64,000 bases of DNA. It comes from a virus. Location of the stretch: positions 133,793 to 197,792 of IMG/VR virus record IMGVR_UViG_3300032401_000001; one strand, written 5' to 3'. This document shows positions 1 to 64,000 of the stretch, one piece after another (position 1 is the stretch's first letter; the number at the start of each line of letters is the position of its first letter). The notes beneath the pieces were generated by a model. The model was not told the DNA's origin and did no database searches. It saw nothing but the letters and a program-made list of their open reading frames with translations. The position numbers and the translations under genes were made by a program.

Positions 1-60
1 TCTCGGTTTTCTCCTGCGTCAGTGTCCGCGCCGACGCGGCGCAGCGCCTGGTCCGGTCGA

Positions 61-68
61 ATTATAGG
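61..68 (-). promoter_or_regulatory. Putative late -10 element (CCTATAAT) for a gene starting just left of the window
   Basis: Minus strand reads GACCTATAATT, followed by AGGAGA (SD) at 11-16; matches the CCTATACT-type boxes found upstream of other minus-strand genes. Confidence 0.6.
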
Positions 69-98
69 TCGCGGCTGGGGGTTCCACAACGTGACCGG

Positions 99-782
99 TC
101 AGGGCTTGCGCCGCATGACGACTTCGGTGAAGTAGTCGTTCGCGGTGGTGCCGGCAGCTTTGATGCGAACGGCGATCTGCTGGAGCAGGGGCTTGATGGG
201 GACATAGGTCCAGACGACGTTGTACTGGACCTGGAAGTTGATCGGCGTGTTCCAGCACTCGGAGTCCATCTCGTAGGGAATGGTGCGGCCCAGGGTCGGG
301 GGGCTCATATCATGCAGCCCGAAGGTCTTCTGGATGATGTCTGACGAGGCGTGCAGAGTCCACTGTACGATGTCGCCGAGGATGGCACTTTCGCCGCGCC
401 GGGTGGCGACGCATTCGATGATCACGGGCACTGTGGACAAGGCCCACTGCACGTCTTGACTGTTGCGCATCTGGTGGTGCGCGCGATCTCCGACGACCGA
501 CTTGCCGTAGACGCTCTGGTCCTTGTCGACGAAGATGGCGGGTTGCTTGTTGCGCAGCGTGGAGTTGTCGTCGAGCGCGGATTCGATCGTGATGGTGCTG
601 GCCGTCGGATCTTCTTGCCAGATCCAAGTGTCACGGCGGGGGCTGTCAGTTTCCGAGAACCGTTCGCGCAACACGCTGACGTACATGCCAATGATGGCCA
701 GCGGCGAGCCGTCAACGATGTACTGTTGCTGTCCGCTGACGCGGACTGGCGGATACCCGGGGGGAGCGACGGCGCGTCTCAT
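99..782 (-). CDS. Virion neck/tail-completion-like protein
   Basis: 227-aa ORF immediately downstream of the head-closure gene; position in the neck module; no diagnostic motif. Confidence 0.45.
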   Translation of the reverse strand: MRRAVAPPGYPPVRVSGQQQYIVDGSPLAIIGMYVSVLRERFSETDSPRRDTWIWQEDPTASTITIESALDDNSTLRNKQPAIFVDKDQSVYGKSVVGDRAHHQMRNSQDVQWALSTVPVIIECVATRRGESAILGDIVQWTLHASSDIIQKTFGLHDMSPPTLGRTIPYEMDSECWNTPINFQVQYNVVWTYVPIKPLLQQIAVRIKAAGTTANDYFTEVVMRRKP

Positions 783-783
783 G

Positions 784-1632
784 TCAGAACAGCGGCGGAA
801 TCGTCCGCGGGTCTACAGGGATAGTGTACTCGACGGCGCCCCGGGCGAGCAACGATGTCGTGACCACTTGGTGTACAGGTTTACGTACGATTTCCGTCTG
901 GGTTTGGCGCTCGACGGTGTAACGGTTGTCGGTAGCGATCTCGACCAGGAGATCGTCATCCTGCAACAGCGGTACGTCGAGCAACTGGATGTTGTGCTTG
1001 GTCGATTCAACTTTGCCGGGGGTTCCGGTGGCGGCGGTGACGGCCTGCGGCGGGTAAACCCGGCCCACGGTCAAGACGGGGTTCCAGTAACCGCCCTTGA
1101 AGCTGGTACCGTAGCAGATGGGACAGGCTTCACGCGTGACGGCCCGTGTGAGTTTGTCGTAGCAGACATCGCAGCGTTCGCCCCAGCGGCGGCGTTTGAG
1201 GACAGCGAGCTGGACGCCGTTGATGCGGGTCAGCGTGATGCGTTCGTCATAGAGCAGGCGACGACGCAAACCGCGCTGGTGGGGAAGCAGGGTCGCGTCG
1301 GTGCGGTAAAGACCGTGGGGTTCGGTCTGCGCACTGTTGGCACATCCCGAAGGTGGGATGACCGTCACCTGGTAGTAGATCTGGCGCTGCAGGGAGTAGA
1401 GGTGAGCTTTACCGTCGCTGGGCAACGCGGGTTGCACAGTCAGGTCGTCGATGTAGTTGTAGCCGTTCTGCAGACTGGCGGTGAGGATTTCCCACGGTCC
1501 TGCGGATGACCCCGAACGTTCGACTTTGAAGAGGTAACTGCCGCGTTCGGTCGGTTGCAGCAGGTCCCACTGCAGGTAGACGCGTCGTGGATGCAGGGGC
1601 ACTAGCTGGGAGATGCAGATGCCGAGGGCCAC
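784..1632 (-). CDS. Head-closure/neck protein with FN3-like N-terminus and Zn finger
   Basis: RRWGERCDVCYD...CPICYGTSFKGGY..P pattern typical of phage neck/head-closure proteins; lies next to the adaptor. Confidence 0.6.
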   Translation of the reverse strand: MALGICISQLVPLHPRRVYLQWDLLQPTERGSYLFKVERSGSSAGPWEILTASLQNGYNYIDDLTVQPALPSDGKAHLYSLQRQIYYQVTVIPPSGCANSAQTEPHGLYRTDATLLPHQRGLRRRLLYDERITLTRINGVQLAVLKRRRWGERCDVCYDKLTRAVTREACPICYGTSFKGGYWNPVLTVGRVYPPQAVTAATGTPGKVESTKHNIQLLDVPLLQDDDLLVEIATDNRYTVERQTQTEIVRKPVHQVVTTSLLARGAVEYTIPVDPRTIPPLF

Positions 1633-1636
1633 CGGA

Positions 1637-2293
1637 TCACTCCGAGACGAAGCGGACGATGGAGTTCGTGGCGGGGTTCTGCAACCGGCGGTCGTAGTGC
1701 TCCCAGATATTGCCGACGTCGGAGCTGGGGACGTCGTAGAGGGTCATCGCTTGTCGTTGGGGAGTCTGGTCGGGTACCGAGACCTCGGCGCCAGCGTGCG
1801 ACAGTGAGCCACCGCCACCACTGCCAGCGCCGACTTGAGGCTCGTTGTCGCCCGGAATCTGTTCGTGCCGGGTGACTTCGCCGTTCTCACTCGACTGCAG
1901 GTTCCCCTCGAGCAAGCCACGACGGCGGCGTGAAGAGTGCGGCGCCGGGGGTAGACGCCACTCCGGGGCTTCACGCTGGAGGTCCTCCGGGGGACCGCTC
2001 ATGGCACTCTGCTTCGAGAGTACCGGGGTAGCGGGACCAACGGGCGGCGCGCCTTGTTCAGCCGTTGGCGTTGCTGGTAGTTGGTCACGGCGGACGAGGT
2101 CCGGAAAGTCAGCGAGTCCGAGATGTTTGAGCAGGGCTTGGCCAGGATCGACGGGCTGGCCAGTGAGATCGACGTACTTGTCGGCCAGATTCGTGGCGGA
2201 GTCACTTACGGCTAGGCCGGCGATGCCGGCCTGTTTGAGGAGACCCACCGCATGCAGTGCACAGCGGTAGCCGATCGCGTGGAAGTTGCTCAC
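1637..2293 (-). CDS. Putative internal head protein with targeting leader (GTG start, 218 aa)
   Basis: GTGA overlap with the upstream stop; N-terminus SNFHAIGYRCALHAVGLLKQAG matches the shared leader; internal SKQSA. Confidence 0.6.
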   Translation of the reverse strand: MSNFHAIGYRCALHAVGLLKQAGIAGLAVSDSATNLADKYVDLTGQPVDPGQALLKHLGLADFPDLVRRDQLPATPTAEQGAPPVGPATPVLSKQSAMSGPPEDLQREAPEWRLPPAPHSSRRRRGLLEGNLQSSENGEVTRHEQIPGDNEPQVGAGSGGGGSLSHAGAEVSVPDQTPQRQAMTLYDVPSSDVGNIWEHYDRRLQNPATNSIVRFVSE

Positions 2294-2787
2294 AGGTACC
2301 TCCCGCGCCGGCCGATGTACGAGTAGCCGCTGCCGACGAAGCCGTACGCGCTCTCCATGTTCATCTGGTTCTTGATGGCGCGGGCCATCTGCTGCCACTC
2401 GTCACGCAGCGCCTGGGCCAGCGCGACATAGGCGTTGGCCTTCTCGTAGATGCCGCTCGGTGAGACGTCACCGTCCTGGGCGCTGATCTGGTTGCGCAGC
2501 TGATGGAAGCCTTCGCTCATCATCAGGAAGCGCGACGCACCGATGAGTAGCAGATATTCGTTGGGGAAGTTCTCACGGGTGTAGCTACCGATGGGCGTCA
2601 TGCCATTGAAGGCGGAGACGGCCATTTCGATGGAGTTGTCCAGCTCTTCGTCGGTGAACTGGACGGTGTCGAGGATGATGTTGCCCTGCCCGCCGGGCAG
2701 TACGTCCAGCGCGTAGTCGCGCAGGAACATGCGGATCTTCTGTTCCGTGACGACGAACGGCGTAGCGGGAGTCAGGACGACGGGCAT
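2290..2787 (-). CDS. Head-tail adaptor-like protein
   Basis: 165 aa, helical, IRMFLRD...QFTDEEL..SIEMAV pattern; synteny with the head-closure gene. Confidence 0.55.
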   Translation of the reverse strand: MPVVLTPATPFVVTEQKIRMFLRDYALDVLPGGQGNIILDTVQFTDEELDNSIEMAVSAFNGMTPIGSYTRENFPNEYLLLIGASRFLMMSEGFHQLRNQISAQDGDVSPSGIYEKANAYVALAQALRDEWQQMARAIKNQMNMESAYGFVGSGYSYIGRRGRYL

Positions 2788-2789
2788 GA

Positions 2790-2804
2790 CTTTACCTCGT
2801 AAAG
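2790..2804. promoter_or_regulatory. Palindrome CTTTAC-CTC-GTAAAG (copy 1), overlapping the SD of the adaptor gene
   Basis: Minus strand CTTTACGAGGTAAAGTCATG; the GAGGT SD lies within the palindrome. Confidence 0.8.
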
Positions 2805-2806
2805 CG

Positions 2807-3274
2807 CTAGGTGATGCCCGAGTCGAGGCTGAGAATGATGCGTGCTACCATGGCGAGAGTACCGCCGCTGGTGACGATCTTGAGCTTGTCGCCGCGGAAC
2901 AGGTAGAAGCGTTCGTACTCCGTTCGCATGATGTACTGGCTGCTGCTGCCCGTGGCGACTTGAATTACATCGCCGGTACGGGTGACGATGGAGACGGTCC
3001 AGGTCACGGCGCTGCCGAAGTTGGCTGCGATGCCTTCGACGCAGACGGGGAAGGTCTGCTGCCACTCGAAGAGACCGCCCTTGTCGCCGGCGATCTTCGT
3101 GACGTCGTTCGCTTGTTTGTAGCGGGCGACGCAGTCTTCGGTATCGAAGTAGGGTGCGAATGCGACGCCAGCCAGTGACGGGGCTTCGCCGGTGAACTGG
3201 GAGCCCGCCTTGATGCGCTGTTCGAGGCAGGTGGCGACAGTCTGGATCTCGACAGCGTCTTTCTTGAACTCCAT
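2807..3274 (-). CDS. Hypothetical virion protein
   Basis: 155-aa ORF with phage-like codon usage and SD GGAGAAG. Confidence 0.6.
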   Translation of the reverse strand: MEFKKDAVEIQTVATCLEQRIKAGSQFTGEAPSLAGVAFAPYFDTEDCVARYKQANDVTKIAGDKGGLFEWQQTFPVCVEGIAANFGSAVTWTVSIVTRTGDVIQVATGSSSQYIMRTEYERFYLFRGDKLKIVTSGGTLAMVARIILSLDSGIT

Positions 3275-3288
3275 GAGTCTTCTCCGTC

Positions 3289-3855
3289 CTAGGGGACGAT
3301 CACCTGCTGCGTGTTGGGACCGAAGGCCCCCGGTTTGAAAAACTGGATCACGTAGGTGAAGCCCGCTTCGACTGTGATGGGTTGATTCCAGCGTCCGTCA
3401 GTACCGGTCGACGTGGTACCGACGGCGGCTGCGTAGTTGCCGAGGTCGAAGTCGATTTTCTTCCAGATGCGGATCTGAACTCCGACCAGTGGGTGATTGT
3501 CGGGGTCGATCGGCTGCAGTTCGTTTACCCCGCCGTAGTCCTGGTTGAGGACGACGGTGTTGGGAAATGGCGGTGGCGTGGTCGACTCGGAAGGTTGAAA
3601 CGGATCTGACCAGCCGCTCGGATTGCCGTCGGTGTCGACGGCGCGTTCGCGATACCACAGCGTGGTGCTGCCGGTGGCATCGACGTAGAAGAAGCGGTTC
3701 GAGGTTGGGTCGTAGTCCGGTCCTGGAATGACGTGCGCAATGCTGACCAGGTCGGTCCAGGTGCCGGGTACACCAGCAACGTCCGGTGCCCGCTGCCAGT
3801 CGTAGCGGGAGATGTCCGACTCGGTGTTCGGCAGCCAGGTCAGTCGGATGCTCAC
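3289..3855 (-). CDS. Virion protein with FN3/Ig-like domains
   Basis: N-terminal IRLTWLPNTESDISRY...LWYRERAVDTDGNPSGWS FN3-like pattern. Confidence 0.55.
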   Translation of the reverse strand: MSIRLTWLPNTESDISRYDWQRAPDVAGVPGTWTDLVSIAHVIPGPDYDPTSNRFFYVDATGSTTLWYRERAVDTDGNPSGWSDPFQPSESTTPPPFPNTVVLNQDYGGVNELQPIDPDNHPLVGVQIRIWKKIDFDLGNYAAAVGTTSTGTDGRWNQPITVEAGFTYVIQFFKPGAFGPNTQQVIVP

Positions 3856-4172
3856 GACGCATCACCTCGAGGATCACGCGGGGTTGCCGGCGGTTCGGTG
3901 CCGACGACTTCGCTTCCTTCTGTACCATGCGGCACAGTCGGCGGTTCAATTGTAGTGTCGATCCCCGTCGGACCACAAGGTACGTGCGGAGGTCCGGCGC
4001 CGCTGGCTTCCATGCCAATGGGGACGTGCGGCGGCACCGGTTCGGCGATGCCTTCTGGGGCGCAGGGGCGGTGCGGCAGAGGTCCGTAGTGCCCTTCAGG
4101 GTCGTCTGGGGCGCGGATTTCTTGGAGGTTGATGTACCCCAGCATGCCATCGGTGATGAGGGAGATGGTCAT
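3852..4172 (-). CDS. Pro-rich hypothetical protein
   Basis: Overlaps both neighbours by 4 nt; repeated PHxP.G.E units. Confidence 0.55.
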   Translation of the reverse strand: MTISLITDGMLGYINLQEIRAPDDPEGHYGPLPHRPCAPEGIAEPVPPHVPIGMEASGAGPPHVPCGPTGIDTTIEPPTVPHGTEGSEVVGTEPPATPRDPRGDAS

Positions 4173-4894
4173 GCGTCACGTACCGAACGCGCGGTGGCTG
4201 CACGTTCGATGTGACCGGGGATCTCAGTGGTCATGAATGCGTAGACGGCTAGTTCGCCTTCACCGGTACCGCCGGCTGTGGCGGCCAACGCGGTGGCTTT
4301 GTCGGGGAAGATGCGGACGCGGCCGCTGATCATGAGGCCGCGGGTGTTGTAGGTCATCTCGTCGATGAAGTAGTTCTCTTTCTGCAAGGCCAGAATGCGC
4401 CGCACCGCATCACCAAAAGATCCGGCGATGACGTGCGCGAGTTGCGTTTCATCCCAGACAGCGGCGGCGACGCTACCGGGCAAGGCCTTGATCTTGTCGG
4501 CGAGCCAGCCGAGGCGAATTTCAAAGCCGACGGGCAAACCGGGAGCGTCGCTCTCGACGTCTTGCAGAACCACGACTTCGTAGATGTCGGTGGCGACGGC
4601 GTTGACGATGGCGCCGGTGTTGAGCCCCTTCACGTGAGGTGCTGTGTTGAGCTCATAGATGCCGGGGCTGTAGATCGGGTCGACTTCGATCAGCGGCAGT
4701 AGCAACTGGCCGACGGCGCCACCCGCCTTGAAGCTGTTGTCAGCCCAGTCGAGATAGAGGTCGTCATTGATGCGGCGAACACGGAGCTTGATACTGGTCT
4801 TGCCGATCAGGGGTAGTCCATCGAGGCCGAAGATCTGTACCTCGACGGGTTCGGTCTCGCCAAACGGCAGATTGACGGACTCACCGCCGTACAT
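4169..4894 (-). CDS. Hypothetical virion protein
   Basis: 241-aa ORF; no SD, but a TAGAAT box lies 6 nt upstream. Confidence 0.6.
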   Translation of the reverse strand: MYGGESVNLPFGETEPVEVQIFGLDGLPLIGKTSIKLRVRRINDDLYLDWADNSFKAGGAVGQLLLPLIEVDPIYSPGIYELNTAPHVKGLNTGAIVNAVATDIYEVVVLQDVESDAPGLPVGFEIRLGWLADKIKALPGSVAAAVWDETQLAHVIAGSFGDAVRRILALQKENYFIDEMTYNTRGLMISGRVRIFPDKATALAATAGGTGEGELAVYAFMTTEIPGHIERAATARSVRDA

Positions 4895-4900
4895 GCGCCC

Positions 4901-4906
4901 ATTCTA
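4901..4906 (-). promoter_or_regulatory. Putative -10 (TAGAAT), leaderless configuration
   Basis: 6 nt separate the box from the ATG at 4894. Confidence 0.45.
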
Positions 4907-5254
4907 CTACTTCCCGGCAGTGTTCGCGCCGTTGTTGCCGTGACGATGACGGATCCGGTCGTAGACGCGGGCGGCAGCGGCCGTAGCCGTCTTGACGGCG
5001 GCGCTGGCGATTTCAGCTTGGGCCAGTGCGCGGGCGGTCTTGCCGTTGCCCCGCAACTGCTTCTGTGTCAACAGGGCTTGCTTCAGGACTTCAGGATCGA
5101 GGATTTGCTTGCCCACCATGAAGAGGCCCAGTAGTTCGTCAGGTGAGACTTGTTGACGTTCCTGGATGGCGGCCTTGAGTTGTTGCGCGGTGATCACACC
5201 AGTGGTGACGAGGATGCAACCGATCGAAGTGGGGTCGTCTGCTGGGTCTATCAC
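4907..5254 (-). CDS. Small protein with degenerate tandem MshEN/GspE-N-like motifs
   Basis: GTG start after AGGAGG; SIGCILVTTGVITAQQLKAAIQER and LLGLFMVGKQILDPEVLKQALLTQ resemble the RLGxxLLxxGLIxxxxLxxxLxxQ repeat. Confidence 0.5.
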   Translation of the reverse strand: MIDPADDPTSIGCILVTTGVITAQQLKAAIQERQQVSPDELLGLFMVGKQILDPEVLKQALLTQKQLRGNGKTARALAQAEIASAAVKTATAAAARVYDRIRHRHGNNGANTAGK

Positions 5255-5264
5255 GCAGCACCTC

Positions 5265-5522
5265 CTACCCCTCTTTTCGTTTGATGCCAGCCAGGTCGCG
5301 TTCGACATCGTCGAGGTTGTGTTCGATGCCTTCGAGGGTACGGTTGAACTCGGTCATCGCCTTGGTCATGTCGGTGAAGAGATCGAAAGCTCGATCCGTG
5401 AGTTTCTCGCGGGCCTTGCGTTCGAAGTAGTAGAGCACCAGGAGGAGCGCCGCGATGAGTCCACCGACGGGACCAATCTTGTCGGCGAACTGCTTTACCA
5501 GGTAAAGGAAGAAGGATTCCAT
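5265..5522 (-). CDS. Holin-like membrane protein (single TMD plus coiled coil)
   Basis: 85 aa; hydrophobic IGPVGGLIAALLLVLYYF followed by a charged coiled-coil tail. Confidence 0.5.
   Translation of the reverse strand: MESFFLYLVKQFADKIGPVGGLIAALLLVLYYFERKAREKLTDRAFDLFTDMTKAMTEFNRTLEGIEHNLDDVERDLAGIKRKEG
5493..5507. promoter_or_regulatory. Palindrome CTTTAC-CAG-GTAAAG (copy 2)
   Basis: Lies in codons 6-10 of the holin-like gene and forces AT-rich codons CTT/GTA. Confidence 0.75.
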
Positions 5523-5574
5523 AGCGCAGCACTCGCACGTGGGTAGGGGTGGTGCAGCACATGCCTCTCCCTTC

Positions 5575-5582
5575 AGTATAGG
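5575..5582 (-). promoter_or_regulatory. Putative late -10 element CCTATACT
   Basis: Intergenic, about 50 nt upstream of the holin-like start. Confidence 0.6.
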
Positions 5583-5618
5583 CTGCGCGGGTGCATCTAT
5601 GGAAGGTGGAAGCTGGAA

Positions 5619-5996
5619 CTACGTGGTGGGTGGTGTAGGTTCCTTGTCGCTGGCTTCCATGATGGCGTCGAGGAACGGCAGCAGCTGGGGCATGACCGCG
5701 GCGTGGTAGCCATACTGGCCGCTGGGGTTCTCGACCAGGTCGTGCAGCCGCTTCCAGTCTTCTTCGGCGAGCTGGACCACGGCTCCGGGTTGCGTCTTCT
5801 CGAAGGCCCGGTCGATGGCCTTGGCCGCTTTGATGGCCTTGTAGTTCTCGGCCCACTTCGGGTTGAAGAGGAGCTTGCCGATGAAGTCGTAGAAGACGAC
5901 GGGCTTGACGATGCCCTTCTCGTCTTTCAGCGGGTCCTTGGTGGTGGGCTCGAGCAGGGTGATGGCGGCGGGGATGGTGATGTACTTGAGCGGCAT
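5619..5996 (-). CDS. Possible fibre assembly chaperone
   Basis: 125 aa from the ATG after GAGGAGG; directly follows the fibre genes. Confidence 0.4.
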   Translation of the reverse strand: MPLKYITIPAAITLLEPTTKDPLKDEKGIVKPVVFYDFIGKLLFNPKWAENYKAIKAAKAIDRAFEKTQPGAVVQLAEEDWKRLHDLVENPSGQYGYHAAVMPQLLPFLDAIMEASDKEPTPPTT

Positions 5997-6086
5997 GAGT
6001 CGGCCTCCTCTGTGCATGTGATTGCTAAGTCGTTTGGTGAACGTCACGGAAGGAGTTTATCTGACCGACAACGTGGAATGCAAGCG

Positions 6087-6779
6087 TTACGACGCGAGGC
6101 CGTAGCCCTGCTCGTCGTCGATGAGGGCGTTGACGACTTGCTTCACGTTCTCGAGGTCAGCCCGCAGCGCGTTGACCTGGGCGCCGAGGGATGCCACGGC
6201 GTCCTTGGTCGCGTTCTCGCAGCCGGACCCGCCACCCGTGATCGCCGCCAGCGTGGTTCCCGGCGTGCCCCCGGAGCTGTCCGTGAGTGTGGCCGAGGTC
6301 AGGTTGCTCTGCGTCCGGGCCGCCGTGGAGTAGGTCTGGGTGTAGGCACCCGCCTGCACGACAGCGGTGGCTCCCAAGAAGCCGAGCTTGCCGCCCGACT
6401 TGCCCAGGTTCACCTCGGCCGCCGCTGCCCCGATGTTGACCTTGCCGTAGACCCCGGCTCCATCTTTGGCGCCGACGTCGAGGTTGAGATCCCCTGAACC
6501 CAGCCCCGAAGATCCCGAGGCGTCTCCGGTCTTGATGGTCAGGCTCCGGAGGCTGTCGTTGTTCTCGATCTTGAGAACCCGATTGGCGCCCGAGACCAGT
6601 GTGACGTCGGCTACGTCGATGAGCTTCTGATCATTGACGGAGATGTCCCCCGACGCCGCAGCCAGGATGTCCTTGGGGAGCACCTGCTCCCAGTCGGTGT
6701 TCCCGCTGTTGCGCTTGAGCACCCCGTTGCCGATGTCGGTCCCGAGCTCGGTGATGACTCCAAGAAGGACGGTCTTCAT
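6087..6779 (-). CDS. Fibre/whisker-like virion protein
   Basis: Gly-rich beta repeats with a C-terminal coiled coil (LGAQVNALRADLENVKQVVNAL). Confidence 0.5.
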   Translation of the reverse strand: MKTVLLGVITELGTDIGNGVLKRNSGNTDWEQVLPKDILAAASGDISVNDQKLIDVADVTLVSGANRVLKIENNDSLRSLTIKTGDASGSSGLGSGDLNLDVGAKDGAGVYGKVNIGAAAAEVNLGKSGGKLGFLGATAVVQAGAYTQTYSTAARTQSNLTSATLTDSSGGTPGTTLAAITGGGSGCENATKDAVASLGAQVNALRADLENVKQVVNALIDDEQGYGLAS

Positions 6780-6790
6780 GGTGATCTCCT

Positions 6791-9427
6791 CTAGGCGTTG
6801 CCTGAGACGGCCTGCATCGTGACGGTGCCGGCCCAGTTGATGGTGACGCTGCTCTTGCCGGTGACCTTGACCTCGACGTCGTTGGTGTTGACGTTGACGC
6901 CCACGTCCCAGTCGGCGTCGGTCTCTTCCGAGAACAGCTCGATGACGTTGCCGAGTACGGCACCACCCGGATTCTGCCGGTAGACGTAGAACGTCCGTCC
7001 GTAGTAGGCCCGCTCGACGCCGGCGGTGTCACGGCCGATGACGCGGACCTCGACCCAGTACAGGGTATCGTCGGCCAGGGTCTTGGACCAGAGCACCGCC
7101 GGAGTGACCGTCGTGGTCTGGATGGCCCGAGTCTCGGGGATGAAGCCGCTGCCGGCGAAGGCCGAGTGGTTCTTGAAGGTGACGCCGCCGGTGAAGGTGT
7201 GGGCGCCGGTCCAGGTCGGGATGACGGCCTGGTCGAGCGTGAGGGTGCGATTGGCCGAGAGATCACCGCCACCCGAGAGCCCGGTGCCGGTCGAGACCGA
7301 GCGCGTCTCGAAGACGAAGGCGCTGCGGACGGTGCCCGTGGTGATGGTCCCGTAGAACTTGTCGGAGAGGAACTCGATGGCTCCCGCTTCGGGCGCGGTC
7401 ATCAGGTCGCCGGAGGTGAGCTTCAGCGGCGCGGTGCTGGCAGCGGTGGTGCCGGCCTTGAGGTGCAGGACGGCAGTGGGGCTGGTGAGGCCGATGCCGA
7501 CCTTGCCCGCGTTGTCGATGGTCACCAGCGGATCTACGCTAGACCCGTTCCACTTCGAGAACACCGCCACGTTGGGGCCAGAAGGCCAGGCCGCTGGGGT
7601 GTCCATCGTACCGCCGTGGGCGCGATACTCGAAGGCCGAGGAGCCACTAGAGGGATTGTAGCTGCTGAACTGAGTGCCGTTCCCACCCGAGCCGGTGCGC
7701 GTACCCGAGAACAACAGTCCGCCGGCTCCTGCGGTACTTGGCTCGGAGATACGAGCTACCTCGATCCGCGTGCCCCCCGAGGCGTAGTTGAAGCCCTGGA
7801 AGAAGATGTTGTCGGTATTCGAGATGGCGGAAGAGCGAATGGTGCCAAGAACCTCAAGCTCCTGGTTGGGACTATTCGTGCCGATGCCGACCAAGCCCGT
7901 AGACTTGATCCACATCTTCGTAATTTCACTCCCTGCCGTGCAGGTGGAGAAGGTCAAGTCGCCGGTGTTGTCTGCTCCGGCACGGAGAGCCTGGATACTC
8001 GCGATGAGGTTCAGGTCTCCGGCCGAGTCTCGGATTGCGAACCCGAGGCCCGCGCCGAATCCATCCACCATGTCGGCGGTGGTTCGGTGCACCGCGTGGA
8101 GCCCGGTGAGGCAGAGATTGGTCGAAGAACTGGTCCGTGTCCCTTGGATCACAGGGACGCCAGAGCTACGAACTTCCAGCGCGGCTCCTGGGTCGATACA
8201 GCCGATGCCGACCTTGCCATCGGAGGTGACCCGCATCTTCTCCGTGCCGACACCCGCAGCAATCGTGTGGACTGCGAAGTCGCCGGTGTCGTCAGTACTG
8301 GTACGAATACCCTGGAGTGAGACCACTGCGTTGGACACTCCGGCGCTGTCCCGGACGAGGAACGTCAGGCTGGAGCCGAATCCGCTGACCATGTCCCCGG
8401 AGGTGCGGTGTTCAATCCCGATGCCAGTGGCTACTGAGTTCGTCACGGCACTGGTGCGGGTGCCTTGGATGGCGGGGTAGCTGTCGTTGCGCACTTCCAG
8501 GGTGCGGACGGGGTCGATGCAGCCGATGCCGACCTTGCTCGTCGTGAGGATAGTCATGGCAGGCACAGCATCGGCCGGTATTCCATCGCTCACGAGGAAG
8601 TACAACGGGAGTGCCGTAGCTGATCCGTTCTTCACGGAGCCGATGAACGCCCCCGGCAGCGTGTTGTGAACCCAACCTATCGTCGGGGCTATGCCGCAGG
8701 AGAACATCGGGCTGTTGCCACTATCGTTGTTGGCGAAGAAGTCGAAGATCCGGTTCTTGTTGGAACCAGTCAACGGCTTCATTGCAAACGACACGTTGGC
8801 GATGTCGCTACGGAAAGAGAACACGCCGGTTGACGACACCAGCGCAAGGAGGTTTCCGCTGGCGTCGATCCACTGCTGCACATCATCGGTGCTGACACCT
8901 TTGACTGACAACCGGGCTGCGGGGCTGGCCGTGCCGATGCCGACCTTGCCGTCAGAGGTGATCCGCATCCTCTCAGTGAGCACCGTCGGTGCCGCATCGG
9001 TCCCCGTCCAGAAGGTGAGGCGCCCTGGTACGCGGGTCGTGGCCACAGTGCCTTCTGAGGTCGCCTTGATGGCCGCGCCCACCACGTAGCCACCCGCCCC
9101 CGAGTAGCCGGCGAAGCTGATCATGCCCAGGTCATCAGCGGTCGTGATGACGGTCGGCGCGGCGAGGGTGCCCCGAGCCTTCTTGATGGTCAGGTCGGGC
9201 GCATCGGTGTCACCGTACGCTTGCTCCAGCGTCAGGATGGTGCCGCCCGTGGCTCCCGAGGCGAAGTGGCCCAGCGTAGCTGGCGTGAGCGTCCCTACCC
9301 CCAGCTTGCCGCCGACGTAGGCGTCGCCGACCGTCTGGAGGATGCCGACCTTGCAGGTGTCGGCGTCGAGGAACTGCGCCAGGCCCGGAGCCGAAGCGGG
9401 GGAGTAGACTGGATATGCGGTCGCCAT
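6791..9427 (-). CDS. Long tail/head fibre protein
   Basis: 878 aa; multiple GKVGIGT..P..L.V fibre repeats; ~107-aa internal duplication; beta-sandwich C-terminus. Confidence 0.75.
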   Translation of the reverse strand: MATAYPVYSPASAPGLAQFLDADTCKVGILQTVGDAYVGGKLGVGTLTPATLGHFASGATGGTILTLEQAYGDTDAPDLTIKKARGTLAAPTVITTADDLGMISFAGYSGAGGYVVGAAIKATSEGTVATTRVPGRLTFWTGTDAAPTVLTERMRITSDGKVGIGTASPAARLSVKGVSTDDVQQWIDASGNLLALVSSTGVFSFRSDIANVSFAMKPLTGSNKNRIFDFFANNDSGNSPMFSCGIAPTIGWVHNTLPGAFIGSVKNGSATALPLYFLVSDGIPADAVPAMTILTTSKVGIGCIDPVRTLEVRNDSYPAIQGTRTSAVTNSVATGIGIEHRTSGDMVSGFGSSLTFLVRDSAGVSNAVVSLQGIRTSTDDTGDFAVHTIAAGVGTEKMRVTSDGKVGIGCIDPGAALEVRSSGVPVIQGTRTSSSTNLCLTGLHAVHRTTADMVDGFGAGLGFAIRDSAGDLNLIASIQALRAGADNTGDLTFSTCTAGSEITKMWIKSTGLVGIGTNSPNQELEVLGTIRSSAISNTDNIFFQGFNYASGGTRIEVARISEPSTAGAGGLLFSGTRTGSGGNGTQFSSYNPSSGSSAFEYRAHGGTMDTPAAWPSGPNVAVFSKWNGSSVDPLVTIDNAGKVGIGLTSPTAVLHLKAGTTAASTAPLKLTSGDLMTAPEAGAIEFLSDKFYGTITTGTVRSAFVFETRSVSTGTGLSGGGDLSANRTLTLDQAVIPTWTGAHTFTGGVTFKNHSAFAGSGFIPETRAIQTTTVTPAVLWSKTLADDTLYWVEVRVIGRDTAGVERAYYGRTFYVYRQNPGGAVLGNVIELFSEETDADWDVGVNVNTNDVEVKVTGKSSVTINWAGTVTMQAVSGNA

Positions 9428-9471
9428 CAGTTCACCTCTCTGGAAGCACGCCGGTTCGCCATGTCAGTGTC

Positions 9472-10851
9472 CTACCAATCGCCTGGCATCACGATGTTGG
9501 TGAAGGCAGGCAACCACGCACCTCCGCCACTCTGATCCGCACCAGGGTAGTCCCCAATAGTGGCACCTCCGGTGGTCATCTTGCGAAAGCGAGTACTCCA
9601 CTTGAGCCACAGGTTAGTGCCGTCAAAGAACACACCAGACGAACTGTCTGGCACGGTGTATCGGTCTACACGAACCATGTCGGAGAGTCGGATCTTGTCG
9701 AGCCGAACCCAACCAGAGTGGTCTGTGTCCATATTAGCAGTGAGCCACAGGTACGTCCCATCCCAGGCGGCTTGTCCTTGTTGGGGTCCGCCTTGGTAGG
9801 AACCATACGTGGTGACGGCGAAGTCGGAGATGCGTACCTTGCGAACGTAGTAGCTGACGTTGACCCCGCCCCCATTCCAGTTGTACTTGACGACCCAGAT
9901 GTTGGTCTTGTCGGACACCAGGGGGTAGGAGCCATAGCTATAATCAGGTTCAACACTACCCAAAACGGCGCCATCAGAAACGCGAACCTTGACCAAGTAT
10001 GTGTACGAGCTAACCCAGATGTTTCCTACGCCGTCGTAGATTATGTTTGAGGCCCCGTGGGGCAATGAGACACTCCGCACTGGACTCAGGTTGATGTCGA
10101 TGCAACGTAGTTGAGAATCGGTGACGTTTGTCGAGTACCAGTAGTTGATTCCGTCGAAAGCGATTTGACCTGCTTGACCGCCAGCAGAAGCGCCTCGATC
10201 CATTCCCCCGAGGCGGGCTCCAGTAACGGCATCGAGCTTGATGATGGTGTCCGTACCCTGAGCGTAGTAGGATCCCCAGACGTTGCCCTTGCCGTCGTTG
10301 AGGAGACTACACCCGTAGTCGTTGTAGTTCAGTCCCGGCTGTACTTGGCGAGTGAGCGCACCACTGCTCACCAAGAGTTGAGAGAAACCGTGGTTGCTGG
10401 TGGGGCTGTTCGTCATCCACAAGTACGGAGGCGGTGTCGCCGGCAACGCGATGACTGGCTTCTGCTGCAACAGCACCTTCCGGTTGGCGAAGTCCACTAC
10501 CACACCGACCTCGTGCACCATGTCCATCGTCGGCTTCGTAGTCGTGAGTTGGCCGGCGGTGCTGGAGAGATAGACGGCATCACCGTTCGCCGTCGGCGCA
10601 ATCTTGAACGTTGCAACGACCACGCCTTCGCGCACCACAGATCCGGTCTCCGCGAAGACCCCCACGATGGGGCTGGTGCTGGTGTTCACCGCCTTGGAGA
10701 GGGTCAGGTTCGCCGTGACCTGAACCACATCGCCAGCGGCCAGGCCCGTGGTCGTCAGGCCGGCATGGGCGATCACATCGGCCCGGAGCGTGTCGGTGCC
10801 GAGGACTCCCGCGAGGCCGGACTTGATGACGAGTGGGTCGTACTGAGCCAT
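9472..10851 (-). CDS. Anchor + beta-propeller receptor-binding/display protein, paralogue 3
   Basis: Start MAQYDPL (TAATG overlap); conserved ~130-aa N-terminal domain followed by (F/Y)DG..IW repeats. Confidence 0.7.
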   Translation of the reverse strand: MAQYDPLVIKSGLAGVLGTDTLRADVIAHAGLTTTGLAAGDVVQVTANLTLSKAVNTSTSPIVGVFAETGSVVREGVVVATFKIAPTANGDAVYLSSTAGQLTTTKPTMDMVHEVGVVVDFANRKVLLQQKPVIALPATPPPYLWMTNSPTSNHGFSQLLVSSGALTRQVQPGLNYNDYGCSLLNDGKGNVWGSYYAQGTDTIIKLDAVTGARLGGMDRGASAGGQAGQIAFDGINYWYSTNVTDSQLRCIDINLSPVRSVSLPHGASNIIYDGVGNIWVSSYTYLVKVRVSDGAVLGSVEPDYSYGSYPLVSDKTNIWVVKYNWNGGGVNVSYYVRKVRISDFAVTTYGSYQGGPQQGQAAWDGTYLWLTANMDTDHSGWVRLDKIRLSDMVRVDRYTVPDSSSGVFFDGTNLWLKWSTRFRKMTTGGATIGDYPGADQSGGGAWLPAFTNIVMPGDW

Positions 10852-12209
10852 TAGGTCCCTGGTAGATTGGGCAAGATGTTGGCCGTGGAGCAACCGTGCT
10901 TGTGGCCGTTGGCGGAAGCGTCCTGAATGTACGTGCCAATGTAGCTACGATCAGACGCGAGCCACTTGTGCCAGCCGTAGTTTGGCCCCAGACTGAATGC
11001 GTGTTGCATCCAGAGCCAGGTGCCATCGAACACGACTGATACGTTGCCGCTAGTGGCACTGCCAGCCTCTACATCAGCGACGAAAGAACCATCAGCTTCA
11101 TTCCAGACGCGCATGTAGTCGACGCCCACAGCTTGGTAGATGCGGGTGCCGTCATAGGCTGGCGTACCTCCCCAGGTCCAACCGTTGGTGTACGTCCCCA
11201 CTACCGCAGCGGTGGACAAGAGAATCTTCTTGACGCCGCCATCGTAGCCTCCCCAGAGATGGGTCTTGGTGGAGCACATGCCGGTAAGCTCTACGCCAAG
11301 GCCAACACTGGCCGTGATTACACCGTCTGAGATGCGCATCTTGTAGAGGGTGTAGGAGTAGGTGGATTGCATCCACACGCTGCCGACACCGTCGTAGCAG
11401 AGGATGCCGCCAACGTAGTGGTCACCACCGTAGGAGTACGTGGCTGCGACGGTACCGTCGGCGATGTTGACCTTGTAGACGTTGTGGTTGTTGACGAAAC
11501 TGCTCGCCGTCCAGATGTACGTGCCGTCGAAGGTACAGCCGCCGTACCTGAAGTTGCCGTAGTAGGGGCCGGAGTACGCCAACGTGGTGGCGTTGATCTT
11601 CCATAGGAAGCCCGGGTCAGAGGTCGATGAGAGCCAGATGGAGGTGCCGTCGTACGTCGGCCACACGAGGGACTCGCCAAAACCTTGACTGGGAAGAGTG
11701 ACCTGATCGATGTAGACGGCGTCGATGACACGCCGCTTGTGCAGCGTTCGACCAGAACCTGCCGTAAAGAGGTAGACCGGAGGTGTTACGGGTAGCGCTA
11801 GGACTGGCTTCTGCTGGAGCAGAATCTTGGCCGATGCTGCATCAACCACCACGCCCACCTCGTGGAGCATGTCCATGGTCGGCTTGACGTTCGTCAGGGC
11901 ACCGGCCGTTGAAGACAGCCACACCGTGTCCCCATTGGCGAGGGTCACGCCGGCCTTCATGGTGGCGACGACGACCCCCTTCCGCACCACCGAGTTCGTC
12001 TCCCCGTCGAAGATGCCGACGATGGGCGAGGTCGAGGTGTTCACCGCCTTGCCTAGCGTCAGCGCTCCCGACACCTGGCAGGCATCACCGGAGGCCGGGC
12101 CGGTGATGGTCAAGCCAGCGGCGGCCAGACGGTCGGCCCGTAGGGAGTCGGTGCCGAGGACCGTCAAGATGCCGGACTTGATCGCGATGGGGTCGTACTG
12201 GTTCGCCAT
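10851..12209 (-). CDS. Anchor + beta-propeller receptor-binding/display protein, paralogue 2
   Basis: Start MANQYDP (TGATG overlap); same N-terminal domain; FDGTYIW-type repeats. Confidence 0.7.
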   Translation of the reverse strand: MANQYDPIAIKSGILTVLGTDSLRADRLAAAGLTITGPASGDACQVSGALTLGKAVNTSTSPIVGIFDGETNSVVRKGVVVATMKAGVTLANGDTVWLSSTAGALTNVKPTMDMLHEVGVVVDAASAKILLQQKPVLALPVTPPVYLFTAGSGRTLHKRRVIDAVYIDQVTLPSQGFGESLVWPTYDGTSIWLSSTSDPGFLWKINATTLAYSGPYYGNFRYGGCTFDGTYIWTASSFVNNHNVYKVNIADGTVAATYSYGGDHYVGGILCYDGVGSVWMQSTYSYTLYKMRISDGVITASVGLGVELTGMCSTKTHLWGGYDGGVKKILLSTAAVVGTYTNGWTWGGTPAYDGTRIYQAVGVDYMRVWNEADGSFVADVEAGSATSGNVSVVFDGTWLWMQHAFSLGPNYGWHKWLASDRSYIGTYIQDASANGHKHGCSTANILPNLPGT

Positions 12210-13534
12210 CAGATCACCAAAGGCTTGTTGGCACAGGTCCAGTAGGCTTGGCTGGACCCATTGTAGCCCCCGACGTAGGCACCGCCGAGCGTGTAGTACA
12301 GCGTCGCGTAGGGGTTGTGGGCGCTGTTGCCGACGTAGAACCAGAGGTACGGATCGACGTAGGCTACGCTCTTGGGGCCGTAGTCCCACGACGAGACCCC
12401 GATCTCGCCGAGGTCGGTGCCGTCTGCCTCGGTCCAGCGGTGCAGGAACCCACGGGTGCTGGGCTGCCAGATGCGCGTGCCGTCGAACGTAGGCCAGTAA
12501 CCTCGGTTGCGACCATTCGACCAGTTGCCTAGCTGTGTTCCGTCGGAGACGCGCACCTTGTAGACGTGCGAGTCACACCCGATCCACAGGTTCGCTCCAG
12601 CCAAGCAGAACCCTGCGGGTGCCGAGAGCAGCGGCTCCCAGGTGCTCATCACTGCGTGATCGGAGATGCGGATGCGCTGCACCTTCTGGTAACCGTAGCT
12701 CGTGACCGCGACCCACAGGTAGCCGGTACGGTCGGAGAAGATCGCGGTCATGCCGGGGTGGCCCGAACCCCAGGAGTCCAGTACGTTGCCGTTGAGGTCC
12801 CACTTCTGAATCTCTCCAGCGTTCAACTCGTTGGCGACCCAGATGTACGTTCCGTCGAAGCTGATGGTGGGAAGGCCGAGCGAGGTGCTGTACTCGGTGA
12901 TCGCTCCCGTTTCGCAGTTGATCTTGCAGACCTTACTACCCGTCGAAAAATCACCATAGGCGAACCAGATGTACGTGCCATCAAACCAACCCGGACTATA
13001 GTCGTTGCCACCGCTACCCGAGGCGGGGATGGTGTACCAAGTCGGGGTGCCATCGGAGAGCTTGGTCTTGAGTACTGTCCTTGAGAAACCGGACTGGTAG
13101 ATTGACGCTGGCGGAGATGCCGGCAGCGCGATCACGGGCTTCTGTTGCAGCAGCACTTTCTTCGAAGGAACATCGACGACGACACCGACTTCGTGGATCA
13201 TGTCCTTCGTCGGCTTCACGTTGGTCAACTGCCCTGCCGTGCTCGACAAGTAGACGGCCTCGCCAGCGGTGGTTGGGCCGCTCTTGAACGTCGCAACGAC
13301 CACACCCTCTCGCACCACCGAGCCCGTCACCCCGTCGTAGATGCCGATGACCGGACTCGTGCTGGTGTTCACCGCCTTCTGGAGCGTGAGCGCCCCGGAG
13401 ACCTGGCAGGCATCGCCCGAGGCCAGGCCGGTAGTCGTCAGCCCGGCCGGCGCCCCCCGATCAGCACGCAAGGTGTCCACCCCGATGATGGTCGGGATGC
13501 CGGACTTGATGACGAGGCCGTCGTACTGACCCAT
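12209..13534 (-). CDS. Anchor + beta-propeller receptor-binding/display protein, paralogue 1
   Basis: MGQYDGLVIKSG N-terminal domain; FDGTYIW repeats. Confidence 0.7.
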   Translation of the reverse strand: MGQYDGLVIKSGIPTIIGVDTLRADRGAPAGLTTTGLASGDACQVSGALTLQKAVNTSTSPVIGIYDGVTGSVVREGVVVATFKSGPTTAGEAVYLSSTAGQLTNVKPTKDMIHEVGVVVDVPSKKVLLQQKPVIALPASPPASIYQSGFSRTVLKTKLSDGTPTWYTIPASGSGGNDYSPGWFDGTYIWFAYGDFSTGSKVCKINCETGAITEYSTSLGLPTISFDGTYIWVANELNAGEIQKWDLNGNVLDSWGSGHPGMTAIFSDRTGYLWVAVTSYGYQKVQRIRISDHAVMSTWEPLLSAPAGFCLAGANLWIGCDSHVYKVRVSDGTQLGNWSNGRNRGYWPTFDGTRIWQPSTRGFLHRWTEADGTDLGEIGVSSWDYGPKSVAYVDPYLWFYVGNSAHNPYATLYYTLGGAYVGGYNGSSQAYWTCANKPLVI

Positions 13535-13540
13535 GGCGTC

Positions 13541-15835
13541 CTACTGCTGGAACTCGTCGCCGACGTGGATGCTGACCTCGGCCGTGGCGCCGATGCCCAC
13601 CAGATAGCCCACCCGCAGTAGGACCGTGCCGGCTCCTGGCGCCGTCAGGGTCACGGCTCCGGCCGTCGCACTCAGGTACACCGGCTTGCCGAAGTCGGCG
13701 ATGGCCGGGGCGGTGCCGGTGAAGGTCATCTTGTAGACCCCCGCCATGACGATGGTGGCTGCATTGCCGGCGGTGTTGCCGGTGACGACGACGCCGACCA
13801 CACGAGACGTACTCTCGGCGGCGTTGGTGGCCTTCTTGAGCCGGCCCGAGGTGCCGCCCTCGCAGTAGGCGTAGACGACGTCGTACTGGGCCAGGGTCTC
13901 GCCAGCGGTGTAGGAGTAGTAGCCCAGTGCTCCTGTGATGTTAAGGTCACCGTTGAGGATGATCTTGCCATCGTGTTGAATGGTTAGACGGGACACTGGG
14001 CCGGTGACGTCACGAATGGTGAATTTGTCGTTGCCGCTCAGATCGACATTGGTGCCAAAGTCCCAACCTACCTCTGTTCCAGAGTTACGGAGTAGCTGAA
14101 GCAAGGCACGCCCGGTCGAGCCGTTCCCGGTAGAGGTGAGGACCATGTTGGAGATCGTGGTGGTCTTGATTTGGACATCGCCACGTACATCTAGCAAGGT
14201 ATCCGGCGCATCAGTGCCCAGTCCGAATCTACTCGTACTGCCTTTGAAGATGCCGATCAGTGACGCCACACCAGCGGTGCTTTTCGCGATGACGAAGTCC
14301 TTGGTGTTTGTGGTGATGATGAACCCGCGATTCTGGAGCACAGTATCAGCCGAGTAGCCGCTGTTGCCGATCCCGAAAGAGCAGCCAGCAAGGCCATCAT
14401 GCTGAAGGCAAACCACAGAAGAAGAACCGGTGGAGTTCGTATTCTTGGTAACAATGCCGTTGGTGGCTCCGGCGGTTGCGCTGACCACGTCAAGCTGGCA
14501 GCTGGGAGTCGCAGTGCCGATGCCCAACCGCTTGTTGCTGTTGTCCCAGAAGAAGTTGCTGGCATCGGTCGCCAGCACTCCCGTCGCGCTGGCGAAGGTC
14601 ACCCCACCCGTGGCGATGTTGTGCAGCCCTACATGCTCTGCCGACGTCAGATGGTAGTACTGCCCGCTCGTCCCGCCATCCAGCCCGGTGAGCGCGTTGT
14701 GCATCGAGATGGTGTTGGAGAAGACCTGGAAGTCGATGGCGTCGGTGCCGACGATGTCGAGGGGCTTGTCGGTGTAGCAGAACCAGGAAGTGTCCTGGTT
14801 GAGCGTGCCGAGGTCGACGAAGCAGGCAGTGGTGGCCGCGTCCGCGCCAGCCGGCAGGTCAATGGCGCGGGTCCAGGCGGCGCCGGTGTGCGCCACCCAG
14901 ATGCCGTTCTCGACGTGGTTCGTCTGGTTCTTGAGGAGGACGCGGTCCAGCTCGGTGGTAGTGAAGCCGTCGATGGCCTGGTCCCCACTCAGCGTGACGT
15001 TGCCGCCGGCGACGGTGGAGGCGTACTTCACCATCGCCTTCCAGCTGAGGCCGGTGAGCAGCCCGTCGACGTAGCCCTTGGTGGTGAGGTGCGTCGAGAG
15101 CGTGGGCGTGGCGCCGATGACGACCCCCGTCACCGTGAGCGCGCCGGCCATGGTGACCGTGCCATCGCTGTTGACGGCGAAGTGGGACGTGATCCCGGTG
15201 CTGTTCTGCACCGCGAAGAGGGCCTCACCAAGGCCAGCCAGCGTGTCGCGGATCAGGATGCCCTTGCCCGAGGCACTGAGGGCGATGACCTGCGGGCCGG
15301 CACCACCATCGGTGTAGGCGCCCTGCAGCGTCTTGACGGTAGTCGGGGGTGCAATCCACTCGAGGCCCGTAGTTGTGGAGAGGTTGACCGACAGCAACTG
15401 TCCGGCGGTGCCGACGGGGAAACGGGCGTCGACAGTGGCGGTGCGGGTGTAGAGGTCACCCTTGGCGGTCAGGGGGCTGATGCTGGCGTGCGTGTCGACG
15501 TAGTTGCGAGTGGCGAGGTGCGTGGAGAGCGTGGGTTCAGCCGCGGTGATGGTGCCGCCGAAGTGAAACGCGGTCGGTCCAACCAGGCGCATGACGCCGG
15601 TGTTCTGCAGCCACCAGTAGGCGTCAGCATCGCTGGGCGCCGGGTCACTAGCCTGTTCGGCGAGTCCTTGAAAGACGCCAGTGCGCAGCGCGGCACGTAC
15701 GTCGTACGAGGCTTGGATGTGTTCGTTCCAGTGGGCCGCGGGGAGGTACTTGCTGAGGTCGGCGCCCGGCGGCGTTGGAACGAGGTCGGTCTTGCTGCCG
15801 GGAAGCGTCGTGAGATCGTAAACGAAGTTCGACAT
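13541..15835 (-). CDS. Fibre protein with C-terminal decoration-like domain
   Basis: PTLSTHL.T..YVD repeats; WK..V....N.TLSG.Q.IDG...DRVLLKNQ..ENGIW domain; RLGIGT repeats; C-terminal PVYLSATAG domain. Confidence 0.7.
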   Translation of the reverse strand: MSNFVYDLTTLPGSKTDLVPTPPGADLSKYLPAAHWNEHIQASYDVRAALRTGVFQGLAEQASDPAPSDADAYWWLQNTGVMRLVGPTAFHFGGTITAAEPTLSTHLATRNYVDTHASISPLTAKGDLYTRTATVDARFPVGTAGQLLSVNLSTTTGLEWIAPPTTVKTLQGAYTDGGAGPQVIALSASGKGILIRDTLAGLGEALFAVQNSTGITSHFAVNSDGTVTMAGALTVTGVVIGATPTLSTHLTTKGYVDGLLTGLSWKAMVKYASTVAGGNVTLSGDQAIDGFTTTELDRVLLKNQTNHVENGIWVAHTGAAWTRAIDLPAGADAATTACFVDLGTLNQDTSWFCYTDKPLDIVGTDAIDFQVFSNTISMHNALTGLDGGTSGQYYHLTSAEHVGLHNIATGGVTFASATGVLATDASNFFWDNSNKRLGIGTATPSCQLDVVSATAGATNGIVTKNTNSTGSSSVVCLQHDGLAGCSFGIGNSGYSADTVLQNRGFIITTNTKDFVIAKSTAGVASLIGIFKGSTSRFGLGTDAPDTLLDVRGDVQIKTTTISNMVLTSTGNGSTGRALLQLLRNSGTEVGWDFGTNVDLSGNDKFTIRDVTGPVSRLTIQHDGKIILNGDLNITGALGYYSYTAGETLAQYDVVYAYCEGGTSGRLKKATNAAESTSRVVGVVVTGNTAGNAATIVMAGVYKMTFTGTAPAIADFGKPVYLSATAGAVTLTAPGAGTVLLRVGYLVGIGATAEVSIHVGDEFQQ

Positions 15836-15865
15836 CAGCGGCTCCTCGCGCGGCGACTGCCTACT

Positions 15866-15873
15866 ATTCTAGG
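15866..15873 (-). promoter_or_regulatory. Putative late -10 element CCTAGAAT
   Basis: Intergenic, 30 nt upstream of the ATG at 15835; a CGAGC-GAAA-GCTCG hairpin lies at 15886-15899. Confidence 0.55.
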
Positions 15874-15902
15874 CTTGTTGGGAGACGAGCGAAAGCTCGA
15901 CG

Positions 15903-15917
15903 GTTTACCGCGTAAAG
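15903..15917. promoter_or_regulatory. Palindrome GTTTAC-CGC-GTAAAG (copy 3)
   Basis: Intergenic, upstream of the fibre-operon promoter. Confidence 0.8.
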
Positions 15918-15922
15918 ATGCG

Positions 15923-16417
15923 TCACCGAGGGCGACTATCTTCGCGCAGCAGGAACGTGTACAGGTCGGCCGGCGTCATGTTCTCCGGCACCCAGTACTC
16001 CGTCCCCGGGTAGTAGGACCAGCGCAACACTTGGGCGACGAACTCGGAACAGAACATGGCCTGAGCCTTGTTCCACGGGTTCTTGAGCTTCTGCCGGCAC
16101 CAGCGGCCGAGCAGGACCCACAACATGCCGAAGAGGCCCCCGAAGTCGTAGGTGGACCCGAGCGTCTCGCCGACCTTGGCGAAGCCTTGCTTGAGGCTGT
16201 GACTGGGGATGAAGACGCGCACGACACTGTTGTGCTGCTTGAAGACCTCGTAGGGGACGATGCGGACACCTTCGAGCGTGGCCTCGAGCACCATCTCCTG
16301 GGCAAAGTCCAGGTCGTAGTACAAGATCCAGGCGTGGCTTACCGGAGCCTTCGTGAACCAGCGGATGATTCGCGAGAGCCAGGCCTTGGTAGTGGAGAAG
16401 CCAATGCGGTCGTTCAC
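15923..16417 (-). CDS. Permuted papain-like (YiiX/NlpC-P60) amidase/peptidase
   Basis: GTG start overlapping the upstream TGA; order VSHA...YD..G...MFCSEFVA (His before Cys). Confidence 0.75.
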   Translation of the reverse strand: MNDRIGFSTTKAWLSRIIRWFTKAPVSHAWILYYDLDFAQEMVLEATLEGVRIVPYEVFKQHNSVVRVFIPSHSLKQGFAKVGETLGSTYDFGGLFGMLWVLLGRWCRQKLKNPWNKAQAMFCSEFVAQVLRWSYYPGTEYWVPENMTPADLYTFLLREDSRPR

Positions 16418-16728
16418 TGCTGCCTCACCAACCACAGGCCAAGTGCCACACCGGCGAGACCGATGAGTGGGTCGCTGAGCCATCGATTGAACCAGACCTC
16501 TGGATGGCGGACCACCCCGAGCTTCTCTAGCACCTGCCATTCGAAGACCTCCCACAGTAGGGCGCCGGCGAGCACCACCACATAGGGCAGCCACCAGGAG
16601 TGCATGGCCTTGTTCTTTAGCGCCAGCGCGCCCCAGTTGAAGCCGATCACCACCCAGAAGCAGAGGTGGCAGAGCGTCCAGGTGTCGAAGAACGTCTGCC
16701 CGGTTTTGATTGGCCAGAGCCAGCTCAT
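16414..16728 (-). CDS. Multi-pass membrane protein, possible intramembrane metallohydrolase
   Basis: 3 TM segments with D.W...H, WEVFE and N...D motifs. Confidence 0.5.
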   Translation of the reverse strand: MSWLWPIKTGQTFFDTWTLCHLCFWVVIGFNWGALALKNKAMHSWWLPYVVVLAGALLWEVFEWQVLEKLGVVRHPEVWFNRWLSDPLIGLAGVALGLWLVRQQ

Positions 16729-16994
16729 GGGTGTTCTCCGAAGTGGCCGTTGACGGCGACCGTGAGTTCACCTAACTGCTTGCCATGCTGCTGGTAGCCG
16801 GCCCGTAGCAGGCTCACGTCGGTCTTGATCTCTTGCAACTCGTCACGGATCTCCCGGTGCTCCTTCTCGTTCTTCTTGAGTAGATCGATGATCTGGTCCA
16901 ACTTCTCATCGAGAGTTGGACCGACCAGAATCTCCGGATCGGACTGCTCCTCCACGTCCGAGAACAGATCCTCGGGCTTCTCGTCTTTGGCCAT
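16725..16994 (-). CDS. Acidic coiled-coil hypothetical protein
   Basis: 89 aa; heptad pattern LDEKLDQIIDLLKK...IRDELQEIKTDV. Confidence 0.55.
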   Translation of the reverse strand: MAKDEKPEDLFSDVEEQSDPEILVGPTLDEKLDQIIDLLKKNEKEHREIRDELQEIKTDVSLLRAGYQQHGKQLGELTVAVNGHFGEHP

Positions 16995-17247
16995 TCGTTC
17001 CTACCTTCTCTGGGGGTTGGATCTTGGTCTGCAAGACCACCTTTTGCTGCGGAAGGGGGGCGGGAGGCGCCGGTCGCACCAGCAGGCTCGGGGAGCAGTG
17101 AATCTCCCGGTCGGCCTCGGCTGCCCGCAGCTCAGTCAGCTCGTTCTCGGTGAGCAGCTTCTCGTCCAGCTCCAGGGAAGTCGAGCGGGGCAAGGACTTG
17201 CCCAGCAAGCGAACCGGACCTCGGGTGCGGTTGTAGACCTGCATCAT
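16906..17247 (-). CDS. Hypothetical protein
   Basis: SD GAGG before ATG; the C-terminus overlaps the next gene by 89 nt. Confidence 0.5.
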   Translation of the reverse strand: MMQVYNRTRGPVRLLGKSLPRSTSLELDEKLLTENELTELRAAEADREIHCSPSLLVRPAPPAPLPQQKVVLQTKIQPPEKVGTNGQRREARGSVLGRGGAVRSGDSGRSNSR

Positions 17248-17251
17248 GTCC

Positions 17252-18235
17252 TCAGACCGTCTGCATCCGGGCGGTGGTCATGTACCACGCCCCGTGCAGG
17301 CCAGAGTGCCCGGAGTTGTGCAGGGTGACCTTGCCCTTCCAGTGGGGCATGATGGTCTTGGGCTCGACCGCCGGGATGTTGAAGTCGAGCACCCCATCTC
17401 CGAGGAGTGGGAGCTTGTTGGCGAACCGGATGAGCGGGATGTCGATGGCGAACAGGTTGAAGTGCGACGCCTGCGGTGTGCCGATTGAGATCGTGCCCTT
17501 CCCGGTGTTGGGCTTGTTCCACTCGAAGAAGCCTGAGCAGGCGCCGGTCACCGGGTTCCAGGCCGGCACGGGGATGGCTGTGGCCAGGTCCACATCGAAG
17601 GCGCCGTTGCCGGCGGCCGGGACGATGAGGATGGCCGCGCCGATGCCGGGGTCCACAAGGTTGCAGTTCCCGGTCCCGCCGGCGTTGGGGACCACCGGGG
17701 TGGCCGGAGCGTAGACCTCCATCGTGGCGTAGTCCCCCGCCTCGGCCCCCTTGCAGCTCATGCCGCCGCCGGCGATGAGCACCCAATCCAGGTAGGACCA
17801 CTCCATCGTCGTGTCACCAGCGACGTCGCTGCTGAGTGCGAAGGGCGTCCCCGCACCACGCACCGTGGCGCTGTCTCCAGAGCCTGCCAGGTACAGGTAG
17901 ACGCCGTTGGGGAACAAGCAGGGCAGCGAAGCGGGCGTCCCGTCTGTACCCTTGGGGGTCACCGACCAGTTGCAGAGGTCTTCGTAGTGGTCCTCGAAGT
18001 CGGCCTTGTCCGTGTCGTTCTGCTCCTGGGTATATCCTGCTGCAACGACGGTCCAGGGAACCTCGCCGGTCCAGAGGGTAGTCTCGTAGCACAGGTTGGG
18101 ACCATCGAAGCCGAACACCTTGATGGCGTCAGCCTCCCGATCGCACTGCATGACCATGCGCTTGAGGTTCCAGACCGCCTTGAGGTCAGCCCAGCGGATC
18201 GAGACGACCGTGGTGTTCGCGCCGAAGTTGATCAT
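17252..18235 (-). CDS. Hypothetical virion protein (start MINFGA)
   Basis: TGATG overlap with the upstream stop; strong GC3 bias. Confidence 0.6.
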   Translation of the reverse strand: MINFGANTTVVSIRWADLKAVWNLKRMVMQCDREADAIKVFGFDGPNLCYETTLWTGEVPWTVVAAGYTQEQNDTDKADFEDHYEDLCNWSVTPKGTDGTPASLPCLFPNGVYLYLAGSGDSATVRGAGTPFALSSDVAGDTTMEWSYLDWVLIAGGGMSCKGAEAGDYATMEVYAPATPVVPNAGGTGNCNLVDPGIGAAILIVPAAGNGAFDVDLATAIPVPAWNPVTGACSGFFEWNKPNTGKGTISIGTPQASHFNLFAIDIPLIRFANKLPLLGDGVLDFNIPAVEPKTIMPHWKGKVTLHNSGHSGLHGAWYMTTARMQTV

Positions 18236-18975
18236 CAGAACTCCACGTACTCGAAGAAACCGTAGGCAGTTGAGGCGGTCGCCGCGAAGGGGCGCTCCAC
18301 CAGCCACACGAAGTCGGGACCAGGGAGCGCCAGCGGGATCTTGAACTCGTGGTCGCAGTAGTTGGCAGCGGAATGTACGAACGTCGCTCCCAAGCCCTTC
18401 TGTGGCGAGTGGGTATCCAGTGGGTCGCCCGAGTGGTTGAAGGTGGCGGCGCCGCCTACGACTGAGCCCCCCGAAGTGATGCACAGCAGGTAGCAGGTCT
18501 TGCCCGACGGGACGTAGTGGTGTGCCCAATACGTCATGTTGTCGGAGGTGGCGATGCTACCCCACACCGAGCCCCCGCCACCGGTCTGGGTGTAGATGGA
18601 GATCGTACCCGCGTTGCCACCACCCTGGTTGCCGGTGACGATGACCTCCATCTTCTCCAGGAAGGCGATGTCGGTGGCTACGGTGTTGACGGCCGTGGTG
18701 CCGTTGAGGGTGATGTCTTCGGTCTTCAGCTCGTAGCTGGTGTTGAGGTAGGTGATCCGTACCTGCCGCGCTCCAGTTCCAGCGGCCGTGTCGTTGACGT
18801 TGCTGGACTTGATGGACCGCTGGGCGTTGGTCCCCTGGGGTGTGTAGGCAGTCGCTCTGATGGCGACGCCGCCTGTGCCAGAAGTACCGACGTAGCCGCC
18901 CCGCTGGTTGGCGATGTGATCCTGCATCATGCCCAGCGCTGCGGCCCACTCGAAGCTGTAGGTTGTGCCCGGCAT
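18235..18975 (-). CDS. Virion structural protein
   Basis: GAR.V.ITYL...E.ITLNGTTAV motif common in phage virion proteins. Confidence 0.6.
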   Translation of the reverse strand: MPGTTYSFEWAAALGMMQDHIANQRGGYVGTSGTGGVAIRATAYTPQGTNAQRSIKSSNVNDTAAGTGARQVRITYLNTSYELKTEDITLNGTTAVNTVATDIAFLEKMEVIVTGNQGGGNAGTISIYTQTGGGGSVWGSIATSDNMTYWAHHYVPSGKTCYLLCITSGGSVVGGAATFNHSGDPLDTHSPQKGLGATFVHSAANYCDHEFKIPLALPGPDFVWLVERPFAATASTAYGFFEYVEF

Positions 18976-20276
18976 CAGATCGCCTTGTCCCCGAAGAAGG
19001 TGGCGGCCAGATAGTTCACGCCCATCGCACCTAGTGTAAGGTCATCACGAATGGTGACCTTCACGAAGTCTGTGGTCCCAGTCTTGAGATAGAGCGAGCC
19101 CGGTGCGAAGCGGTATGAGGACACCATGACCACTGTGCTACCCGCCGAGTCTACGACCGGGACTTCACCAAACGTCCGCAGGAAGTCCTCGTTGATCTTG
19201 ATGTTGTTCAGCGTGATGTTCGTACCGTTGTTGATCCGCATCTCGACCAAGATGCCCGTGGTAAGTCCGGCAGCGGCATTCTTGCCAAAGCCGATGCCCG
19301 ACCAGTTGAAGCTGCCCGCCGAGAACACGAAGCGCAGCTCGTAGACCTCAATGTCCTTGGAAGCGTCGGCGTTGTAGGAGAAGACGACCGGCGTGACTGA
19401 GCCGTTCACCTTCATGTTGTAGGAGCCTCCGGAGGTCTTCAGGTAGTCGGTGGCCAGGTTGGCGACGTCCGATGAACCAACGATGTTGACCGGGATGGCA
19501 GTCTGGTCGTTGGCCATGGTCACGGGGATGGACGAGGCCATCCCCTTCTGGCCCACCGTCGGAGCGGTGCTCCCGATCCACTGGGCGATGTTCTCCTGTG
19601 GCCGACCTGCCGTGTCCAGCAGGATGATCCGCTTGAGCCCGCCCCCATCAACGCCCGAGATCGAAACCGGGTTGGAGCTTGGCGCTACCCCGGTCGCTGA
19701 CTTGCCCGCCACATACTGGTGGTTCTGTGCGTCCACTCCCGCAACGTTGGTGTCGTCAGTGATCTTGACCCGGCCGATGCGGTTGTCGCCCGTCGGCAGC
19801 GCGTCAGTGATCTTCTTGACGCCATCCGTGTTCTTGATGAGGGCGAGCGTGTCTTCGGTCGCCGGGTTGATGTAGCTCCCACTGGCGTTGATGAGCTTCG
19901 CCTGCTCCTGGAGCCGGTAGACCGAGCCGTCGAGGACTACGCTAACCGGGTTCCCACTAGCATCGTAGAGGACCGCCTTGACCTTCTGGTTGCCGTCGGC
20001 CTGGCGGGTGTAGATGGTGTCCAGTACCGAGTCGATGTCGGTGAGTTTGCCACTCTCCTTGGCCGGGTCGCTGGGGATGTTGTCCGTCTTGGTCTTGATG
20101 TCGGCCAGGTTGCCGCCGGTCTCCTTGGCCCCGGTGTAGAACGCCGAGCCGTCGTGGAGGCGGGTGGCAACCTTGAGCAGCTTGCTGCCCGCGTCGTCGA
20201 TGACGCCTATGATGTTGCCGCCCTCGTCGCAGAGGGCGAGCTGGCCACCTTGGACCTGTGTGATCGTCAGCGGCAT
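18975..20276 (-). CDS. Virion structural protein (beta-rich)
   Basis: 433 aa; MKVNGSVTPVVF...IxE.RF domain; MA.SIPVT.A.DQ motif. Confidence 0.6.
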   Translation of the reverse strand: MPLTITQVQGGQLALCDEGGNIIGVIDDAGSKLLKVATRLHDGSAFYTGAKETGGNLADIKTKTDNIPSDPAKESGKLTDIDSVLDTIYTRQADGNQKVKAVLYDASGNPVSVVLDGSVYRLQEQAKLINASGSYINPATEDTLALIKNTDGVKKITDALPTGDNRIGRVKITDDTNVAGVDAQNHQYVAGKSATGVAPSSNPVSISGVDGGGLKRIILLDTAGRPQENIAQWIGSTAPTVGQKGMASSIPVTMANDQTAIPVNIVGSSDVANLATDYLKTSGGSYNMKVNGSVTPVVFSYNADASKDIEVYELRFVFSAGSFNWSGIGFGKNAAAGLTTGILVEMRINNGTNITLNNIKINEDFLRTFGEVPVVDSAGSTVVMVSSYRFAPGSLYLKTGTTDFVKVTIRDDLTLGAMGVNYLAATFFGDKAI

Positions 20277-20277
20277 G

Positions 20278-20799
20278 CTACACGTCCCTCGTGATGGCTT
20301 CGCCCGTCAGGTGCTGGCCGGTGTAGCTGTAGACGATGGTGATCTGCCCCAGCACCGTGACTCCGTTGGCCGCGAAGACCTTGCGGACTTCCTGCGTGAC
20401 GCGAGCCCCAGTGTACGTGTAGTCCACTTGCTTGAGCAAGGAAGCGTCGCTGTGCCGCTTCCACTGTTCCTGGTCGACCCGGTTGCCGGTGTAGGTGTTG
20501 GTGTAGTCCGTCGAGGGTGTTGGCGGTTCGCACTCCAGGTACAGGTTGATGAGGTCGCCAACGGCCGCGAGCTGGGTGAGGGTGTAGCCGCTCGGGTTGT
20601 TGGCGTCCTTGAACATCATGTCGTTGATGTCGCGCCAGATGACCGTGGACTCGTCGATGAGCCCAGGGTCATCCAGCACGATACCAGCGCACTCGATGTG
20701 GTCTTCTTCGGGGTTGAGCCCGGTGGGGACCTCGTCGTCTTCATCGCCACCGGACTCGATGGATTCGAGCTTCAGCGGCTTGACTCGGTCGAGGGCCAC
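20278..20799 (-). CDS. Virion protein
   Basis: GTG after AGGAGG; C-terminal YTYTGxRVTQEV repeats. Confidence 0.6.
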   Translation of the reverse strand: MALDRVKPLKLESIESGGDEDDEVPTGLNPEEDHIECAGIVLDDPGLIDESTVIWRDINDMMFKDANNPSGYTLTQLAAVGDLINLYLECEPPTPSTDYTNTYTGNRVDQEQWKRHSDASLLKQVDYTYTGARVTQEVRKVFAANGVTVLGQITIVYSYTGQHLTGEAITRDV

Positions 20800-20810
20800 A
20801 CCAGCCTCCT

Positions 20811-20851
20811 AAGAAAACGGGCGAGGCGAGTGCGAACCCGCCCCGCCCGTT
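20811..20851 (-). terminator. Rho-independent terminator
   Basis: AACGGGCGGGGCGGGT-TCGC-ACTCGCCTCGCCCGTT stem (with G.U pairs) followed by TTCTT. Confidence 0.7.
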
Positions 20852-20872
20852 GGGCTTCAGACTACTGCTGGA

Positions 20873-22822
20873 CTACGCGGCCTTCTTGCCGTAGTCCACG
20901 ATGCGGACGAAGAGATCGTCGGCGCTGAGGCAGATGCCGACCTGGATGATGCGCTTGCCGCCGTACCCTGTGGTGACGTCGGTGGTCAGGCCGCCACCGT
21001 TCTTGAGGTAGACCGGGACGCCAGGGCCGGCGCCGGTGACGCCCGTGACGGCGCCGATGATGACGCCGGTCACGACCACCGGGATGGCCGTGATCGTGGT
21101 CACACTGCGAGCCACGCCGATGACCCGGCTCTGGGCATCGGGCGTGGTGTTGGCCTTGTCGATCCGGTTGGCGGTGCTGGTGATGTAGACCGGATCGAAG
21201 GCGGCAACGGTGCCGCCCGTGCCGTTCAGCGGCAGCTCGACCTTGGGCGCCGAGGTGGCGATCAGGCTGCTGTGGGTGTGGAGGGTGTCGCAGTTGCTGG
21301 CCGCACCGTTCGTCAGGAGGTTGAGGTTGGCTGCCGTGACGGCGCCGCCTCCGAGACCACCAGGGGTCTGGCTGGTGGCCGAACCACCGATCTCGAACAG
21401 GTTGGGCACGCCCTTGACGCTGAGGCCCGCGCCGGTACCGTCGAGCTGAAGGGTCGTGCCCTGGAGCTTGATCTCCAGACCGAAGGTGCTGGACTGCTTG
21501 CGCTGGAGACCGCCGTTGGGGGCCACCGCCACGCGGAGCTTGCCACCGGCGGCGTTGGCGTCGAACTCCAGGCCCGAGATGCGCGAAGCCGTCGGAGCGC
21601 CGGCGCCCTGGGCGTCTGCGCCGTCGTCCAGGTGGACCTGGATCGAGGTGACCAGCTTGATGAGGCCCTGGTCGTAGGTGTAGGACGGGCTGCCCGAGAA
21701 CTGCGCCCAGGCGTTGGGCGTGGTGTCGGGGTTGATCGGGTCGGCCGTGATGCAGCTCCAGCCGGTGTCCTTGAACTTGGTGCCGTCCACGACGAAGACG
21801 TAGACGCCGGTGTGGAACTCGGTGGCGCTCTGGATGTCGCAGTCGGTGGCGCGGGTCAGCTTGAACTTCGCTCCGGCACCGTCACCCAGGGTGGTGACGG
21901 TGTAGATGCCGTTGTAGGGGGCGGGGGTGACCTCGTCACCGTACTCGGAGGCCACCAGCACGCGCTGGCCCACACCCGTCGCCGCGAAGGTGTGGCCGTC
22001 GATGGTGTTGTAGGCGACGCTGTCGGTCGGGGCTTCGAGGGTCGAGTTCGTCCCACCCGGACCGCCACCACTGGTGAAGGCGAAGCCGGTGCCCGTGGCC
22101 GGAGCCGCGACCGCGATGCCCGTCTTGCCCACGAGATCGCCGGGAGTGGTCTCGACGACGTTGGCCACGAGGACCCGCGACTTGGCGCCGGTCCACTTGT
22201 CGTAGAGGTCGATGTTGGTGCCGGCGAGGTTGACCCGGGCGTAGAGGAAGGTGTCGCCGGGACCGTATGCCGCCTGCATCGCGTTGTTGATGGTGGTCGC
22301 GACCGCCGCCAGGCTGGCCTCGGCGACGAACGTCACGGTGACGATGGTGGTGCTGTAGGGGTCGTGGACCTTGAAGTCGAACTTCTCACCAGCCATCGGC
22401 AGGGCGACACCACCGGCGCCCGCCCCAGCCAGCTTGGCGTTGGTGCCGAGGCCGCTGACGACCTTGGCGTAGACCCCGGCGTGGGGGTCGAGGCCCTGGG
22501 CGAGGGCATCGACGTAGGACTTGGTGACCGCATCATCGGGCTCGGTCGGGGTCGCCAGGTTGTTGATCTGGTTGTGCCCCATGTCCACGTCGCCAGAGAA
22601 CTCGGTCGTCCCCAGGAGCACGTTGTTCTGGCCATAGGCCAGTGCGTCCCCGGTGGTCGTACCGGGCGACAGCTCCGTGATCTTGTGGGAGTTCATGTCG
22701 ATTCCGGTACCGCCGACGGAATCGATCGAGAGCTTACCGAGAGTCATCTCGTCGGTATGCCCCATCTCCTCGTGGAAGCCTTCAGCTGAATCCATGAACA
22801 GGGGCTTGCGTGGTTGACCCAT
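20873..22822 (-). CDS. Head fibre/decoration-like protein
   Basis: 649 aa; TKSYVD..AQGLD motif, GQRVLV...NGIYTV...LTRATD domain, C-terminal GVPVYL...QVG domain. Confidence 0.65.
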   Translation of the reverse strand: MGQPRKPLFMDSAEGFHEEMGHTDEMTLGKLSIDSVGGTGIDMNSHKITELSPGTTTGDALAYGQNNVLLGTTEFSGDVDMGHNQINNLATPTEPDDAVTKSYVDALAQGLDPHAGVYAKVVSGLGTNAKLAGAGAGGVALPMAGEKFDFKVHDPYSTTIVTVTFVAEASLAAVATTINNAMQAAYGPGDTFLYARVNLAGTNIDLYDKWTGAKSRVLVANVVETTPGDLVGKTGIAVAAPATGTGFAFTSGGGPGGTNSTLEAPTDSVAYNTIDGHTFAATGVGQRVLVASEYGDEVTPAPYNGIYTVTTLGDGAGAKFKLTRATDCDIQSATEFHTGVYVFVVDGTKFKDTGWSCITADPINPDTTPNAWAQFSGSPSYTYDQGLIKLVTSIQVHLDDGADAQGAGAPTASRISGLEFDANAAGGKLRVAVAPNGGLQRKQSSTFGLEIKLQGTTLQLDGTGAGLSVKGVPNLFEIGGSATSQTPGGLGGGAVTAANLNLLTNGAASNCDTLHTHSSLIATSAPKVELPLNGTGGTVAAFDPVYITSTANRIDKANTTPDAQSRVIGVARSVTTITAIPVVVTGVIIGAVTGVTGAGPGVPVYLKNGGGLTTDVTTGYGGKRIIQVGICLSADDLFVRIVDYGKKAA

Positions 22823-22877
22823 CTTCTATCTCCTCTCGTTGGTCATGAGCTTTGCCCCTGTCCTTGCTCGGGGGAGG

Positions 22878-23336
22878 CTAGCTCGGGGAATCCTTCCGAA
22901 GATCCCGGATCGTCCGGGACTCAGGTTCGATGGACATCTGCGTCGGGTCGAGTCCGTACTTCTTGCCCAGGCTCTGCACGAAGTCCTGGTACTCGGCCTT
23001 CTTGACCGTGACCAGGTCCTGGTAGTACTTCCGCTGACCCGAGCGCTGCGTCTGCTCGTGCTGGAACTTGGTGACGTACTCCTTCATGTCCTGCTCGGCC
23101 TTGCCGAACTCCAGCTCGATGATGCGGATGCTCTGGAGGTGGTTCCGCAGCTCGGCATCGAGGGCGGCGAAGCGAGCCGCCTCGAGCTCGTCTACCTTCA
23201 ATACGCCATCTTGAGGGTTGACCGGCCCGTCAGGGGTGGTGGTGGCCTCCTGTGCATGCTTTTCGCACCATCCGTCACGAATGGCGGGCTTGCGACACTT
23301 CGGAGCGCTGCACTTCGGGGTCTTCATTCTGGCCAT
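22878..23336 (-). CDS. Hypothetical protein (N-terminal Cys/His Zn motif plus coiled coil)
   Basis: C...C......C.KH, then a long helix. Confidence 0.6.
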   Translation of the reverse strand: MARMKTPKCSAPKCRKPAIRDGWCEKHAQEATTTPDGPVNPQDGVLKVDELEAARFAALDAELRNHLQSIRIIELEFGKAEQDMKEYVTKFQHEQTQRSGQRKYYQDLVTVKKAEYQDFVQSLGKKYGLDPTQMSIEPESRTIRDLRKDSPS

Positions 23337-23393
23337 GGTGTCCTCTGTGGTGTTAGGTGGTCAGTGCTGGGTCTGTGATTTCTCTGCGCTTTA

Positions 23394-23401
23394 AGTATAG
23401 G
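23394..23401 (-). promoter_or_regulatory. Putative late -10 element CCTATACT
   Basis: Intergenic, 57 nt upstream of the ATG at 23336. Confidence 0.6.
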
Positions 23402-23426
23402 AGATCCGCGTCGACTTTCGTAGTCG

Positions 23427-23840
23427 CTAGAACGTGCGTACGCCTATTTGTAGGCAGGGAAGCAGATCGAGTACTGTAGGGCTTAGCGGTGTGCCGATCT
23501 GCTGTACGTAGCGAATTTCACCCGGCGCACTTGGCGTAGGGATCGGATTCACGGGACGACCGTTGTCACCGACGGTATAGGTTCTCTGCGGCACCAGCCC
23601 GGTATAGACGCCCAACACTGGACCCGAGAGCTGTACGATGCAGTCGGTGGTGCCCCACTTCTTGATGATGATGCCGATGGCGGGCATTCGACTACGTAGC
23701 GCGGGGTCAGCACGCCAGACACGGTAGACATCGCTGGAAGTGCTGCGGACTGCCACCAGGTCGCCGACTTGGTCAGTGAGCATGCAGAAGGCTCTGATTG
23801 CTGCGGACGCTGTGTTTGACTTGGAGGCCTGCAGCCGCAT
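23427..23840 (-). CDS. Stand-alone decoration/cement-like domain protein
   Basis: RADP...PAIGII......V...G....YTGL..Y..G..G......YVQ.IG pattern like the fibre end-domains. Confidence 0.55.
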   Translation of the reverse strand: MRLQASKSNTASAAIRAFCMLTDQVGDLVAVRSTSSDVYRVWRADPALRSRMPAIGIIIKKWGTTDCIVQLSGPVLGVYTGLVPQRTYTVGDNGRPVNPIPTPSAPGEIRYVQQIGTPLSPTVLDLLPCLQIGVRTF

Positions 23841-23862
23841 CGTCCGTCTCCGTCACAGCGTA

Positions 23863-24081
23863 TCACTTCCCGCGCTTGAGCAGGCGGACGAGGTTCCGTT
23901 TCGTAGCGTCGTAGTCGGCGTACGTCGAGTTCATGTACTCGCGTTCGTACAGCTTCAGATTCTCGGCGTCGATTTCGAACTGGAGGCACAACTGGTGGCC
24001 GTTGAAGCGATGCCCGGCGAGCGGGATGCCTTTCACGACCTTGATGAAGGTGGCCAGGTTGATGTCCGTGATTTCTTGCAT
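23863..24081 (-). CDS. Small DUF5659-like protein
   Basis: TDINLATFI...G..L.....L.F......L...Y....Y.....L pattern recognised by eye. Confidence 0.5.
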   Translation of the reverse strand: MQEITDINLATFIKVVKGIPLAGHRFNGHQLCLQFEIDAENLKLYEREYMNSTYADYDATKRNLVRLLKRGK

Positions 24082-24105
24082 GTCGTGTCCATGTTGATGG
24101 TCATG

Positions 24106-24120
24106 CTTTACGGCGTAAAG
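24106..24120. promoter_or_regulatory. Palindrome CTTTAC-GGC-GTAAAG (copy 4)
   Basis: Directly after the terminator U-tract and 25 nt before the ATG at 24081. Confidence 0.8.
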
Positions 24121-24156
24121 AAAAAGGCGCGTGGAGCTCAATGGCCCGCACGCGCC
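24117..24156 (-). terminator. Rho-independent terminator of the capsid operon
   Basis: GGCGCGTG...CACGCGCC stem followed by TTTTTCTTT. Confidence 0.75.
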
Positions 24157-24181
24157 CTCGGTGGCGACTGGCGACAAAGCC

Positions 24182-24664
24182 TCAGCGGGCGCGTCCACGT
24201 GGAACGCGGCCACCGCGTCCTCTCGTCGGTTCCTCACTGACTTCGGCGGATGGCACCGCGGCTTCGGACTCTGGCGCCGGTGCTTCGAGCTCTGGTGTCG
24301 AGACTTCGGACTCCGGTGTCGCGGCTTTGGGTTCCGGTGTTGGTACAGCGACCTCAGTCGGAGGAGCTGGGGGCGCGACCAGCAGCGGTTCCGGCGGTGG
24401 TGGCAGCGGTGGCGGCAGCGGTGGCGGAGGCGGCGGCGCGGTGACCATGGGGCTGACTGGGCTCGCGTCGACTACGGCTCCGAGACGTTCAGCACCGAGG
24501 CCATTGCCGATGTAGTTCTGCACCAAGGGGTGCTGGAACGTCCCGGCGGTGACGATGACGCTGTCGCCGGGCCGGGTGAAGAGCACCGGCATGCCGATCT
24601 CATCCGCGACCTGGGATAGGTCGAGGGCACCAGTGCCCTGCCACGTCAGGCGGTACTTGACCAT
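24182..24664 (-). CDS. Pro-rich protein downstream of the MCP
   Basis: Folded N-terminus, then poly-Pro and A.TPE repeats, with a basic C-terminus. Confidence 0.7.
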   Translation of the reverse strand: MVKYRLTWQGTGALDLSQVADEIGMPVLFTRPGDSVIVTAGTFQHPLVQNYIGNGLGAERLGAVVDASPVSPMVTAPPPPPPLPPPLPPPPEPLLVAPPAPPTEVAVPTPEPKAATPESEVSTPELEAPAPESEAAVPSAEVSEEPTRGRGGRVPRGRAR

Positions 24665-24739
24665 GTCGGCCTCCGGTACGCGACGACAGCCCGGTGCCGA
24701 GGCGCAGGGCTGCGTCGGGTACGTGATGCTCGCGCTGGT

Positions 24740-25657
24740 CTACGCGCCGGGGAGCGCGCCGACCTGGAACGCGATCGTGTTGCCGATGCCGATGCCCGGG
24801 GCCGCGTACGACCAGAACTCGATGACGTCGGCTTCCTGCTTGATGTACAGCGTGGCGTCCTGCAGCAGGAAGAAGTTCCCCAGGAAGTTCTCCGGCGCGA
24901 AGACGTAGAACTTCTTCGGGTTGAGGATGTCCGACTTCATCGTCGAGACGACCGGCATGCCCCAGAGCTTCTCTTCGGCCTCGATGCCCTGGTCGTAGTG
25001 GCGCGACGCGATGTCGTCGCCGACCATGGTCGCCGGCAGGTCGAGGGACTCGTAGTAGAGCTGCTTGGTCATCAGGATCTTGCCGACCGGCTGCCGCCGC
25101 GCGAGCATCGCCTGGAAGCAGGTGCGGAAGGCGGTGCTGTTGAAGGCGGGGGCCGCGGTCAGCTGGACCGCCGCGTTCAGCGCGACCAGGGCGTCGATCG
25201 TCTCGACGAACTTCTTGTCCTCCTGGTCCGCCATATCCTTCACCGAGTTGTCGGAGAGGATCTTGCGGATGTCGTTCTGGTACGTCATCAGCTCCCACTT
25301 GTTCTTGGTGAACCGCTGGCTCTCCGTCTTGCCGAACTTCACGGCGTAGCGGGGGCCGCGGAACCAGGTGCGGGGGCCGGCGCCCTGGAAGGTCACGAAG
25401 GTGGCCACGGAATCGGGCTCCTTCTCGACGATCTTCTTGGGCTGGTCCGTGTTCTCGTCACGGTCGATCTCGTCGTCCGCGAGGAGAATCGGGTTGATGA
25501 TCTCGCGGGCGAAGGACTCCTGACGGACCTTCGTGCGGATGAAGGCCGACCCCTCATCCTGTGCTTCCTTGACCCGGCCCTCTTCGAGCTTCCGGACGAA
25601 GTTCGAGTTGATGAGCTGGGCCGCGACCTCTTTGGTCTCGGTCATGTAAGCGGGCAT
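24740..25657 (-). CDS. Major capsid protein (HK97-fold, inferred)
   Basis: 305 aa; extreme codon bias; follows protease, scaffold and decoration genes; WGMPVVST and FLGNFF..QD...YI motifs. Confidence 0.8.
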   Translation of the reverse strand: MPAYMTETKEVAAQLINSNFVRKLEEGRVKEAQDEGSAFIRTKVRQESFAREIINPILLADDEIDRDENTDQPKKIVEKEPDSVATFVTFQGAGPRTWFRGPRYAVKFGKTESQRFTKNKWELMTYQNDIRKILSDNSVKDMADQEDKKFVETIDALVALNAAVQLTAAPAFNSTAFRTCFQAMLARRQPVGKILMTKQLYYESLDLPATMVGDDIASRHYDQGIEAEEKLWGMPVVSTMKSDILNPKKFYVFAPENFLGNFFLLQDATLYIKQEADVIEFWSYAAPGIGIGNTIAFQVGALPGA

Positions 25658-25742
25658 GGTTTCCTCCGAAGCCTTAGCACCGGTTCCCCGGCGCCTTCTT
25701 GTGGTTCAGCGTACAACACGAATTGGGTCGCCCTCGCGTCCG

Positions 25743-26207
25743 CTAGGCGGACACCACTACGGTGCCCTTGGTCGCCGTGCGGTCCTCGAGCACGAAGCCG
25801 ATGATCTGCTTCGTGGCGTCGGGGGTGGCCAGCGAGGCGATCTTGCCAGCGTTCATCGTGACCGGCACGCCGGGCGTGTAGGTGCCCGTGTCGTACTGAT
25901 CGGTCTCGAAGATGATGCCGGTGCCCAGCTTGGCGGCGGCGCACTTCCCGACGAACTGGCCGGAGAAGTCGTCGTTGCCCTCGACCACCAGCCACGGCTC
26001 CTTCGGGTTCGCCGAGGTGATGTTCGGGCTGGTGGCCTTGTCGACCACCGTCTGCCCGGCTTGCAGCTCCTGGGTGACGATGGTGCCCCCGGGCAGGGCC
26101 ACCGGAACGGGCGGCGAGCCGCCGGTCTTGATGGGGAACGGCCACGTCAGAGCACTGCCGTTCGGGTAGCCGCGGAGGATGTCGAACTTCGAGTTGAGCA
26201 GCGACAT
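25743..26207 (-). CDS. Head decoration protein
   Basis: 154 aa directly upstream of the MCP; YTPG..VT...GK.......IIGFV cement-type pattern. Confidence 0.7.
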   Translation of the reverse strand: MSLLNSKFDILRGYPNGSALTWPFPIKTGGSPPVPVALPGGTIVTQELQAGQTVVDKATSPNITSANPKEPWLVVEGNDDFSGQFVGKCAAAKLGTGIIFETDQYDTGTYTPGVPVTMNAGKIASLATPDATKQIIGFVLEDRTATKGTVVVSA

Positions 26208-26257
26208 GTCGATCTTTCTCCTTGTCGAACGAGGGGGCGACCCTCCGTTTCAGCTTG

Positions 26258-26668
26258 TCAGCTGTTGATCCAGTCGACGAAGCGCTCGTCGGCATCTTCG
26301 ACCGCCGCGCGCTTCTCTTGACCATCGCGGTACTTGCCGGCCGTGGGCGCCGGGGTGCTGCGGTCGTTGCGGTCGTTGCGATCGCTCGGCGTGCCCATGT
26401 CATCGGGAGCGCCACCGGAAGTGCCGGTCGTCTTGGCAGCGATCTTCTCGAAGATGGCGAGCAGGTCCTTGTCGGACGCGGCGAGCTTCTCGACGCTGCC
26501 CGGCGGCAGTTCTTCACCGGTGGCAGCGGCGTACTTCTCGCTCAGGGTCTGGGCCACCTGGCGCCGTTCGCTGCGGATCGTGTCTTGCTGACGGCGATCC
26601 TCAGTGTCGAGGTAGTCGGCGGTCTTCTCGAGAACTGCGGCGGTTCGCCGCATCAGCTCGCTGGACAT
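26258..26668 (-). CDS. Scaffold/internal head protein (start MSSELM)
   Basis: TGATG overlap; four K-x-A motifs (EKTA, EKLA, EKIA, EKRA). Confidence 0.7.
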   Translation of the reverse strand: MSSELMRRTAAVLEKTADYLDTEDRRQQDTIRSERRQVAQTLSEKYAAATGEELPPGSVEKLAASDKDLLAIFEKIAAKTTGTSGGAPDDMGTPSDRNDRNDRSTPAPTAGKYRDGQEKRAAVEDADERFVDWINS

Positions 26669-26832
26669 CAGCCATTCCTCCCGAGCTTCCGCTTCATCAG
26701 CGTCAGCCCGACGATGCTCCGCACCCACAGCGCGCTCTTGACGAGCTTGGCCTGGTCGTGCTCATCCGCCTTCTGGCGCAGTTCGGCGGCCAGCTTGCGG
26801 AGGTCCGCCTGGGGGGTGGTCAGCTGTGGCAT
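26668..26832 (-). CDS. 54-aa head protein missing from the ORF track (MPQLTTPQADLRKLAAELRQKADE...)
   Basis: GAAGG before ATG; its stop overlaps the next ATG; RKLA and VKSA motifs. Confidence 0.6.
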   Translation of the reverse strand: MPQLTTPQADLRKLAAELRQKADEHDQAKLVKSALWVRSIVGLTLMKRKLGRNG

Positions 26833-27056
26833 CGCGTCACGAAGGCGTGGAGATCAGCGTAGGTGATCTCCGGGTCGTCGTCCACGTTCCGAAGTTCGGT
26901 CGCCAGTTTGCGGAGACCGTCGGTAACGTCACTGCTGGGCTGAATGGCGGCCTGCAACAGCTGCCGTTCGGCGTGCTTGATCATGCCCTCGGCGGCGACG
27001 GTACGGAGCACTTCCGCCGCCGCGTCCTTGATCGAGGGGTATTCGATGCGTGCCAT
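26820..27056 (-). CDS. Small internal head protein
   Basis: 78 aa; IKDA, IKHA and RKLA motifs. Confidence 0.6.
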   Translation of the reverse strand: MARIEYPSIKDAAAEVLRTVAAEGMIKHAERQLLQAAIQPSSDVTDGLRKLATELRNVDDDPEITYADLHAFVTRCHS

Positions 27057-27071
27057 CCCGTTGGTCCTCTG

Positions 27072-27779
27072 TTAGTAGCCCTGCCCGGGAACGAGGGACG
27101 GGTACATGCCGGGCATGAGACCGGGGCCACCGCTGCCGGCCAGTTGTCCCAGACCACGGATGACGTACGGTGCTGCTAGTCCAGTCGCGGCCCCGGCGCC
27201 GAAGGCGACGTTGCGGTTCTTGGTCTGGGCCGCGTGGAGTTCTTCTTCTGAAGGTCGGCCCATCAGGTAGCCGCCGCCGGCCGCCGCGGGGACGCCGATG
27301 GCGGCGGCGGTACCGAGGGTGCGCAGGCGACGGCCACCTTCGCGTTCGGCCATGCCACGACCGGCGGCGACGCCACGTTCAGCGGCGCGACGCTTAGCAG
27401 CACGTACCAGTTCGTTGGCCGCAGAACTTTCCATCGTTTCTACCGGTGGCGCGGCCGGTGGGGCGTAGCCTTTGCCACTGACACGAGCGGCGGCCGATTC
27501 TGCTGCGGGTGTGGCTGAACTTGTCGGCACGGCGGACCACGCACCGCGGGTTGCGGCGGCTGGTCGCGCGGCGGCTGCGGCCGCGGGAGCGGCGGCGGCT
27601 GCACCACGCCCCCCGGCTTGTTCCGCGGCTTGGGCCAGCGGGCTCTTCGTGAAGAAGTTCCCGACGGCGCGTGCGGCGCGGCCCATGAACGCCGGGAGTG
27701 CGCCTTGCTTTTCGAGCGTCGCTTGCGCGTCGCGGAAGAGGTCGCCGTAAAGGGCGAGTATGTCAGGGCGGTACGTCAC
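27072..27779 (-). CDS. Ala-rich putative ejection protein
   Basis: LEKQG motif; two Gly-rich hydrophobic segments. Confidence 0.6.
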   Translation of the reverse strand: MTYRPDILALYGDLFRDAQATLEKQGALPAFMGRAARAVGNFFTKSPLAQAAEQAGGRGAAAAAPAAAAAARPAAATRGAWSAVPTSSATPAAESAAARVSGKGYAPPAAPPVETMESSAANELVRAAKRRAAERGVAAGRGMAEREGGRRLRTLGTAAAIGVPAAAGGGYLMGRPSEEELHAAQTKNRNVAFGAGAATGLAAPYVIRGLGQLAGSGGPGLMPGMYPSLVPGQGY

Positions 27780-27785
27780 GCGTTC

Positions 27786-28445
27786 CTAGCGCCGCCCCTG
27801 CGCGGCTTGCTGCCGCAGGACGTCGTTGATGGTCACCGCGCCGGCCTTGTAGCAGTCGGCGGCCAGCTTGTGGACCTCGGTCATGGTCTCGTTGTAGCCG
27901 CGCGCGAAGTCGTCCTGCGCTTGCTTCTCGAGCCCTTCCCACTGACGCTGGTAGCCGAGGGAGTAGGCCTCCTTCACCAGCTCGGGGTTCGCCTCGGCGA
28001 ACTTGACGAACGCGGGGTCTTCCGCGGCGGTCTTGATCTGCTCGACGGCCTGGTCGACGTACTGAGGCTGCGCAGCGGCGGCGGCGTGCGCGGCGGCGGT
28101 CTTCACCTGGGGCGGCGCGACCTGGAGCGCGGCGGCTTCGTACTCCGCGAACTTCGCCATGAAGCCGTCGCAGATGGCCGCGCCGTAGACCTCCGACAGC
28201 TTGATGAGGCGCTCGTGCTCGGCGTTGCTGAGGTCTTCGGCGATCTTCAGCAGGTCACCGACCGGCGCGTTGGCGGGCGCCACGGCGGACGCCGTCTTCT
28301 CTTGGGTCATGACCGTGCGCAACACGTCGCGCAGAGCTTCGGGTGCCGTGCCCGTACCGTTCGTGCCGGCGGCGGCGGTCTTCACGCCGGACGACGACGT
28401 CTGCGTGCTCTGGTCGAGACGGTGCATGATCTGTGCGAGTTCCAT
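27786..28445 (-). CDS. Scaffolding protein (start MELAQ)
   Basis: Helical; lies between protease and MCP; about nine or ten K-x-[AS] motifs; SD GGAGAGG. Confidence 0.7.
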   Translation of the reverse strand: MELAQIMHRLDQSTQTSSSGVKTAAAGTNGTGTAPEALRDVLRTVMTQEKTASAVAPANAPVGDLLKIAEDLSNAEHERLIKLSEVYGAAICDGFMAKFAEYEAAALQVAPPQVKTAAAHAAAAAQPQYVDQAVEQIKTAAEDPAFVKFAEANPELVKEAYSLGYQRQWEGLEKQAQDDFARGYNETMTEVHKLAADCYKAGAVTINDVLRQQAAQGRR

Positions 28446-28470
28446 CGTGGCCCTCTCCGTTCGCGGCATC

Positions 28471-28484
28471 CCAATGATAGGACG
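28471..28484 (-). promoter_or_regulatory. Putative late promoter CGTCCTATCATTGG
   Basis: Identical 14-mer also at 38897-38910; both lie upstream of head genes. Confidence 0.65.
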
Positions 28485-28508
28485 CCTGTTCCCGTAAAAC
28501 AAGCCGTG

Positions 28509-30431
28509 CTATGGCGTCGGCCACAGCAACGCTCCCATGAGCGCTGCGGCCTTGTCCAGATCGATTTTCTCTTCGGTGATGCCGTCCGACGCGAGCTTGT
28601 CTTGTGCCGCCAAGACGTCGGCCAACGTCAGATGGGTGTACTGCAGCCCGAGTTGCGCCTGCTTCTGCAGGAAGAGGTGCGCCGGATGTTCCATGCTCGT
28701 GTCGCGGAGGGCACGCCGCACGCGTTGTGATCCCTGCTTCGTGAGTTGATGTTCGATACCGAGGGTATCCACGAGCGCCATGACGCTGCTTTGCTTCTCG
28801 GCGAACTCGGTGATGACGGGAACGCGTCGCCCACTGGTGGTCGTGTAGCTCGCCGGTTCCTGTAGGCCAGTCTGTCCCAGGTACAAGCCGGCACCAGCGA
28901 GGGGCAACGCCAGGGCCTTGCTGGGACCGGGAACGGACGTGAGTACCTTGCCCGCACCGGCCATGAGGGCACCGGCTCCGAGTAGCCGTTTCAAATGCGC
29001 CTCATCGAGTGCATTCTGCGCGTGGAACGCGGCACCACCGGTCGTCTGGTAAGTGACGCCGGTGGTAGGGTCCTCCACGTCGAGCAAGTCGGTCGTCGGT
29101 GGTGCGTCGTGGGGGATGAGTGCGCGCGGCCGGATGCGCCGCCACAGGTAATCGCCGACCGTGGCGCGTTTCTCGAGGATGGGCGCGAGCTGGGCGCTGA
29201 TCTTTGCGACTGCTTCGGGCTGGGCGTCCGTCAATGCCGGCGCCATGTCATCGACGAGCGAAGGGTGCTGTCCCAGGAGCTCGAAGACTTCGGCTTGCAA
29301 TGCGGCGGCGCGGTCAAGTACTCCGGTCGGGATCTGCACGCCGGGCGCGGCCTTGGCGAGGAACAGGCGCAGGAACTCGGGCGTCGTCAGCATGACGCCG
29401 CTGCGCGCCAGGGCGGCGAGAGCATCTGGTAGCCGATGCTGGGCCAGCGTGCTGATGTCGGCTGATCCCAGTTCGGGAGTACGATCGACGACGTCCGGCA
29501 GCGAGGTGTCGCGGTACTGCTGGATCAGTGAGGCTTCGGGCAGGGTACCCGTGCTGACGACGCTCGCCGGATAACCGCGCACGACCTTGTCGATGACGGC
29601 GAGTTTCTTCGCAGCGGCACTCTTGGCTTCCAACGAATCGACCAGCTCACCTAGTTCGCTCGAGGAGCGCAGTTCGTAGGTGCGTTCGGCGACCTTCTGC
29701 AGCAAGTAACCGGTACGATCCGCGGGACGAGTGACCCAGGAGCTGTCGAAGAAACGGGGGCTCGGATTGAGGGCACCGTAGCGGACCCCGGTCTGGGGGT
29801 TGAGCCAGTTCAGCTGGAACTTGAGGTGGTCGCAGTAGTGCTTCCGTGTGGGCGCCATGTTGCCGCACTCAGTGCAGACGTCGAACTGGATTCGGCAGCC
29901 CATGCTCTTCGCCGGGAACTCGTTGTCGGCGATCTGTTCGACGAGGTCGGGCGCCTTGGCGTTGTCGATGTCTTCGAGGACTTCGACCCGGTGCATGAAC
30001 GGGTTCCAGAAAGCCTTGAGGACGTTGCCGACGGCGCGGACCGGGTCACGATTGACGTGGTGGCGAAAGACGTGACCCTGCTCGTAGCTGTGGAAGTGGT
30101 GCTGGATGCACTCTGGTTCCATCACCCAGGAGTCACGACCGGGGCCGTTCGATCGACCGGGCTTGTAGGGGACTTCGTTGAAGCCGTCGGCGTTACGGTT
30201 CAGGCCGTAGAACTCGTAGCTGCCGAGTCCGATGACGAGCACCACGGTACGCCCGGGCGTGGGTTTGATGCTCTTGATGTACTCCAGCGCAGGGCTGGCA
30301 CAGGCTTCCTTGGTGAGCCGTTCCCAGGACGGTTTACCGCGTAAAGGGGACCACAGCAGGACGGTCTGGACCGTCGGTTCGCCGGTCTTCTCGAAGCGAT
30401 CATCGAGGAGGATGATCTTGCTACGCGACAC
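28509..30431 (-). CDS. Prohead (capsid maturation) serine protease with a long C-terminal extension
   Basis: HVFRHH...VG.V (His), SMGC..DVC..CG (Ser plus Zn insert), FFDSSWV..PAD (Asp); lies upstream of scaffold and MCP. Confidence 0.8.
   Translation of the reverse strand: MSRSKIILLDDRFEKTGEPTVQTVLLWSPLRGKPSWERLTKEACASPALEYIKSIKPTPGRTVVLVIGLGSYEFYGLNRNADGFNEVPYKPGRSNGPGRDSWVMEPECIQHHFHSYEQGHVFRHHVNRDPVRAVGNVLKAFWNPFMHRVEVLEDIDNAKAPDLVEQIADNEFPAKSMGCRIQFDVCTECGNMAPTRKHYCDHLKFQLNWLNPQTGVRYGALNPSPRFFDSSWVTRPADRTGYLLQKVAERTYELRSSSELGELVDSLEAKSAAAKKLAVIDKVVRGYPASVVSTGTLPEASLIQQYRDTSLPDVVDRTPELGSADISTLAQHRLPDALAALARSGVMLTTPEFLRLFLAKAAPGVQIPTGVLDRAAALQAEVFELLGQHPSLVDDMAPALTDAQPEAVAKISAQLAPILEKRATVGDYLWRRIRPRALIPHDAPPTTDLLDVEDPTTGVTYQTTGGAAFHAQNALDEAHLKRLLGAGALMAGAGKVLTSVPGPSKALALPLAGAGLYLGQTGLQEPASYTTTSGRRVPVITEFAEKQSSVMALVDTLGIEHQLTKQGSQRVRRALRDTSMEHPAHLFLQKQAQLGLQYTHLTLADVLAAQDKLASDGITEEKIDLDKAAALMGALLWPTP
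30332..30346. promoter_or_regulatory. Palindrome GTTTAC-CGC-GTAAAG (copy 5)
   Basis: Inside the 5' end of the protease gene; imposes a rare TTA codon. Confidence 0.75.
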
Positions 30432-31185
30432 CGAGCAGCTCCCGCAGCAACTGCGCGCCGTGTTCGGCGTTGAGCAGTCGGAGGGCGTGCATGTCGCGCT
30501 GCACGCTGGCCGTCTTCTCGTGCTGCTCCGTGCCTTCGAGCAGTACGTCGAGGTAGGCGACCGTGGCCAGCTTCTTCAGCGTCGGGCCAGCGTCGACGCT
30601 GCTCTGCTTGAAGAGCATCTGCAGTTCTTCGGGCGAGAGCGACTGCAGCGCGTACATGTCCTCGGGTGACAGTGCTTGCATCTGCAACCCGTCCATCTCT
30701 TCGGGCGTCAGTTGGCTAGGCGCGCCGCTCGGGGCTGGCTTCAGTCCCGCCATGGCACCGTTCGTGGGCGTGGCCGGCGCAGCGGCTGGGGGTGGGGCAC
30801 CGGCGTTTGCTTGGCCACGACTCCCCAAGGCGTGGTGCAGACCCATCAGCCCGGCGCCGATGCCCCCGACGCCCAACGCGACCTGCAGGGCCTTGTTGCG
30901 GATGTCTTCGACGGTCTGCTCGCGTTCCTTGTGCGCCTTGTGGAGCAGATAGCTGCCTCCGGCGACCGCCGGGATGGTGGCGGCGCCGCCGAACATGAGA
31001 CCGCGCTTCGCGGCGCTCATGAGCGGGGCGACGTCGACCGCTTCTTTGAGTCGACCCAGCAGGTCGAGATCGTGAATGGCCTTGGTTTGCAGCGCCGTCA
31101 GATCACCGGCCGCGGCGCGCTTCTCGAACTGCGCGGAACGGTGCAGGGCGCCGACGATGTCGCGGTAGAACGCCTCGTCGTGCAT
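30421..31185 (-). CDS. Putative internal/ejection protein
   Basis: EKRA, FKQS, KKLA and EKTA motifs; two Gly-rich hydrophobic helices. Confidence 0.65.
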   Translation of the reverse strand: MHDEAFYRDIVGALHRSAQFEKRAAAGDLTALQTKAIHDLDLLGRLKEAVDVAPLMSAAKRGLMFGGAATIPAVAGGSYLLHKAHKEREQTVEDIRNKALQVALGVGGIGAGLMGLHHALGSRGQANAGAPPPAAAPATPTNGAMAGLKPAPSGAPSQLTPEEMDGLQMQALSPEDMYALQSLSPEELQMLFKQSSVDAGPTLKKLATVAYLDVLLEGTEQHEKTASVQRDMHALRLLNAEHGAQLLRELLGVA

Positions 31186-31188
31186 GGA

Positions 31189-31428
31189 TCACCCGACTCG
31201 CTTGGTGACGAGCCGCCGCAGGCTCAAAGCGCCGTCGAGCATGGCGCGCTTCTCGAGCCAGTTGCGCCAGAAGTTGACGCCGACGAGATAGGCCGCGTCC
31301 TTGATGGTGAGCGCGTCGTTGACCAGGGCGTGACCTTCCTGGCGGGCCATGACGGTGGCGACCTTGTGGAGGTTGCTGCGCAGGTTCGTGCGCGCCTGCT
31401 CCGACATGTTGCGGATGATGTTCATCAC
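31189..31428 (-). CDS. Small internal head protein
   Basis: HKVA, IKDA and EKRA motifs. Confidence 0.6.
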   Translation of the reverse strand: MMNIIRNMSEQARTNLRSNLHKVATVMARQEGHALVNDALTIKDAAYLVGVNFWRNWLEKRAMLDGALSLRRLVTKRVG

Positions 31429-31435
31429 GATCTCC

Positions 31436-32329
31436 TTACTTCTTCGGCGGCGGGTTCACGGCCGTCTCGGCTTCCGCCAGTTGCTTGATGGCCATGGGAT
31501 TTGGCCCGGTGCCGTAGAGCACGCTCTCCCGCAGGAAGGCTTTCACCGCGTTCTTGTCGGTGGCCAGCGTCGGGGCGAAGCGCGCCATCGTGTGGTACGC
31601 CTCAGTCAATTGCTCGGGGTCGGCGCGCGACAGGACGTCGTCTTCGGCTTTCAGCAGATCGAAGACGTTCTGGCTCCGCTTCCCGGCTACCAACGCGGCC
31701 GGTGCTGCTACGGCCTTGGAGAGCATGTCGCCAAGCAGCCCGACCATGCCAATGCCGGTCTGCTTGCCGACGGACTTGGCGAACTCTTCGGCGGCCAGTT
31801 CGTCCATGCGGAGACGTTCCGGCATGCCCTTGACGCCAGGAAACGCTGATTCACGCGCCTTGTAGCCGATGCGTTCGATGAGTGGTTTGCCGAGCAAGTC
31901 GAGGCCGATGAGACCGCCACCGATGAGCGCCGCTTTTCCAGGGTTGGCTTCGAGGCTCTTGAAGAGGCGCAATGGCAGCCCCTTTAAGACGCCCATGATG
32001 GATGACGTAACCGGTGCTTGTGCGGTCTTCTGCATCGCCGCGCCGGGCATCGGGGTGCGTTGCAACGCCGCGCGCTTCTCGAGGAAGTTGGTGACGCCGT
32101 CGTGGGCGCTGGCAGTGGCGATCATGGCGGCTCCTGGCTCCTTGTAGCGGGCGCCCTGGACGGCGGCGTGGTAGCGATCGAAGCGCGCCTTCTCGACGCG
32201 GTCCATCATCGGCAGGTAGGGGTACGGTTTGCCGGCGGCGAGTGAACCCAGGAACACGAGATCTCGCACCGGGGGTATCAACCCCAGCGGGTTCATCGTC
32301 GGCACCGGGTATTGGCGGACGTCGGTCAT
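31436..32329 (-). CDS. Putative internal/ejection protein (start MTDVRQ)
   Basis: ATGA overlap; EKRA and QKTA motifs; hydrophobic ALIGGGLIGL segment. Confidence 0.65.
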   Translation of the reverse strand: MTDVRQYPVPTMNPLGLIPPVRDLVFLGSLAAGKPYPYLPMMDRVEKARFDRYHAAVQGARYKEPGAAMIATASAHDGVTNFLEKRAALQRTPMPGAAMQKTAQAPVTSSIMGVLKGLPLRLFKSLEANPGKAALIGGGLIGLDLLGKPLIERIGYKARESAFPGVKGMPERLRMDELAAEEFAKSVGKQTGIGMVGLLGDMLSKAVAAPAALVAGKRSQNVFDLLKAEDDVLSRADPEQLTEAYHTMARFAPTLATDKNAVKAFLRESVLYGTGPNPMAIKQLAEAETAVNPPPKK

Positions 32330-33165
32330 CGCAGCGTGGCCTCGGCGCACTTGAGGTATTCTTGGGTCTTGGCTTCGCCGGCCTGGGCTTGCTTGATGTC
32401 GTCGTAGCGCTCCAGCATCCGACTGAAGGTTTGCAGCTCCGGCGTGCGGGAGTCGATCACCCGAGCTACCTTGGTGCTGATGTCGACGTCGTACTCCGCC
32501 GGGGGCTTGCGCAGCGCTTGGCGCAGAGCACCGAGATGGGGCGCGGCGGCGCGGCCCCACTTGTAGAGGGCGTCGGCTTCGAAGTCCTCGAAGCGCGGAC
32601 CGCTGACGTGCGTGAACACCGTGGCCAGCTTCTGGAACTCGTCGGTGAACGCGCTGCGGGCTTGGTAGCCCAGGTCCCGCAGCCGTTCGGCGGTCTTGCG
32701 TAGTCGCATGACGGTGACGGCGCTGCTCACCTTCGGTTCCATCATCTGCTCGGGCGCCGCGGGTGGCAATGGAGCTGGTGCGCCGGGATGCGTGGCGGGC
32801 AGGGGTGCCGTGAGATCACCGCTGAGGCTCTGGGCAATGGCGTCACCACCGGCGGTGCCGCCGACGGGTTCCATGGTGTCCATGACGTCTTGCGCCGCGG
32901 CGACGAGGCGTTGCAGGGCGGCGTTGGCGTCGGCGGGTTCGAACTCGGAAGCGGCCACGCGATCCGGCGCGCCTTCGAAGCGCTGCTGGAAGGCCATGTT
33001 GTTGGTCGTTTCGACCAGTCGCCGGATCTGTTCGGGGCTCAGGTTGTTCTGCTGGGCCGCATCGGTCACGCCGTCCGTGAGCGCGATCTTCTCGCGCTGG
33101 AAACGCGTGACGACGTCAGCGGCCAACTTCTGCAGCAGGTTCTCGTCCATGAGTGGCATGATCAT
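32326..33165 (-). CDS. Internal head protein
   Basis: QKLA, RKTA, QKLA and LKCA motifs. Confidence 0.65.
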   Translation of the reverse strand: MIMPLMDENLLQKLAADVVTRFQREKIALTDGVTDAAQQNNLSPEQIRRLVETTNNMAFQQRFEGAPDRVAASEFEPADANAALQRLVAAAQDVMDTMEPVGGTAGGDAIAQSLSGDLTAPLPATHPGAPAPLPPAAPEQMMEPKVSSAVTVMRLRKTAERLRDLGYQARSAFTDEFQKLATVFTHVSGPRFEDFEADALYKWGRAAAPHLGALRQALRKPPAEYDVDISTKVARVIDSRTPELQTFSRMLERYDDIKQAQAGEAKTQEYLKCAEATLR

Positions 33166-33182
33166 CCCTCACGCAGCAGAGG

Positions 33183-33878
33183 TCAATGCACGATGTCTTC
33201 CGGCAGCGGCGCACCGGCCATCTGCGGCGTCGTGACGTGGTTCTTGTGCATCAGGGCGATGCGCAGATGCTCCAGGGCGTCTTCGTCATCATGCGGGTCG
33301 AGCCGTAGCAGCGTGGTGGCGGCTTGGGTACCACTCTGCAGCCAGTGTTGTGCTTGCTTGGAACGCTCTGACGTGGGGTCGGTACCGCGGTGCGCGAGGC
33401 CCATGTAGAGACCCTCGGTCATGGCGGCTTCGAGCACTTTACGTGGCGGGACCGTCGACTGACGGTTGATCAGCCAGTTGATGTACTCCGTACCCTGCAC
33501 CAGGGCGGCTTCGAGGTAGGCCTGCTGGTCGCGCGGCAGTAGGGCGCGGCAGCGGGCAACGTAGCTGATGCGTTCGAGTCGGTCACGGAAGACGCCGATG
33601 TCGAAGATGTGGTCTCGGTAAGCGGCGAGAGCGGCGGTGCTGACGCCGGTGGCGCGACCCATCTCTTCGACGGTCGTATCGGCGATCAAGTAACTCTCGA
33701 TGACGTTGCGTTCGAAGTGCACCTGGTACTTGTCCCAGGCGTACTTGAGTGCGTCGTTCTTCGAGACACCTTGGATCACTTCGGCGAGGGCGCGGGTGGC
33801 TAGATCGATCGGCACCGCCCCGGCAGTGATGGCCTGCTGAGCCACGGTGACGCGGTGATGTGGGTCTTGGCGGGCCAT
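33183..33878 (-). CDS. Hypothetical protein, possible HTH (TVEEMGRATGVSTAALAAY)
   Basis: 231 aa; lacks obvious K-x-A clustering, unlike its neighbours. Confidence 0.5.
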   Translation of the reverse strand: MARQDPHHRVTVAQQAITAGAVPIDLATRALAEVIQGVSKNDALKYAWDKYQVHFERNVIESYLIADTTVEEMGRATGVSTAALAAYRDHIFDIGVFRDRLERISYVARCRALLPRDQQAYLEAALVQGTEYINWLINRQSTVPPRKVLEAAMTEGLYMGLAHRGTDPTSERSKQAQHWLQSGTQAATTLLRLDPHDDEDALEHLRIALMHKNHVTTPQMAGAPLPEDIVH

Positions 33879-33883
33879 GGTGG

Positions 33884-36556
33884 CTACGCGTTCGCGGACG
33901 TCGGCATCACCGTGGCGTTGCGGTTCAGCTGCAGCACCAGTTCACCCAGACCTTCGTGCACGGCGCGGAGGTTGTCCTCGATCTTCGAGAACTCCTCCTC
34001 GCCGAATTGCTGCTTGAGCTCACCTTCCTGCAGCCACAGCGTCAGCATGGTACGGCCGAGGTTGTCGAGGGCACGTTCCATCGTGGGCACGTAGTCCACG
34101 ACCGTGTCGCGGAAGCTGGGCGACTGGCCGATGGAGGCGATGGCCGCGGCATCGAAGACGCCTTGGTCCTGCAGCTGACCCGCCTGCTCGAGGAACTGCG
34201 GGTTGACCTGCTGTTGGATCTCGGTGGCCGAGGGACTCTCGGTCTGCATCACGGCGCCCATGCCCCCCGCTGGCAACTGCGGGGCGGGCTGGGGCATACC
34301 GCCTGTAGGTGCCGGGGCAGCGGCCGGCGGCGCGGTGGGGGGTGCCGCGGAGGCGCCGGCCGCGCCCGGCATGATCGGTGGGGCGCCTTGTTGGACAGCC
34401 TGGGCGCCGCCACTGGCGATTTCCTGTGCGCGCTGTTGCACCTGTTGCAACACGGCGGTGGTGTCCGTGATCTGCTGCTGCGCTTGCTGCAGCCCCGCCG
34501 ACTGCTGCTGCAGCTGCGACTGGGCTTCGCCCATGGCGATGTCGAGTGGCGACGGCGGTGGGGGCGGTGGTGCTTGCTGGGCCTCCATGCCGGGCTGGGG
34601 TGGTGTACCCGACTGCGGTGCGGACGACGACGGATCCATCATCGGCAGCTGCGCCAGCTTGATCAGCTGGGGGGCAGTGACGATCCAGGCGGTCGCCTGG
34701 CCGTTCGGCAGTGCTGCGGCTTGCTTCACCAGGTTCTCGGCGGCCGCGAAGGGGACACGGTACTTGCGGGCCAGGCGTTCCATCGCTGCCAACTTCGGCA
34801 GCGCGGGTTCACCGTCGATGGAGAACTGACCCGCCGCGGCGTTCTTCACACTGGCGCGCGCGGCACCGGTGGCTTCAACCTGCTGCGTGAACCACTTGAG
34901 GACGTCCTTGGGGTTGCTGAGGAGGCGGATGCCGTAGTTCGCGTCGTCGTCCTTCTTCTCCTTGTCGCCGACGTCGCTCTTCGACAGCAGGAATGGTCCC
35001 AGACGATCCTGATCTTCGCTGCGCAGCTTGAGGTAGCGCGCGTCCACCGGGATGTAGACGAGCGGCTGACCCTTGGGTTGATGGAGTCCGGCCTTGGCGG
35101 CTTTCGGGTCGGTCACCAGCACCGTCTGGTCGTAGTCGTCGCAGGTGATGCGACGAATCCCCTGGGCGTCCGTGGCGACACGGCGCACGTGGAACGGCTC
35201 AGTGGCGACGAACGTCTGTCCGGTGCGCTTGATGAACACACCCATGTCGCCGGCCTTCGGCTGGGCGTCACCGTCCTGTCCGAGGACTTGCTTGAAGCGC
35301 GCGGCGTCGTCTTCACCGGGATCGTAGTGGGCGTAGCCCCAGGCCGGTTCGGCGATGAGCTGCTTGGTGCGCAGCCAACGCCCGTCCTTGAGCACGACCA
35401 GGAACTCGTCGTACTGGCCGCACTCACAGCCGGCGTGGTGCTTGCCCCGCGGCGGCCGTCCGCCGTGGCGTACGCCCTTGGGACCTTCGGGCGTGTCGGG
35501 ATGTTCGTTCTTCGCGTTGAGGATGCCGCGGGGATCGACGGCGATGAACGCCGGCAGCGTCTTGCCGTCGGTCGTGAAGACCCGGTAGAAGCCGCTCTTG
35601 TCGGGACGAATGAGGTCCTTCGGTTCCTGCAGCTGGACGGCGTGGCTGAGCCCGCGGCGTGTGTCGCTGGCGGCGTAGCCCTTCGTCAACATGCCTTGGA
35701 AGGCTTCCGGGGCGCCGGCGCCGAACACCTGCTTGAATTTGCTGCTGGTCGTCGAACGATCAGCGACGTTGAGCTCGCCCTCTTCGGTGACGGTGGTCTC
35801 GCCCTCGGTAGCGGCGCGCTTTGCGAGCGCGGTGCAGAGCGGATCGAGTCCGTAGAGCTGGGTCACGGATGCGGCGAGCTTCGGGCGCGCCGTGAGGACG
35901 TTGGCGAACGCCAGCTTGGCGGCGGTGGGCATGCGGCCGAGGAATTCCAGGAGCGCTGCGGGGCGCTGGTCAGCGCTCTTCTCGAAGTCGCGGGGTTCCA
36001 GCTTGAGCAGCATCTGGCGCAGATCTTCGTTGATGATGTCGGTCGTCAGTGGTTGCCGGGCGGCGGCGTAGGCGTAGCGGCCGGTGGTCGGTGGGATGAG
36101 GATGTTGCGCGTGTCGACGTCGCGACGCAGTGACTGCGGCTGCTTGACGGCTTCGCCCATCTCGTCGATGGTGAGCTTGTCGACTTCGTCAAGCCAGTCG
36201 CTGGTGAGCGGCAAGAAGACGTTGAGGCCCTTGTGGTAGAACAAGTCCAGCGGCTTGATCTGGTTGTCGGCCATGACGACGGGGATGTAGATGGCCTCGC
36301 CGCCACGTTGTACGACGAACGTGCCGATGCCGGCGCCGTCCTCGATGTTCGTGTCGAGGATGCGGAAGGTCACGACGTCCTGGATCAAGTCCGGGAACTT
36401 GCTCACCAGGATGTTGTAGGCCATCTGGCTCAGCCCCTCTTCGAAGAGGTGCTGTTCTTCATCGCCCGAGGGTGCGGCCGACTGGAAGGCCTGCGTCCGG
36501 GGGGACATGGGCTGGGCGGTCTTGTTCATCTGCGGGTGCATCGTCGGGCTCCTCAC
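33884..36556 (-). CDS. Large internal head/core protein
   Basis: 890 aa; NKTA, EKSA, AKRA, VKQA and IKLA motifs; Pro/Gln-rich linker. Confidence 0.65.
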   Translation of the reverse strand: MRSPTMHPQMNKTAQPMSPRTQAFQSAAPSGDEEQHLFEEGLSQMAYNILVSKFPDLIQDVVTFRILDTNIEDGAGIGTFVVQRGGEAIYIPVVMADNQIKPLDLFYHKGLNVFLPLTSDWLDEVDKLTIDEMGEAVKQPQSLRRDVDTRNILIPPTTGRYAYAAARQPLTTDIINEDLRQMLLKLEPRDFEKSADQRPAALLEFLGRMPTAAKLAFANVLTARPKLAASVTQLYGLDPLCTALAKRAATEGETTVTEEGELNVADRSTTSSKFKQVFGAGAPEAFQGMLTKGYAASDTRRGLSHAVQLQEPKDLIRPDKSGFYRVFTTDGKTLPAFIAVDPRGILNAKNEHPDTPEGPKGVRHGGRPPRGKHHAGCECGQYDEFLVVLKDGRWLRTKQLIAEPAWGYAHYDPGEDDAARFKQVLGQDGDAQPKAGDMGVFIKRTGQTFVATEPFHVRRVATDAQGIRRITCDDYDQTVLVTDPKAAKAGLHQPKGQPLVYIPVDARYLKLRSEDQDRLGPFLLSKSDVGDKEKKDDDANYGIRLLSNPKDVLKWFTQQVEATGAARASVKNAAAGQFSIDGEPALPKLAAMERLARKYRVPFAAAENLVKQAAALPNGQATAWIVTAPQLIKLAQLPMMDPSSSAPQSGTPPQPGMEAQQAPPPPPPSPLDIAMGEAQSQLQQQSAGLQQAQQQITDTTAVLQQVQQRAQEIASGGAQAVQQGAPPIMPGAAGASAAPPTAPPAAAPAPTGGMPQPAPQLPAGGMGAVMQTESPSATEIQQQVNPQFLEQAGQLQDQGVFDAAAIASIGQSPSFRDTVVDYVPTMERALDNLGRTMLTLWLQEGELKQQFGEEEFSKIEDNLRAVHEGLGELVLQLNRNATVMPTSANA

Positions 36557-36559
36557 GGG

Positions 36560-37171
36560 CTAGGGCCTCCCGGCCTGATAGATCGCGCTGGGCATCATGC
36601 TGGTCGCCATGTGCGCCATGAAAGCTGGCCCCAGGGTGCCAACGGCGCGCAGCTTGTTGGGGGCGTGCTGGAATGCCGTGGTGCTGGCACTGAGTTCTTC
36701 GAGTAGCCCCGGGGCGGCAATGGCAGCGGAGACCGCCGACAGTGACTTGAGAATGTCGTCGCGGCGTTCCGGGTCCTGTACGAACATGCGCAACGCCAGC
36801 ATGGCCGGCAACGCGACCACGTTGTTGATGCGCGCGACCCCGTTGGCGGCGTTGAGGATCTTGCGGTACAGCCCCTCTTGCCGCAGGTTGTTCGCGTGAC
36901 CGAGTTCATGGGCGAGCGCATCGGGGTTCACCACCCCTAGGATTATCTCACCTCGGTCGTAGTTGTAGAAGGCGTTCGGCAAGTTCGGCATGAGCCGCAC
37001 CTTGACGTGCGCCAGGTTGGGGTTGGCGGTGATGGCCTGTTGCACGACGGTAGCGATGCCGTCAGCGCGCTCCGGGTGGTTGTAGTAACTCTGCGTGCCG
37101 CCGGTGACCTGCACCAGTTTTTCGATACCGGCGGGCGTTGTGAGGTCCGCCAGGATCATGATCCGGTCCAC
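36560..37171 (-). CDS. Zincin metallopeptidase
   Basis: LAHELGH (HExxH) plus a downstream LEELSAS third-ligand helix. Confidence 0.7.
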   Translation of the reverse strand: MDRIMILADLTTPAGIEKLVQVTGGTQSYYNHPERADGIATVVQQAITANPNLAHVKVRLMPNLPNAFYNYDRGEIILGVVNPDALAHELGHANNLRQEGLYRKILNAANGVARINNVVALPAMLALRMFVQDPERRDDILKSLSAVSAAIAAPGLLEELSASTTAFQHAPNKLRAVGTLGPAFMAHMATSMMPSAIYQAGRP

Positions 37172-37389
37172 GCTTCTTGGCGGGGATGCGTGAGTACGCG
37201 GGAGGATTGTTCCGTGGCCGTGGCGCGATCGTCAGCGCCGTGGCTCTCCAGTAGACTCAACACGGAGCGCTGGAGAGGTTGACGCGCGGGAAGATCGGCG
37301 GGTTCAGCCGACGGACCTTGAGTGGGCTGGCCGAGCTGCTGCTCGATCAGCTGGGCGGCGATCTTGAACGCGTCGATGGGGAATCTCAC
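37156..37389 (-). CDS. Small hypothetical protein
   Basis: GTG after AAGG; DAFKIAA resembles the leader of the 44-46 kb proteins. Confidence 0.4.
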   Translation of the reverse strand: MRFPIDAFKIAAQLIEQQLGQPTQGPSAEPADLPARQPLQRSVLSLLESHGADDRATATEQSSRVLTHPRQEAWTGS

Positions 37390-37473
37390 GGCGCCTTTCC
37401 CTTCCTGGCCGAGCCTGTGTCCGGCGCAGGCCGCGTACGGGGGGCTGCCGTGCCGGGCAGGATCCGTTCGCGG

Positions 37474-38847
37474 CTACGCCGTGTGCCGGATGGCGCGGAT
37501 GCGGGAGAGCAGGTCGGAGCCTTCCTTCTTCTCCTCTTCCTTCTCCTTCTTCTCGTGCTCCTCGTGCTTCTCGTCCTTCTTGTCGCCGTTGTCGCCGTTC
37601 TTCTTGGCGTCGATCACGGCTTGAAGGGCGGGGGGCAGCTCGCCGGCCTGCTTCTGGTTGGACCGGGTACGATCCTGGCGGCCGGAGTTGCCCTGGTAGC
37701 GCCGCCGGCTGGAGACCGACGCGTGCTTCTCGGCGATCGCGAAGGCCTGGTCGTTCGTGGCCCCGGCTTCCTTGGCGATCACGCCAAGGTACTCGGTCCG
37801 CTCCACGTCGTTCATGCCGATCATGCGCCGCACATGGGCGATCTTGTCCTCGTCGGCGAGGGTCTTGGGCAGGAAGGCTGCGACCTCTTCGGCGGTCTTC
37901 TTGAAGAGCGTCAGGAAGGGGTCGGTCTCGCTGGTCTTGGAGTTCTCGACGATCGAGTTGGCGCTGCTGGGCGGCAGGGCGCCGGGCGGCGACTCGGCGG
38001 GCGCGTTCGGATGGGCTTGCTCGACGCCGACGTTGGCGCCGGTCGGCACCGTCAGGTCGGTCTCGCCCATGCCGGGACGGCCGAGGTGCGCGTAGCCCTC
38101 GGGCCGATTCCGCGCTTCCATCTGGGTCTCGGCGGCCGGCGCTTCGGCCATCGTGTTGCCCTTGTCGCCACCTTCGATGGTCGAGCCTTCGGCCTGCTTC
38201 TGCAGGGCGACGCGCTGGATGATCTCGCGCAGGCTGCCCATCTTCGATTGCTGGATGACGCTGTTGGAGCCGCTCGGGCTCTCCTTCGGGGCGGCGGGCT
38301 GGGGCTGCTCGTTGCCGATGATGCCCGTGCCGCGCCCGGCACCCGAGGCGGTGCCGCCGACGCCGGAGACGCCCATGTTGGCGTACTGCTCGGGCCGGTT
38401 CTTGTTCTCCATCTGGGCTTCGGCCTGGGCGGTGCCCGTCGGCGAGTTGCCCTTGTCGCCACCTTCGATGGTCGAACCCTCGGCGTGCTTGACCTCTTCC
38501 GCGGCCTTCATCATGCAGGCGTAGGCCTGGGTGCCGGCGCGTGTGTCGAGGTCCTGTGCCGCGGAGGTCTTGAGGGCGGCTTCCTCGGGCATCGGTGGGG
38601 CACCCTCGGGGGCCAGACCTTCGCCCTGCGTCTCGGACACCAGCTTGGTGGCCGCGTCGACGAGCGTGGCTGCGACGTCGGCGGCGGTCTCCGGGGACAC
38701 CGGTTCACCGGCGGGTTCGGCGGGCAGCTGGTCACCGACGGCATCGGCGATCTCGTCAGCGGCCTCCTTGACGGGGTAGCGGATGAGCCCCAGACGCACG
38801 AGCTCGTCGTTGACTCCTCGGACGTATGCGCGCTTGAACAGTGACAT
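37474..38847 (-). CDS. Repetitive internal head polyprotein (start MSLFKRAY)
   Basis: 97-aa duplication; more than ten K-x-[ASG] motifs; charged C-terminus; SD GGAGGAG. Confidence 0.7.
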   Translation of the reverse strand: MSLFKRAYVRGVNDELVRLGLIRYPVKEAADEIADAVGDQLPAEPAGEPVSPETAADVAATLVDAATKLVSETQGEGLAPEGAPPMPEEAALKTSAAQDLDTRAGTQAYACMMKAAEEVKHAEGSTIEGGDKGNSPTGTAQAEAQMENKNRPEQYANMGVSGVGGTASGAGRGTGIIGNEQPQPAAPKESPSGSNSVIQQSKMGSLREIIQRVALQKQAEGSTIEGGDKGNTMAEAPAAETQMEARNRPEGYAHLGRPGMGETDLTVPTGANVGVEQAHPNAPAESPPGALPPSSANSIVENSKTSETDPFLTLFKKTAEEVAAFLPKTLADEDKIAHVRRMIGMNDVERTEYLGVIAKEAGATNDQAFAIAEKHASVSSRRRYQGNSGRQDRTRSNQKQAGELPPALQAVIDAKKNGDNGDKKDEKHEEHEKKEKEEEKKEGSDLLSRIRAIRHTA

Positions 38848-38896
38848 CGTTCTCTCCTCCACGGCGGGCCGCAGCGGTTGCTTGGCGAAAGGCTGT

Positions 38897-38910
38897 CCAA
38901 TGATAGGACG
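38897..38910 (-). promoter_or_regulatory. Putative late promoter CGTCCTATCATTGG
   Basis: Second identical copy; TTGTGA lies 17 nt upstream of the TATCAT box. Confidence 0.65.
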
Positions 38911-38952
38911 TACTCTCGGCTTTCACAAGGTTTACCACCGGCTTCGGATACC

Positions 38953-40767
38953 TCAGTAGCGTTCGGGAGGCCCGGTGCCGAACGACTCGCCCATGACGAG
39001 CGCGGGAACGGGGTGCGTACCGTGCAGCTCAGCCGTTTCACCGAAGGCGGCACCCTCGAGAATGGAGTCTTTGAGGTTGCGATGGGCCAGCCGGGCTAGC
39101 CAGTCTGGCCGCAGCAACGGGGCGCGGCTGATGGGCTTCATGAGGGGTTCGTGCAACGGAATGCGCGGGGCGATGGGCACCGTTTTGATGCCGACGCGGC
39201 GCAGGTCCAAGGCTACCGCGGGGGTCACACGCGTGCCGGCGGTGTAGTGGAGCACGTTGTTGCCAAGGGTCTCGCCCAGGGCGTCGGTCACCGACATCAC
39301 CTTGGTGTGCTCAGCGACCAGGTTGCGGAACCGGTTGTAGTCGATGACGTCGCCGCGCAGGAGCCCGAGTTGTTCCGCGTCTCGGTCCATGATCTTGACG
39401 TAGTTCAGATCGGTCTTCGCCAGCAGCTCGAGGTGGCGGCGGTCCAGGTCGAGACCGTGTCGTTTGTAGATGCCTTGCAGCTGATCGACGAGGTACTGGC
39501 GGCCTACCCCTAGTCCTTTATGACGTACGACATCGTCGGGACGGGGGATGCCATCGGAGAGCGCGTCGCCGGCTTCGATCTTGTCACCTCGACGCACGGT
39601 CACATCTAGGATCGGCGGTACGTAGTGCTGTTCTTGATCGACCGTGACGTAGTGACCACCCTGTGGTGCTGCGGCGACTGCCGTCACGGTGCCAGGCTGT
39701 TCTGAGAGCACGGCGCGGTTGAAGAAGCTCTGCGGAATCTCAGTGAGCTGCTTGAGGCCCGACAGGCCACTCAGCACAACTTTCCGTGAGGCGGTGGTAC
39801 GGGCGGCGTGTTTCGCGTTGAGTGCCATCTGGGTGAGGGGTTCACCCATGGCGTGCGCCGCGATCATGCCGACGTTGTCGCCGATGCGTGCGTTCTGGCC
39901 GCGGTTGTTCAAGCCGTAGCAGCGCTGGCAGACACCGTGCGGGGCTTCACAGGTCATCGGTGAACGCAGCACTACCGTCTTACTATGGAGTCGACTCGCC
40001 AGTTGACCCGTGAGCAACGTGCCGGCGGGGATACCTTCACTGGACTTGGCGAGATAACGGTCTCGGGCTTGCGGGTCATCGGCGAGCATCGCCAGGCCGT
40101 TGGTGGTGCCGCAGTCCGGCACCGTGATGAGCTGGTCACCCATGTTGCCGATGAGCAGCTTGCTGATTTCGCCCGGTGCGGAAACGGAGGTATTCGATTC
40201 AACGGCGTTGCGGCGAGCTTCACCCAAGGCGATCCAGGCGTCGATGGGTTTGAGCCCCTCGGCGTAGCTCTTGCTGATGATCCACGGTACGGTGCGCCCG
40301 CGGTCATCGGTAACTGCCACCGGTGACGTCACGGTGCGCATGACCTGGGGCATGCTGCCGCGAGCACCACTGCGGACCATCATCGCGGCCTGGCCGGGGT
40401 GATGCTTGGTGATTTCGATGATCTTGGGTTGCAGGTCTTCGATGAGCTTGATGCGGGCCTGGAGATCGTGGGTGCGCTTCACCTGCGCCAGCACAGGTTC
40501 GAGCAGCGGGTCACGCACGGCGTATTCGGGTTCGATGTCGTCTAACCCGACGGTGACGCCTTCGTCGGTAGCGACGGCATCCCCGATACGCTTGATGTCG
40601 GAGATGGCCTGCACATAGCGTGGGGCGTCGTTACGCGCCAGATCTGACATCAACGCATTGAGCTCGTGCCGCGCCAGTGGTTGAGTGACGTGATGCGACG
40701 CGGGCAGGGCTTCGTTCAACAGCAGTCGACCGATGGTGGTCGTCGCTGGTTTGCGCTTGGTCGGCAT
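38953..40767 (-). CDS. rpoC: Phage RNA polymerase beta' subunit, C-terminal half
   Basis: TTIGR; SGARGS; DCGT and TCEAPHGVCQRCYG Zn site; trigger loop GEPLTQMALNAKH; DRRHLELL; C-terminal G.SFGTG. Confidence 0.95.
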   Translation of the reverse strand: MPTKRKPATTTIGRLLLNEALPASHHVTQPLARHELNALMSDLARNDAPRYVQAISDIKRIGDAVATDEGVTVGLDDIEPEYAVRDPLLEPVLAQVKRTHDLQARIKLIEDLQPKIIEITKHHPGQAAMMVRSGARGSMPQVMRTVTSPVAVTDDRGRTVPWIISKSYAEGLKPIDAWIALGEARRNAVESNTSVSAPGEISKLLIGNMGDQLITVPDCGTTNGLAMLADDPQARDRYLAKSSEGIPAGTLLTGQLASRLHSKTVVLRSPMTCEAPHGVCQRCYGLNNRGQNARIGDNVGMIAAHAMGEPLTQMALNAKHAARTTASRKVVLSGLSGLKQLTEIPQSFFNRAVLSEQPGTVTAVAAAPQGGHYVTVDQEQHYVPPILDVTVRRGDKIEAGDALSDGIPRPDDVVRHKGLGVGRQYLVDQLQGIYKRHGLDLDRRHLELLAKTDLNYVKIMDRDAEQLGLLRGDVIDYNRFRNLVAEHTKVMSVTDALGETLGNNVLHYTAGTRVTPAVALDLRRVGIKTVPIAPRIPLHEPLMKPISRAPLLRPDWLARLAHRNLKDSILEGAAFGETAELHGTHPVPALVMGESFGTGPPERY

Positions 40768-40776
40768 CGGAGAAGA

Positions 40777-41148
40777 TCAACCGCGAGGATTGGCAGGTAC
40801 CATCAGGCCACCCGAGGAACGCCCCTCTTCGACGTGCGTCGATCCACCCCAGGTCGTGAGTCGGTCGAGGTTGTTGGTGTAGGCGTAGTTGGCGTTGTCG
40901 GGGTTACTCCTCCCCTTGATCCCTTCGTCATCCATGTCGCGCAGCAGGCGCGCAAAGCGTTCGGCGCCGATGTTCATGCTCTTCTCGGGAAAGGGCGTGC
41001 CGTGCTGATCACCACCTTCGTTTGGCGGCATCGGGGCGGCGGTCTTGCGCGCCTGGCGCCGTGCCAGCGCGTAGGCGATGTCGTCGCTCATGAGCCCCAA
41101 AGCTTTCAGGGCTTCACCGGCACCGCGACTGAAGAACTCGTCACCCAT
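40777..41148 (-). CDS. Internal head protein with targeting leader
   Basis: FFSRGAGEALKALGL...RKTAA. Confidence 0.6.
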   Translation of the reverse strand: MGDEFFSRGAGEALKALGLMSDDIAYALARRQARKTAAPMPPNEGGDQHGTPFPEKSMNIGAERFARLLRDMDDEGIKGRSNPDNANYAYTNNLDRLTTWGGSTHVEEGRSSGGLMVPANPRG

Positions 41149-41159
41149 GGTAGCTCCGT

Positions 41160-41831
41160 TCAGCGGCCGCTGGTGCCTTCACGCTGGGCACGCGCCAGCA
41201 GCTTGGCGCGCTCCCCGTTGCTGCCGATGACGTCTTCGCTGCCGACGCGACTGAGATGGAGCACCGCGTCGGCGAGGCGCTTCGCCTGTTCTTCCTGGTA
41301 CTGCTTGCCGTAGCCGAGTGAATCGGCGAACTCCATCAATCCCTTGACGACCTGCTTGCTCTTCTCGGCACCAGGTGTGGCTTGACCGTCACCGTGCAGG
41401 ATGCGACGTTCGGCTTCTTCTTCGGCGGCGGCGACAAGTTGCTTGGCCTTGTCGGTGAGCAGCTTCTCGACTTCGGCGGGGACGTCGAGATTGTACTTCG
41501 CTTCGAGCAGCTTGATGAGCTTGCCGAGAAGCACGGTGACGAACGCGGCCAGAAGGGTGCCGATGGCCGTGAGTACCGGCGAGAGCAGCGGCATCCACCA
41601 CTGCTGCACGTTCGCAGCGGCCTTCACGACGGGGGTCGCGGGTTGCGTGGCGGCGATGATCGGCTGCGTGGCGGGCGCCGCTACGGCGATCAGCGGCGGT
41701 ACGACCATGAGCAGGAGCGCCAGGACGAGGAATGCCCCCAGCACGCGGATGCGCCAGGTCAGATGGTGAATCTCGTCATTCCGCATCTGGTCGAGGACGT
41801 TGCGCATCTTGAGCCACGGACGAATCGACAT
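41160..41831 (-). CDS. Holin-like membrane protein (LL-H-type pattern)
   Basis: Two hydrophobic segments, then A..LV.AAEEE.....G.EK...V motif. Confidence 0.5.
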   Translation of the reverse strand: MSIRPWLKMRNVLDQMRNDEIHHLTWRIRVLGAFLVLALLLMVVPPLIAVAAPATQPIIAATQPATPVVKAAANVQQWWMPLLSPVLTAIGTLLAAFVTVLLGKLIKLLEAKYNLDVPAEVEKLLTDKAKQLVAAAEEEAERRILHGDGQATPGAEKSKQVVKGLMEFADSLGYGKQYQEEQAKRLADAVLHLSRVGSEDVIGSNGERAKLLARAQREGTSGR

Positions 41832-41842
41832 GAGGGCTCCTG

Positions 41843-42298
41843 TCAGCGAAGGTTTACCGCGTAAAGCGCGGTGACGATACCCCTAGTATAAGGTATGGAC
41901 GCCTGCTTCACGATGTTGAGATCGGGGTCGGTCTGGTACATCACGGGCTGGTCATGTGGCTGTGGCTGGTCGTCGTACGGCAGCTTCGCGTAGCGCTGCG
42001 CGGAGATTGGCGGCAGCGCATCGCCGCGGAGCTTGGTGCGGATGAAGTCGTCAGCCGCGGCGCTGGCCTTTTCTTGCTTCGCTTCTGCTTCCATCGCCTT
42101 GAGGCGGCGATAGTAGTCGGGAATCTCGGTCAGGTGATCGATGGCGATGTCCGTCTGCTTCGCTGGATCGTCCGTGTGCTCATGTTCGATCTTCTGACCG
42201 GCGGCAACTTCGGCGGCAGAGAAGTCGGACGGCTTCTTGCCCTCTTTTTCGGCGTTGCCGCCGGGGATGCCGCCGGGGAGTGCGTAGGCCATGATCAA
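41843..42298 (-). CDS. DUF5661-like small virion protein
   Basis: G..IE.EHT.D....IA.DHL.E.PDYY..L..ME pattern; EKAS and VKQA motifs; C-terminal YTRGIVTALYAVNL. Confidence 0.6.
   Translation of the reverse strand: MIMAYALPGGIPGGNAEKEGKKPSDFSAAEVAAGQKIEHEHTDDPAKQTDIAIDHLTEIPDYYRRLKAMEAEAKQEKASAAADDFIRTKLRGDALPPISAQRYAKLPYDDQPQPHDQPVMYQTDPDLNIVKQASIPYTRGIVTALYAVNLR
41852..41866. promoter_or_regulatory. Palindrome GTTTAC-CGC-GTAAAG (copy 6)
   Basis: Between the TATACT box (41885) and the start of the second holin-like gene. Confidence 0.8.
41885..41892 (-). promoter_or_regulatory. Putative late -10 element CTTATACT
   Basis: 53 nt upstream of the ATG at 41831. Confidence 0.55.
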
Positions 42299-42504
42299 CC
42301 TCGAGGCACAAGCCCAGTGTCGAGTAGCGCTTGCGCCACGCCGTGCCCGAAGAACCGGCTCTCCTTCTTGCGACCGACGCGCTCGGGGAGCTTCTTGCCC
42401 TTGGGCGTGGTGTCCTCCCAGTGCTTGACGGTGGTCTTCGAGATCTCACCACGGTCAGCCATGGCGTAGAACTTGCCGCGTTGCGCTTGGCTCTTGAAGG
42501 GCAT
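42295..42504 (-). CDS. Small basic MPFKSxAQR-family phage protein
   Basis: MPFKSQAQR.KFYAM..RGEIS...V..W...TP..KKLPERV, then FFGHGVAQALLDTGL. Confidence 0.65.
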   Translation of the reverse strand: MPFKSQAQRGKFYAMADRGEISKTTVKHWEDTTPKGKKLPERVGRKKESRFFGHGVAQALLDTGLVPRG

Positions 42505-42505
42505 G

Positions 42506-44401
42506 TCACTGCTCCTTACGCGTCGGCTGCTTTCGTTCCATCACGCTGACTTTGCCGACACGTGGATCATTGAGAAGGGCGGCGTCATGAAAGCCGAGGC
42601 TTTCGTAGAATCGTTTCGCACCGCGGTTCTTCGAGATACGTTGAAGGGACGTCGCGGGTGTTGGGAGACTCTTCAGCAGCTGTGTGGCAACACCTTGACG
42701 CCGGTGTGGTGGCGACACATAAAGGCCAGTTAAGCGCCCGGTTCCAGGTTCGGCTGCGACGAGTCCACGAAACTTCCCTTCTGGCGTGACATCAAGTTTG
42801 ACCTGATGTGGTGTTCCGAACTCTGACGTACGTAGATCGATGTCGCGGATGTGGAATCGCGCAAGATCTTCTGCGGTGGCGTCGCGGATGTGTTGCGACG
42901 TTTTCTCTTCTGACGGCAGCAGGCCCAGATTCTTGTCGAGGTGCCAGTCCTTGAAGGCCGGCGCACGCAGTGCTCCGGGCTTCTTCGGATGCTCCTTGTC
43001 GTGGTAGAGCCCAAGGGCCTGCACCTTGGCGACGCGGCCGATGTACTTCGCCGGGTTCGACAGCATGTCGCGCTTGAGCGCATGGTCGAGTCCGGTGCCG
43101 ACGTTGCCGACGATCTTGCCCTCGGGGGTCCAGGAGTAGCGGAAGCCGCCGGCCAACTCGGTACGCGCCCCCGTCTCTGGGTAGACCTCACGCACGTAAA
43201 CGTCGTGGTCTGGTCGGAACTTGGCCTTGGTGGGCGGGCCACCGGCGAGGGGCCAGAGCACGACGCCTTCGCTGGTGATGGGTTCCTGCCCGGTGCGAAT
43301 CCGGTTCAGCAGGTCGATCTTCTCTTTCGGCGTCCGCGCCATCGGCGGGAGTTCGAGGAACGGTAGCGACTTGTGGACCTCCCCAAGGATGGACAGTTTC
43401 TTCTCGTAGGGGAGTGACTCCAGGTCTTTCCCGTGGCGCCGCGCGACATCGAAGATGATCGCTCGCAGCGGCGTGTGAGTTTGCAGATCGCGGCTCTTCC
43501 ATACGCCGGAGTTGAGGACGGCGCCCGTATCTTGAGTTCCGCGAGCTCTTCCGGTGTGAGGGTCGGCGGCGACGAGTTCCCCCCGGAGCACCAGTTGGTC
43601 GAGATGATCAGGCACGCGGGTCGTGTATCCCGGCAGGAATCGGTGGCTGTGCTCGATGACCCCGGTGTCGCGTTCGGTAGGACGGTAACTGAAAACCCGT
43701 ACGGGATGACCCGCATCAAGAACGAATGTGTTGTGTGCGCCGTCGACCTTTGCGGCCATGAGTTGCTGATCATTGGTGACGTCGACCTTGTCGGGGGTCG
43801 TCTCCTTGTAGTCGGGCTTGCTCTGGGGAATGTCGGGGCGCTTCTCTTTGGTGATGGTCACGTTCTGCAGCAGCCACTTGTCACCGTGGGTGCGGTGCAG
43901 GACGTACTCGTTGATGTCCTTCCCCTGATAAACGTTGAAGCGTACCTTGTCGCGGTTCGCTTCGACTACGTCGACCGGTTCCTTGAGTGCCATACGGACC
44001 TTGCCGGCGCCGTATCCTGAACCGATCGTCTGCTCACCCTTCTCGCCGAAGTGGAGTGCGTAGTCGGGGGTGTGCGTGAACGTTTGGACGGCGAGCAGGC
44101 GCTCGCCGGGTTCTGGTAGACGAGCTTTCGGGATCGCCCACGAGTGAGCTTTCCCCGCGTCAGGATCAACCAGACGCAGGTCGAAGTGCGCGCGGCCGCC
44201 TGAGCGCGCAGTTTCGTGGTGCTGTACGGCGAGCGTCCAGCGGTTGAGCGTATCGGCGTTGATCGTCGGGAGTGGGGAGACCGGCTTACCCTTGGGGATG
44301 CCCGGGGCGAACTCACCGGGCAGGGCTGCCTGGGCGGTCTTCAGTAGACCGAGGTCCGCCAGCGCGGCGAGGCGACCTCCGATGGTGTAGACCGCGGCCA
44401 C
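42506..44401 (-). CDS. ligD: LigD-type 3'-phosphoesterase + ATP-dependent DNA ligase (NTase/OB) + GNAT fusion
   Basis: QHH...HFDLRL...SWAIPK...H.PDY (PE); AKVDG, LRGEL, IFDV, SEGVV, KAK, VGTG (ligase); LYVSPPHRRQGVATQLL...A.RFYESLGF (GNAT). Confidence 0.9.
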   Translation of the reverse strand: MAAVYTIGGRLAALADLGLLKTAQAALPGEFAPGIPKGKPVSPLPTINADTLNRWTLAVQHHETARSGGRAHFDLRLVDPDAGKAHSWAIPKARLPEPGERLLAVQTFTHTPDYALHFGEKGEQTIGSGYGAGKVRMALKEPVDVVEANRDKVRFNVYQGKDINEYVLHRTHGDKWLLQNVTITKEKRPDIPQSKPDYKETTPDKVDVTNDQQLMAAKVDGAHNTFVLDAGHPVRVFSYRPTERDTGVIEHSHRFLPGYTTRVPDHLDQLVLRGELVAADPHTGRARGTQDTGAVLNSGVWKSRDLQTHTPLRAIIFDVARRHGKDLESLPYEKKLSILGEVHKSLPFLELPPMARTPKEKIDLLNRIRTGQEPITSEGVVLWPLAGGPPTKAKFRPDHDVYVREVYPETGARTELAGGFRYSWTPEGKIVGNVGTGLDHALKRDMLSNPAKYIGRVAKVQALGLYHDKEHPKKPGALRAPAFKDWHLDKNLGLLPSEEKTSQHIRDATAEDLARFHIRDIDLRTSEFGTPHQVKLDVTPEGKFRGLVAAEPGTGRLTGLYVSPPHRRQGVATQLLKSLPTPATSLQRISKNRGAKRFYESLGFHDAALLNDPRVGKVSVMERKQPTRKEQ

Positions 44402-44413
44402 ACAGTGCCTCGC

Positions 44414-44938
44414 CTATCCCTTGCGACCCTTCGCGGTAGTGTGGCCGATGCGCTTGGCGGTGGTCATTTTCTTCTTGTGGGACATCTTGCGCTTCAGCGC
44501 CTGGAAGCGGCCACCGACACCTACTGGAGTACGTGACGCGGATTCACGTGCGCTGCTGGGCCGTCCGTTTCGACCACGAGGGCCACCCAGCTTTTCGAGG
44601 GTGCGCCGTACGATGCCATCGGTGTCGACTTCGAAACCGGCGAACTTCGGTGGTGGCGCCGTGGGGTTGTCGTACTCGGCGTCCTGCATGTCGCGGGCAA
44701 AGTCCGCCGCGGCGCGGGTACGTGCGCCGAGCTTCGTGCTCGAGACGGGGGCCATCGGTGAACCCATCGGGGGCGCAGGGGCGGCCGTGTTCGTCGGGGG
44801 CTGGGCGGCTATGGCCGAAGGCGTCGGTCCGCCCGTCGTGATCGCGGGCGTGGCGCTCGTCTTGACCTGTACGCCGAAGTGCTGCAGTGCCGCCTCAGCA
44901 CCGATGCGAAAGGCCAAGTCGAGATGCCGGTTGCTCAT
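44414..44938 (-). CDS. Internal head protein with leader and very basic C-terminus
   Basis: HLDLAFRIGAEAALQHFGVQVKTSA; G.GGRFQALKRK tail. Confidence 0.65.
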   Translation of the reverse strand: MSNRHLDLAFRIGAEAALQHFGVQVKTSATPAITTGGPTPSAIAAQPPTNTAAPAPPMGSPMAPVSSTKLGARTRAAADFARDMQDAEYDNPTAPPPKFAGFEVDTDGIVRRTLEKLGGPRGRNGRPSSARESASRTPVGVGGRFQALKRKMSHKKKMTTAKRIGHTTAKGRKG

Positions 44939-45024
44939 GCTGACTCCTCAGACGACACGCGCCGCGCCAGGATCCCGGAGGAACGCCAAATTGTCCGGCA
45001 TGTTGGTGCCGGGTTCGGGCGGAA

Positions 45025-45255
45025 CTACGGCGGTCCGCCCGGGGAACGCCCGGGGAGGCGGGTACCCGGGAGATCGGTGGGTAGCTTCGGCGGCGTTGGC
45101 CGCGGCACGATTCCGGGTCCTGGGCGACCGGGCTTAACGTCGGGCGTGGGGATGGGCGGTCGATCTTCCCCCACGGCCACCTTGTTGAGCTCCGTCTCGA
45201 AGTCGTACTGCGCCTGTGCGGCGCCGATCTTGAATGCGGTATCCAGGTGCGACAT
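45025..45255 (-). CDS. Small Pro-rich internal protein with leader
   Basis: MSHLDTAFKIGAAQAQYDFETELNKVA. Confidence 0.65.
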   Translation of the reverse strand: MSHLDTAFKIGAAQAQYDFETELNKVAVGEDRPPIPTPDVKPGRPGPGIVPRPTPPKLPTDLPGTRLPGRSPGGPP

Positions 45256-45282
45256 GGTCTCTCCTTGTAGTTGGGTGAAACG

Positions 45283-45852
45283 CTACGCCCAACTGGGTCT
45301 CTTGAGTCCGGCGGGTGCCGCGGTGCCAGCGGCGGGACGTAGCCCGGCGGGCGCGGCCGGCTTGGCCCCACTGAAGAACTGCGACATGCCCGAGAAGTTC
45401 GGGGTGCCACCAGCAGCGGGAGCTGCGGCGGGAGCCCGCGCAACGGCCGTACCACCACCGCCACCACCAGCGCCGGGGTAGTTGATGGGACCAGCGGCGA
45501 CGGCGGGACTGGCCTGCGGTGCACCACGTCCGGTGGGCGTGTTCGCGACTTGGCCACGCTGACCCATGCCCATGCTGGCGAGAGCGTTGGACGGTTGCGT
45601 GGTGCCGGGACGCTGGACGCCGGCGACGGCCGTTGAGGTTGGGGGAGTTCCGGCGCTTCTGCCACCGAGGCCACCGCCCATGGGCGAAGGACCACTCCGC
45701 GTCAGTGCGGGTTGGCCGATGGTCTGCCCCGGGTCTTGCCCGCGCGATGACGGCACCAGGTCGCCGAACTGGCCGGACTTGTGCAGCTCGGCCTGGAAGT
45801 CGTGTTGCGCCTGGGCAGCGCCCAGCTTGAACGCGGTATCGAGATGGCTCAC
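45283..45852 (-). CDS. Low-complexity internal protein with leader (GTG start)
   Basis: SHLDTAFKLGAAQAQHDFQAELHKSG; SD GGAGG. Confidence 0.65.
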   Translation of the reverse strand: MSHLDTAFKLGAAQAQHDFQAELHKSGQFGDLVPSSRGQDPGQTIGQPALTRSGPSPMGGGLGGRSAGTPPTSTAVAGVQRPGTTQPSNALASMGMGQRGQVANTPTGRGAPQASPAVAAGPINYPGAGGGGGGTAVARAPAAAPAAGGTPNFSGMSQFFSGAKPAAPAGLRPAAGTAAPAGLKRPSWA

Positions 45853-45875
45853 GGAGACCTCCCTGTGCAACCGCA

Positions 45876-45883
45876 AGTATAGG
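45876..45883 (-). promoter_or_regulatory. Putative late -10 element CCTATACT
   Basis: Intergenic, between the RNAP stop and the GTG at 45852. Confidence 0.6.
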
Positions 45884-45901
45884 TCATCGATGGACGATTG
45901 C

Positions 45902-48900
45902 TCAACCGATCTCTATCTCGGCGTTGAGCGCGATCTCACCACGACGATACGCGGCGAGCGCTTCGGCCTTGGTCTTGAAGCGGTACTTCTTGCCGTCCTT
46001 GGCGTTGCTGGCCAGATGCACGCCGACGATGGCTTCGTGCTGCGGGAAGACCAGCAGGTCGCTCTTGGTCTTGTCGCCGAAGAGCAGGTTGGACAGCAGC
46101 ATCGCTTTCACGTCTTTGACGGCGCCGGGCATGACCGGGACGTGGACGGTCAGCGTGTCGCCGTCGTAGTCGAGGTTGAGGCCCTTCTCGATGAACGGGT
46201 TGACGCGTAGCGTCTTGCCGGGCACGGGTACCGGGTAGGCGCCGATCATGCCGTAGCGGTGCAGCGTGGGGGCACGATTGACGATGAGGGGACGCTCCTG
46301 GGCTTCACGCAGCAGCGCTTCACGGGCCACCGGCATGTGGTCTTCGAGCGCCTTCTGTGCATCGACCGCGTGGTAGCCGTTCTGCACCAAGCGCCGGATG
46401 ACGTGTGGACCGTACATCGTCCACATCATGTCTTCGGGAATGCCGACCTCGTCCATGTTGAGGTTGAGGTCGGGGACCGCGGTACCGCGACCACTGACGT
46501 CCTGCGGGCGGTAAAGGACCTTGCCGTGGAAGAAGCCGCCTTTGGGGCTGCCTTGGCCGGCGATCGTCGTGATGAATCCCTTGGCGCCGCGACCCTGCAG
46601 CTGTGGGCTCATCGGGTCACCGAGACCGAAGACCGCCTTGGTGGCGTCGTAGAGATGCAGCCGCGCCTTGGCCACTTCTTCGGGTGGCAGCGAGTGCTTG
46701 GCTGCGGCCAGGTTCTCGTTGGCGAGCATCGCGTCGCGGTACAGGTAATTCGCGTCGGAGACTAGCAGGTCCTTGCGTCCGTGTGACGCCGGTAGGATCG
46801 GGCGCACCACCGGGGGCACGACGCCCAGCTTCGAGATGATGTAGGCCTGGTCCGGTGAGAGCTTCTCCCGTTGCAGCGCCAGGACGTTCTTCAGCTGTTT
46901 CAGGGCACCATCGAGGCGGGCGCCAGTGGCATCACGCACTTCACCACGCAGTTCGCGCTCGCGCTGATCGAGGTTGATGGTTGCCAGACGGCGGCGGACA
47001 CCGGCGCCGCCTTCACGCTCCAGCAAGTCGCGGAACTGTGCGACGGTGAGTCCCAGCAGGCGGCGTACCGGTTCTTCGAACGTCGGGTTCACCAACGGTT
47101 CATGCAGGTCGACGTGTGACCAGCGGGTGCCGTTGGTGCCGCCGGTGACCACCGGATCGAAGAGTCCGCCCTTCTCCGGGGAGAGGTCTTTCTCCTTCAC
47201 CATGAGCGGTCGGGCGATGGCGCCGGCGGAGAGCTTCTTCACGTCGGCATCGGTCAACGGACCGAGCGTCATCTGTTCGTTGCCCTTGTCGACCTTGATG
47301 CCGGCGCCGCGCAGCATCTCCAGGAACTTTTCACTGGTGAACGAAGTGCGGGCCGGCGGCAACGGCAGGCCCAGCTGGTAGGCGCGCCAGAACTCGTCGT
47401 TGCGTGACGACTTGAGGGTCATGGATTCGCGCAGCACGTTGCGGGCGTTGTGCGCCAGCAGGGCGTTGATCTCCATGCGTCCGAGGGCTTTCGCGCCGGT
47501 CGCACCGCCTTTGGCGGGCTGCAGGTTGGCGTCATAATCTTCGACGCCGCGCGCGCTGTAGTTCGTCTCGGTGCTCTTGAAGAGCTTGTAGATGTACTGC
47601 GGTCCGACCATCACACCCTTGCCATCGGGTCCTTTGATGGTCTTCCCGGTCATCGGGTTGTCGAGGATTTCCTTGTCGGTGAGGCCGTGTTCTTTGAGGA
47701 GTCCACGTGCCCACTTCACGTTGTTCTTGCCGCTGAACGACTCGATGACGATGGGCTTGCCAGTCTTCTCGGCGACTTTGGCGACTGCAGTTTCCAGGAT
47801 CTGTGCGGGATTGATGCGGCCATGCACTCCGGTGGGCGGCATGAGCAAGTCCAACGGACGCCCATCCAGGGTGTGCGGCATCTGGGCGATTGGCAGTACC
47901 TGAGAGACGACGCCTTTGCCGCCGTAGCGGTTCGAGATCTTGTCGCCAATCGCCGCGGGTTCACTGGTGCGGACCGTGAGCAGGATGCGCGACGGGGTCG
48001 CGACGACGTCGACGATTTCACCGGGACAGCGGTGTTCCCACGTCAACGCGATTTCACGGAAGGGCGTGTTCAACGTGCGGTGGAGCTTGCCGAGCATGCG
48101 CTGTTCGGCGGTGGGCAGCGCCTTGTGCAACCCGAGGATGAGTGGGTCGCCGGGCTGCAGCGTCTCCCCGGAACGAGCGACGCCGCGGCTGTCGAGGTGA
48201 GCGTACTGGACGGCGGTCCAGCGGCTGCCGAACATGGCGCGGTGCTTGTCGCGCTCGAGCACCGTGTCCAGGTCGAGCTGGAGCACTTCCTTGTACATAT
48301 GCTCGCTGGTCAACTTCTCGGCGGCTGCTTGTGAGATGACCACGGCGTCGTTGGTGTTGGCGCCGTAGTGGGGCAAATAGCCCACGCGGAGATTCGTGCC
48401 CAACGCTAGCCGGCCGTCCATGGTGACGTTCGAGTCGGTGAGGAGTTGTTCGGCGTCAACTTCGTCGCCGGCCTTCACCGTGACGTTGTTGTGCAGGAAG
48501 GTCTTGGACGACAGCGGGAAGTGGTCGTCGTAAGGGATCTTGATGATCGGCGCGGCGGCGGTCTTCTCACCGTCTTCGGCGAGATAGACATGCTCGACGG
48601 GCGCCATCTGCGGCCACTCGCTCGCCGCTTCGGCCTTCTTCTTGCTCTCGGGTCGCAGGTAGATGTAGTCCTGATCGACCTTGGTGATGGTGCCGGCCAC
48701 CGGGGCGTGCGGCACAATGAAGCGCGCGATCTCCTGCTCCATCGTACGGCGGGGATTGAACGACGCGACCTGCACCAACGGAGCTTCACGGTGCACCAGC
48801 GGAAGGGCCTGGCCGACGTGCTTGGCGCCCATCAGTAGACGGAAACCTTCGACGCTCTCCGGCATCGGGATGGTGTTGCTCGACAGCGAGAACATAAAGG

Positions 48901-50347
48901 ATGGATGGGGCAGATCGTAGTCGATCTCGCCGCGGCCGACCGAAACCGGCTGCCCGGCGCGCAGGGCCGAGACTCCGCGTTGCTGGTCACGTTGCCACGG
49001 CAACGCTACCGTGGCGTTCTCGACGTCCTGAACGGCGATGTCTTGGAGTTTGCCGGTTTTGGCGTTGCGCAACAACGTGTGCATCCGGCCCTGCTCGTCA
49101 CGCTTGAGCCAGAGCGCGGCGCGCAGGTCGACGCCGGCATGGAAGCTCTCGGGGGTACGCGCCGGGTCGATGAAACCGAAGTGCGTGTGGTGGAGGCTGC
49201 GCGCCTCGTTGGGGATAGCACGTTCGGATTCGATGCCGCCTTCGCCTAGCGTCGTGACCTTGGCTGCACTGTCGAGAATCTCGACGGGATTGATCTGCGT
49301 CGGGATCGAAGACAACGTGCTGTTGGTGATGAAGCTGCGGAGGGTTCGCGTAAACGGTGAGGGCGGGACGATGCGATCGAGGTCGAGGTTGCCCGAAGAC
49401 GCCTTCATACGCGCCTTCTTGGCCAGGTTGCGCCCCTCCAGCATGATGCGTTCCCGCACGAAGTCGTCGGCGCTCAGCAGTTGTTGGAAGGCGAGGCTGT
49501 CGCGGTCGTCGGTGTCGACGCCTTCACGGTGAACGTCGAGCAGCTTCTTCGAAGCTTTAACTAGGGCCGCCGGGGTCACGTGGGTGAAAGGTGTCCCCAG
49601 GGTTCGTGACGTGACATCGGGGTCCAGCACGGTGTTGTTGTAGCTCTCGTGGATGGCGTCGGCCTTGGCTTCCTGGGTATGGTGGGTGCGGCGGTACTCC
49701 GGCACCAGGCGCTCGTAGAGCTTATCCATCGCTTTGTCGGCCTTCGCCGGCGTACCAGAGAACATGCTGCGATTCTGGGCGACGACCCCGCTGCCCCAGG
49801 CGCGGTTGAGCTCGGTTTCGGGGACGCCGAGCTTGCGCAGGATGGGGTAGAGCGGGATGTTGGTCGTCCCGTATTGCATGTAGAGGTGACCCTTGGCGGG
49901 GTCCATGCTGAGACGGAAGTTGTCACCGCGGCCCAGGTTGAAGGCGGCTTCGAGTTCTTCGTTGCCCCGCACGCGGGTGTACACGCCGGGGCGGACCCGG
50001 CGTTGGTTCGCTACCGAGTACTCGTTGCCATCCACGATGAACGTGTGTCGGGGCGTGAACCACGGCAGCTGGGCCAACGTGATGTCGTCCTTGCGCTGGA
50101 CGGTCTTTCCCGCAGCGTCTTTGAGGACCAGGGATCCCTTGAGGGGTTCCTGCAGCGTGTGTCCCTGCAGCAGCGCGTCTTTCTGTTCGCGGGAGGAGTA
50201 TTCCTTCGAGACTACGTGTAGGTCTTCGACTTCGATGCGGTGATCCCGGAGAGCGAGCGGAAAGACGCGACGGACACCGTCGGTCGCTTTTTCGTGGATC
50301 TGGGTGCGACGTGTGGCGGCATCGATGAGAATTGGGGTCAGAGCCAT
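45902..50347 (-). CDS. rpoBC: Phage RNA polymerase: beta subunit fused to the N-terminal half of beta'
   Basis: beta motifs FIVDGNEY, LGEGG, TPES, GDKISNRYGGKGVVS, GRINPAQILE, GRMEINAL; then beta' motifs GLFDP, VPP..RP, GRG, NRAPTLHR, NLDYDGD. Confidence 0.97.
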   Translation of the reverse strand: MALTPILIDAATRRTQIHEKATDGVRRVFPLALRDHRIEVEDLHVVSKEYSSREQKDALLQGHTLQEPLKGSLVLKDAAGKTVQRKDDITLAQLPWFTPRHTFIVDGNEYSVANQRRVRPGVYTRVRGNEELEAAFNLGRGDNFRLSMDPAKGHLYMQYGTTNIPLYPILRKLGVPETELNRAWGSGVVAQNRSMFSGTPAKADKAMDKLYERLVPEYRRTHHTQEAKADAIHESYNNTVLDPDVTSRTLGTPFTHVTPAALVKASKKLLDVHREGVDTDDRDSLAFQQLLSADDFVRERIMLEGRNLAKKARMKASSGNLDLDRIVPPSPFTRTLRSFITNSTLSSIPTQINPVEILDSAAKVTTLGEGGIESERAIPNEARSLHHTHFGFIDPARTPESFHAGVDLRAALWLKRDEQGRMHTLLRNAKTGKLQDIAVQDVENATVALPWQRDQQRGVSALRAGQPVSVGRGEIDYDLPHPSFMFSLSSNTIPMPESVEGFRLLMGAKHVGQALPLVHREAPLVQVASFNPRRTMEQEIARFIVPHAPVAGTITKVDQDYIYLRPESKKKAEAASEWPQMAPVEHVYLAEDGEKTAAAPIIKIPYDDHFPLSSKTFLHNNVTVKAGDEVDAEQLLTDSNVTMDGRLALGTNLRVGYLPHYGANTNDAVVISQAAAEKLTSEHMYKEVLQLDLDTVLERDKHRAMFGSRWTAVQYAHLDSRGVARSGETLQPGDPLILGLHKALPTAEQRMLGKLHRTLNTPFREIALTWEHRCPGEIVDVVATPSRILLTVRTSEPAAIGDKISNRYGGKGVVSQVLPIAQMPHTLDGRPLDLLMPPTGVHGRINPAQILETAVAKVAEKTGKPIVIESFSGKNNVKWARGLLKEHGLTDKEILDNPMTGKTIKGPDGKGVMVGPQYIYKLFKSTETNYSARGVEDYDANLQPAKGGATGAKALGRMEINALLAHNARNVLRESMTLKSSRNDEFWRAYQLGLPLPPARTSFTSEKFLEMLRGAGIKVDKGNEQMTLGPLTDADVKKLSAGAIARPLMVKEKDLSPEKGGLFDPVVTGGTNGTRWSHVDLHEPLVNPTFEEPVRRLLGLTVAQFRDLLEREGGAGVRRRLATINLDQRERELRGEVRDATGARLDGALKQLKNVLALQREKLSPDQAYIISKLGVVPPVVRPILPASHGRKDLLVSDANYLYRDAMLANENLAAAKHSLPPEEVAKARLHLYDATKAVFGLGDPMSPQLQGRGAKGFITTIAGQGSPKGGFFHGKVLYRPQDVSGRGTAVPDLNLNMDEVGIPEDMMWTMYGPHVIRRLVQNGYHAVDAQKALEDHMPVAREALLREAQERPLIVNRAPTLHRYGMIGAYPVPVPGKTLRVNPFIEKGLNLDYDGDTLTVHVPVMPGAVKDVKAMLLSNLLFGDKTKSDLLVFPQHEAIVGVHLASNAKDGKKYRFKTKAEALAAYRRGEIALNAEIEIG

Positions 50348-50356
50348 CGCGCAGCA

Positions 50357-50363
50357 AGTATAG
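50357..50363 (-). promoter_or_regulatory. Putative -10 CTATACT, near-leaderless for the RNAP gene
   Basis: 9 nt from the box to the ATG; no SD. Confidence 0.55.
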
Positions 50364-50428
50364 ACCAGCGGCTTCCCGAAAAGAACTCAGAGCCCGGTAT
50401 AAGAAGGTGTTGAACCCCTCCCTTTTGA

Positions 50429-50450
50429 CCTCCCCGATCATTCGGGGAGG
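50429..50450. other. 9-bp hairpin CCTCCCCGA-TCAT-TCGGGGAGG
   Basis: Perfect inverted repeat in the divergent intergenic region; no U-tract on either side. Confidence 0.6.
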
Positions 50451-50512
50451 CTCGCGACGGTCGTCAATCCTGTCTCATTTTTCCTAGCGCTACGCAACGA
50501 AAGGGGACCCAC

Positions 50513-51397
50513 ATGTTCGAGAAGAGAGACCTCGTCACCATGGGCTTGCTGTCGGCGGACAATGTCTTCCTGCAGACCAACGCACGGGACGCGAATGGCA
50601 AGATGCTCTCCGTCAACCAGTGCCTGCGCGCCTACGGGGCGCGCGCCCACACCGAGATCCCCGAGTTCGTCACCGAGCTGGCGCGCGAAGGCGTCAGCAT
50701 CTCCACGGACACGGTGCTCGCGGTGGCCACGGCGATGGAGCACCAGTGGTCCGAGTCCGCGGCTTTCCCGTTCGACCCCGAGCTGAGGACGGAGGCATAC
50801 GACCCGCACCGCGTGCCGATGGTGGTGCGCAACGCGCTGATCAAGGTGTTCATCCCCTACCAGACGCTGTGTGACTTGCGCAACCTCATGCGCATCTACC
50901 GGGGCGAGGTGCTGCAGGAGCAGCTCCAGGCCGCGGGCAAGCTCGACTACACGCGCGAGCAGGTCTACGCAGACCTGCTCCGGGCCGAGCGGCAGCAGCC
51001 GGTGTGCAGCCGCATCTGCATCAATCCGGCGTGTGGTCGCGCGGCGCGCACCAACGTCGAGCAGGCGGCGACGTCGATCCTCAAGTACGAGTTGCTGCCG
51101 ATCGCCGGGCAGCTCTGGTCCGGCAAGACGTTCACGCCGCACCAGCGCTGCGTGAACTGCCGCACGCTGGGCCGGACGGCGCCGGCGATGACCGACCAGC
51201 CACACACGAACAGCCACGGACGTGGCAGCGCGCGTCGGCCCTTCCGGGGCGGCAGCATGCGCGAGAAGTTGCAGGCGGCGCTGGCGAAGCCGCCGGTGAC
51301 GCCGGCGCCGACGCCGGAGCCGGTCATGGAACCGACCTCCGTGCCGACGCCGACGCAGCAGGTGGTCACCGTTCCCGCCGAGACGCTCGAGGCGTGA
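50513..51397 (+). CDS. Hypothetical Cys-motif protein, isolated on the plus strand
   Basis: 294 aa; SD AAGGGG; C..IC.NP.C and C.NC motifs; Pro-rich tail. Confidence 0.7.
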   Translation: MFEKRDLVTMGLLSADNVFLQTNARDANGKMLSVNQCLRAYGARAHTEIPEFVTELAREGVSISTDTVLAVATAMEHQWSESAAFPFDPELRTEAYDPHRVPMVVRNALIKVFIPYQTLCDLRNLMRIYRGEVLQEQLQAAGKLDYTREQVYADLLRAERQQPVCSRICINPACGRAARTNVEQAATSILKYELLPIAGQLWSGKTFTPHQRCVNCRTLGRTAPAMTDQPHTNSHGRGSARRPFRGGSMREKLQAALAKPPVTPAPTPEPVMEPTSVPTPTQQVVTVPAETLEA

Positions 51398-51468
51398 ACC
51401 CGGGCGAGAAAGGACATATGGCGATCGTGATGTTGCTGTTGCTCCTCGTCTGAGCGGACGGGAGCTAC

Positions 51469-51957
51469 TTAGGTCGCCGAGACGCCGGCCAGCGGCGGCT
51501 CATCGTCAGACGGCGCGGGTGCTGGTGGGTTCTGCTGCGTGAAGTAGCAGACTGAGATGACCAGCGTGCCGTCCTTCAAGTGCTGTTTCTCCTCCCAGCG
51601 CAACGCGGCCTTGGCTTGCAGGATGTCGTCCATCAAGGTCTCGTAGGCCTGGGAATCGTCCTGGTCGACGTAGTTGGGTCGGCCGCGTTCATCGTCGCCC
51701 ACCAGGCGCTGCCCGATGATGAAGCGGCGCAGGTGGGTACGCATCTTGTCGTACTTCGGCAGCCCCGGGAGCAGGTCTTCGGTCTGACCTCGGGGCTGCC
51801 GCGTTGGTGTATCACCCACCGTCGGTTCGTCCGGCGGCACCGGGAAGTTCTGGAACAATCCGGTGAGGGGGACGCTGGCGCCGCCAGTGTCGTCTGGCAG
51901 CTCCTGCGCGCGCCGCATTGTGGAGGCGACGCTTTCGTTGTCGCTGCTACGTGCCAT
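51469..51957 (-). CDS. Portal-associated hypothetical protein
   Basis: 162 aa after the portal; SD GGAGG. Confidence 0.65.
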   Translation of the reverse strand: MARSSDNESVASTMRRAQELPDDTGGASVPLTGLFQNFPVPPDEPTVGDTPTRQPRGQTEDLLPGLPKYDKMRTHLRRFIIGQRLVGDDERGRPNYVDQDDSQAYETLMDDILQAKAALRWEEKQHLKDGTLVISVCYFTQQNPPAPAPSDDEPPLAGVSAT

Positions 51958-51976
51958 GATGATGTTCCTCCGCCTT

Positions 51977-51991
51977 CTTTACGCGGTAAAG
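51977..51991. promoter_or_regulatory. Palindrome CTTTAC-GCG-GTAAAG (copy 7)
   Basis: Between the portal stop and the next SD. Confidence 0.8.
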
Positions 51992-51993
51992 CG

Positions 51994-53721
51994 TCAGCCG
52001 CCGCGTGCTTGAGTCTTGCCCTGCTGGGCGGCGGCCAATTGCCGTTCTTCCAACCGCTGGACCACGACGGAGTAGAGGACGAAGTCTTCGACCTGGAGAG
52101 CATGCAGCTGGCTCTTGCGGGTACCCGGATCGAGTCCCAGGAGTTGTTCCACCAGCTGGTCGGCCTGGGCGATGACTTGCTGCTGATCGTAGTTCATGCC
52201 GGGACCACTGCGCAGCGCTTCTTGCTGGGTCTTCTGTGCCAGGGATTGCTGCAGCTTCTGCACCTTGAGTTGCAGCGTCTGCTGGAAGCGCACCTCGTCG
52301 AGGGCTTCCTCCATGCGCCGTTCGCGTTCCTTGTCGAGGTCGAAGTCGTTCATCTCGGCGATGGTGGTGTTCGAGATGATCTGCTGGCCGCCCTGGTTGA
52401 GCTGCATGATGAGCTGCTTCTGCTGCACGTCGTCGATGAGCTTGAACTCCTGCAGCTCGAGGTCGACCTTGCCCCAGCCGAGGATGCGACAGCAGCGGTC
52501 GGTGATCCACTGCGCCAGTTCGTCCAGCGCACCGGTATAGGTGAGGAGCTGGTTCTCGAGCATGCGCAGCGTGATGGCCGAGCCCGTGAAGCTCATGCCG
52601 CCGTAGATGAACTCGCGCGGGATGCCCATGGCGGCGATGATGTTGTCTTCGACCTGCTGCACTTCGCCAAGCGTGAGCAAGGCACGGCCATCACCACCCA
52701 TCTGGGTGAGCTGAACGGGCACTGGCGCGAACATGATGGTGAGCGGGTCACGGCGCCAACGACGGATGCCGCCCTTGAACTGCTCGAACATGTTGGCCAG
52801 CGAGATGGTCATGATGGGGTCGGCGCCGCTGGTCGCCTGGGCCGGGGACACGACGCGGAACGGCACCAGGTGATCGAGGGCGATGGCTTCGTTGGCCTTG
52901 CGCAGCACCGCGGCGTAGAAGAAGAGCTTGATGGCGCTGGTGAGGGGCGGGAAACCCCACTGCTGGGTGATGCCGGCCGGCGGCGGCACCTTCATGTGGA
53001 AGATGTAGTCGTCGGCGAAGCGGAACATCTTATTGTCGCGGGCGGCCTTGATGTAGGCCAACGGCAGCGAGTTGAGCAGCAGCTTGTTGCCCTTGCGGAT
53101 GCGGTCCTTGATCTCGGCGGGAACCGAGTGGTAGTAGACGGCCTCGCCGCTGACTGGGTTGAAGTCGACGTCCATCTGCTTCGGGTCCCAGCGCACCAGG
53201 TTGATGCGGTTGGGATCGGTCAGGCGGCGGTCGATGACGCGGCCCTCGACGGTGTTCTTGCACTGACGGCAGGTGTACTCGAAGCCGAGCTTCATGAAGC
53301 GGAAGCGGTAGTTGACGTGCTCGATGCCCACCATCTTGCCGCACTCGGGGCACTTGAGGAACCGCGCGAAGGGCTGGTACACGGAAACGAAGGCGTTGCC
53401 GTAGATCCAGTAGTCGCGCCCGACGACCATCAGGAATTCCTTCAGGCGCAGCGTCTGTTCGACGAGGTGCTTGACGCGGTCCTTCAGGTTCTCGTTGGTG
53501 GTGTCGTAGGTGAAGTCGGTGATGGGGTACTCGCAGAACTTCTTGAGGCCGGCGAAGATCTGAGCGGAGTTGTAGTAGAGGTACTCCATCCAGATGAAGA
53601 GGTCGCGCAACCGTCGGGGCACGAAGCCCGTCAGGAAGTCGAACATTGGGTTGGGATGAGTTGTATTGTGCCTGAAGAGCGCTTCGACGTCACTCGAGTA
53701 GGGATCGCCAGCGAAGCTCAT
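51994..53721 (-). CDS. Portal protein with Zn-ribbon insertion (start MSFAGD)
   Basis: D..IYGNAFV, WG.PP...A, GIPREF..G motifs; CPEC...CRQC insert. Confidence 0.8.
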   Translation of the reverse strand: MSFAGDPYSSDVEALFRHNTTHPNPMFDFLTGFVPRRLRDLFIWMEYLYYNSAQIFAGLKKFCEYPITDFTYDTTNENLKDRVKHLVEQTLRLKEFLMVVGRDYWIYGNAFVSVYQPFARFLKCPECGKMVGIEHVNYRFRFMKLGFEYTCRQCKNTVEGRVIDRRLTDPNRINLVRWDPKQMDVDFNPVSGEAVYYHSVPAEIKDRIRKGNKLLLNSLPLAYIKAARDNKMFRFADDYIFHMKVPPPAGITQQWGFPPLTSAIKLFFYAAVLRKANEAIALDHLVPFRVVSPAQATSGADPIMTISLANMFEQFKGGIRRWRRDPLTIMFAPVPVQLTQMGGDGRALLTLGEVQQVEDNIIAAMGIPREFIYGGMSFTGSAITLRMLENQLLTYTGALDELAQWITDRCCRILGWGKVDLELQEFKLIDDVQQKQLIMQLNQGGQQIISNTTIAEMNDFDLDKERERRMEEALDEVRFQQTLQLKVQKLQQSLAQKTQQEALRSGPGMNYDQQQVIAQADQLVEQLLGLDPGTRKSQLHALQVEDFVLYSVVVQRLEERQLAAAQQGKTQARGG

Positions 53722-53727
53722 GCTCGG

Positions 53728-53734
53728 AGGATAA
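53728..53734 (-). promoter_or_regulatory. Putative -10 TTATCCT, leaderless configuration for the portal
   Basis: 6 nt from the box to the ATG at 53721; no SD. Confidence 0.45.
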
Positions 53735-53739
53735 GCCAC

Positions 53740-54180
53740 GTGACCCAAGAGTACAACCGTGATGTCTGTTTGCTGTGCAGCGTCGCCGACGAATGTCTAC
53801 GACTACGTACGGTCGTCGACTGTATGCACTGCCCGGAGAGTTTGACTTGCGCGGGAACGCCGGTGTTCAACACCCCCAAGTGTGAAGCCCGGGCACGGGA
53901 GTGGCACACGGCGCCGCCGATGAGTACGTTGTGCATGTTGGCGTGGCAGCTGCTCGAGCATCACGACGACTTCATCCCGGTGGAACCGATCTCGATCGAC
54001 GACGGTGACAAGAGCATGATGGTGCGGTGTCCCCGCTGCAACAACATCACCGGGGGTTTCGCGCGTAACTACGACCTCCACGTCGAGAGCATCTTCCACG
54101 CCAAGCAGCACATCATGAACCAGGAGTACCGCATCTGGTGCAACTTCTGCGGGCTTGATCTCAAGCGTATCATCTCGTAG
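53740..54180 (+). CDS. Cys-rich Zn-binding hypothetical protein (start uncertain)
   Basis: 3' end of the long plus ORF: CLLC, CMHC, CPRC and CNFC motifs. Confidence 0.55.
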   Translation: MTQEYNRDVCLLCSVADECLRLRTVVDCMHCPESLTCAGTPVFNTPKCEARAREWHTAPPMSTLCMLAWQLLEHHDDFIPVEPISIDDGDKSMMVRCPRCNNITGGFARNYDLHVESIFHAKQHIMNQEYRIWCNFCGLDLKRIIS

Positions 54181-54201
54181 GCTGTCGGGGAGATAAACAC
54201 G

Positions 54202-56082
54202 ATGCCGGGACCAGTTTACGAGGTAAAGATTACGTCGCTCGGAGGAACGCCGGTCTTCGTGGTGGCTGCGGCAGACATCCGCTTCATGAAAGTGTTCGGG
54301 GCGCTGTGGCAGAATCAGATGTGGTACTACCCGGCGTTCCTGCCCGCCGCCGAGATCGTCCTCAAGGACATGCGCGCCTTGAAGCTACCGGTGGTCTTCT
54401 CGCCAGCGGCACAGCAAGCCATCACGACGCTACAACAGTTGCGAAAGCAACACGAAGATCAGGTGCTGCCAGACGGCTTCACGTTCAAGACGAAGCCCTA
54501 CCAGCACCAGCTGGATGGGTTGACTCACCTCATCTACTACTGGCGGGCGGCGCTGTTCTACGCCTGTGGCTTGGGCAAGACCAAGATCGTCATCGATTGG
54601 CAGCGCGCGGTGCGGTGCTGGCCGCTGGTGGTCTGCCCCAAGATTGTCGTCTCGGTCTGGGCACGCGAGCTGCAGGTTCACGGTATCAACCAGGAGTTCT
54701 GCATCATCGACGCGGAGACGCTGGTCGAGCGTGAGCAACAGCTGCTCAAGACGTCAGGCTACCAGGGTGTCGTGCTGTCCTACGACACCTTGGTGCGTTT
54801 CCCGGAAGTGATTGCGAAGCTGCCCTACACGGCGATGGTGGCCGACGAGTCGCACTACGTTAAGTCCCATGAAGCTACCCGCACCTTGACGATGCTGGAG
54901 CTGTCACAGAAGGCGGCGCGGCGCGTGATCATGTCGGGGACACCGTCGATGGGCGACCCGCGCGACATGTGGTCGCAGCTGCGCCTCCTCTCGCCGGCCT
55001 ACGCTGCGGAAGAGTTCTGGAAGTTCAAGCAGACCTACTGTGTCACAGCCAAGTCGAACAAGCACATCGTGGTGGGCTACAAGAACCTCGACGGGCTGCA
55101 CGCCCGTACCAGCCTGGTAGCACTGCGGCGCACCAAGGAAGCTTGCCTCGATCTGCCGAAGCAGGTGACCATCGACCGGACGGTGCAGTTGTACGGGCGC
55201 GCACGGACGCTCTACCGCGAACTGACGCTGTCCACGGAGTACCAGGATCTGCTTTCGCAGATCCAGAAGCAGCTGCTCATCGGAGCGGGGCGGCTACTCG
55301 ACATTCCGCACGTGGCAACGCTGCTCAACAAGTTGCTGCAGATCGCGGCGGGTTTCGTCTACGTACGCTCCGAGGCTGAGGCCCGGGCCTGCGATGACTG
55401 CGAATACCTGCACACCTGTGTGCAGGACAACATCAAGCCACATACCAGTCGCTGCGTGAAGCATCCGTCGCCCTCCCCGCGGCTGGTTGAGTTCTTCCCG
55501 GAGAACGCCAAGCTCGATGCGCTACGGGAACTTCTCGAGGAGATTCTCGAAGACACCGCTAACAAGGTCATCATCTGGGGGCAGTACGCGGCCGAGCTCG
55601 ACCTGATCGAGAAGCTGCTGGAGGATCAGCACCTCGGTCATGTTCGTGTCGATGGTAGTACCGGTGGTGGAACGGCGGCGCTGGCCGAGAAGTTCAACAC
55701 GGATCCGACGTGTCGGGTCTACCTCGGGCAGGTCTCGACGGGCGTCGGCATCACGCTGAACGCCGCCAACTACATGGTCTACTATACGTCGCCCTGGAAG
55801 CTAGGCGACTACGAGCAGTCGAAGGACCGCAATCACCGCCTAGGCCAGGAACGCGACACGACCATCTTTCGCTTGATCGCCGCCGGTACCATTGACGAAG
55901 CGGTACTCCGGGCACTGCGCACCAAGCACGATGTTTCGGAGGCGCTCATCGCGGCTATCACCTGCCCGGCCTGTGAGCACGCCGCATCCTGTCTGGTGCG
56001 CGACATCATGCCATTCGACGACGAGTGCATCTATCCTCGCGGGTTGGCTCGTCCGATAGCGAAAGCCTCACCGCTCACCTGA
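54202..56082 (+). CDS. SNF2-family (SF2) helicase/translocase
   Basis: PYQHQ, GLGKT, ADESH, SGTP, K..AL, STG.GITL..A, Q..DRNHRLGQ. Confidence 0.92.
   Translation: MPGPVYEVKITSLGGTPVFVVAAADIRFMKVFGALWQNQMWYYPAFLPAAEIVLKDMRALKLPVVFSPAAQQAITTLQQLRKQHEDQVLPDGFTFKTKPYQHQLDGLTHLIYYWRAALFYACGLGKTKIVIDWQRAVRCWPLVVCPKIVVSVWARELQVHGINQEFCIIDAETLVEREQQLLKTSGYQGVVLSYDTLVRFPEVIAKLPYTAMVADESHYVKSHEATRTLTMLELSQKAARRVIMSGTPSMGDPRDMWSQLRLLSPAYAAEEFWKFKQTYCVTAKSNKHIVVGYKNLDGLHARTSLVALRRTKEACLDLPKQVTIDRTVQLYGRARTLYRELTLSTEYQDLLSQIQKQLLIGAGRLLDIPHVATLLNKLLQIAAGFVYVRSEAEARACDDCEYLHTCVQDNIKPHTSRCVKHPSPSPRLVEFFPENAKLDALRELLEEILEDTANKVIIWGQYAAELDLIEKLLEDQHLGHVRVDGSTGGGTAALAEKFNTDPTCRVYLGQVSTGVGITLNAANYMVYYTSPWKLGDYEQSKDRNHRLGQERDTTIFRLIAAGTIDEAVLRALRTKHDVSEALIAAITCPACEHAASCLVRDIMPFDDECIYPRGLARPIAKASPLT
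54214..54228. promoter_or_regulatory. Palindrome GTTTAC-GAG-GTAAAG (copy 8)
   Basis: Codons 5-9 of the helicase gene. Confidence 0.75.
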
Positions 56083-56096
56083 GAAGGAGACGCCCC

Positions 56097-56576
56097 ATGG
56101 ACCACATCCTCATTCTGCGACACACCGACATCGTCGAGTACGCCACGAAGTTGCTGGCTATGCGCGGGGTCAAGCCGGCCTCTCCGATCGTCTTCAAGTC
56201 GCGCAAGGGTCACCCCGGTGAATTCGAGGCGCACATCGAGTGCGAGTCGACGGACTTGCCGGATCATTGTCCCCAGTGCGGTGTGCGTTTGGGCCAAGGA
56301 CCCGTGTTAGCGCCGGTGTCGGCGGGTCTGTACGATCCGCCACCGGCGGCACAACCTTCACCGAATGTCACCGCCTTGACGCCGGTGCCACCGCTCGACC
56401 CGGATCTGGGTGAGTCAATGGACCCGCCTGGAGAAGTCGAGAGCCACGCTCGGGGTGCCAACTCTCGCACCGAAGCGGAAGGTATGTCCAGTCTGGTCGC
56501 GGCTAGCCGGCAACTGGAAGCGCAGCTGGCCCATGAACGGAACCAGCGACCACCGACGGGCAAACCACGGCGGTGA
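56097..56576 (+). CDS. Hypothetical protein with a CPQC motif
   Basis: SD AAGGAG before ATG. Confidence 0.6.
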   Translation: MDHILILRHTDIVEYATKLLAMRGVKPASPIVFKSRKGHPGEFEAHIECESTDLPDHCPQCGVRLGQGPVLAPVSAGLYDPPPAAQPSPNVTALTPVPPLDPDLGESMDPPGEVESHARGANSRTEAEGMSSLVAASRQLEAQLAHERNQRPPTGKPRR

Positions 56577-56597
56577 TGCTGGTACAAGAGGAGTACC

Positions 56598-57566
56598 ATG
56601 GCCGATTCCGACAACCCCCTCGTCGAGGACTTCGAGCCCACGCCAGCGATGTTGGCGCAGCTCGACGCCTTCACCCAGGCGGCAGCGGCGTTGCCGAAGC
56701 CGCTACACCTCCCCAAGAAGGCGCTCTCCGCGACGCAGATCGATATGTATCTGCGCTGTCCGCGCCAGTACTACTTCCGCTACATCAAGGATACCGTTCG
56801 ACCGCCGGGCGTGGCGCTTACCTTGGGCAAGGGTACGCACAAGGCGCTGGAGACGACCCACCACGCCATCGTCGATACCGGTGTCCCGGCGTCTGAGTCA
56901 ATAGTCACGGCGGCTTTCTCCGACTCTTTCGACAAGGCCGTGGCGGAAGTTCCCAAGGAAGAATGGGAGAAGGACGCATCTACGCCCGGAGCAGTAAAGG
57001 ACGCCGGCCTGGCGCTCGTGCGGCTGTACAACCTCAAGTTCGCACCGCTGGTCCGGCCGCAGATCATCAAGACGGTGAACGGCGAAGTACGGGGCATCGA
57101 GAAGCAGTTCAGCATTCTCATCGCCGGAGTACCGGTCATCGGGTTCGTCGACCTGATCGACACCAATGACCCCACCATCGTGTCTTCGCCCAGCGAAGTG
57201 GTCGTCATGCGGCAGAAAGGCGTGACCATCCCCGAGGCGATGCGTACCGTCATCGTCGACTTCAAGACCAAGGCCAAGAGTTTCTCGCAGGGCGACGTCG
57301 ACGGGTCGTTGCAACTGACCATCTACTCCTATGCCGAGAAGATTCCGGCGGTCCGGTTCGACCAGCTGCTGCGGCAGAAGACCCCGACCCTCAAGCGCAT
57401 CAGCGCGCTGCGGACGCCGCAGGACTACCTTTGGCTGGAGGAGATCGTGCGGGGCGTCGCCGAGGCCATCAGCGCCGGCGTCTTCCCGCCGTGTGACCCA
57501 TCAGCCTGGGTGTGCAGCGAGAAGTGGTGCGGCTTCTGGCACCTCTGCCGCGGGAGGAAACGATGA
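56598..57566 (+). CDS. PD-(D/E)XK exonuclease (AddB/Cas4-like)
   Basis: LS.TQI..Y..CP.QY; G.VDLID; IVDFKT; Q...Y; C-terminal C...C..C...C cluster. Confidence 0.88.
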   Translation: MADSDNPLVEDFEPTPAMLAQLDAFTQAAAALPKPLHLPKKALSATQIDMYLRCPRQYYFRYIKDTVRPPGVALTLGKGTHKALETTHHAIVDTGVPASESIVTAAFSDSFDKAVAEVPKEEWEKDASTPGAVKDAGLALVRLYNLKFAPLVRPQIIKTVNGEVRGIEKQFSILIAGVPVIGFVDLIDTNDPTIVSSPSEVVVMRQKGVTIPEAMRTVIVDFKTKAKSFSQGDVDGSLQLTIYSYAEKIPAVRFDQLLRQKTPTLKRISALRTPQDYLWLEEIVRGVAEAISAGVFPPCDPSAWVCSEKWCGFWHLCRGRKR

Positions 57567-58303
57567 GCACGGGAATGTCCATCACCAACATCAAGGTCTT
57601 CGGCTTCGAACCTGCGCTGATCGACATGCGCAACCCGAAGGAGAGCTGGGACCTGAGCGACTCGAAGTTCTACAGCCTCTCGCCGTATCACGTCAGCGAG
57701 GCGGGCTACATACAGGAGTTCCCCCCGTGGGACCACATGCAACTCCGGGTGCCAGAGCTGCCGTTCATCGGTCCCGCGGATCTGAAGCTCGCCTGCAATC
57801 TCATCAAGGGCGGGGGTGCGCACCGCAAGTTCCTGCGTGAGATCTACGTCTGGTGGACCGTCACCATCCCGCGGTGCCTGTGGCAGGAACTCGACACGTA
57901 CAAGGTCAGCACAGTGCGCAACAGCTGTTCGACGATGCACAAGCTCGGCAGTCGCGAGCTGGTGCCGGCGGACTTCGCTGACGAGGACATCGAGCCGAGC
58001 GTGCTCTTCAAGCTCAACGACATGGGCGTGTGCTACCGCGGTAAGCATGCGTATGTCGAGGAACGCACAGGCAAGGTCTACGAAGGCGTGCCCCTGTTGC
58101 GCCACATGAAGCTGCAGTTGCCGGAGAGCTACTTGCAGCGGGCTGGCTACGTCTTCAACTACGAGTCGGCGCTCAAGATGTACTACGATCGCCACGATCA
58201 CCGCATGCTGGAGTGGTCCGGGGCCTACGGCATCTGCGCGCACATCCGCTGCTTGCCCTACATGAACGAGTTCATCGAAGCTGCGCAAACACAACGCGGC
58301 TGA
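57563..58303 (+). CDS. ThyX-like protein
   Basis: MRNP..SW..SDS, H.KFLR.I.V, W.ELDTY.V....NS.STMH phage ThyX-like pattern. Confidence 0.65.
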   Translation: MSTGMSITNIKVFGFEPALIDMRNPKESWDLSDSKFYSLSPYHVSEAGYIQEFPPWDHMQLRVPELPFIGPADLKLACNLIKGGGAHRKFLREIYVWWTVTIPRCLWQELDTYKVSTVRNSCSTMHKLGSRELVPADFADEDIEPSVLFKLNDMGVCYRGKHAYVEERTGKVYEGVPLLRHMKLQLPESYLQRAGYVFNYESALKMYYDRHDHRMLEWSGAYGICAHIRCLPYMNEFIEAAQTQRG

Positions 58304-58328
58304 TCTGTGGTATGAGAACGCGCTCTAC

Positions 58329-58544
58329 ATGTCGCCAGCACCGTACGTATCCGTGTCGTACACGCGGGAGCTACATCAGCGCCCTTCACCGCTGCGCCTC
58401 ATCTTCGATGAAGGCGGTTTCGGGGAAGCGGTGTGCCAGTGTGGCTGGCACTTCGCGTGGGACGTCGCAACACGGGAGAACATGATTTACGATGGTGATG
58501 GACGACCCCGGTTGTTTTGTCCGAACTGTCGGGCCATCGAGTAG
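58329..58544 (+). CDS. Small Zn-ribbon protein
   Basis: CQC...CPNC. Confidence 0.55.
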   Translation: MSPAPYVSVSYTRELHQRPSPLRLIFDEGGFGEAVCQCGWHFAWDVATRENMIYDGDGRPRLFCPNCRAIE

Positions 58545-58559
58545 CTTTACCAGGTAAAG
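58545..58559. promoter_or_regulatory. Palindrome CTTTAC-CAG-GTAAAG (copy 9)
   Basis: Starts immediately after a stop codon, 30 nt before the ATG at 58590. Confidence 0.8.
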
Positions 58560-58589
58560 GCACCACACCAGCAGGAAGGAGACCACCAC

Positions 58590-58994
58590 ATGAAGGTCAT
58601 CATCACGGACCGGTGCGACCGCTGCAAGCGGGAGGCCCCCAAGGAGATCGAGCACACGGACGTCGAACCGTTGCAGGCCGCAGAGCAGCAGCGGCAGGCG
58701 AACTTCGACAACCTCAAGAAGATGATCGAGAGCAGCGTACAGGCGCTGCCCGACCTCATCGTCATCTTCAAGGGCACCATCCGCACCACCAACCACGTCT
58801 GCGATGCCAACTGCAAGGCGACCATCGAGCACACGCTCGACGCCGCCTTCCGGGACATCGACCCTTCCAAACGTGCGCCGCGGAAGACGCGCACGCCGGC
58901 GGAGACGTCCCACGAGGGGACGACGTCGAGCGAGACTCCCGCGGCGACCACGCATCGGACTGGCGACAAGCCCAAGGGGGCTCCGAAGAAGTAG
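58590..58994 (+). CDS. Zn-binding hypothetical protein
   Basis: CDRC...HVCD.NC; SD AAGGAG. Confidence 0.7.
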   Translation: MKVIITDRCDRCKREAPKEIEHTDVEPLQAAEQQRQANFDNLKKMIESSVQALPDLIVIFKGTIRTTNHVCDANCKATIEHTLDAAFRDIDPSKRAPRKTRTPAETSHEGTTSSETPAATTHRTGDKPKGAPKK

Positions 58995-59431
58995 CGGCGG
59001 CCATCGGGCGGCGCACCGACGCGCAGTGCCGGAAGATCCTGTGGTTGTTGCGGCACCGAGCAGGTCTTGGCGTCACCAACGCTGAGTTGGCCTGCATCGC
59101 GCTGAAGTACACCTCACGGATCTCCGACCTCCGCGATCTGGGCTGGCGCATCCTGTGCACCTGCGAGGACGCCAGCCGGGGCGTCTTCCGGTATCATCTA
59201 CTGGGACGTGCCCCAAGTCGGCAACGTGAACTGTTCTTCAGTACGGAGGCGGAGCCCATGGAAAAGCTAGGCGTCGAGGAAGATCCGGCTCGGGTGGCAC
59301 TGGTGACGGAACCACGCCTCTGTCCGTGGTGCGGTGGCGCGTTGGTGTCGGAAGCTGAGACCAACGTTGCGCAGTGTCCGGTGCACGGCACCAAGCCGTT
59401 CGAGCCCGGCACTGTTCGTCCGTTGGACTGA
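58991..59431 (+). CDS. Winged-HTH domain in frame with a Zn-ribbon domain (start unclear; internal ATG at 59258)
   Basis: Q..KIL.LL.....VTNAEL..I.L.Y.SRI.DLR..GW.I; then MEKLGV...CPWCG...CP.HGT.PFE. Confidence 0.55.
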   Translation, partial: VAAAIGRRTDAQCRKILWLLRHRAGLGVTNAELACIALKYTSRISDLRDLGWRILCTCEDASRGVFRYHLLGRAPSRQRELFFSTEAEPMEKLGVEEDPARVALVTEPRLCPWCGGALVSEAETNVAQCPVHGTKPFEPGTVRPLD

Positions 59432-59432
59432 C

Positions 59433-59690
59433 ATGGCGCGCGTCCGGTCCCGGAGTCGAACGCCGCGTGAGCGGCTACCCGACAAGCTCACTCATGAGCT
59501 GATTCAGCGCTATCGGCTCATCAACGCCGTGCACGCCTGCTGCTACAACCGACTGGACGTCGACGTACAGGAGATCGCCACCGAGTTCTTCTTCCTCATC
59601 GGTGACGTGCTGGAGGGTAAGCCTCTGCGTCGCACCGGGTTGAAGTACATCGATCTCGCCCGCGTTGAAGCTTTTCTGCGAGCCCGCTGA
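59433..59690 (+). CDS. Hypothetical protein
   Basis: 85 aa tightly coupled to the upstream stop. Confidence 0.5.
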   Translation: MARVRSRSRTPRERLPDKLTHELIQRYRLINAVHACCYNRLDVDVQEIATEFFFLIGDVLEGKPLRRTGLKYIDLARVEAFLRAR

Positions 59691-59742
59691 CCGCTTTTCG
59701 TTCATCGAGCTCCCACCCCTAACCGCCTTCGAGGAGGTTTGC

Positions 59743-60099
59743 ATGTCCATGACGCGCTTCGAGCGCATCCTCGACGCTGTCCACAACTTCTCGGTAGCGT
59801 TGGCGCGGATGACCAAGCCGCGCTGGCATCTCGACCGTGATCGGCTGGTGTCGATCTTCGGCATCGGTACAGCGCTGGTGACCGGCGTGTCGGCGGCGGT
59901 GCCGCAACTGAAGGGGTTGGCCATCGTGGCCAACCTGTTGGCGGCGCTGCAGCGAACGTCGACGGAGGTCCAGCACCAGCTGTCCCCGGTTGCCGCCGCA
60001 GAAACGCCGGCGTCACCGACGGAAGGTCCACCGGATCTCCGGGTCGTACCCCCAGTCACCGAACCGGCTATACCCTCGTCCCAGCAATCAGCGCGTTGA
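59743..60099 (+). CDS. Hypothetical membrane-associated protein
   Basis: SD GAGGAGG; hydrophobic LVSIFGIGTALVTGVSAAV segment. Confidence 0.55.
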   Translation: MSMTRFERILDAVHNFSVALARMTKPRWHLDRDRLVSIFGIGTALVTGVSAAVPQLKGLAIVANLLAALQRTSTEVQHQLSPVAAAETPASPTEGPPDLRVVPPVTEPAIPSSQQSAR

Positions 60100-60101
60100 G
60101 G

Positions 60102-60131
60102 TTGCTTGCGCCCTTTTGTTTGCGTTACAGT
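60102..60131 (+). promoter_or_regulatory. Sigma70-like promoter TTGCTT-N18-TACAGT for parB
   Basis: AT-rich intergenic region 29 nt upstream of the ATG. Confidence 0.5.
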
Positions 60132-60160
60132 GCGCAGCACCCCTAACAAGGAGACTCAAC

Positions 60161-61270
60161 ATGCCAACGACCGAAAAGCCCGATGCTCCCAGGAAGACCA
60201 TCTCCATCGAAATGCCGGATGGCGCCACCGTCGGCGGCAACGGCAAGTCCGAAGCGAAGTCCGACGGCAAGAAGCCCGAGCCCAAGAAGTCCGACGAGAA
60301 GAAGCTCGACGAGAAGAAGCCCGAGGAGAAGAAGCCGCCGACGCAGAAGCTCGACACCTCCGAGATCGGCACGCAGATCCAGGTGAAGGTCGGCGACATC
60401 GTCGTCGATGGCGGGCGGAATCCGCGGCAGGACTTCAACCGTGAGCGCCTGGCGTCGCTGTCGGGCAGCCTCAAGCACATCGGCATCATCAACCCGCTGT
60501 CGGTGTACAAGACCGTGGACGGCAAGTACCATCTGATCGCCGGTGAGCGCCGGCTGCGTGCCGCCAAGCTGGGGGGTCTCGCCACGGTGCCCGTGAAGGT
60601 CTTCAACAACGACGAGACGACCATCCTCTTCGTGCGGGCGGACGAGAACCGGCAGGCGGAGCGGCTCAACCCGATGGAAGAGGCGGAAGTCATCAAGAGC
60701 CTCCTCGGCAAGAGCGTGCGCTTCCCCGGTGAGCGTGTCGACACCGTCATCAACGGCAAGGTGCTGGCGCAGCGCTGGCACGTGACCGAGGGCTACATCA
60801 GCCAGCGGCTCGACTTGCTCAACTTGCCGGCGCCCATCCAGGAGGCACTCCGCCAGGGCAAGCTCAAGTTCACCGATGCCCGCGAGCTGCTCGACATCAA
60901 CGACCCGAAGAAGCAGCTGGAGAAGTTCCATGCCTTCCTCAAGGGCGAAGTGGACCGCAAGGACATCGCCCGGACGGCCGAGAAGTCGCGGCACGAGCGG
61001 CGGCAGGCGAAGAGCGGCAAGCCGCTCGGTCGGCCGGCGGCCGCTGATTCCAGCGAGTCGCCCAACGTCGTGCGCCAGGGTCTCGACAAGGCGCTCGAAC
61101 GGCTGCGCAGCGTCAAGAAGCTCGAGGTCAAGGGCAGTCGCGAAGTGCGCGAGGGGCTCGAGCTGGCCTACGAACGCTACGACCGCGCGCAGTCCGAAGA
61201 GCGCCGGCAGTACCTCAAGGGCGTCACTTCGACGCTCGAGTGGATGGCCGGCTTCCGCGACGAGTTCTAG
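60161..61270 (+). CDS. parB: ParB/Spo0J-family CTPase DNA-binding protein
   Basis: NPRQDF, GIINPL.V, IAGERRLRAA, ENRQ...LNPMEEA, HTH (LAQRWHVTEGYISQRL.LL.LP). Confidence 0.9.
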   Translation: MPTTEKPDAPRKTISIEMPDGATVGGNGKSEAKSDGKKPEPKKSDEKKLDEKKPEEKKPPTQKLDTSEIGTQIQVKVGDIVVDGGRNPRQDFNRERLASLSGSLKHIGIINPLSVYKTVDGKYHLIAGERRLRAAKLGGLATVPVKVFNNDETTILFVRADENRQAERLNPMEEAEVIKSLLGKSVRFPGERVDTVINGKVLAQRWHVTEGYISQRLDLLNLPAPIQEALRQGKLKFTDARELLDINDPKKQLEKFHAFLKGEVDRKDIARTAEKSRHERRQAKSGKPLGRPAAADSSESPNVVRQGLDKALERLRSVKKLEVKGSREVREGLELAYERYDRAQSEERRQYLKGVTSTLEWMAGFRDEF

Positions 61271-62106
61271 TTCAGCAACGCGTCGTCGGTAGCGTGGAGC
61301 CGCCGCTGCTCCAGTCGATCCCGCAAATCCTCCAGCGCCTTCACCTTGATCTGTCGTACTCGTTCCGAGGATACGCCAAGGCGCCGCGAGATTTCTCGCA
61401 GCGTCTTGGCATCCTCCCGCAGACCGAAGTAGGCGATGAGGACGAACGCTTGTCGATCGGGCAAGCTGCACAGCTGGGCGTAGATGAGTTGGCGAGCGTC
61501 GTTGTTCGTGATGACGGCTTCGTCGTCTTCTTGCGCGGCTACTGCACGGGTGTGGTCATCGCTGACATCGTAGGGAACGTAGACGAAGCCCGCTTCCTGA
61601 CCGGCTTGGCGTGCACGGTGATGCGCTTTCTGCTTGTAGGGCGGCACGTAAACGGTGCTGGCACTGTAGAGCTCAGCACGGATGGATTCTGAGATCCACC
61701 ATGCGGCATAGGTGAGGAAGCGGGTCGTGTAGTGCTGAGCTTCGCGGGCACGGAGCGCCCGGCCACAGCCGGTACAACTTTGTCCCTGGGGGGCGGCAAC
61801 ATAGCATTGCTTGTTGCAGTGGTGGCAGCGGATCACCCAGGGCCGGTAGCGATCGACTGCAATCAGCAAGCCGACGTTGCCGGCCTGGATGAGCGTCTTC
61901 AAGAACTCGGCGTCACCGTGGCAGTACTGCCGGGCAGTCTTGATGACGAACCGGAGTCCACCCTCGACTAAACGCCGCCGCGCTTCCGCGTCTTGTGAGT
62001 TCAAGTAACGCTCGAAGAGGAGGCGCTCCTCTTCGGCGTTACGCGGCATCTGGGTGCGGCCGACTTCCTGGAAGTACTGTTCGCAGGTACGGTCTTCAGT
62101 CTGCAT
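61267..62106 (-). CDS. Sigma70-family sigma factor with a Zn-ribbon insertion
   Basis: Y..EV....EE..L (1.2); LRFV...A..Y, LIQAGN.GL..AVD.Y (2.1-2.2); RF.TYA.WWI...I (2.3-2.4); TL.EI...LGVS.ERVRQI (4.2). Confidence 0.92.
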   Translation of the reverse strand: MQTEDRTCEQYFQEVGRTQMPRNAEEERLLFERYLNSQDAEARRRLVEGGLRFVIKTARQYCHGDAEFLKTLIQAGNVGLLIAVDRYRPWVIRCHHCNKQCYVAAPQGQSCTGCGRALRAREAQHYTTRFLTYAAWWISESIRAELYSASTVYVPPYKQKAHHRARQAGQEAGFVYVPYDVSDDHTRAVAAQEDDEAVITNNDARQLIYAQLCSLPDRQAFVLIAYFGLREDAKTLREISRRLGVSSERVRQIKVKALEDLRDRLEQRRLHATDDALLN

Positions 62107-62172
62107 GGCGTTGTTCAAGCGTATCACGGCTTTACGGCCGTGAGAAGTCCTCTTCCCGTAAAGAGTATCTGC

Positions 62173-62202
62173 TTGACGCTTCTGGTGCCACAACAGTAAC
62201 GT
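62173..62202 (+). promoter_or_regulatory. Sigma70-like promoter TTGACG-N18-TAACGT
   Basis: 28 nt upstream of the ATG at 62231. Confidence 0.55.
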
Positions 62203-62230
62203 GAGGTCCTTCTCAACAAGGAGACTCAAG

Positions 62231-63244
62231 ATGCCAAAGTCCAAAGACACGACGTCAACTCCGCAGTCCGCAACTTCACCGCCGATCGACGTGCCAGTCG
62301 CTGAGGTGTCAGCCACACCGGCGCCGGTCGCCGGCAGCAGCGGTGACCAGGCGCTGGTCGTCGCACCGTCCAAGGACGTCTACATGGAAGCGTTCACTGC
62401 GGCGAAGGACACCGCGATGGCGCAGCTGCAGGCGATTGCCGCGAAGTACAGCGGTGCCGAGCAGGAGCAGATCCACTCCCTGCTGCGCTCCGTCAATCCC
62501 ATGAAGGAGGGGTTGGAGGAGATGGCCAAGGGGTTCGTGGTCCCGACCGTGTGGATTCTCCAGGCGGTCTCGAAGCAGCGTCCCGAGGGCTGCCAGAACG
62601 GGGACCTCTACACCTCGTTCGGTTCGAAGGTGGACAAGCCCTTCCGCTTCGTGCCGCTCTACGGGTTCGAGATGAACCGGATGTTCCCGCAGGACGGTAC
62701 GCTCGGCCGCCCGGTGTGCGTCGCGTTCGACGCGAAGCTCGGCACCATGTTCGGGGACTGCATGAAGTGCCAGTACCTGCCGATGGGCAAGAACAACACC
62801 GGGAAGAAGACGGACTGCGACAACGTCCTGACGTACATCGTCCTCGCGCAGAACCTGCGGCTGTACAAGCTCGAGTTCGCCAAGTCGAGTCGCAAGGCCG
62901 GTAGCCGCGTGAACCAGCTGGCCAGCGAGGGCGACGCCATCTGGGACCGCTGGCTGAGCCTGGAGACGTCCGTGCAGCGCTCCGACAAGGGGCCGGACTA
63001 CCACATCTTCGCCGTGTCGTCCGCGAACCAACCGTCGCCCACGCACATCCGCGAATCGGCGGCGGCGCTCTACCAGATGCTCCGCGGCGAGCGTCAGGCG
63101 TTCCTCAAGCAGCACTGGCAGACCACCATGAACCGTGGTCCCCAGGCCTCGGCAGTCGACGAGAACGTCGACATGGCCGGGCTGGGCATCAGCAGCCCGA
63201 GCATCCCGGGCGGTGACAATCCCGACGTGACGAAGGGCTTCTAG
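62231..63244 (+). CDS. Putative ssDNA-binding/annealing protein
   Basis: P...I.Q..S...G.., C..DA..G...G.C..C...C Zn motif; acidic tail ending in F; strong codon bias. Confidence 0.5.
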   Translation: MPKSKDTTSTPQSATSPPIDVPVAEVSATPAPVAGSSGDQALVVAPSKDVYMEAFTAAKDTAMAQLQAIAAKYSGAEQEQIHSLLRSVNPMKEGLEEMAKGFVVPTVWILQAVSKQRPEGCQNGDLYTSFGSKVDKPFRFVPLYGFEMNRMFPQDGTLGRPVCVAFDAKLGTMFGDCMKCQYLPMGKNNTGKKTDCDNVLTYIVLAQNLRLYKLEFAKSSRKAGSRVNQLASEGDAIWDRWLSLETSVQRSDKGPDYHIFAVSSANQPSPTHIRESAAALYQMLRGERQAFLKQHWQTTMNRGPQASAVDENVDMAGLGISSPSIPGGDNPDVTKGF

Positions 63245-63252
63245 CTCCGGAG

Positions 63253-63302
63253 CCGGTGGACGTCGTGCCTTGCTGCTCGCGACTCGGCACGACGTCCACC
63301 GG
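63253..63302. repeat. 17-bp perfect inverted repeat (16-nt loop)
   Basis: CCGGTGGACGTCGTGCC ... GGCACGACGTCCACCGG. Confidence 0.85.
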
Positions 63303-63327
63303 TGTATGTACTCCTGTGGAGGCCGTC

Positions 63328-64000
63328 ATGTCTGTGTCTGCTGCCGCGCGAAAGTTGGCGCCCTGGTCACCGTCGATGCTCGACTTGGCGCTGGACTGTC
63401 CTTTCGCTTTTCGCCAGAAGTACGTCCTGCATGAGAAAGAATTGGTGGCGTCCTCCGAGGCGATGACGGTGGGCTCGGCGGTGCACCACATCCTCGAGTG
63501 GGCATTGCAGGGAAAGGTGAGCGTCGATCGAGCTCTGCAGCAAGCCTTGGACTCCTACGAACTGACGCACGAGATGGCATTGCGGGTGCGTACCTTCCGG
63601 AACGCCGTGAAGGACTTCATCGCCTGGGTGGAGCGTTTCAACCAAGTTCACGGGACTCAGGAGATGTTGTTCGAAGCCGAGATTGCGTTGAAGGACGACT
63701 TCACGCTCACGGGCTACAAGTCGCCTGACGCCCTGGTACGCGGTCGCATCGACCTTCTCATTTACACGCGACACCCCATCGCGGTCATCCTCGACCACAA
63801 GACCGGGCTGCCGTTGCCAGTCGATCGACATGCTCATCAGCTGAAGTTGTACAGCTTGTTCGCGGATGCTCAACGGCCGAACCTCAAGGGTATTCGCACC
63901 GGACTCCACTACCTGAGCAAGGACCCGGACGAACAAGGTAATCGCACCGTCTGGGCACCGGAGTATCCGTTGCCGGTGCTGCGGACACGTATTCGGGAAG
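63328..64000 (+). CDS. Second PD-(D/E)XK nuclease (runs off the window end)
   Basis: WSPS......CP..F..KY, G.AVH..LE, G.IDL, ILDHKTG, QLKLY; SD GGAGG. Confidence 0.85.
   Translation, partial: MSVSAAARKLAPWSPSMLDLALDCPFAFRQKYVLHEKELVASSEAMTVGSAVHHILEWALQGKVSVDRALQQALDSYELTHEMALRVRTFRNAVKDFIAWVERFNQVHGTQEMLFEAEIALKDDFTLTGYKSPDALVRGRIDLLIYTRHPIAVILDHKTGLPLPVDRHAHQLKLYSLFADAQRPNLKGIRTGLHYLSKDPDEQGNRTVWAPEYPLPVLRTRIRE

Follow-up and report, generated by a model that had tools for sequence, protein, structure and literature searches.

Sites and genes of the window

The stretch of DNA examined here (the window, 64 kb) covers a third of a phage record of 197,792 bp, which we refer to as genome G000. 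The window contains nine exact matches to the palindromic word TTTAC-N3-GTAAA, at 2791, 5494, 15904, 24107, 30333, 41853, 51978, 54215 and 58546, together with a gene for a protein of the ParB family. Both the nine palindromes and the ParB gene had been recognized in an initial annotation made from the sequence, and both are real. All nine copies were recovered, and 100 dinucleotide-preserving shuffles of the window yielded a mean of 0.00 matches. The features, with one base added on either side of the core word, are as follows.

2790..2804, site CTTTAC-CTC-GTAAAG, between two minus-strand genes that are separated by 19 nt; the ATG at 2787 is 2 nt downstream
5493..5507, site CTTTAC-CAG-GTAAAG, codons 6-10 (CTT, TAC, CTG, GTA, AAG) of the minus-strand ORF 5265-5522
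15903..15917, site GTTTAC-CGC-GTAAAG, intergenic, with the stop codon of the preceding gene 5 nt behind it and, 68 nt ahead, the ATG at 15835
24106..24120, site CTTTAC-GGC-GTAAAG, directly downstream (in the direction of minus-strand transcription) of a GC-rich hairpin and T-run, adjoining alternative ATGs
30332..30346, site GTTTAC-CGC-GTAAAG, within a minus-strand gene of 640 codons (28509-30431), 85 nt away from the gene start, with the rare codons TTA and AAA
41852..41866, site GTTTAC-CGC-GTAAAG, overlapping the 3' end of the preceding gene; the ATG at 41831 is 20 nt downstream
51977..51991, site CTTTAC-GCG-GTAAAG, intergenic; the ATG at 51957 is 19 nt downstream
54214..54228, site GTTTAC-GAG-GTAAAG, codons 5-9 (GTT, TAC, GAG, GTA, AAG) of an SNF2-type helicase gene, adjoining a divergent intergenic region
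58545..58559, site CTTTAC-CAG-GTAAAG, immediately behind a stop codon; the ATG at 58590 is 30 nt downstream
60161..61270, plus strand, gene for an orphan ParB of 369 aa with ParB_N and HTH_ParB domains, the proposed reader of the sites

The last of the nine sites belongs to the gene array that contains parB, and the parB gene lies 1.6 kb downstream of it. The positions of the sites at 2790 and 30332 are conserved in the related genomes G001, G002, G003 and G007, and that of the site at 24106 in G001 and G007. The initial annotation placed every copy within 100 nt of a start codon, which holds for the predicted starts of the window (9/9): the sites at 2790, 41852, 51977 and 58545 lie 1-31 nt upstream of a start, that at 15903 lies 68 nt upstream, and those at 5493, 30332 and 54214 fall within a gene, 12-85 nt from its 5' end.

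A genome-wide array of symmetric DNA sites

A search of the whole genome and of its relatives, as the initial annotation had proposed, found 23 perfect copies of (C/G)TTTAC-N3-GTAAA(G/C) in the 197,792 bp of G000, conservation of the word in related phages and a spacing that is not random. The reversed motif, used as a control, has 0 copies in G000, and the halo of degenerate matches is nearly nil. When every 5-mer inverted repeat with a spacer of 0-8 was scanned without bias, TTTAC-N3-GTAAA stood out as the sole large outlier in three complete genomes, with excesses over expectation of 460x, 510x and 134x.

The G that appeared to be fixed at the 3' end of the palindrome was a sampling accident in the window. 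Genome-wide, the outermost base may be C (37 cases) or G (9 cases) irrespective of side and orientation, and the motif is therefore symmetric; its flanks carry no conserved sequence that would give it a direction. The outer T/A of the arms is invariant in 23/23 copies of G000 and the next base outward is always C or G; the full word reads (C/G)TTTAC-(G/C)N(G/C)-GTAAA(G/C). Invariant arms, a free centre, symmetric degeneracy of the outer base and outer pairs that are broken without compensation are the anatomy of a DNA site for a symmetric dimer.

The same anatomy bears on the suggestion, made in the initial annotation, that the palindrome acts in the transcript as an RNA hairpin targeted by a translational repressor, and on the related possibility of a nuclease cleavage site near ribosome-binding sites. 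A 6-bp stem with a 3-nt loop can form, many copies in G000 lie 10-40 nt before a start codon, and one loop holds the Shine-Dalgarno sequence GAGG. However, the predicted stability is only -2.0 kcal/mol at best and falls to -0.1 to -0.2 kcal/mol in the nine copies in which the outer pair is an uncompensated G.G or C.C. The stem is invariant across phages whose proteins are 30-50% identical and the loop is free, which is the reverse of what structure-selected RNA would exhibit; nor is there an RNA rationale for even spacing, and copies also lie deep within ORFs and between tRNA genes. We consider an RNA hairpin very improbable.

Placement, spacing and codon usage

In G000 as a whole, 15/23 copies conform to a gene-start bias (P 1.5e-7), and some of them lie 1-2 nt from an ATG or contain a Shine-Dalgarno sequence. 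Five of the 23 have no start nearby; of these, one separates two tRNA genes and another lies 1.9 kb into a 1,200-codon ORF. The relatives differ from the window in this respect, with 18/28 copies in G007 and 15/21 in G022 residing inside ORFs, often hundreds of bases from the start. The start-codon association is a local effect of this high-GC genome: in a GC-rich phage an AT-rich motif is mostly confined to short intergenic gaps, and thus comes to lie beside start codons. Since the bias in G000 is strong, the sites may nevertheless have a local regulatory role as well.

The copies that do lie in coding sequence come at a cost in codon choice. The observation that they force rare codons was borne out by the codon usage of G000, in which TTA accounts for 0.5% of Leu, GTA for 7.3% of Val and CTT for 3.3% of Leu codons. 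Coding copies are written with TTA (0.5-3.5% of Leu codons), GTA and AAA, and selection therefore acts on the DNA word.

The sites are spaced far more evenly than random in G000, G007 and G022, even when the null model draws its sites from gene starts. The coefficients of variation of the spacing are 0.39 (P<5e-5), 0.63 and 0.65, respectively, and the largest gap between neighbours among the 23 sites of G000 is 13.7 kb. Individual positions turn over as divergence rises (coincident sites 16/16, 3/6, 4/17, 4/23 and 0/14 in successive comparisons), and the motif and its even spacing persist in relatives despite this turnover.

Distribution of the array among relatives

All genomes with a ParB recognition helix of the form G-x-[IV]-S-Q-x-L carry the array (G000, G001, G002, G003, G007, G022, G044 and G058), and the motif is conserved in relatives with ParB proteins only 28-44% identical. 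Sister clades contain 0-1 copies of the motif, although they have kept the fused RNA polymerase (48-55% identity) and a sigma-like gene. Among these genomes without the array, G049 and G055 have a ParB with the recognition helix S-W-V-S-Y-H, and no ParB_N domain was detected in G048, G057 and G045. A relaxed word, GTTTAY-N3-RTAAAC, occurs six times in G048, where ParB was not detected, and twice in G057. The fragment G043 carries 8 copies of the motif and has no ParB gene on its contig, which is 49% complete.

The retention of the polymerase by array-less sisters is informative with regard to a transcription signal, namely a compact promoter or terminator serving the fused beta-beta' RNA polymerase or a sigma-like factor. 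The phage does encode such an enzyme (1481 aa, window 45902-50347) and two sigma70-like proteins; the copies at G000 24617 and 157899 (the latter being window 24107) directly follow a hairpin resembling an intrinsic terminator and precede a gene, and a crude k-mer screen found no other shared intergenic word. Yet the polymerase of the sisters has diverged to the same degree as that of the motif-bearing G022 and G058. The motif is symmetric and lacks a directional flank, the majority of copies in G007 and G022 are within ORFs, and in G000 some copies abut an ATG or hold a Shine-Dalgarno sequence and one separates tRNA genes. Taken together, these observations make a transcription signal improbable. 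A particular form of this explanation, a DNA hairpin promoter of the N4 type (5-7-bp stem, 3-nt loop), would fit the 6-bp stem and 3-nt loop in size, but it was rejected on the grounds that relatives which keep the polymerase lack the motif, that the phage polymerase is of the multisubunit-type fused kind and that many copies are inside ORFs.

The distribution speaks equally to a connection with the host. The initial annotation pointed to TTAC-N3-GTAA as the reported LexA box of Bdellovibrio, and the core of the motif does coincide with the published LexA motif of Bdellovibrio bacteriovorus (PMC8565304); a coupling of the phage to the SOS response through host LexA nevertheless appears very improbable. 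Genomes with 21-28 evenly spaced copies, many in ORFs and, in G000, one between tRNA genes, are unlike any SOS regulon layout. The array is kept across relatives from 51% to 63% GC, which are unlikely to share a single host LexA specificity, is absent in sisters of similar GC content (G057, 59%; G048, 65.5%) and tracks a phage gene. The conserved word is also longer than the LexA core, as it includes the invariant outer T/A and the C/G that follows. Of all the explanations weighed here we regard a host LexA box as the least probable.

Which phage gene the array tracks was addressed by filtering the genes of G000 for those shared with both G007 and G022 and missing from four motif-less genomes that are complete or near-complete (94%). 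ParB was the only gene with a DNA-binding domain to pass. Four small uncharacterized proteins share the phyletic pattern of the array (G000 121073-121771, G000 125191-126024, window 2807-3274 and window 24182-24664); none has a family match or a DNA-binding domain. Their genes sit in the structural gene block, so that their lack of detectable homologues elsewhere may reflect nothing more than fast evolution. On a tree of head proteins the presence and absence of the array needs only one or two changes. The co-occurrence of ParB and array consequently amounts to little more than one evolutionary observation, and the distribution of the array would be shared by any gene specific to the clade.

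The most serious competitor therefore invokes some other dimeric DNA-binding protein of the phage, a global repressor or activator for which the palindromes would be operators, with the match to the ParB clade being coincidental. The L5 stoperators and the phiC31 CIR sites are precedents in which a single phage protein binds a short word that occurs 20-30 times per genome, for the most part in the narrow gaps between genes; the L5 stoperators are asymmetric, oriented with transcription and bound by the prophage repressor. A palindrome suits any symmetric dimer, proximity to starts is strong in G000, the four small proteins have the appropriate distribution, and the ParB correlation stems from one or two events. 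On the other hand, none of these four candidates shows a DNA-binding domain, whereas ParB is the only recognizable palindrome reader that is rightly distributed, and conservation of its recognition helix coincides precisely with that of the motif. Gene-specific operators would not be expected to be evenly spaced, to turn over in position or to lie mostly inside ORFs in relatives, and the phage motif differs from the L5 stoperators in its symmetry, its even spacing, its occurrence in ORFs of relatives and its tracking of the ParB gene. We judge an operator of this kind to be unlikely, albeit the best of the competing explanations.

The orphan ParB

The phage ParB matches the profiles ParB_N (PF02195, 2e-17) and HTH_ParB (PF17762, 3e-11). 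Its N-terminus is a long disordered tract rich in Lys, Glu and Pro, which in the sequence and in an AF2 model lacks an evident membrane-targeting helix. This tract is followed by a CTPase-type ParB_N domain with a GERRLRAA box, and then by the ParB helix-turn-helix with the recognition helix T-E-G-Y-I-S-Q-R-L. A GRP (AT-hook-like) linker leads from there to a clade-specific C-terminal domain of three helices, which is conserved and predicted by AF2 with moderate confidence; the Pfam family PF23552, the C-terminal family seen in chromosomal ParB hits, was not found in the phage clade. Over residues 70-280 the model has a pLDDT of ~90. LIAGERRLRAA and the EN box (E162-N163) are invariant in 15 members of the clade, and it is from such conserved motifs that we assume the protein to bind CTP; some ParB folds bind ATP or GTP (PMC12704722).

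Searched against structures, the profile of the phage ParB matches Noc, Spo0J and ParB at 1e-27 to 1e-35, the best being Noc 7nfu (E 4e-35). Among the best 80 of 583 matches in a scan of bacterial genomes there was no full-length relative of the clade. The complete genome of G000 has no match to the ParA families PF13614 or PF01656, which were detected in 14/14 control genomes, and the strict ParA-binding motif LG[KR]GL (as defined in PMC12704722) is absent from the ParB clade, with a partial NGK(G/S) in some members. The canonical parS consensus TGTTNCACGTGNAACA has no match with <=2 mismatches in G000 or G007, and the NBS (core ATTTCCCGGGAAAT) is likewise absent from both, which leaves the phage ParB with no other candidate site in these genomes.

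Comparison with known ParB systems

The closest parallels are Noc and KorB. Noc of Bacillus subtilis is a ParB-family CTPase with scattered sites, the NBS (PMC7383237, bioRxiv 10.1101/2021.02.11.430593). It resembles the phage protein in being an orphan ParB paralogue that lacks a ParA partner, and the NBS resembles the phage motif in being a short palindrome with T-rich and A-rich outer arms, dispersed across the replicon instead of concentrated at a centromere. The two differ in that the recognition helix has S-Q in the phage and A-N in ParB and Noc; the phage protein also lacks the Q/K/K/R specificity set of Noc, having E/Q at position 173 and no Noc lysines. The NBS and the membrane-targeting N-terminal helix are both missing in the phage, and the replicon is that of a large phage.

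KorB of the IncP plasmid RK2 is a ParB-family CTP clamp for long-range silencing, with 13-bp odd-centred OB palindromes dispersed over a mobile replicon, some at promoters and some distant from them (PMC11790492). OB (TTTAGCGGCTAAA) and the phage motif have a common TTTA-N5-TAAA frame (PMC11790492) and differ in the inner two bases of each arm (AGC versus ACG/ACC). The OB sequence TTTAGCSGCTAAA itself does not occur in the phage, and its 2-mismatch matches are either copies of the phage motif or stray singles. The phage ParB is far closer to Noc/Spo0J (Noc 4e-35) than to KorB structures (1.6e-12), no ParA (IncC) gene was found in the phage, and the phage sites are evenly spaced and, in relatives, often within coding sequence.

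ParABS systems such as P1 parS and N15 SopB share with the phage a ParB_N plus HTH protein family and a palindromic site, and the IR1-4 sites of N15 SopB are an example of multiple separate ParB sites in one phage genome (PMC7205306). The phage differs from them in lacking ParA and the strict LG[KR]GL, and in having 21-28 evenly spaced sites instead of one cluster or four.

A proposed loading grid

It is unlikely that the palindromes mark gene starts, fold as RNA hairpins or serve as host LexA boxes. Of the four interpretations that the initial annotation offered, the dispersed ParB/Noc-type loading site is the one favoured by our tests; the tie of the motif to start codons is local to this genome. 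We propose, with a probability of roughly 0.6, that the motifs are the loading sites of the phage's own orphan CTP-type ParB clamp, arranged as an array in the style of Noc and KorB.

The mechanism that we envisage is modelled on the established behaviour of ParB, Noc and KorB. A dimer of ParB would read both TTTAC half-sites through its helix-turn-helix domains, and CTP at the conserved N-terminal domain with its GERR box would cause the dimer to close into a clamp, which might then leave the site and slide onto flanking DNA. With 23 sites that are <=13.7 kb apart, loaded clamps could reach the whole 198-kb genome, and the array would thus serve as a genome-wide loading grid, like the Noc NBS sites or the KorB OB operators, and not as a single centromere. 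Bound or sliding ParB next to start codons could also dampen or time expression, as KorB does. The biological purpose might be genome organization, silencing or protection.

A broader and more speculative version, which we think possible but would not favour, is that a lineage of ~180-200-kb phages coats or folds its entire genome with a ParA-free orphan ParB clamp loaded from a deliberately even grid, with a site every 3-9 kb. The clamp would be a virus-encoded, chromatin-like layer that organizes, temporally silences or shields the phage DNA, and that was lost together with the whole grid in the sister clades.

Known ParB clamps bind centromeres, act in nucleoid occlusion (Noc) or serve as a plasmid silencer (KorB). 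According to surveys, phages carry many orphan ParB genes, for which our literature search turned up no publication assigning DNA sites or a function. The present case yields a concrete and testable pair, consisting of one ParB and one 15-bp word. Its relatives form a natural series for comparison, in which some possess the pair, some have an altered recognition helix and lack the sites, and in others no ParB is detectable. Even spacing, and the use of the rarest codons in coding copies, indicate that the phage pays to keep its whole genome within reach of a loading site, a cost that points to a genome-wide rather than a gene-specific function. For annotation, the window provides a cautionary example, in that an association with start codons in one GC-rich genome should not be taken as a translational or promoter signal.

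The palindrome in the window and in the whole genome

The word TTTAC-N3-GTAAA matches the window exactly nine times, at the positions where the initial annotation had placed its nine copies, and no match was obtained in 100 dinucleotide-preserving shuffles. As had been noted, none of the nine is more than 100 nt from a predicted start codon. When up to two mismatches to the 15-mer were tolerated, the window gained just one further match, which is the chance level. The window makes up the final third of the phage record G000 (197,792 bp, 63% GC, rated complete by CheckV), and a scan of this whole genome yielded 23 perfect copies, with no match to the reversed, non-complemented control pattern. 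Among all 5-mer inverted repeats with spacers of 0 to 8, the word is the sole large outlier in G000 and two relatives, being over-represented 460-fold over expectation in G000 and 510-fold and 134-fold in the other two. The word is a real feature, and the rare codons ascribed to its coding copies are indeed rare in G000, where TTA and CTT represent 0.5% and 3.3% of Leu codons, respectively, and GTA 7.3% of Val codons.

The fixed G originally assigned to the 3' end of the motif proved to be a sampling accident of the window, since genome-wide the outer base is C or G on either side. Over the 46 half-sites of G000 this base is C in 37 and G in 9, and never A or T; 45 of the 46 carry G or C beside the centre, and the central base is free. 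Asymmetry of the outer base occurs in both orientations, even inside one co-directional gene block, by which an orientation rule relative to transcription is rejected. The base counts and the occurrence of both orientations therefore define the element as a symmetric 15-bp palindrome. The spacer was also considered as an extension of a stem and discarded, since its first and third bases are G or C but mostly non-complementary.

An RNA hairpin, one of the options raised initially, would pair the two arms of the word at -2.0 kcal/mol, and at -0.1 to -0.2 kcal/mol in the nine copies that have an uncompensated G.G or C.C outer pair. The stem sequence is invariant and the loop is free, as is characteristic of DNA sites read by a symmetric dimer and not of an RNA selected for its structure, and we regard the hairpin as very improbable.

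Placement and spacing of the sites in G000

Fifteen of the 23 copies in G000 lie between -30 and +100 nt of a start, versus 16% of the genome (P = 1.5e-7), and the copy centre is intergenic in 11 of the 23, versus 12% of the genome. Exceptions to start proximity include a copy 1.9 kb into an ORF of 1,200 codons, another that is 574 nt inside a further ORF and one between two tRNA genes. The association with start codons in G000 is best read as an effect of cost: at 63% GC, an AT-rich word would be costly within genes and might be expected to settle in the short intergenic gaps. The sites may also have a secondary, local regulatory use.

The gaps between the 23 sites range from 2.2 to 13.7 kb, with a coefficient of variation (CV) of 0.39 versus 0.94 when sites are placed at random. 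Not one of 20,000 simulations reached the evenness of the G000 sites, and the same was found when sites were drawn from gene starts only.

The ParB protein of the phage

The proposed reader of the sites is an orphan member of the ParB family:

window 60161-61270 (+): ParB, 369 aa, with ParB_N and HTH_ParB domains

No ParA was detected in the G000 genome, and neither a canonical parS nor an NBS (the site of Noc of Bacillus subtilis) was found in G000 or G007. The homologues of this ParB form a tight phage clade of ~365-aa proteins, clearly apart from the chromosomal ParBs, in which LIAGERRLRAA, an EN box and S214-Q215 of the helix do not vary. In the AF2 model the N-terminus is disordered, the N and HTH domains are modelled with confidence and the C-terminal domain has three helices; a low-confidence linker holds an invariant G-R within a GRP motif resembling an AT-hook. 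Residues 1-70 (window 60161-60370) are a disordered tract rich in Lys, Glu and Pro. A peptide N-G-K-(G/S), loosely resembling the ParA-binding motif LG[KR]GL, recurs in the N-terminus of most of the long clade members; the shorter ParBs of G003, G007 and G022 lack it. A scan of bacterial genomes, meant to locate prophage copies or a host, had only chromosomal ParBs among the best 80 of 583 matches.

Arrays of the word in related phages

A megablast comparison of a 20-kb query with cultured phages gave no matches and thus no annotated relative there, and a single-sequence search for ParB loci recovered near-identical contigs only. A ParB profile was used to reach more distant loci. Relatives G001-G004 came from these profile-based locus searches, and G007 and G022 from a scan of the collection with the exact 15-mer CTTTACCGCGTAAAG, which gave mostly single chance matches plus these two further complete, array-bearing phages.

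Copies of the word in related phage genomes and fragments
G001, 130 kb: 16 copies
G002, 69 kb: 6 copies
G003, 86 kb: 17 copies
G004, 31 kb: 5 copies
G007, 180 kb, complete: 28 copies
G022, 179 kb, complete: 21 copies

The reversed control pattern was absent from all six. One-mismatch copies, which mostly differ at the outermost base, number 37 in G022, versus 0-8 for eight control palindromes.

With sites mapped through orthologous genes and G000 as the reference, coincident sites amount to 16 of 16 in G001 (92% identical), 3 of 6 in G002, 4 of 17 in G003, 4 of 23 in G007 and 0 of 14 in G022. The conservation in relatives that had been proposed as a check is seen in the word itself and in its even spacing (CV 0.63 and 0.65, P = 0.0075 and 0.035, in G007 and G022, respectively), but individual positions turn over. 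The link to start codons, as drawn from the window, extends to G000 and not to G007 and G022, in which 18 of 28 copies and 15 of 21, respectively, are inside ORFs, in many cases with the start hundreds of bases away; these internal copies use TTA, which makes up 1.7% and 3.5% of the respective Leu codons. Selection therefore acts on the word and on how densely and evenly it is spaced, and not on single positions or on the start-codon link.

Genes that accompany the array

The transcription genes of the phage are as follows:

window 45902-50347 (-): fused beta-beta' RNA polymerase, 1481 aa; the genome has no second gene of this kind
window 61267-62244 (-): sigma70-like protein with region 4 (3e-13) and region 2, convergent with and abutting parB
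G000 37834-38547 (-): second sigma70-like protein, region 3 match

The fused polymerase joins beta (Rpb2 domains 3 and 6) and the N-terminal half of beta' (Rpb1 domains 1 and 2) in one polypeptide, and its gene is located in the virion-gene block. Inserts of ~1 kb in this gene in G045-G047, G056 and G044 (open frames of 1815-2140 aa) are possibly inteins.

Because the phage encodes an RNA polymerase, a phage promoter was a serious rival explanation of the word, and the first five relatives, all of which carry both ParB and the fused polymerase, could not separate the two hypotheses. The set was widened by 16 further large relatives, gathered with a profile built on the major head protein, which is conserved and matches a PHROG weakly. 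Three of these have arrays (G043 with 8 copies, G044 with 17 and G058 with 12) and the other 13 have 0-1 copies. The motif-less genomes, including three complete ones and one that is 94% complete, retain the fused polymerase, whose 48-55% identity amounts to the same divergence as in the motif-bearing G022 and G058, and the sigma-like gene next to parB is likewise kept, as is the second one, even in motif-less sister clades. As the polymerase and sigma-like gene are retained where the word is not, the word is uncoupled from the transcription machinery, and we consider a transcription signal quite improbable. An intergenic k-mer screen, in a set that also took in uncalled genes and RNA regions, revealed no separate promoter word beyond the palindrome.

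The ParB profile matches G044 and G058, and among the motif-less genomes nothing beyond an 18-bit match in G057, which has a remote ParB-like protein of 348 aa. A recognition helix G-x-[IV]-S-Q-x-L is present in every motif-bearing genome, apart from G043, a 49% fragment that has sites and no parB on its contig. The Q of this helix aligns with N178, which is conserved in ParB and Noc and contacts DNA there (PMC7383237). A Pfam search uncovered very diverged ParB_N proteins (21-24% identity) in two further genomes, in the syntenic place beside the sigma-like gene:

G049, L375:745-1740 (-): diverged ParB_N protein
G055, L376:640-1824 (-): diverged ParB_N protein

Both have a GFRR box, S-W-V-S-Y-H as their recognition helix, and a C-terminal AT-hook of canonical sequence, RGRPRK. 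Their genomes yielded no dispersed palindrome; TCGTC-N3-GACGA, considered as an alternative for G049, is a compositional word present in all the genomes. ParB_N had no match in G048, G057 or G045. Copies of a relaxed word, GTTTAY-N3-RTAAAC (~0 expected in G048), occur at the following positions:

G048: 12629, 18091, 61954, 136489, 137665, 173260
G057: 1606, 6034

These may be relic sites or the sites of an undetected reader; no reader was found in G048, which has no detectable ParB_N protein.

Genes of G000 that are common to G007 and G022 and undetectable in four motif-less genomes (complete or 94% complete) are a class II (B12-dependent) ribonucleotide reductase (G000 21582-24311, +) and four small unknown proteins; ParB was set aside in this screen solely for the weak G057 match. 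Since the four small proteins share the phyletic pattern of the array, another dimeric regulator might read the word, which we judge rather unlikely. A host LexA box is very improbable: the Bdellovibrio motif had been given correctly, but neither the layout of the sites nor their phyletic pattern fits it. On a tree of the head protein with four clades, the array trait needs only one or two changes. As sequence comparison, the evidence is consistent and specific, but it does not comprise many independent events.

A possible mechanism and its relation to known systems

By analogy with Noc and with KorB of the IncP plasmid RK2 (PMC11790492; bioRxiv 10.1101/2021.02.11.430593), we infer that the phage ParB loads at the sites and slides away from them. 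A ParB dimer would nucleate on both TTTAC arms, and nucleotide binding at the GERR domain would close the dimer into a clamp that slides off the site. As the gaps between sites do not exceed 13.7 kb, the entire genome would be in reach of such clamps, and the array might serve organisation, timed silencing, protection or tethering.

Dispersed sets of sites for ParB-family proteins are already known for Noc, KorB and N15, in the last case on a small scale (IR1-4; PMC7205306). Many orphan phage ParBs appear in recent surveys, with neither sites nor functions given for them (PMC12704722), and one study reports a ParB that has no DNA-binding domain and activates a phage thymine dioxygenase (PMC13229309). 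Within the limited literature that could be searched, no account of an even, genome-tiling grid of sites in large phages was found. The KorB site OB, TTTAGCGGCTAAA, has a TTTA-N5-TAAA frame equal to that of the phage word; by sequence, the phage ParB is nevertheless nearer to Noc and Spo0J (4e-35 for the profile) than to KorB (1.6e-12).

At two of the 23 copies, a GC hairpin and T-run resembling an intrinsic terminator (window 24121-24165 and G000 24560-24615) end directly at the site, and the start of the next gene follows. Another copy, at G000 19813, is 12 nt upstream of the start of a 336-aa core protein (G000 18791-19801, -) that has a weak, below-threshold match to KfrA_N (22 bits), KfrA being the DNA-binding protein of the RK2 kor regulon.

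Follow-up and report, generated by a model that had tools for sequence, protein, structure and literature searches.

A predicted two-chain, bacterial-type RNA polymerase with a beta-beta' fusion and a divided beta' in a widespread phage family

In an uncultured phage with a genome of 197,792 bp, a single RNA polymerase of the bacterial type is predicted to be assembled from two proteins, P0001, which comprises beta together with the front of beta', and P0002, which comprises the rest of beta'. Taken together, they make up a protein whose sequence is uninterrupted in sister phages and in solved structures. The beta-beta' fusion is, as read from phylogenetic trees, ancestral to a very large phage family, and the cut in beta', located just before the TTxGR motif, would have arisen later inside this family, probably once, in the branch that contains this phage, the Salmonella phage Arash and several Vibrio phages. 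What is new here are the single-chain relatives of the enzyme and the recognition of the split as a derived state. Unless otherwise indicated, positions refer to the 64,000-nucleotide stretch of the phage genome that was analysed ("the window").

The fusion chain P0001 (1481 aa; window 45902-50347, minus strand) was assigned on the basis of Pfam domains, solved-structure matches and its similarity to Arash gp206, with which it shares 35.5% identity over the full length. Its Pfam domains occur in the order Rpb2_3 and Rpb2_6 (beta; E 7.6e-40), followed by Rpb1_1 and Rpb1_2 (front of beta'; E 3.3e-18). Scores above the Pfam cut-off were obtained for Rpb2_6 (137.6 bits), Rpb2_3 (30.7), Rpb1_2 (66.9) and, in the second chain, Rpb1_5 (68.2), while Rpb1_1, at 30.8, stays below its cut-off of 39.7. 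The best solved-structure matches of P0001 are to bacterial beta (E 5e-63) and beta' (E 8e-41). Beta is complete; according to the alignment with E. coli beta, it occupies residues 1-1024 (47276..50347, minus strand), contains the second-barrel lysines within GDKISNRYGGKGV (P0001 residues 801-813, GDK...GGKG) and terminates with ...GIKVDKGNE, the last residue being 1024. The joint to beta' has no linker and lies at approximately E. coli beta' residue 19. The front of beta', delimited by aligning the protein of the window phage with those of Arash, D69 and E. coli, covers residues 1025-1481 (45905..47275, minus strand) and includes the catalytic NLDYDGD motif at residues 1391-1397 (window 46157-46177). 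P0001 ends 84 residues past this motif, aligning there with E. coli beta' residue 550, and both Pfam and the motifs bear out the preliminary description of a 1481-aa ORF that runs from beta into beta' through NLDYDGD and stops after a short tail. The N-terminal zinc-binding domain of beta' is deleted, with 32 residues gone where E. coli has C70-C88, and a single cysteine is found among the 1481 residues. In the flap-tip region, the binding site of sigma region 4, the alignment is poor and P0001 is about 13 residues shorter.

The second chain, P0002 (604 aa; window 38953-40767, minus strand), carries the Pfam domain Rpb1_5, matches solved beta' structures (E 8e-41) and shares 29.7% identity with Arash gp216. 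Its TTIGR motif at residues 10-14 (window 40726-40740) aligns with the TTVGR of E. coli beta' at 572, so that the remainder of beta' does begin just before this motif, as had been suggested. The bridge helix (~40153-40224), the trigger loop (~39808-39846) and the cysteines of the second zinc site are all present in this chain. The two genes had been described as lying about 5 kb apart; they are separated by a variable gap of 5.1 kb (40777..45852, minus strand), for which the ORF list and Pfam give six ORFs of 266, 174, 631, 151, 223 and 123 aa, all on the same strand as the polymerase genes. The 631-aa product combines LigD-phosphoesterase, ATP-ligase and GNAT domains, and the 151-aa product is a DUF5661 protein (both by Pfam).

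Searches for alpha (PF01000) and omega (PF01192) returned no match at E<=1 in the window or in the whole 197,792-bp genome, with positive controls in 14/14 genomes; the absence of both subunits, previously noted for the window, thereby extends to the genome. The genome contains one RNA polymerase gene set only. Sigma-like genes are present. A 368-aa sigma-70-family protein (61267..62373, minus strand), in which region 4 is clear (Sigma70_r4, E 3.8e-13) and region 2 is weak (Sigma70_r2, 22.9 bits), is a candidate specificity factor, and a sigma-70-like homologue of Arash gp10 (G000 37834-38547) shows 28.6% identity to gp10 and a Sigma70_r3 score of 27.6 bits. Phage sigma factors often redirect the host polymerase; hence, sigma-like genes are no proof of serving the phage enzyme.

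Both polymerase genes sit inside a portal-to-capsid gene block, which agrees with their earlier placement among the virion genes. A portal protein homologue (51994..53748, minus strand; 34% identity to Arash gp204 portal, E 2e-92) lies upstream of the fusion gene, and a major capsid protein homologue (24740..25657, minus strand; 38% identity to Arash gp226, E 6e-67) lies downstream of the polymerase genes, both on the same strand as these. Since PHROGs assigned no family to ten neighbouring proteins and Pfam gave no match for the portal, the capsid protein and several particle proteins, these identities rest on similarity to Arash. A SNF2-family helicase homologous to Arash gp198c is encoded on the opposite strand (54202..56082, plus strand; SNF2-rel_dom E 6e-20, Helicase_C; tblastn E 7e-31). 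The 462-aa ORF that follows the gene for P0002 (37474-38862) was considered as a counterpart of the Arash helicase gp217 and proved unrelated. Terminator prediction for the minus strand gave no terminator-like site from 38000 to 54500, and an 8-mer search of upstream regions, which relied on crude ORF calls, found no common upstream promoter. A palindrome was found in a whole-genome k-mer count.

The same two-chain layout, with the portal gene first, occurs in Arash (gp206 + gp216; OQ632216), in the Vibrio phages D69, D148 and D181, and in hundreds of metagenomic contigs. The beta-beta' joint, the missing zinc-binding domain and the stop just before TTxGR are common to the window phage and these cultured relatives, as are the gp10 sigma homologue and the order portal, small gene(s), fusion, gap, beta'C, particle genes and capsid. 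Synteny with Arash is genome-wide, comprising the terminase, gp8, gp10, gp13-15, portal, fusion, beta'C, gp218, gp220, gp222 and capsid. Identity to the Arash and Vibrio phage enzymes is, however, only 30-35%, Arash and D69 have AADYDGD in place of the catalytic NLDYDGD, and the SNF2 helicase, which follows beta'C in Arash, is located elsewhere in the window phage. The gap, whose length in relatives ranges from 0.64 kb (D69) to 5.7 kb, is not conserved in content: Arash has genes of the opposite strand there, D69 a pair of tiny ORFs and the window phage the ligase-GNAT protein, all of them unrelated. Two possible causes of the split within the gap were rejected, namely a conserved small DUF5661-like gene (the shared small genes of L025, L028 and L029 are unrelated to the gap genes of the window) and a homing endonuclease (none was seen in the shortest gaps). 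The Arash paper labels the two genes plainly as beta and beta' and mentions neither fusion nor split (PMC10585845), and no description of the two-chain layout was found in the searchable literature. The topology is not the unusual one that it had been taken for, but the standard form of a very large clade made up of Arash, the Vibrio phages and metagenomic contigs.

With P0001 residues 700-1481 as the query, the family amounts to 1448 cluster representatives at E<1e-30, the best 150 of which all cross the beta-beta' joint. Relatives are encoded on at least 525 IMG/VR stretches. In about 40 relatives the whole enzyme is one chain of ~2050 aa, and the single-chain state was found at 54 of the 79 scorable IMG/VR loci. 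These proteins (e.g., P0179, P0168 and P0181; loci L031-L110), of ~2000-2100 aa and 33-43% identity, have the same joint and are encoded beside the portal gene in genomes similar in size to that of the window phage; a portal homologue is present upstream of the polymerase gene at most IMG/VR relatives. Their beta' runs unbroken across the cut site (...VQVAGKRTTAGR...), so that a single chain makes up the entire core. The split forms, in contrast, all share one end point (...IEIG), which precedes TTxGR by 2-10 residues. FastTree gathered 223 split forms into a single clade (support 0.966), the single-chain forms making up a basal grade, and IQ-TREE placed all 36 sampled split forms in one clade (SH-aLRT 99) together with one single-chain protein, P0165; the rooting depends on two long outgroup branches. 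It is because the single-chain forms are basal on two trees that the fusion is read as ancestral and the split as derived. To account for P0165 inside the split clade, a single split followed by a re-fusion, two separate splits or a misplacement of this protein has to be assumed.

Two other accounts of the divided beta' have to be weighed against this order of events. The two-gene state would be an artefact or a product of decay if it went back to misassembly, to a frameshift or to a split intein by which the chains are rejoined, and inteins and homing endonucleases are indeed abundant in the family; given, however, that more than 200 independent sequences end at the same residue, that the second gene invariably starts on its own, at a distance of 0.6-5.7 kb and beyond other genes, that the end of P0001 and the beginning of P0002 are both plain beta' sequence, which leaves no space for the halves of an intein, and that both Arash chains were detected as proteins, we assign this account a practically negligible probability. 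Common ancestry of the cut with that of the phiKZ/AR9-type enzymes or of cyanobacterial RpoC1/RpoC2 is suggested by the fact that all of these cuts fall in the same stretch after the catalytic barrel, and a review states that the jumbo-phage and cyanobacterial sites coincide (PMC7598289). The exact sites nevertheless differ. In RP13 and IME392, the split phage enzymes that were aligned to represent the phiKZ/AR9-type cut site, the cut falls into the same stretch between domains, some 30 residues earlier; the cyanobacterial/plastid cut follows TTxGR near E. coli beta' 615-620, about 45-70 residues later than here. Solved cyanobacterial gamma chains (624-626 aa) align to the end of P0001 at their residues 554-557 and extend about 70 residues past it, in keeping with the earlier statement that the cyanobacterial split lies after the motif. 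Moreover, the closest relatives that do not belong to the split clade have an uncut single chain and are basal on both trees, and phiKZ-type enzymes, unlike that of the window phage, also have a cut beta and lack sigma. A shared origin of the cuts is thus very improbable. Concerning the independent derivation of fusion and split that had been proposed, the distinct split site upholds it with respect to the cyanobacterial and RP13/IME392 sites, but the two features are not one lineage-specific invention, as the fusion is shared with single-chain relatives and the split came later.

On account of homology to Arash, the polymerase is probably packed into the particles of the window phage. Mass spectrometry of Arash virions yielded 3516 spectra for gp206 (the most of any protein), 1210 for gp216, 467 for the sigma protein gp10 and 1148 for the helicase gp217 (PMC10585845); per residue, gp206 and gp216 reach 2.3 and 2.0, near-equal counts as expected for a 1:1 complex. 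The competing reading is that of a working phage polymerase which is abundant during infection, reads middle or late genes and is not carried in the particle, its detection in Arash being carry-over. The Arash authors themselves raised carry-over for abundant proteins, the text of their study does not mention gradient purification, and many metabolic enzymes, including ribonucleotide reductases and a kinase, are among the 116 virion-associated proteins (PMC10585845). Besides, with a single polymerase set in the genome, the enzyme must act after its own synthesis anyway. Against mere carry-over stand the top rank of gp206 with gp216 at matching per-residue counts, the location of the gene next to the portal in the particle block, in which the split and single-chain branches agree, and the full phage set of polymerase and sigma, which is harder to explain if the host polymerase made the first transcripts. 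We consider carry-over rather unlikely, and packaging remains the preferred reading.

We regard as quite probable, as the best explanation of the whole, a packaged, alpha-free, sigma-guided core of the two-chain, Arash-like type, in which the fusion is ancestral and the split came later. Chain 1 would contribute all of beta and the beta' front with the clamp coiled-coil and the three catalytic aspartates, and chain 2 the remainder of beta', including the bridge helix and trigger loop; because the catalytic parts are divided in this way, neither chain should work alone. The covalent beta-beta' link probably takes over the assembly role of alpha, and promoter choice probably comes from the phage sigma-70-like proteins, i.e., the gp10 homologue and the ORF at 61267-62373. 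The polymerase genes are probably expressed late, together with those for the particle proteins; judged by Arash homology, the enzyme would then be packed in the head and delivered with the DNA, where it would start transcription without the host polymerase. Since it is the sole polymerase gene set in the genome, it probably also reads later genes with other sigma factors. A further-reaching version is possible but doubtful: a self-contained, alpha-free system, in which the linked core is packed with a phage sigma and re-used with further sigmas, would carry the whole infection without the host polymerase or a phage nucleus, the cut being kept since two chains are easier to pack and eject than one 230-kDa chain.

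Cellular-type phage polymerases are known mainly from phiKZ/AR9-like jumbo phages, with sequences too divergent for trees. The present family is much nearer to the bacterial enzymes and very widespread, lacks alpha and omega, and has apparently kept sigma-70-type factors. The window phage alone adds one more member, a modest gain; the value lies in the split being derived, with a probably single origin. The coexistence of natural one-chain and two-chain forms amounts to a natural experiment on alpha-free core assembly and on the packing and delivery of a large enzyme, and the cultured members Arash, D69, D148 and D181 make questions of assembly and delivery testable now.

Among cellular enzymes, we know of none that combines a beta-beta' fusion with a split of beta'. 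In fusions of the Helicobacter/Wolbachia type, the beta C-terminus is joined to the beta' N-terminus and one chain holds all of beta'. The joint in the window phage likewise runs from beta into beta' and may be of the same topology, with beta' incomplete in P0001 and whole in sister phage lineages. The cyanobacterial/plastid enzymes resemble that of the window phage in being cut at a broadly similar position beyond the catalytic barrel. However, the Helicobacter/Wolbachia fusions and the cyanobacterial split have kept alpha, omega and the zinc-binding domain, which are absent here.

With respect to phages, the mReC group likewise has bacterial-like beta and beta' in tailed phages, but the window enzyme is not a member: mReC phages encode separate, adjacent and uncut beta (1011-1377 aa) and beta' (899-1342 aa) genes (PMC7481178, Supplementary Data 2), the mReC screen demanded NADxDGD, which NLDYDGD does not fit (PMC7481178), and their capsid is of the gp23 type, whereas the capsid protein of the window has no Pfam match, PF07068 included. 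Taxon numbers of the IMG/VR relatives are absent from the mReC supplement, which is uninformative by itself. Rhizobium phage TM30 and Cobetia phage Carin-5, candidates for the same beta' cut from tblastn pieces, are annotated with uncut beta' genes, and Carin-5 shows an mReC-resembling layout with an adjacent sigma gene. The phiKZ/AR9-type jumbo phages, which package one of their enzymes and eject it so as to initiate infection (PMC7598289, PMC7824862), share with the window phage a two-barrel polymerase without alpha or omega and a beta' cut after the catalytic barrel. Their enzymes, of much lower similarity to the bacterial ones than the window enzyme, consist of four or five chains with beta also cut, and occur as two paralogous sets with no sigma-70 homologue; the window phage, in contrast, has two chains, a whole and fused beta, one set and sigma-like genes.

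Both polymerase ORFs claimed in the preliminary description are present exactly as described on the minus strand of the window, which constitutes the final 64 kb of a 197,792-bp IMG/VR record rated complete by CheckV. The 1481-aa fusion chain (P0001; 45902-50347) combines Rpb2 domains 3 and 6 of β with Rpb1 domains 1 and 2 from the front of β′, and the 604-aa remainder of β′ (P0002, or β′C; 38953-40767) carries Rpb1 domain 5, as assigned by Pfam. Among solved structures, the top matches are bacterial β for P0001 (Thermus, E 5e-63) and bacterial β′ for both chains (E about 1e-40). No recognisable Shine-Dalgarno sequence precedes the ATG of either gene (50348-50450 and 40768-40810). The β′C gene starts 9 nt past the stop codon of the preceding gene, and a GC-rich hairpin (cctccccgaatgatcggggagg) lies 3′ of the gene upstream of the fusion gene. 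At the ends of the whole record, the last 126 bases (197667-197792) repeat bases 15-140; the record, labelled linear in IMG/VR, thus probably represents an assembly that is circular or terminally redundant.

Upon alignment of P0001 with the E. coli subunits and their counterparts in the cultured Salmonella phage Arash and the Vibrio phage D69, the β C-terminus (...GIKVDKGNE, residue 1024) passes directly into β′ at about E. coli residue 19, with no linker at the joint. In place of the four-cysteine zinc-binding domain of β′ (E. coli C70-C88), the window phage, Arash and D69 all have a gap of 32 residues, and P0001 contains one cysteine in total. P0001 stops at the equivalent of E. coli β′ residue 550, 84 residues past NLDYDGD; P0002 starts nine residues ahead of TTIGR, the counterpart of E. 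coli TTVGR at 572 in the alignment. P0001 contains the aspartate triad and the lysines of the second barrel, and P0002 the bridge helix, trigger loop and second zinc site, a division by which both chains are predicted to be required for catalysis. All three main rifampicin-resistance positions of β are changed (window 46177-49300; E. coli D516 to T, H526 to S, and S531 to T), by which the enzyme is predicted to be rifampicin-insensitive by nature; Arash has N at H526 and T at S531.

Neither α nor ω was found in the 198-kb genome, extending to its entire length the absence already reported for the window, and a second polymerase set was likewise not found there. Sigma factors are represented by a sigma-70 protein with a clear region 4 (window 61267-62373), a homologue of the Arash sigma factor gp10 (37834-38547 of the whole record; Sigma-70 region 3 above threshold) and two further, weaker region-4 candidates elsewhere in the genome.

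Arash, D69 and the window phage share a common gene order—portal, one or two small genes, fusion gene, gap, β′C, particle genes, capsid—and a portal homologue lies upstream at most of the IMG/VR loci examined. The gap separating the two polymerase genes spans 5.1 kb in the window, against about 4.8 kb in Arash and only 0.64 kb in D69, and lies between 0.77 and 5.7 kb in ten IMG/VR relatives. Its content shows no relationship from one lineage to the next; the gap is a site of variable insertion outside the enzyme proper. In the window, it encodes a 631-aa protein (42506-44401, minus strand) with an unusual combination of LigD-type 3′-phosphoesterase, ATP-dependent DNA ligase and GNAT acetyltransferase domains, which has no counterpart in the gaps of Arash or D69. 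Immediately after β′C lies an Ala/Gly/Pro-rich 462-aa ORF (37474-38862, minus strand) without a Pfam or PHROG family; its identification as an SNF2 helicase was rejected, as it is unrelated to the helicase found at this place in Arash. The polymerase and particle genes form one long minus-strand block, in which no terminator-like site is predicted on that strand between 38000 and 54500; this arrangement fits late co-expression of the polymerase with the particle genes.

A 15-bp palindrome, CTTTAC-N3-GTAAAG, recurs with 14 strand-matches in the window versus 0 expected, corresponding to nine sites (2790, 5493, 15904, 24106, 30333, 41853, 51977, 54215 and 58545), and about 24 sites are present in the whole record. 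They are mostly intergenic, preceding start codons of either strand by 2-70 nt; a site inside the gap precedes the ATG of a 223-aa ORF at 41831 by about 22 nt, and another lies directly past the portal gene. The palindrome also occurs in the two closest relatives (IMG/VR loci L020 and L021) and is nearly absent from more distant ones, and could be a lineage-specific promoter, operator or RNA hairpin.

Among cultured phages, full-length tblastn matches were obtained only with Arash (fusion chain gp206, 35.5%; β′C gp216, 29.7%) and the Vibrio phages D69, D148 and D181; in the latter two, D148 and D181, a homing endonuclease gene interrupts the polymerase gene. Comparison of all ORFs with Arash revealed shared genes genome-wide: terminase, gp8, gp10, gp13-15, portal, fusion, β′C, gp218, gp220, gp222, capsid and tail genes. 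Tandem mass spectrometry of Arash particles yielded 3516 spectra for gp206, the most of any protein, along with 1210 for gp216, 467 for the sigma factor gp10 and 1148 for the SNF2 helicase gp217 (PMC10585845). Per residue, the two polymerase chains are represented alike (2.3 for gp206 versus 2.0 for gp216), which fits a 1:1 complex. The Arash authors suggested a role in early transcription and also allowed for carry-over of abundant proteins; their list of 116 particle proteins includes metabolic enzymes, and gradient purification is absent from the text (PMC10585845). The genes are named simply β and β′ in that work, where fusion and split go unmentioned (PMC10585845). Of the proposed virion-packaged polymerase within a virion operon, the location is borne out, the two-chain enzyme sitting in the particle gene block, and packaging is suggested by homology with Arash only; by this analogy, the polymerase of the window phage is probably a virion enzyme.

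The preliminary description regarded the topology as unusual; within its lineage it is not so, the two-chain layout being the norm in a large group and not peculiar to the window phage. In a word-indexed search, Rpb2 and Rpb1 domains occur together in each of the best 120 matches, of which many lie on contigs of 150-207 kb. An exhaustive search with residues 700-1481 of P0001 at E<1e-30 yielded 1448 cluster representatives; the joint is crossed in one stretch by all of the best 150. A stop within 25 residues of that of P0001 was found in 215 of 273 sequences (a set including two artificial outgroup concatenations), and 40 natural proteins run on into β′C as single chains of about 2000-2100 aa, longer with inteins. 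At least 525 related stretches were detected by a pattern scan of IMG/VR; of the 91 loci inspected, 54 have an uninterrupted single-chain form, 25 a split or interrupted one, and in the remaining 12 a contig end truncates the gene.

When E. coli and the Cobetia phage Carin-5 serve as the root of a FastTree phylogeny with 272 sequences, single-chain forms constitute the basal grade, and 223 two-chain forms, including the window phage, Arash and D69, fall into one clade (support 0.966). In an IQ-TREE phylogeny of 78 sequences, all 36 sampled two-chain forms group with the single-chain protein P0165 (SH-aLRT 99). Since the placement of P0165 has a support of only 88% and its intein lies directly inside the catalytic DVDGD motif, a single origin of the split may still hold. 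The two-chain forms all end at the same point (...IEIG), where single-chain forms read through (...VQVAGKRTTAGR...); cellular β′ is likewise uncut there, so that, by outgroup comparison alone, the uncut state is ancestral. On these phylogenetic grounds the fusion is judged older than the split, which probably arose once and later. Of the earlier proposal that fusion and split were independently derived, the independent origin of the cut stands, but the fusion predates the split and is shared with the single-chain forms.

Many relatives at 50-55% identity (e.g., P0040 and P0047) carry an inorganic pyrophosphatase domain in the β part between Rpb2 domains 3 and 6 (PF18823 InPase, E 1.6e-32 to 2.6e-52), not present in P0001, which would give the polymerase a built-in enzyme removing its own by-product. 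In many relatives (e.g., P0016, P0018 and P0165), inteins with LAGLIDADG endonucleases break the polymerase gene.

In the searchable literature, neither layout of this family, single-chain or two-chain, was found described, and because cultured members exist, the family deserves attention. New here are the order of events—fusion, later split—the residue-level comparison of cut sites and a table of mReC subunits.

The window polymerase belongs among the phage-encoded, α-free polymerases of cellular type, and is probably virion-borne. Its cut lies before TTxGR and that of cyanobacteria after it, as originally stated and as borne out by solved cyanobacterial γ chains, which reach about 70 residues beyond the end of P0001. 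A review places the cut of phiKZ-type enzymes, virion and non-virion alike, past the catalytic barrel, at a site coinciding with that of cyanobacteria (PMC7598289). In the split enzymes of Ralstonia phage RP13 and coliphage IME392, the cut precedes that of the window phage by about 30 residues; at residue level, the cyanobacterial, RP13/IME392 and window cut sites all differ. Rhizobium phage TM30 and Carin-5 were rejected as same-cut relatives, β′ being uncut in both. The mReC polymerases, in contrast, consist of separate, adjacent β and β′ proteins in phages with gp23-type capsids, and the window family is not part of this group.

Follow-up and report, generated by a model that had tools for sequence, protein, structure and literature searches.

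At least 14, and up to about 19, otherwise unrelated proteins of an uncultured phage carry the same peptide of about 20 residues, which, judged by its sequence, is a portable module (hereafter the tag). It is built from a short amphipathic helix (aromatic-xx-G-xxx-A-L-xx-hydrophobic) with a Gly cap and a hydrophobic residue, and in most cases it is followed by a K-x-A/S joint with a flexible linker. Among the bearers are an enzyme that combines 3'-phosphoesterase, ligase and GNAT domains, a protein with an InPase domain, an acidic core-like protein and several proteins with glycine zippers. On balance, we lean towards the reading that the tag is a head-loading address with a clip site, comparable to the capsid-targeting sequence (CTS) of T4; this would involve packaging, docking, a receptor, cleavage and injection.

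The analyzed genome of ~198 kb (197,792 bp) is IMG/VR record IMGVR_UViG_3300032401_000001, and the window, the whole stretch of DNA in which the helix was originally noticed, comprises 64,000 nt of it (record positions 133,793 to 197,792). The strict regular expression [FY]..G...[AE]L...G[LV] has five matches among the 192 called proteins, compared with a mean of 0.03 and a maximum of 1 in 300 shuffles; one of the five lies outside the window and is independent of the motif definition. With an iterated profile HMM, and with reversed sequences as decoys, the tag is detected in 14 proteins of the genome at 12.7–25.9 bits, while the decoys reach at most 4.4 bits. All 14 strong matches are located within the late virion operon on the minus strand, and nine of the proteins form a second cluster of consecutive genes beyond the window. 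Ten of the tags are N-terminal, two are C-terminal and two are internal at domain joints. A six-frame scan of the genome, the complete relative G002 and six related loci yields 28 matches of at least 12 bits, every one on the coding strand, with decoys at or below 9.4 bits. The original prediction of a transferable helix on unrelated proteins is borne out and widened by these results: the module is portable, enriched over shuffled sequences and confined to the late virion operon.

That short helical motifs arise repeatedly by chance, and that some of the bearers are tandem paralogues (44414, 45025 and 45283), would suit a fortuitous similarity or a functionless remnant of a duplicated N-terminus. 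However, the excess of strict matches over expectation, the clean gap between hits and decoys, and a conservation that is limited to the tag across unrelated proteins and divergent phages make such an origin hardly credible. Searches of Pfam and PHROGs gave no match for most of the tagged proteins, the scaffold, the capsid protein or an 890-aa protein; the cargo set contains the InPase domain PF18823 (E 9e-37, Pfam). The features are listed in Table 1.

Table 1. Tagged and related features of the window. Positions are those of the window; in the text, genes are named by their first position.
Positions	Strand	Feature	Tag and joint	Score or evidence
1637..2293	-	Cargo, 218 aa	N-terminal tag, then LLKQA	22.1 bits
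24740..25657	-	Major capsid protein, 305 aa		Position and size match Arash gp226
27786..28502	-	Scaffold-like protein adjoining the protease	No tag	11 K-x-[AS] sites versus 2.6 expected, the densest load
28509..30431	-	Prohead protease, 640 aa; N-terminal domain of gp21/assemblin fold		phrog_18299, fold comparison
37474..38862	-	Acidic, repetitive core-like protein, 462 aa	N-terminal tag, residues 11-29, then VKEA	19.9 bits
40777..41148	-	Cargo 3, 123 aa	N-terminal tag, residues 4-21	19.8 bits
41843..42298	-	DUF5661 protein	Last 15 residues tag-like, VKQA before them	Pfam (domain)
42295..42504	-	Protein of 69 aa	C-terminal tag, residues 50-67, KKES before the tag	23.1 bits
42506..44401	-	Cargo 1, 631 aa; fusion of LigD-type 3'-phosphoesterase, ATP-dependent DNA ligase and GNAT		Pfam domains
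44333..44401	-	Ligase tag	Residues 1-23: helix, Gly cap, LLKTA joint	15.0 bits
44414..44938	-	Cargo 2, 174 aa, function not assigned	N-terminal tag, residues 9-26, then VKTS	18.1 bits
45025..45876	-	Two paralogues (45025, 45283), 76 and 197 aa	Degenerate tag-like N-termini	Homologous to the 44414 tag

The five proteins for which full or near-full matches had been claimed (the ligase, 44414, 40777, 37474 and 1637) all score significantly, as does the C-terminal copy in 42295. Gene 1637 in fact begins with the GTG at 2293, which overlaps the preceding stop codon as GTGA, and its tag is therefore N-terminal. The orthologue of 42295 in the 93% relative L001 (ORF 7586–8446) extends beyond the tag through QTKTA; thus, the tag of 42295 is ancestrally internal. 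Regarding the remaining copies, the C-terminal one proposed in 41843 has a profile score of −3.0, and its membership is doubtful. The looser versions in 45025 and 45283 score weakly with the profile (4.5 and 3.0 bits, respectively), but their N-termini are homologous to the tag of 44414 (E 0.002–0.006, blastp against the whole proteome), and they are therefore degenerate copies. Lastly, two stretches of the scaffold-like protein, AYSLGY...LEKQA and FARGY...HKLA, have a best score of −1.0, which is at noise level, and the scaffold region of G002 gives no match to the tag profile. The proposed mimicry of a shell-binding scaffold helix by the tag rested on these stretches and is thus unsupported.

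Relatives have kept the tag over a range of 93% to 40% RNAP identity and of 44% to 67% GC. For example, it is present on the orthologue of 40777 in every relative (L002, L003, L006, L009 and L010), in some of them behind an extra N-terminal domain, and the 44414 tag is retained in L001. Three slots differ in gene content among the relatives, and the tags persist. Eight genes lie between the two RNAP genes in this phage versus two to seven in the relatives, and in G002, which was scanned directly with the profile, three tagged genes (35839–34067) occupy the place of gene 1637. The major capsid protein is 71.5% identical to its G002 orthologue, and comparison of orthologue termini shows a conserved basic C-terminal helix in 37474. 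Megablast with the region returned nothing among phage records. Judged by RNAP, Salmonella phage Arash is the closest cultured phage (30% identity), but no clear tag was found within the 25.8 kb of it examined; its virion proteome is therefore uninformative on the tag. In virion preparations of Arash, the homologous RNAP subunits rank among the most abundant proteins (PMC10585845).

In the AlphaFold2 model of the ligase, the tag helix spans residues 2–16 and is followed by a disordered joint just past K21-T-A23; the pLDDT is below 50 at residues 23–28 and above 90 in the enzyme from about residue 31. The protein has two K-x-[AS] sites, one at position 21 in the tag joint and the other at position 500 (EEKTS) in the linker between the ligase and GNAT domains. 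Among 30 close homologues, G9, A13 and G18 are 100% conserved, L17 and K21 97% and A23 93%, and the core of the tag matches the catalytic core in its degree of conservation. Across 93 homologues, the tag is present in 45, another 15 have no leader and begin right at the EFAPGIP core, and the remainder have other leaders. This distribution supports the view that the tag is optional and replaceable on a conserved ligase core. Homologues are fused to InPase, NUDIX, C39-type peptidase, SNF2, SET and GNAT domains, and a tblastn search of 50,697 phage records found the ligase in no cultured phage. The family is a natural experiment, in which the same enzyme core occurs with the tag, with other leaders or without any. 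The variation of the leader makes the targeting hypothesis directly testable, and it suggests a portable handle for packaging foreign proteins.

Regarding the joint, K-x-[AS] is found after seven of the ten N-terminal tags, the other three having no K-x-A/S nearby, and it precedes all four significant internal and C-terminal tags (once as R-x-A). The KxA site that had been predicted at the tag is thus recovered on its cargo side, but not behind every N-terminal copy. In the head/cargo set, a group chosen after the tags were known, K-x-[AS] is enriched 1.67-fold (z 6.2) and EK-x-[AS] 5-fold (z 7.4). This enrichment occurs only there, and five control patterns are flat in the same test. The sites are densest in the scaffold, the protease (12 versus 4.8 expected, some of them in a long C-terminal extension), 32326 and 37474 (13 versus 6.0 expected). 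The shell and the portal (51994–53748) are below expectation, with one site versus 3.1 expected in the major capsid protein, and the tail set is depleted. In the head/cargo set, neither the T4-type [LI].E pattern (ratio 1.13, z 1.1, not above that of the remaining proteome) nor the phiKZ-type [AGS].E pattern (ratio 0.92, z −1.2) is enriched. The K-x-Ala/Ser statistics point to a cleavage specificity unlike that of the Glu-specific proteases of T4 and phiKZ; K-x-A could also be part of a binding element instead of a cut site.

The AlphaFold2 model of the N-terminal domain of the protease (29622–30431) superposes on T4 gp21 (5jbl_B) with a Z-score of 8.9 and an rmsd of 3.9 for 145 of 164 residues. 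The next unrelated match has a Z-score of 6.1, and herpesvirus assemblin gives 4.6–5.1. A phmmer search of the PDB sequences with the protease found no match. Its family comprises at least 545 proteins; the invariant residues are H112, H124, H125 and S176, and the conserved features include a Cys-rich insert. The C-terminal extension, which is long and non-catalytic, would, together with the tight coupling of the tag helix to the joint through K21 and A23, fit a propeptide that acts through an exosite, bringing substrates to the prohead protease or timing the activation of these substrates, while loading depends on other parts of the proteins. However, the heaviest K-x-A/S loads are in the scaffold, the protease and 32326, all of which are without the tag; the tag is therefore not required for site recognition, and we consider a recruitment role improbable.

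If the tag is instead a head-loading address, its helix would dock the cargo either in the core of the prohead while this assembles or on the inside of the shell. Once assembly is complete, cutting at K-x-A/S by the prohead protease of gp21/assemblin fold would break down the scaffold and core and release each cargo from its tag. The freed cargo would remain in the head and could be delivered to the cell along with the DNA and the virion RNA polymerase. The two tags in the middle of proteins count against this model, since a simple N-terminal leader does not predict them. They would be accommodated if the tags packed on one another or on 37474 via their small-residue face and built an internal body or ejection complex that stays in the mature virion. 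The conserved G, A and G at i, i+4 and i+9 are spaced for tight helix–helix packing, the acidic and abundant-looking 37474 has the same tag, and many tagged proteins contain glycine-zipper segments, which are typical of oligomeric membrane assemblies. Such bundling nevertheless leaves unexplained both the position of K-x-A/S on the cargo side and the occurrence of the tag as an optional extra on a soluble enzyme family, and we regard it as unlikely.

The amphipathic character of the helix, and the resemblance of several bearers to membrane-inserting ejection proteins, would also be compatible with a signal that acts after infection, in passage through the tail or in anchoring to the host membrane, and not in loading. 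We give this little credence, because soluble enzymes bear the tag as well and the head-specific K-x-A/S that flanks it suggests removal prior to ejection. If the tag does load the head, the tagged proteins would catalogue directly what accompanies the DNA of this lineage into the cell, namely a ligase that heals and seals ends and is joined to an acetyltransferase, a protein with an InPase domain, glycine-zipper proteins that insert into membranes and numerous unassigned proteins. Metagenomes could then also be searched for such cargo by a simple sequence rule.

We compared the tag with known systems of head loading and maturation. In T4, the CTS is carried by the internal proteins IPI–III and Alt and is removed by gp21 (Mullaney and Black, 1996, as cited in PMC9024508 and PMC10052503). 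The similarities are a short N-terminal peptide that is common to unrelated proteins, variable gene slots, a putative protease site behind the peptide and a gp21-fold protease encoded by the phage. However, the joint is K-x-A/S here and L/I-x-E in T4, and unlike the CTS the tag is also found at internal and C-terminal positions. To our knowledge, there is no sequence resemblance between the tag and the T4 CTS. The phage itself is not T4-like, having a capsid protein of 305 aa and a virion multisubunit RNAP, and the function of its tag is one that we infer. In P1, an N-terminal stretch of fewer than 30 residues of DarB is sufficient to send a foreign protein into the head, and the cargo is a set of anti-defence enzymes; however, this signal does not recur as a motif across many proteins, and the cargo is loaded stepwise via DarA and Hdf (PMC9024508). 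The head and ejection proteins of the giant phages SPN3US, phiKZ and 201phi2-1 have N-terminal propeptides that are cut at A/S/G-x-E by a gp21-like protease, and, as here, some of the propeptides are short (20–24 residues) and a virion RNAP is present (PMC10052503). These propeptides are without a common sequence and are cut after Glu, whereas one conserved helix is reused here.

The InPase domain PF18823 is a domain of head-packaged polyvalent proteins (Iyer et al., 2017; PMC5512222). The cargo repertoire resembles that of polyvalent and MuF-anchored effectors (InPase, peptidases, NUDIX, SNF2, GNAT and ligase-type modules), and the idea of enzymes injected alongside DNA is the same (PMC5512222). 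Unlike the polyvalent proteins, the cargo is encoded mostly by separate genes, each with its own tag, and not as one giant chain. The MuF (SPP1 gp7) domain PF04233 has no match in the 197,792-bp genome, in a search in which the controls matched. Encapsulin cargo-loading peptides and the C-terminal tail of the HK97 protease are short terminal peptides that dock cargo inside an HK97-fold shell; they may occupy either end of the cargo and are not cleaved off. The consensus of the tag differs from these peptides. Herpesvirus assemblin cuts between Ala and Ser, and we know of no shared cargo tag in herpesviruses. The phage protease is similar to assemblin in its fold and in the scaffold-like extension that follows the protease, an arrangement comparable to the protease–scaffold architecture of assemblin (PMC4498786). 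The motif statistics suggest that its specificity includes a small P1 residue (Ala/Ser), as in assemblin.

A broader possibility, which we put forward tentatively and with some doubt, is that a whole uncultured clade of RNAP-packaging phages uses a helix address with a K-x-Ala/Ser cut site at the start, middle or end of its cargo, that sister lineages swap the address for other leaders and keep K-x-A, and that the gp21/assemblin-fold protease cuts with a small P1 residue, as in herpesviruses. Such a grammar would amount to a natural, reprogrammable protein-packaging code and would tie the maturation specificity of phages to that of herpesviruses. A candidate second leader type, F-A/F-D-E-L...K-x-A, is suggested by one contig (L023), in which two adjacent genes carry it; in the other contig examined (L024) the ligase sits outside a virion module.

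The helix of ~20 residues shared by cargo proteins (the tag) is a real feature of this genome. Among the 192 called proteins there are five matches to the strict pattern [FY]..G...[AE]L...G[LV], whereas shuffling yields 0.03; one of the five lies outside the window, in a protein of 85 aa, and is therefore independent of the examples chosen in the original prediction. In the ligase and in gene 1637 (genes are named by their window start), the aromatic residue lies one position further from the glycine and the rest fits (G...AL...GLLKxA). Gene 1637 starts at a GTG at 2293, overlapping the upstream stop codon as GTGA, so its tag is N-terminal. A profile was built from the tag matches and refined by repeated searches of six related loci, the complete relative G002 and this genome itself. 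It gave 28 matches of at least 12 bits, all 28 on the coding strand, with reversed-sequence decoys at 9.4 or below. In this genome only, 14 proteins score 12.7–25.9 bits (decoys at most 4.4), with ten N-terminal, two C-terminal and two internal tags. The late block contains all 14 bearers, with none among the remaining ~125 genes. A helix common to unrelated proteins is thus borne out, and on a larger scale than predicted, and we regard chance or an inert remnant as a very improbable source of the similarity. The copies proposed for the scaffold fall away (profile score −1.0), and the C-terminal copy of 41843 is doubtful (−3.0). The looser versions score low with the profile, at 4.5 bits in 45025 and 3.0 bits in 45283, yet blastp shows their homology with the tag of 44414 (E 0.002–0.006), which makes them degenerate relatives of it.

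The window, with a GC content of ~63%, makes up the final 64 kb of a single phage contig of 197,792 bp. One long late block, with nearly all genes on the minus strand, runs from about window position 50347 downward and continues for another 19 kb beyond the window on its upstream side. The closest cultured phage is Salmonella phage Arash (RNAP identity 30%, full length). Its homologues of the RNAP subunits, gp206 and gp216, rank among the most abundant proteins in purified virions (PMC10585845); this supports the view that the block encodes virion-internal proteins.

Features of the window and tagged proteins, with K-x-[AS] content and the residues preceding non-N-terminal tags
Feature	Window position	K-x-[AS] sites, found (expected)	Residues before tag	Remark
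Probable portal	51994-53748	1 (2.9)		
RNAP beta plus beta'-N fusion	45902-50347			PHROG match
Ligase-GNAT fusion	42506-44401 (-)			
42295			KKES	
41843			VKQA	doubtful copy
Predicted membrane protein	41160-41831			
RNAP beta'-C	38953-40767			PHROG match
37474, acidic repetitive protein	37474-38862	13 (6.0)		
32326, untagged		8 (2.1)		
Protease	28509-30431	12 (4.8)		phrog_18299
Scaffold-like gene	27786-28502	11 (2.6)		
Major capsid protein, 305-aa	24740-25657	1 (3.1)		
163-aa protein			EKRS	
290-aa protein			KKES	internal tag
InPase protein			LREA	internal tag

Judged from its sequences, the ligase family amounts to a natural experiment on an optional, exchangeable leader. The search gave 447 homologues; among the best 120, the conserved enzyme start (EFAPGIP) could be located in 93. 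The tag is present on 45 of these 93, with K-x-[AS] at most nine residues from the core in 42 of the 45; 15 start directly at the EFAPGIP core, and the remainder have other leaders, several of the F-A-D-E-L-x-K-I-A form, which likewise ends in K-x-A. Across 30 close homologues, the tag core matches the catalytic motifs in conservation (G9, A13 and G18 100%; L17 and K21 97%; A23 93%). The positions flanking it vary, and so does the length of the linker that comes next. In the AlphaFold2 model (71 homologues, mean pLDDT 82), residues 2–16 form a predicted helix, confidence drops below 50 at residues 23–28, directly after K21-T-A23, and the enzyme is confidently modelled from about residue 31. 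Two of the four K-x-[AS] sites of the ligase fall at domain joints, namely 21 (tag joint) and 500 (ligase/GNAT linker). Fusion partners among the homologues are InPase, NUDIX, C39-type peptidase, SNF2, SET or GNAT. The ligase of the 93%-identical relative L001 (6427-7932) is without the GNAT domain and ends shortly past HLDK; here GNAT comes after an EEKTS linker, and it looks like a recent addition behind a K-x-S site. In contig L023, from a more distant lineage whose RNAP is fully fused (2100-aa), the ligase and the next gene (10001-12228) share a different leader type (SAFADEL...KQA; SAFFDEL.KITA), the second preceded by MKTS. Some homologues of the ligase and of the prohead protease carry inserted inteins/Hint domains and LAGLIDADG endonucleases (~1000 aa versus ~640).

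The tag is a module, separate from its bearers. It is kept on orthologues and non-orthologous neighbours in ten related viral contigs (RNAP beta'-C 93–40% identical; GC 44–67%). Between the two RNAP genes lies a slot of varying content, with eight genes here, two in L003, L006 and G002, three in L008 and about six in L002, and most of its products bear the tag or a recognisable variant; the predicted membrane protein here and L008 9642 have none. The slot of gene 1637 is occupied in G002 by three tagged genes. Orthologues of 37474 (L002 11850, L003 12550, L006 12448, L008 12510, L009 12839) are conserved at both ends, in the tag at the N-terminus and in a basic amphipathic helix at the C-terminus, and vary in the middle; the protein may be a prohead core or linker protein. 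A small PFKSQAQR-type domain, tag and 40777-like body form a single protein in L006/G002 53740-53273 and L009 9113-9604; here there are two genes instead, domain plus tag (42295) and tag plus body (40777).

The joint motif, K-x-[AS], follows within a few residues in seven of the ten N-terminal tags and lies upstream of every internal and C-terminal tag, as R-x-A in one case. In L001, the 42295 orthologue runs on past the tag through QTKTA, and its tag is flanked on both sides. This placement fits a candidate boundary or cut site. A helix that is retained and bundles into an inner body has a small but appreciable probability; because of its orientation relative to the tags, K-x-A is hard to explain as mere part of a binding helix. 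In the head/cargo set, a group chosen after the tags had been seen, K-x-[AS] occurs at 1.67 times the expected frequency (z 6.2) and EK-x-[AS] at 5 times (z 7.4). The motif is not enriched in the rest of the proteome (ratio 0.97) and is depleted in the capsid-plus-tail set (0.75); five control patterns, including T4-type [LI].E and phiKZ-type [AGS].E, are flat. Several small genes adjoining the scaffold, protease, 32326 and 37474 are also loaded with the motif. The per-protein distribution is that which would be expected of a maturation-protease code.

The model of the N-terminal 270 protease residues (38 homologues, pLDDT 72) has the T4 prohead protease gp21 as its top structural match (5jbl_B, Z 8.9, r.m.s.d. 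3.9 Å, 145/164 residues), followed by an unrelated fold at Z 6.1 and herpesvirus assemblins at Z 4.6–5.1. H112, H124, H125, S176 and three cysteines of an insert are invariant in the family, from which we infer that the protease is probably active. Within the gp21/assemblin fold family, herpesvirus assemblin gives precedent for a small P1 residue. The invariant Cys-x2-Cys ... Cys-x-His insert (residues 186–202) in the gp21-fold domain is probably a zinc knuckle; T4 gp21 is not known to have such an insert. A tag serving as a protease-recruitment propeptide is unlikely in our estimation. The best-supported model, to which we give moderate credence, is a loading tag like the T4 CTS with an adjoining cut site: the tag would dock the cargo, a cut would be made at the joint and the cargo would be injected. 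The same logic applies to the T4 CTS (Mullaney and Black 1996, as cited in PMC9024508 and PMC10052503), the P1 DarB signal (PMC9024508) and the SPN3US and phiKZ propeptides (PMC10052503). Unlike these, the tag here has another sequence, a K-x-Ala/Ser rather than x-Glu joint, internal and C-terminal placements and a different phage lineage.

A six-frame scan gave a second cluster on the minus strand outside the window, an unbroken run of nine translationally coupled genes (genome 114781-120689; L012 1782-7689), all nine with the motif. One product contains the InPase domain PF18823 (E 9e-37), typical of head-packaged polyvalent proteins (PMC5512222); the PHROG neighbours of this product bear the annotations minor head protein and DarB-like antirestriction protein. 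No MuF domain was found in the genome, which therefore lacks the anchor usual for polyvalent proteins. Five of the proteins have glycine-zipper-like hydrophobic segments, and the cluster looks like an ejection-protein cassette. That the tag itself is an ejection or membrane signal is improbable. The cluster has no homologues in G002 at E below 1e-5; G002 nevertheless has tagged genes of its own. Window 2807-24237, a block of ~21 kb that separates gene 2290-2787 from the capsid gene, has almost no counterpart in G002, where the orthologue of 2290-2787 nearly adjoins the capsid gene, with one 154-aa gene between them.
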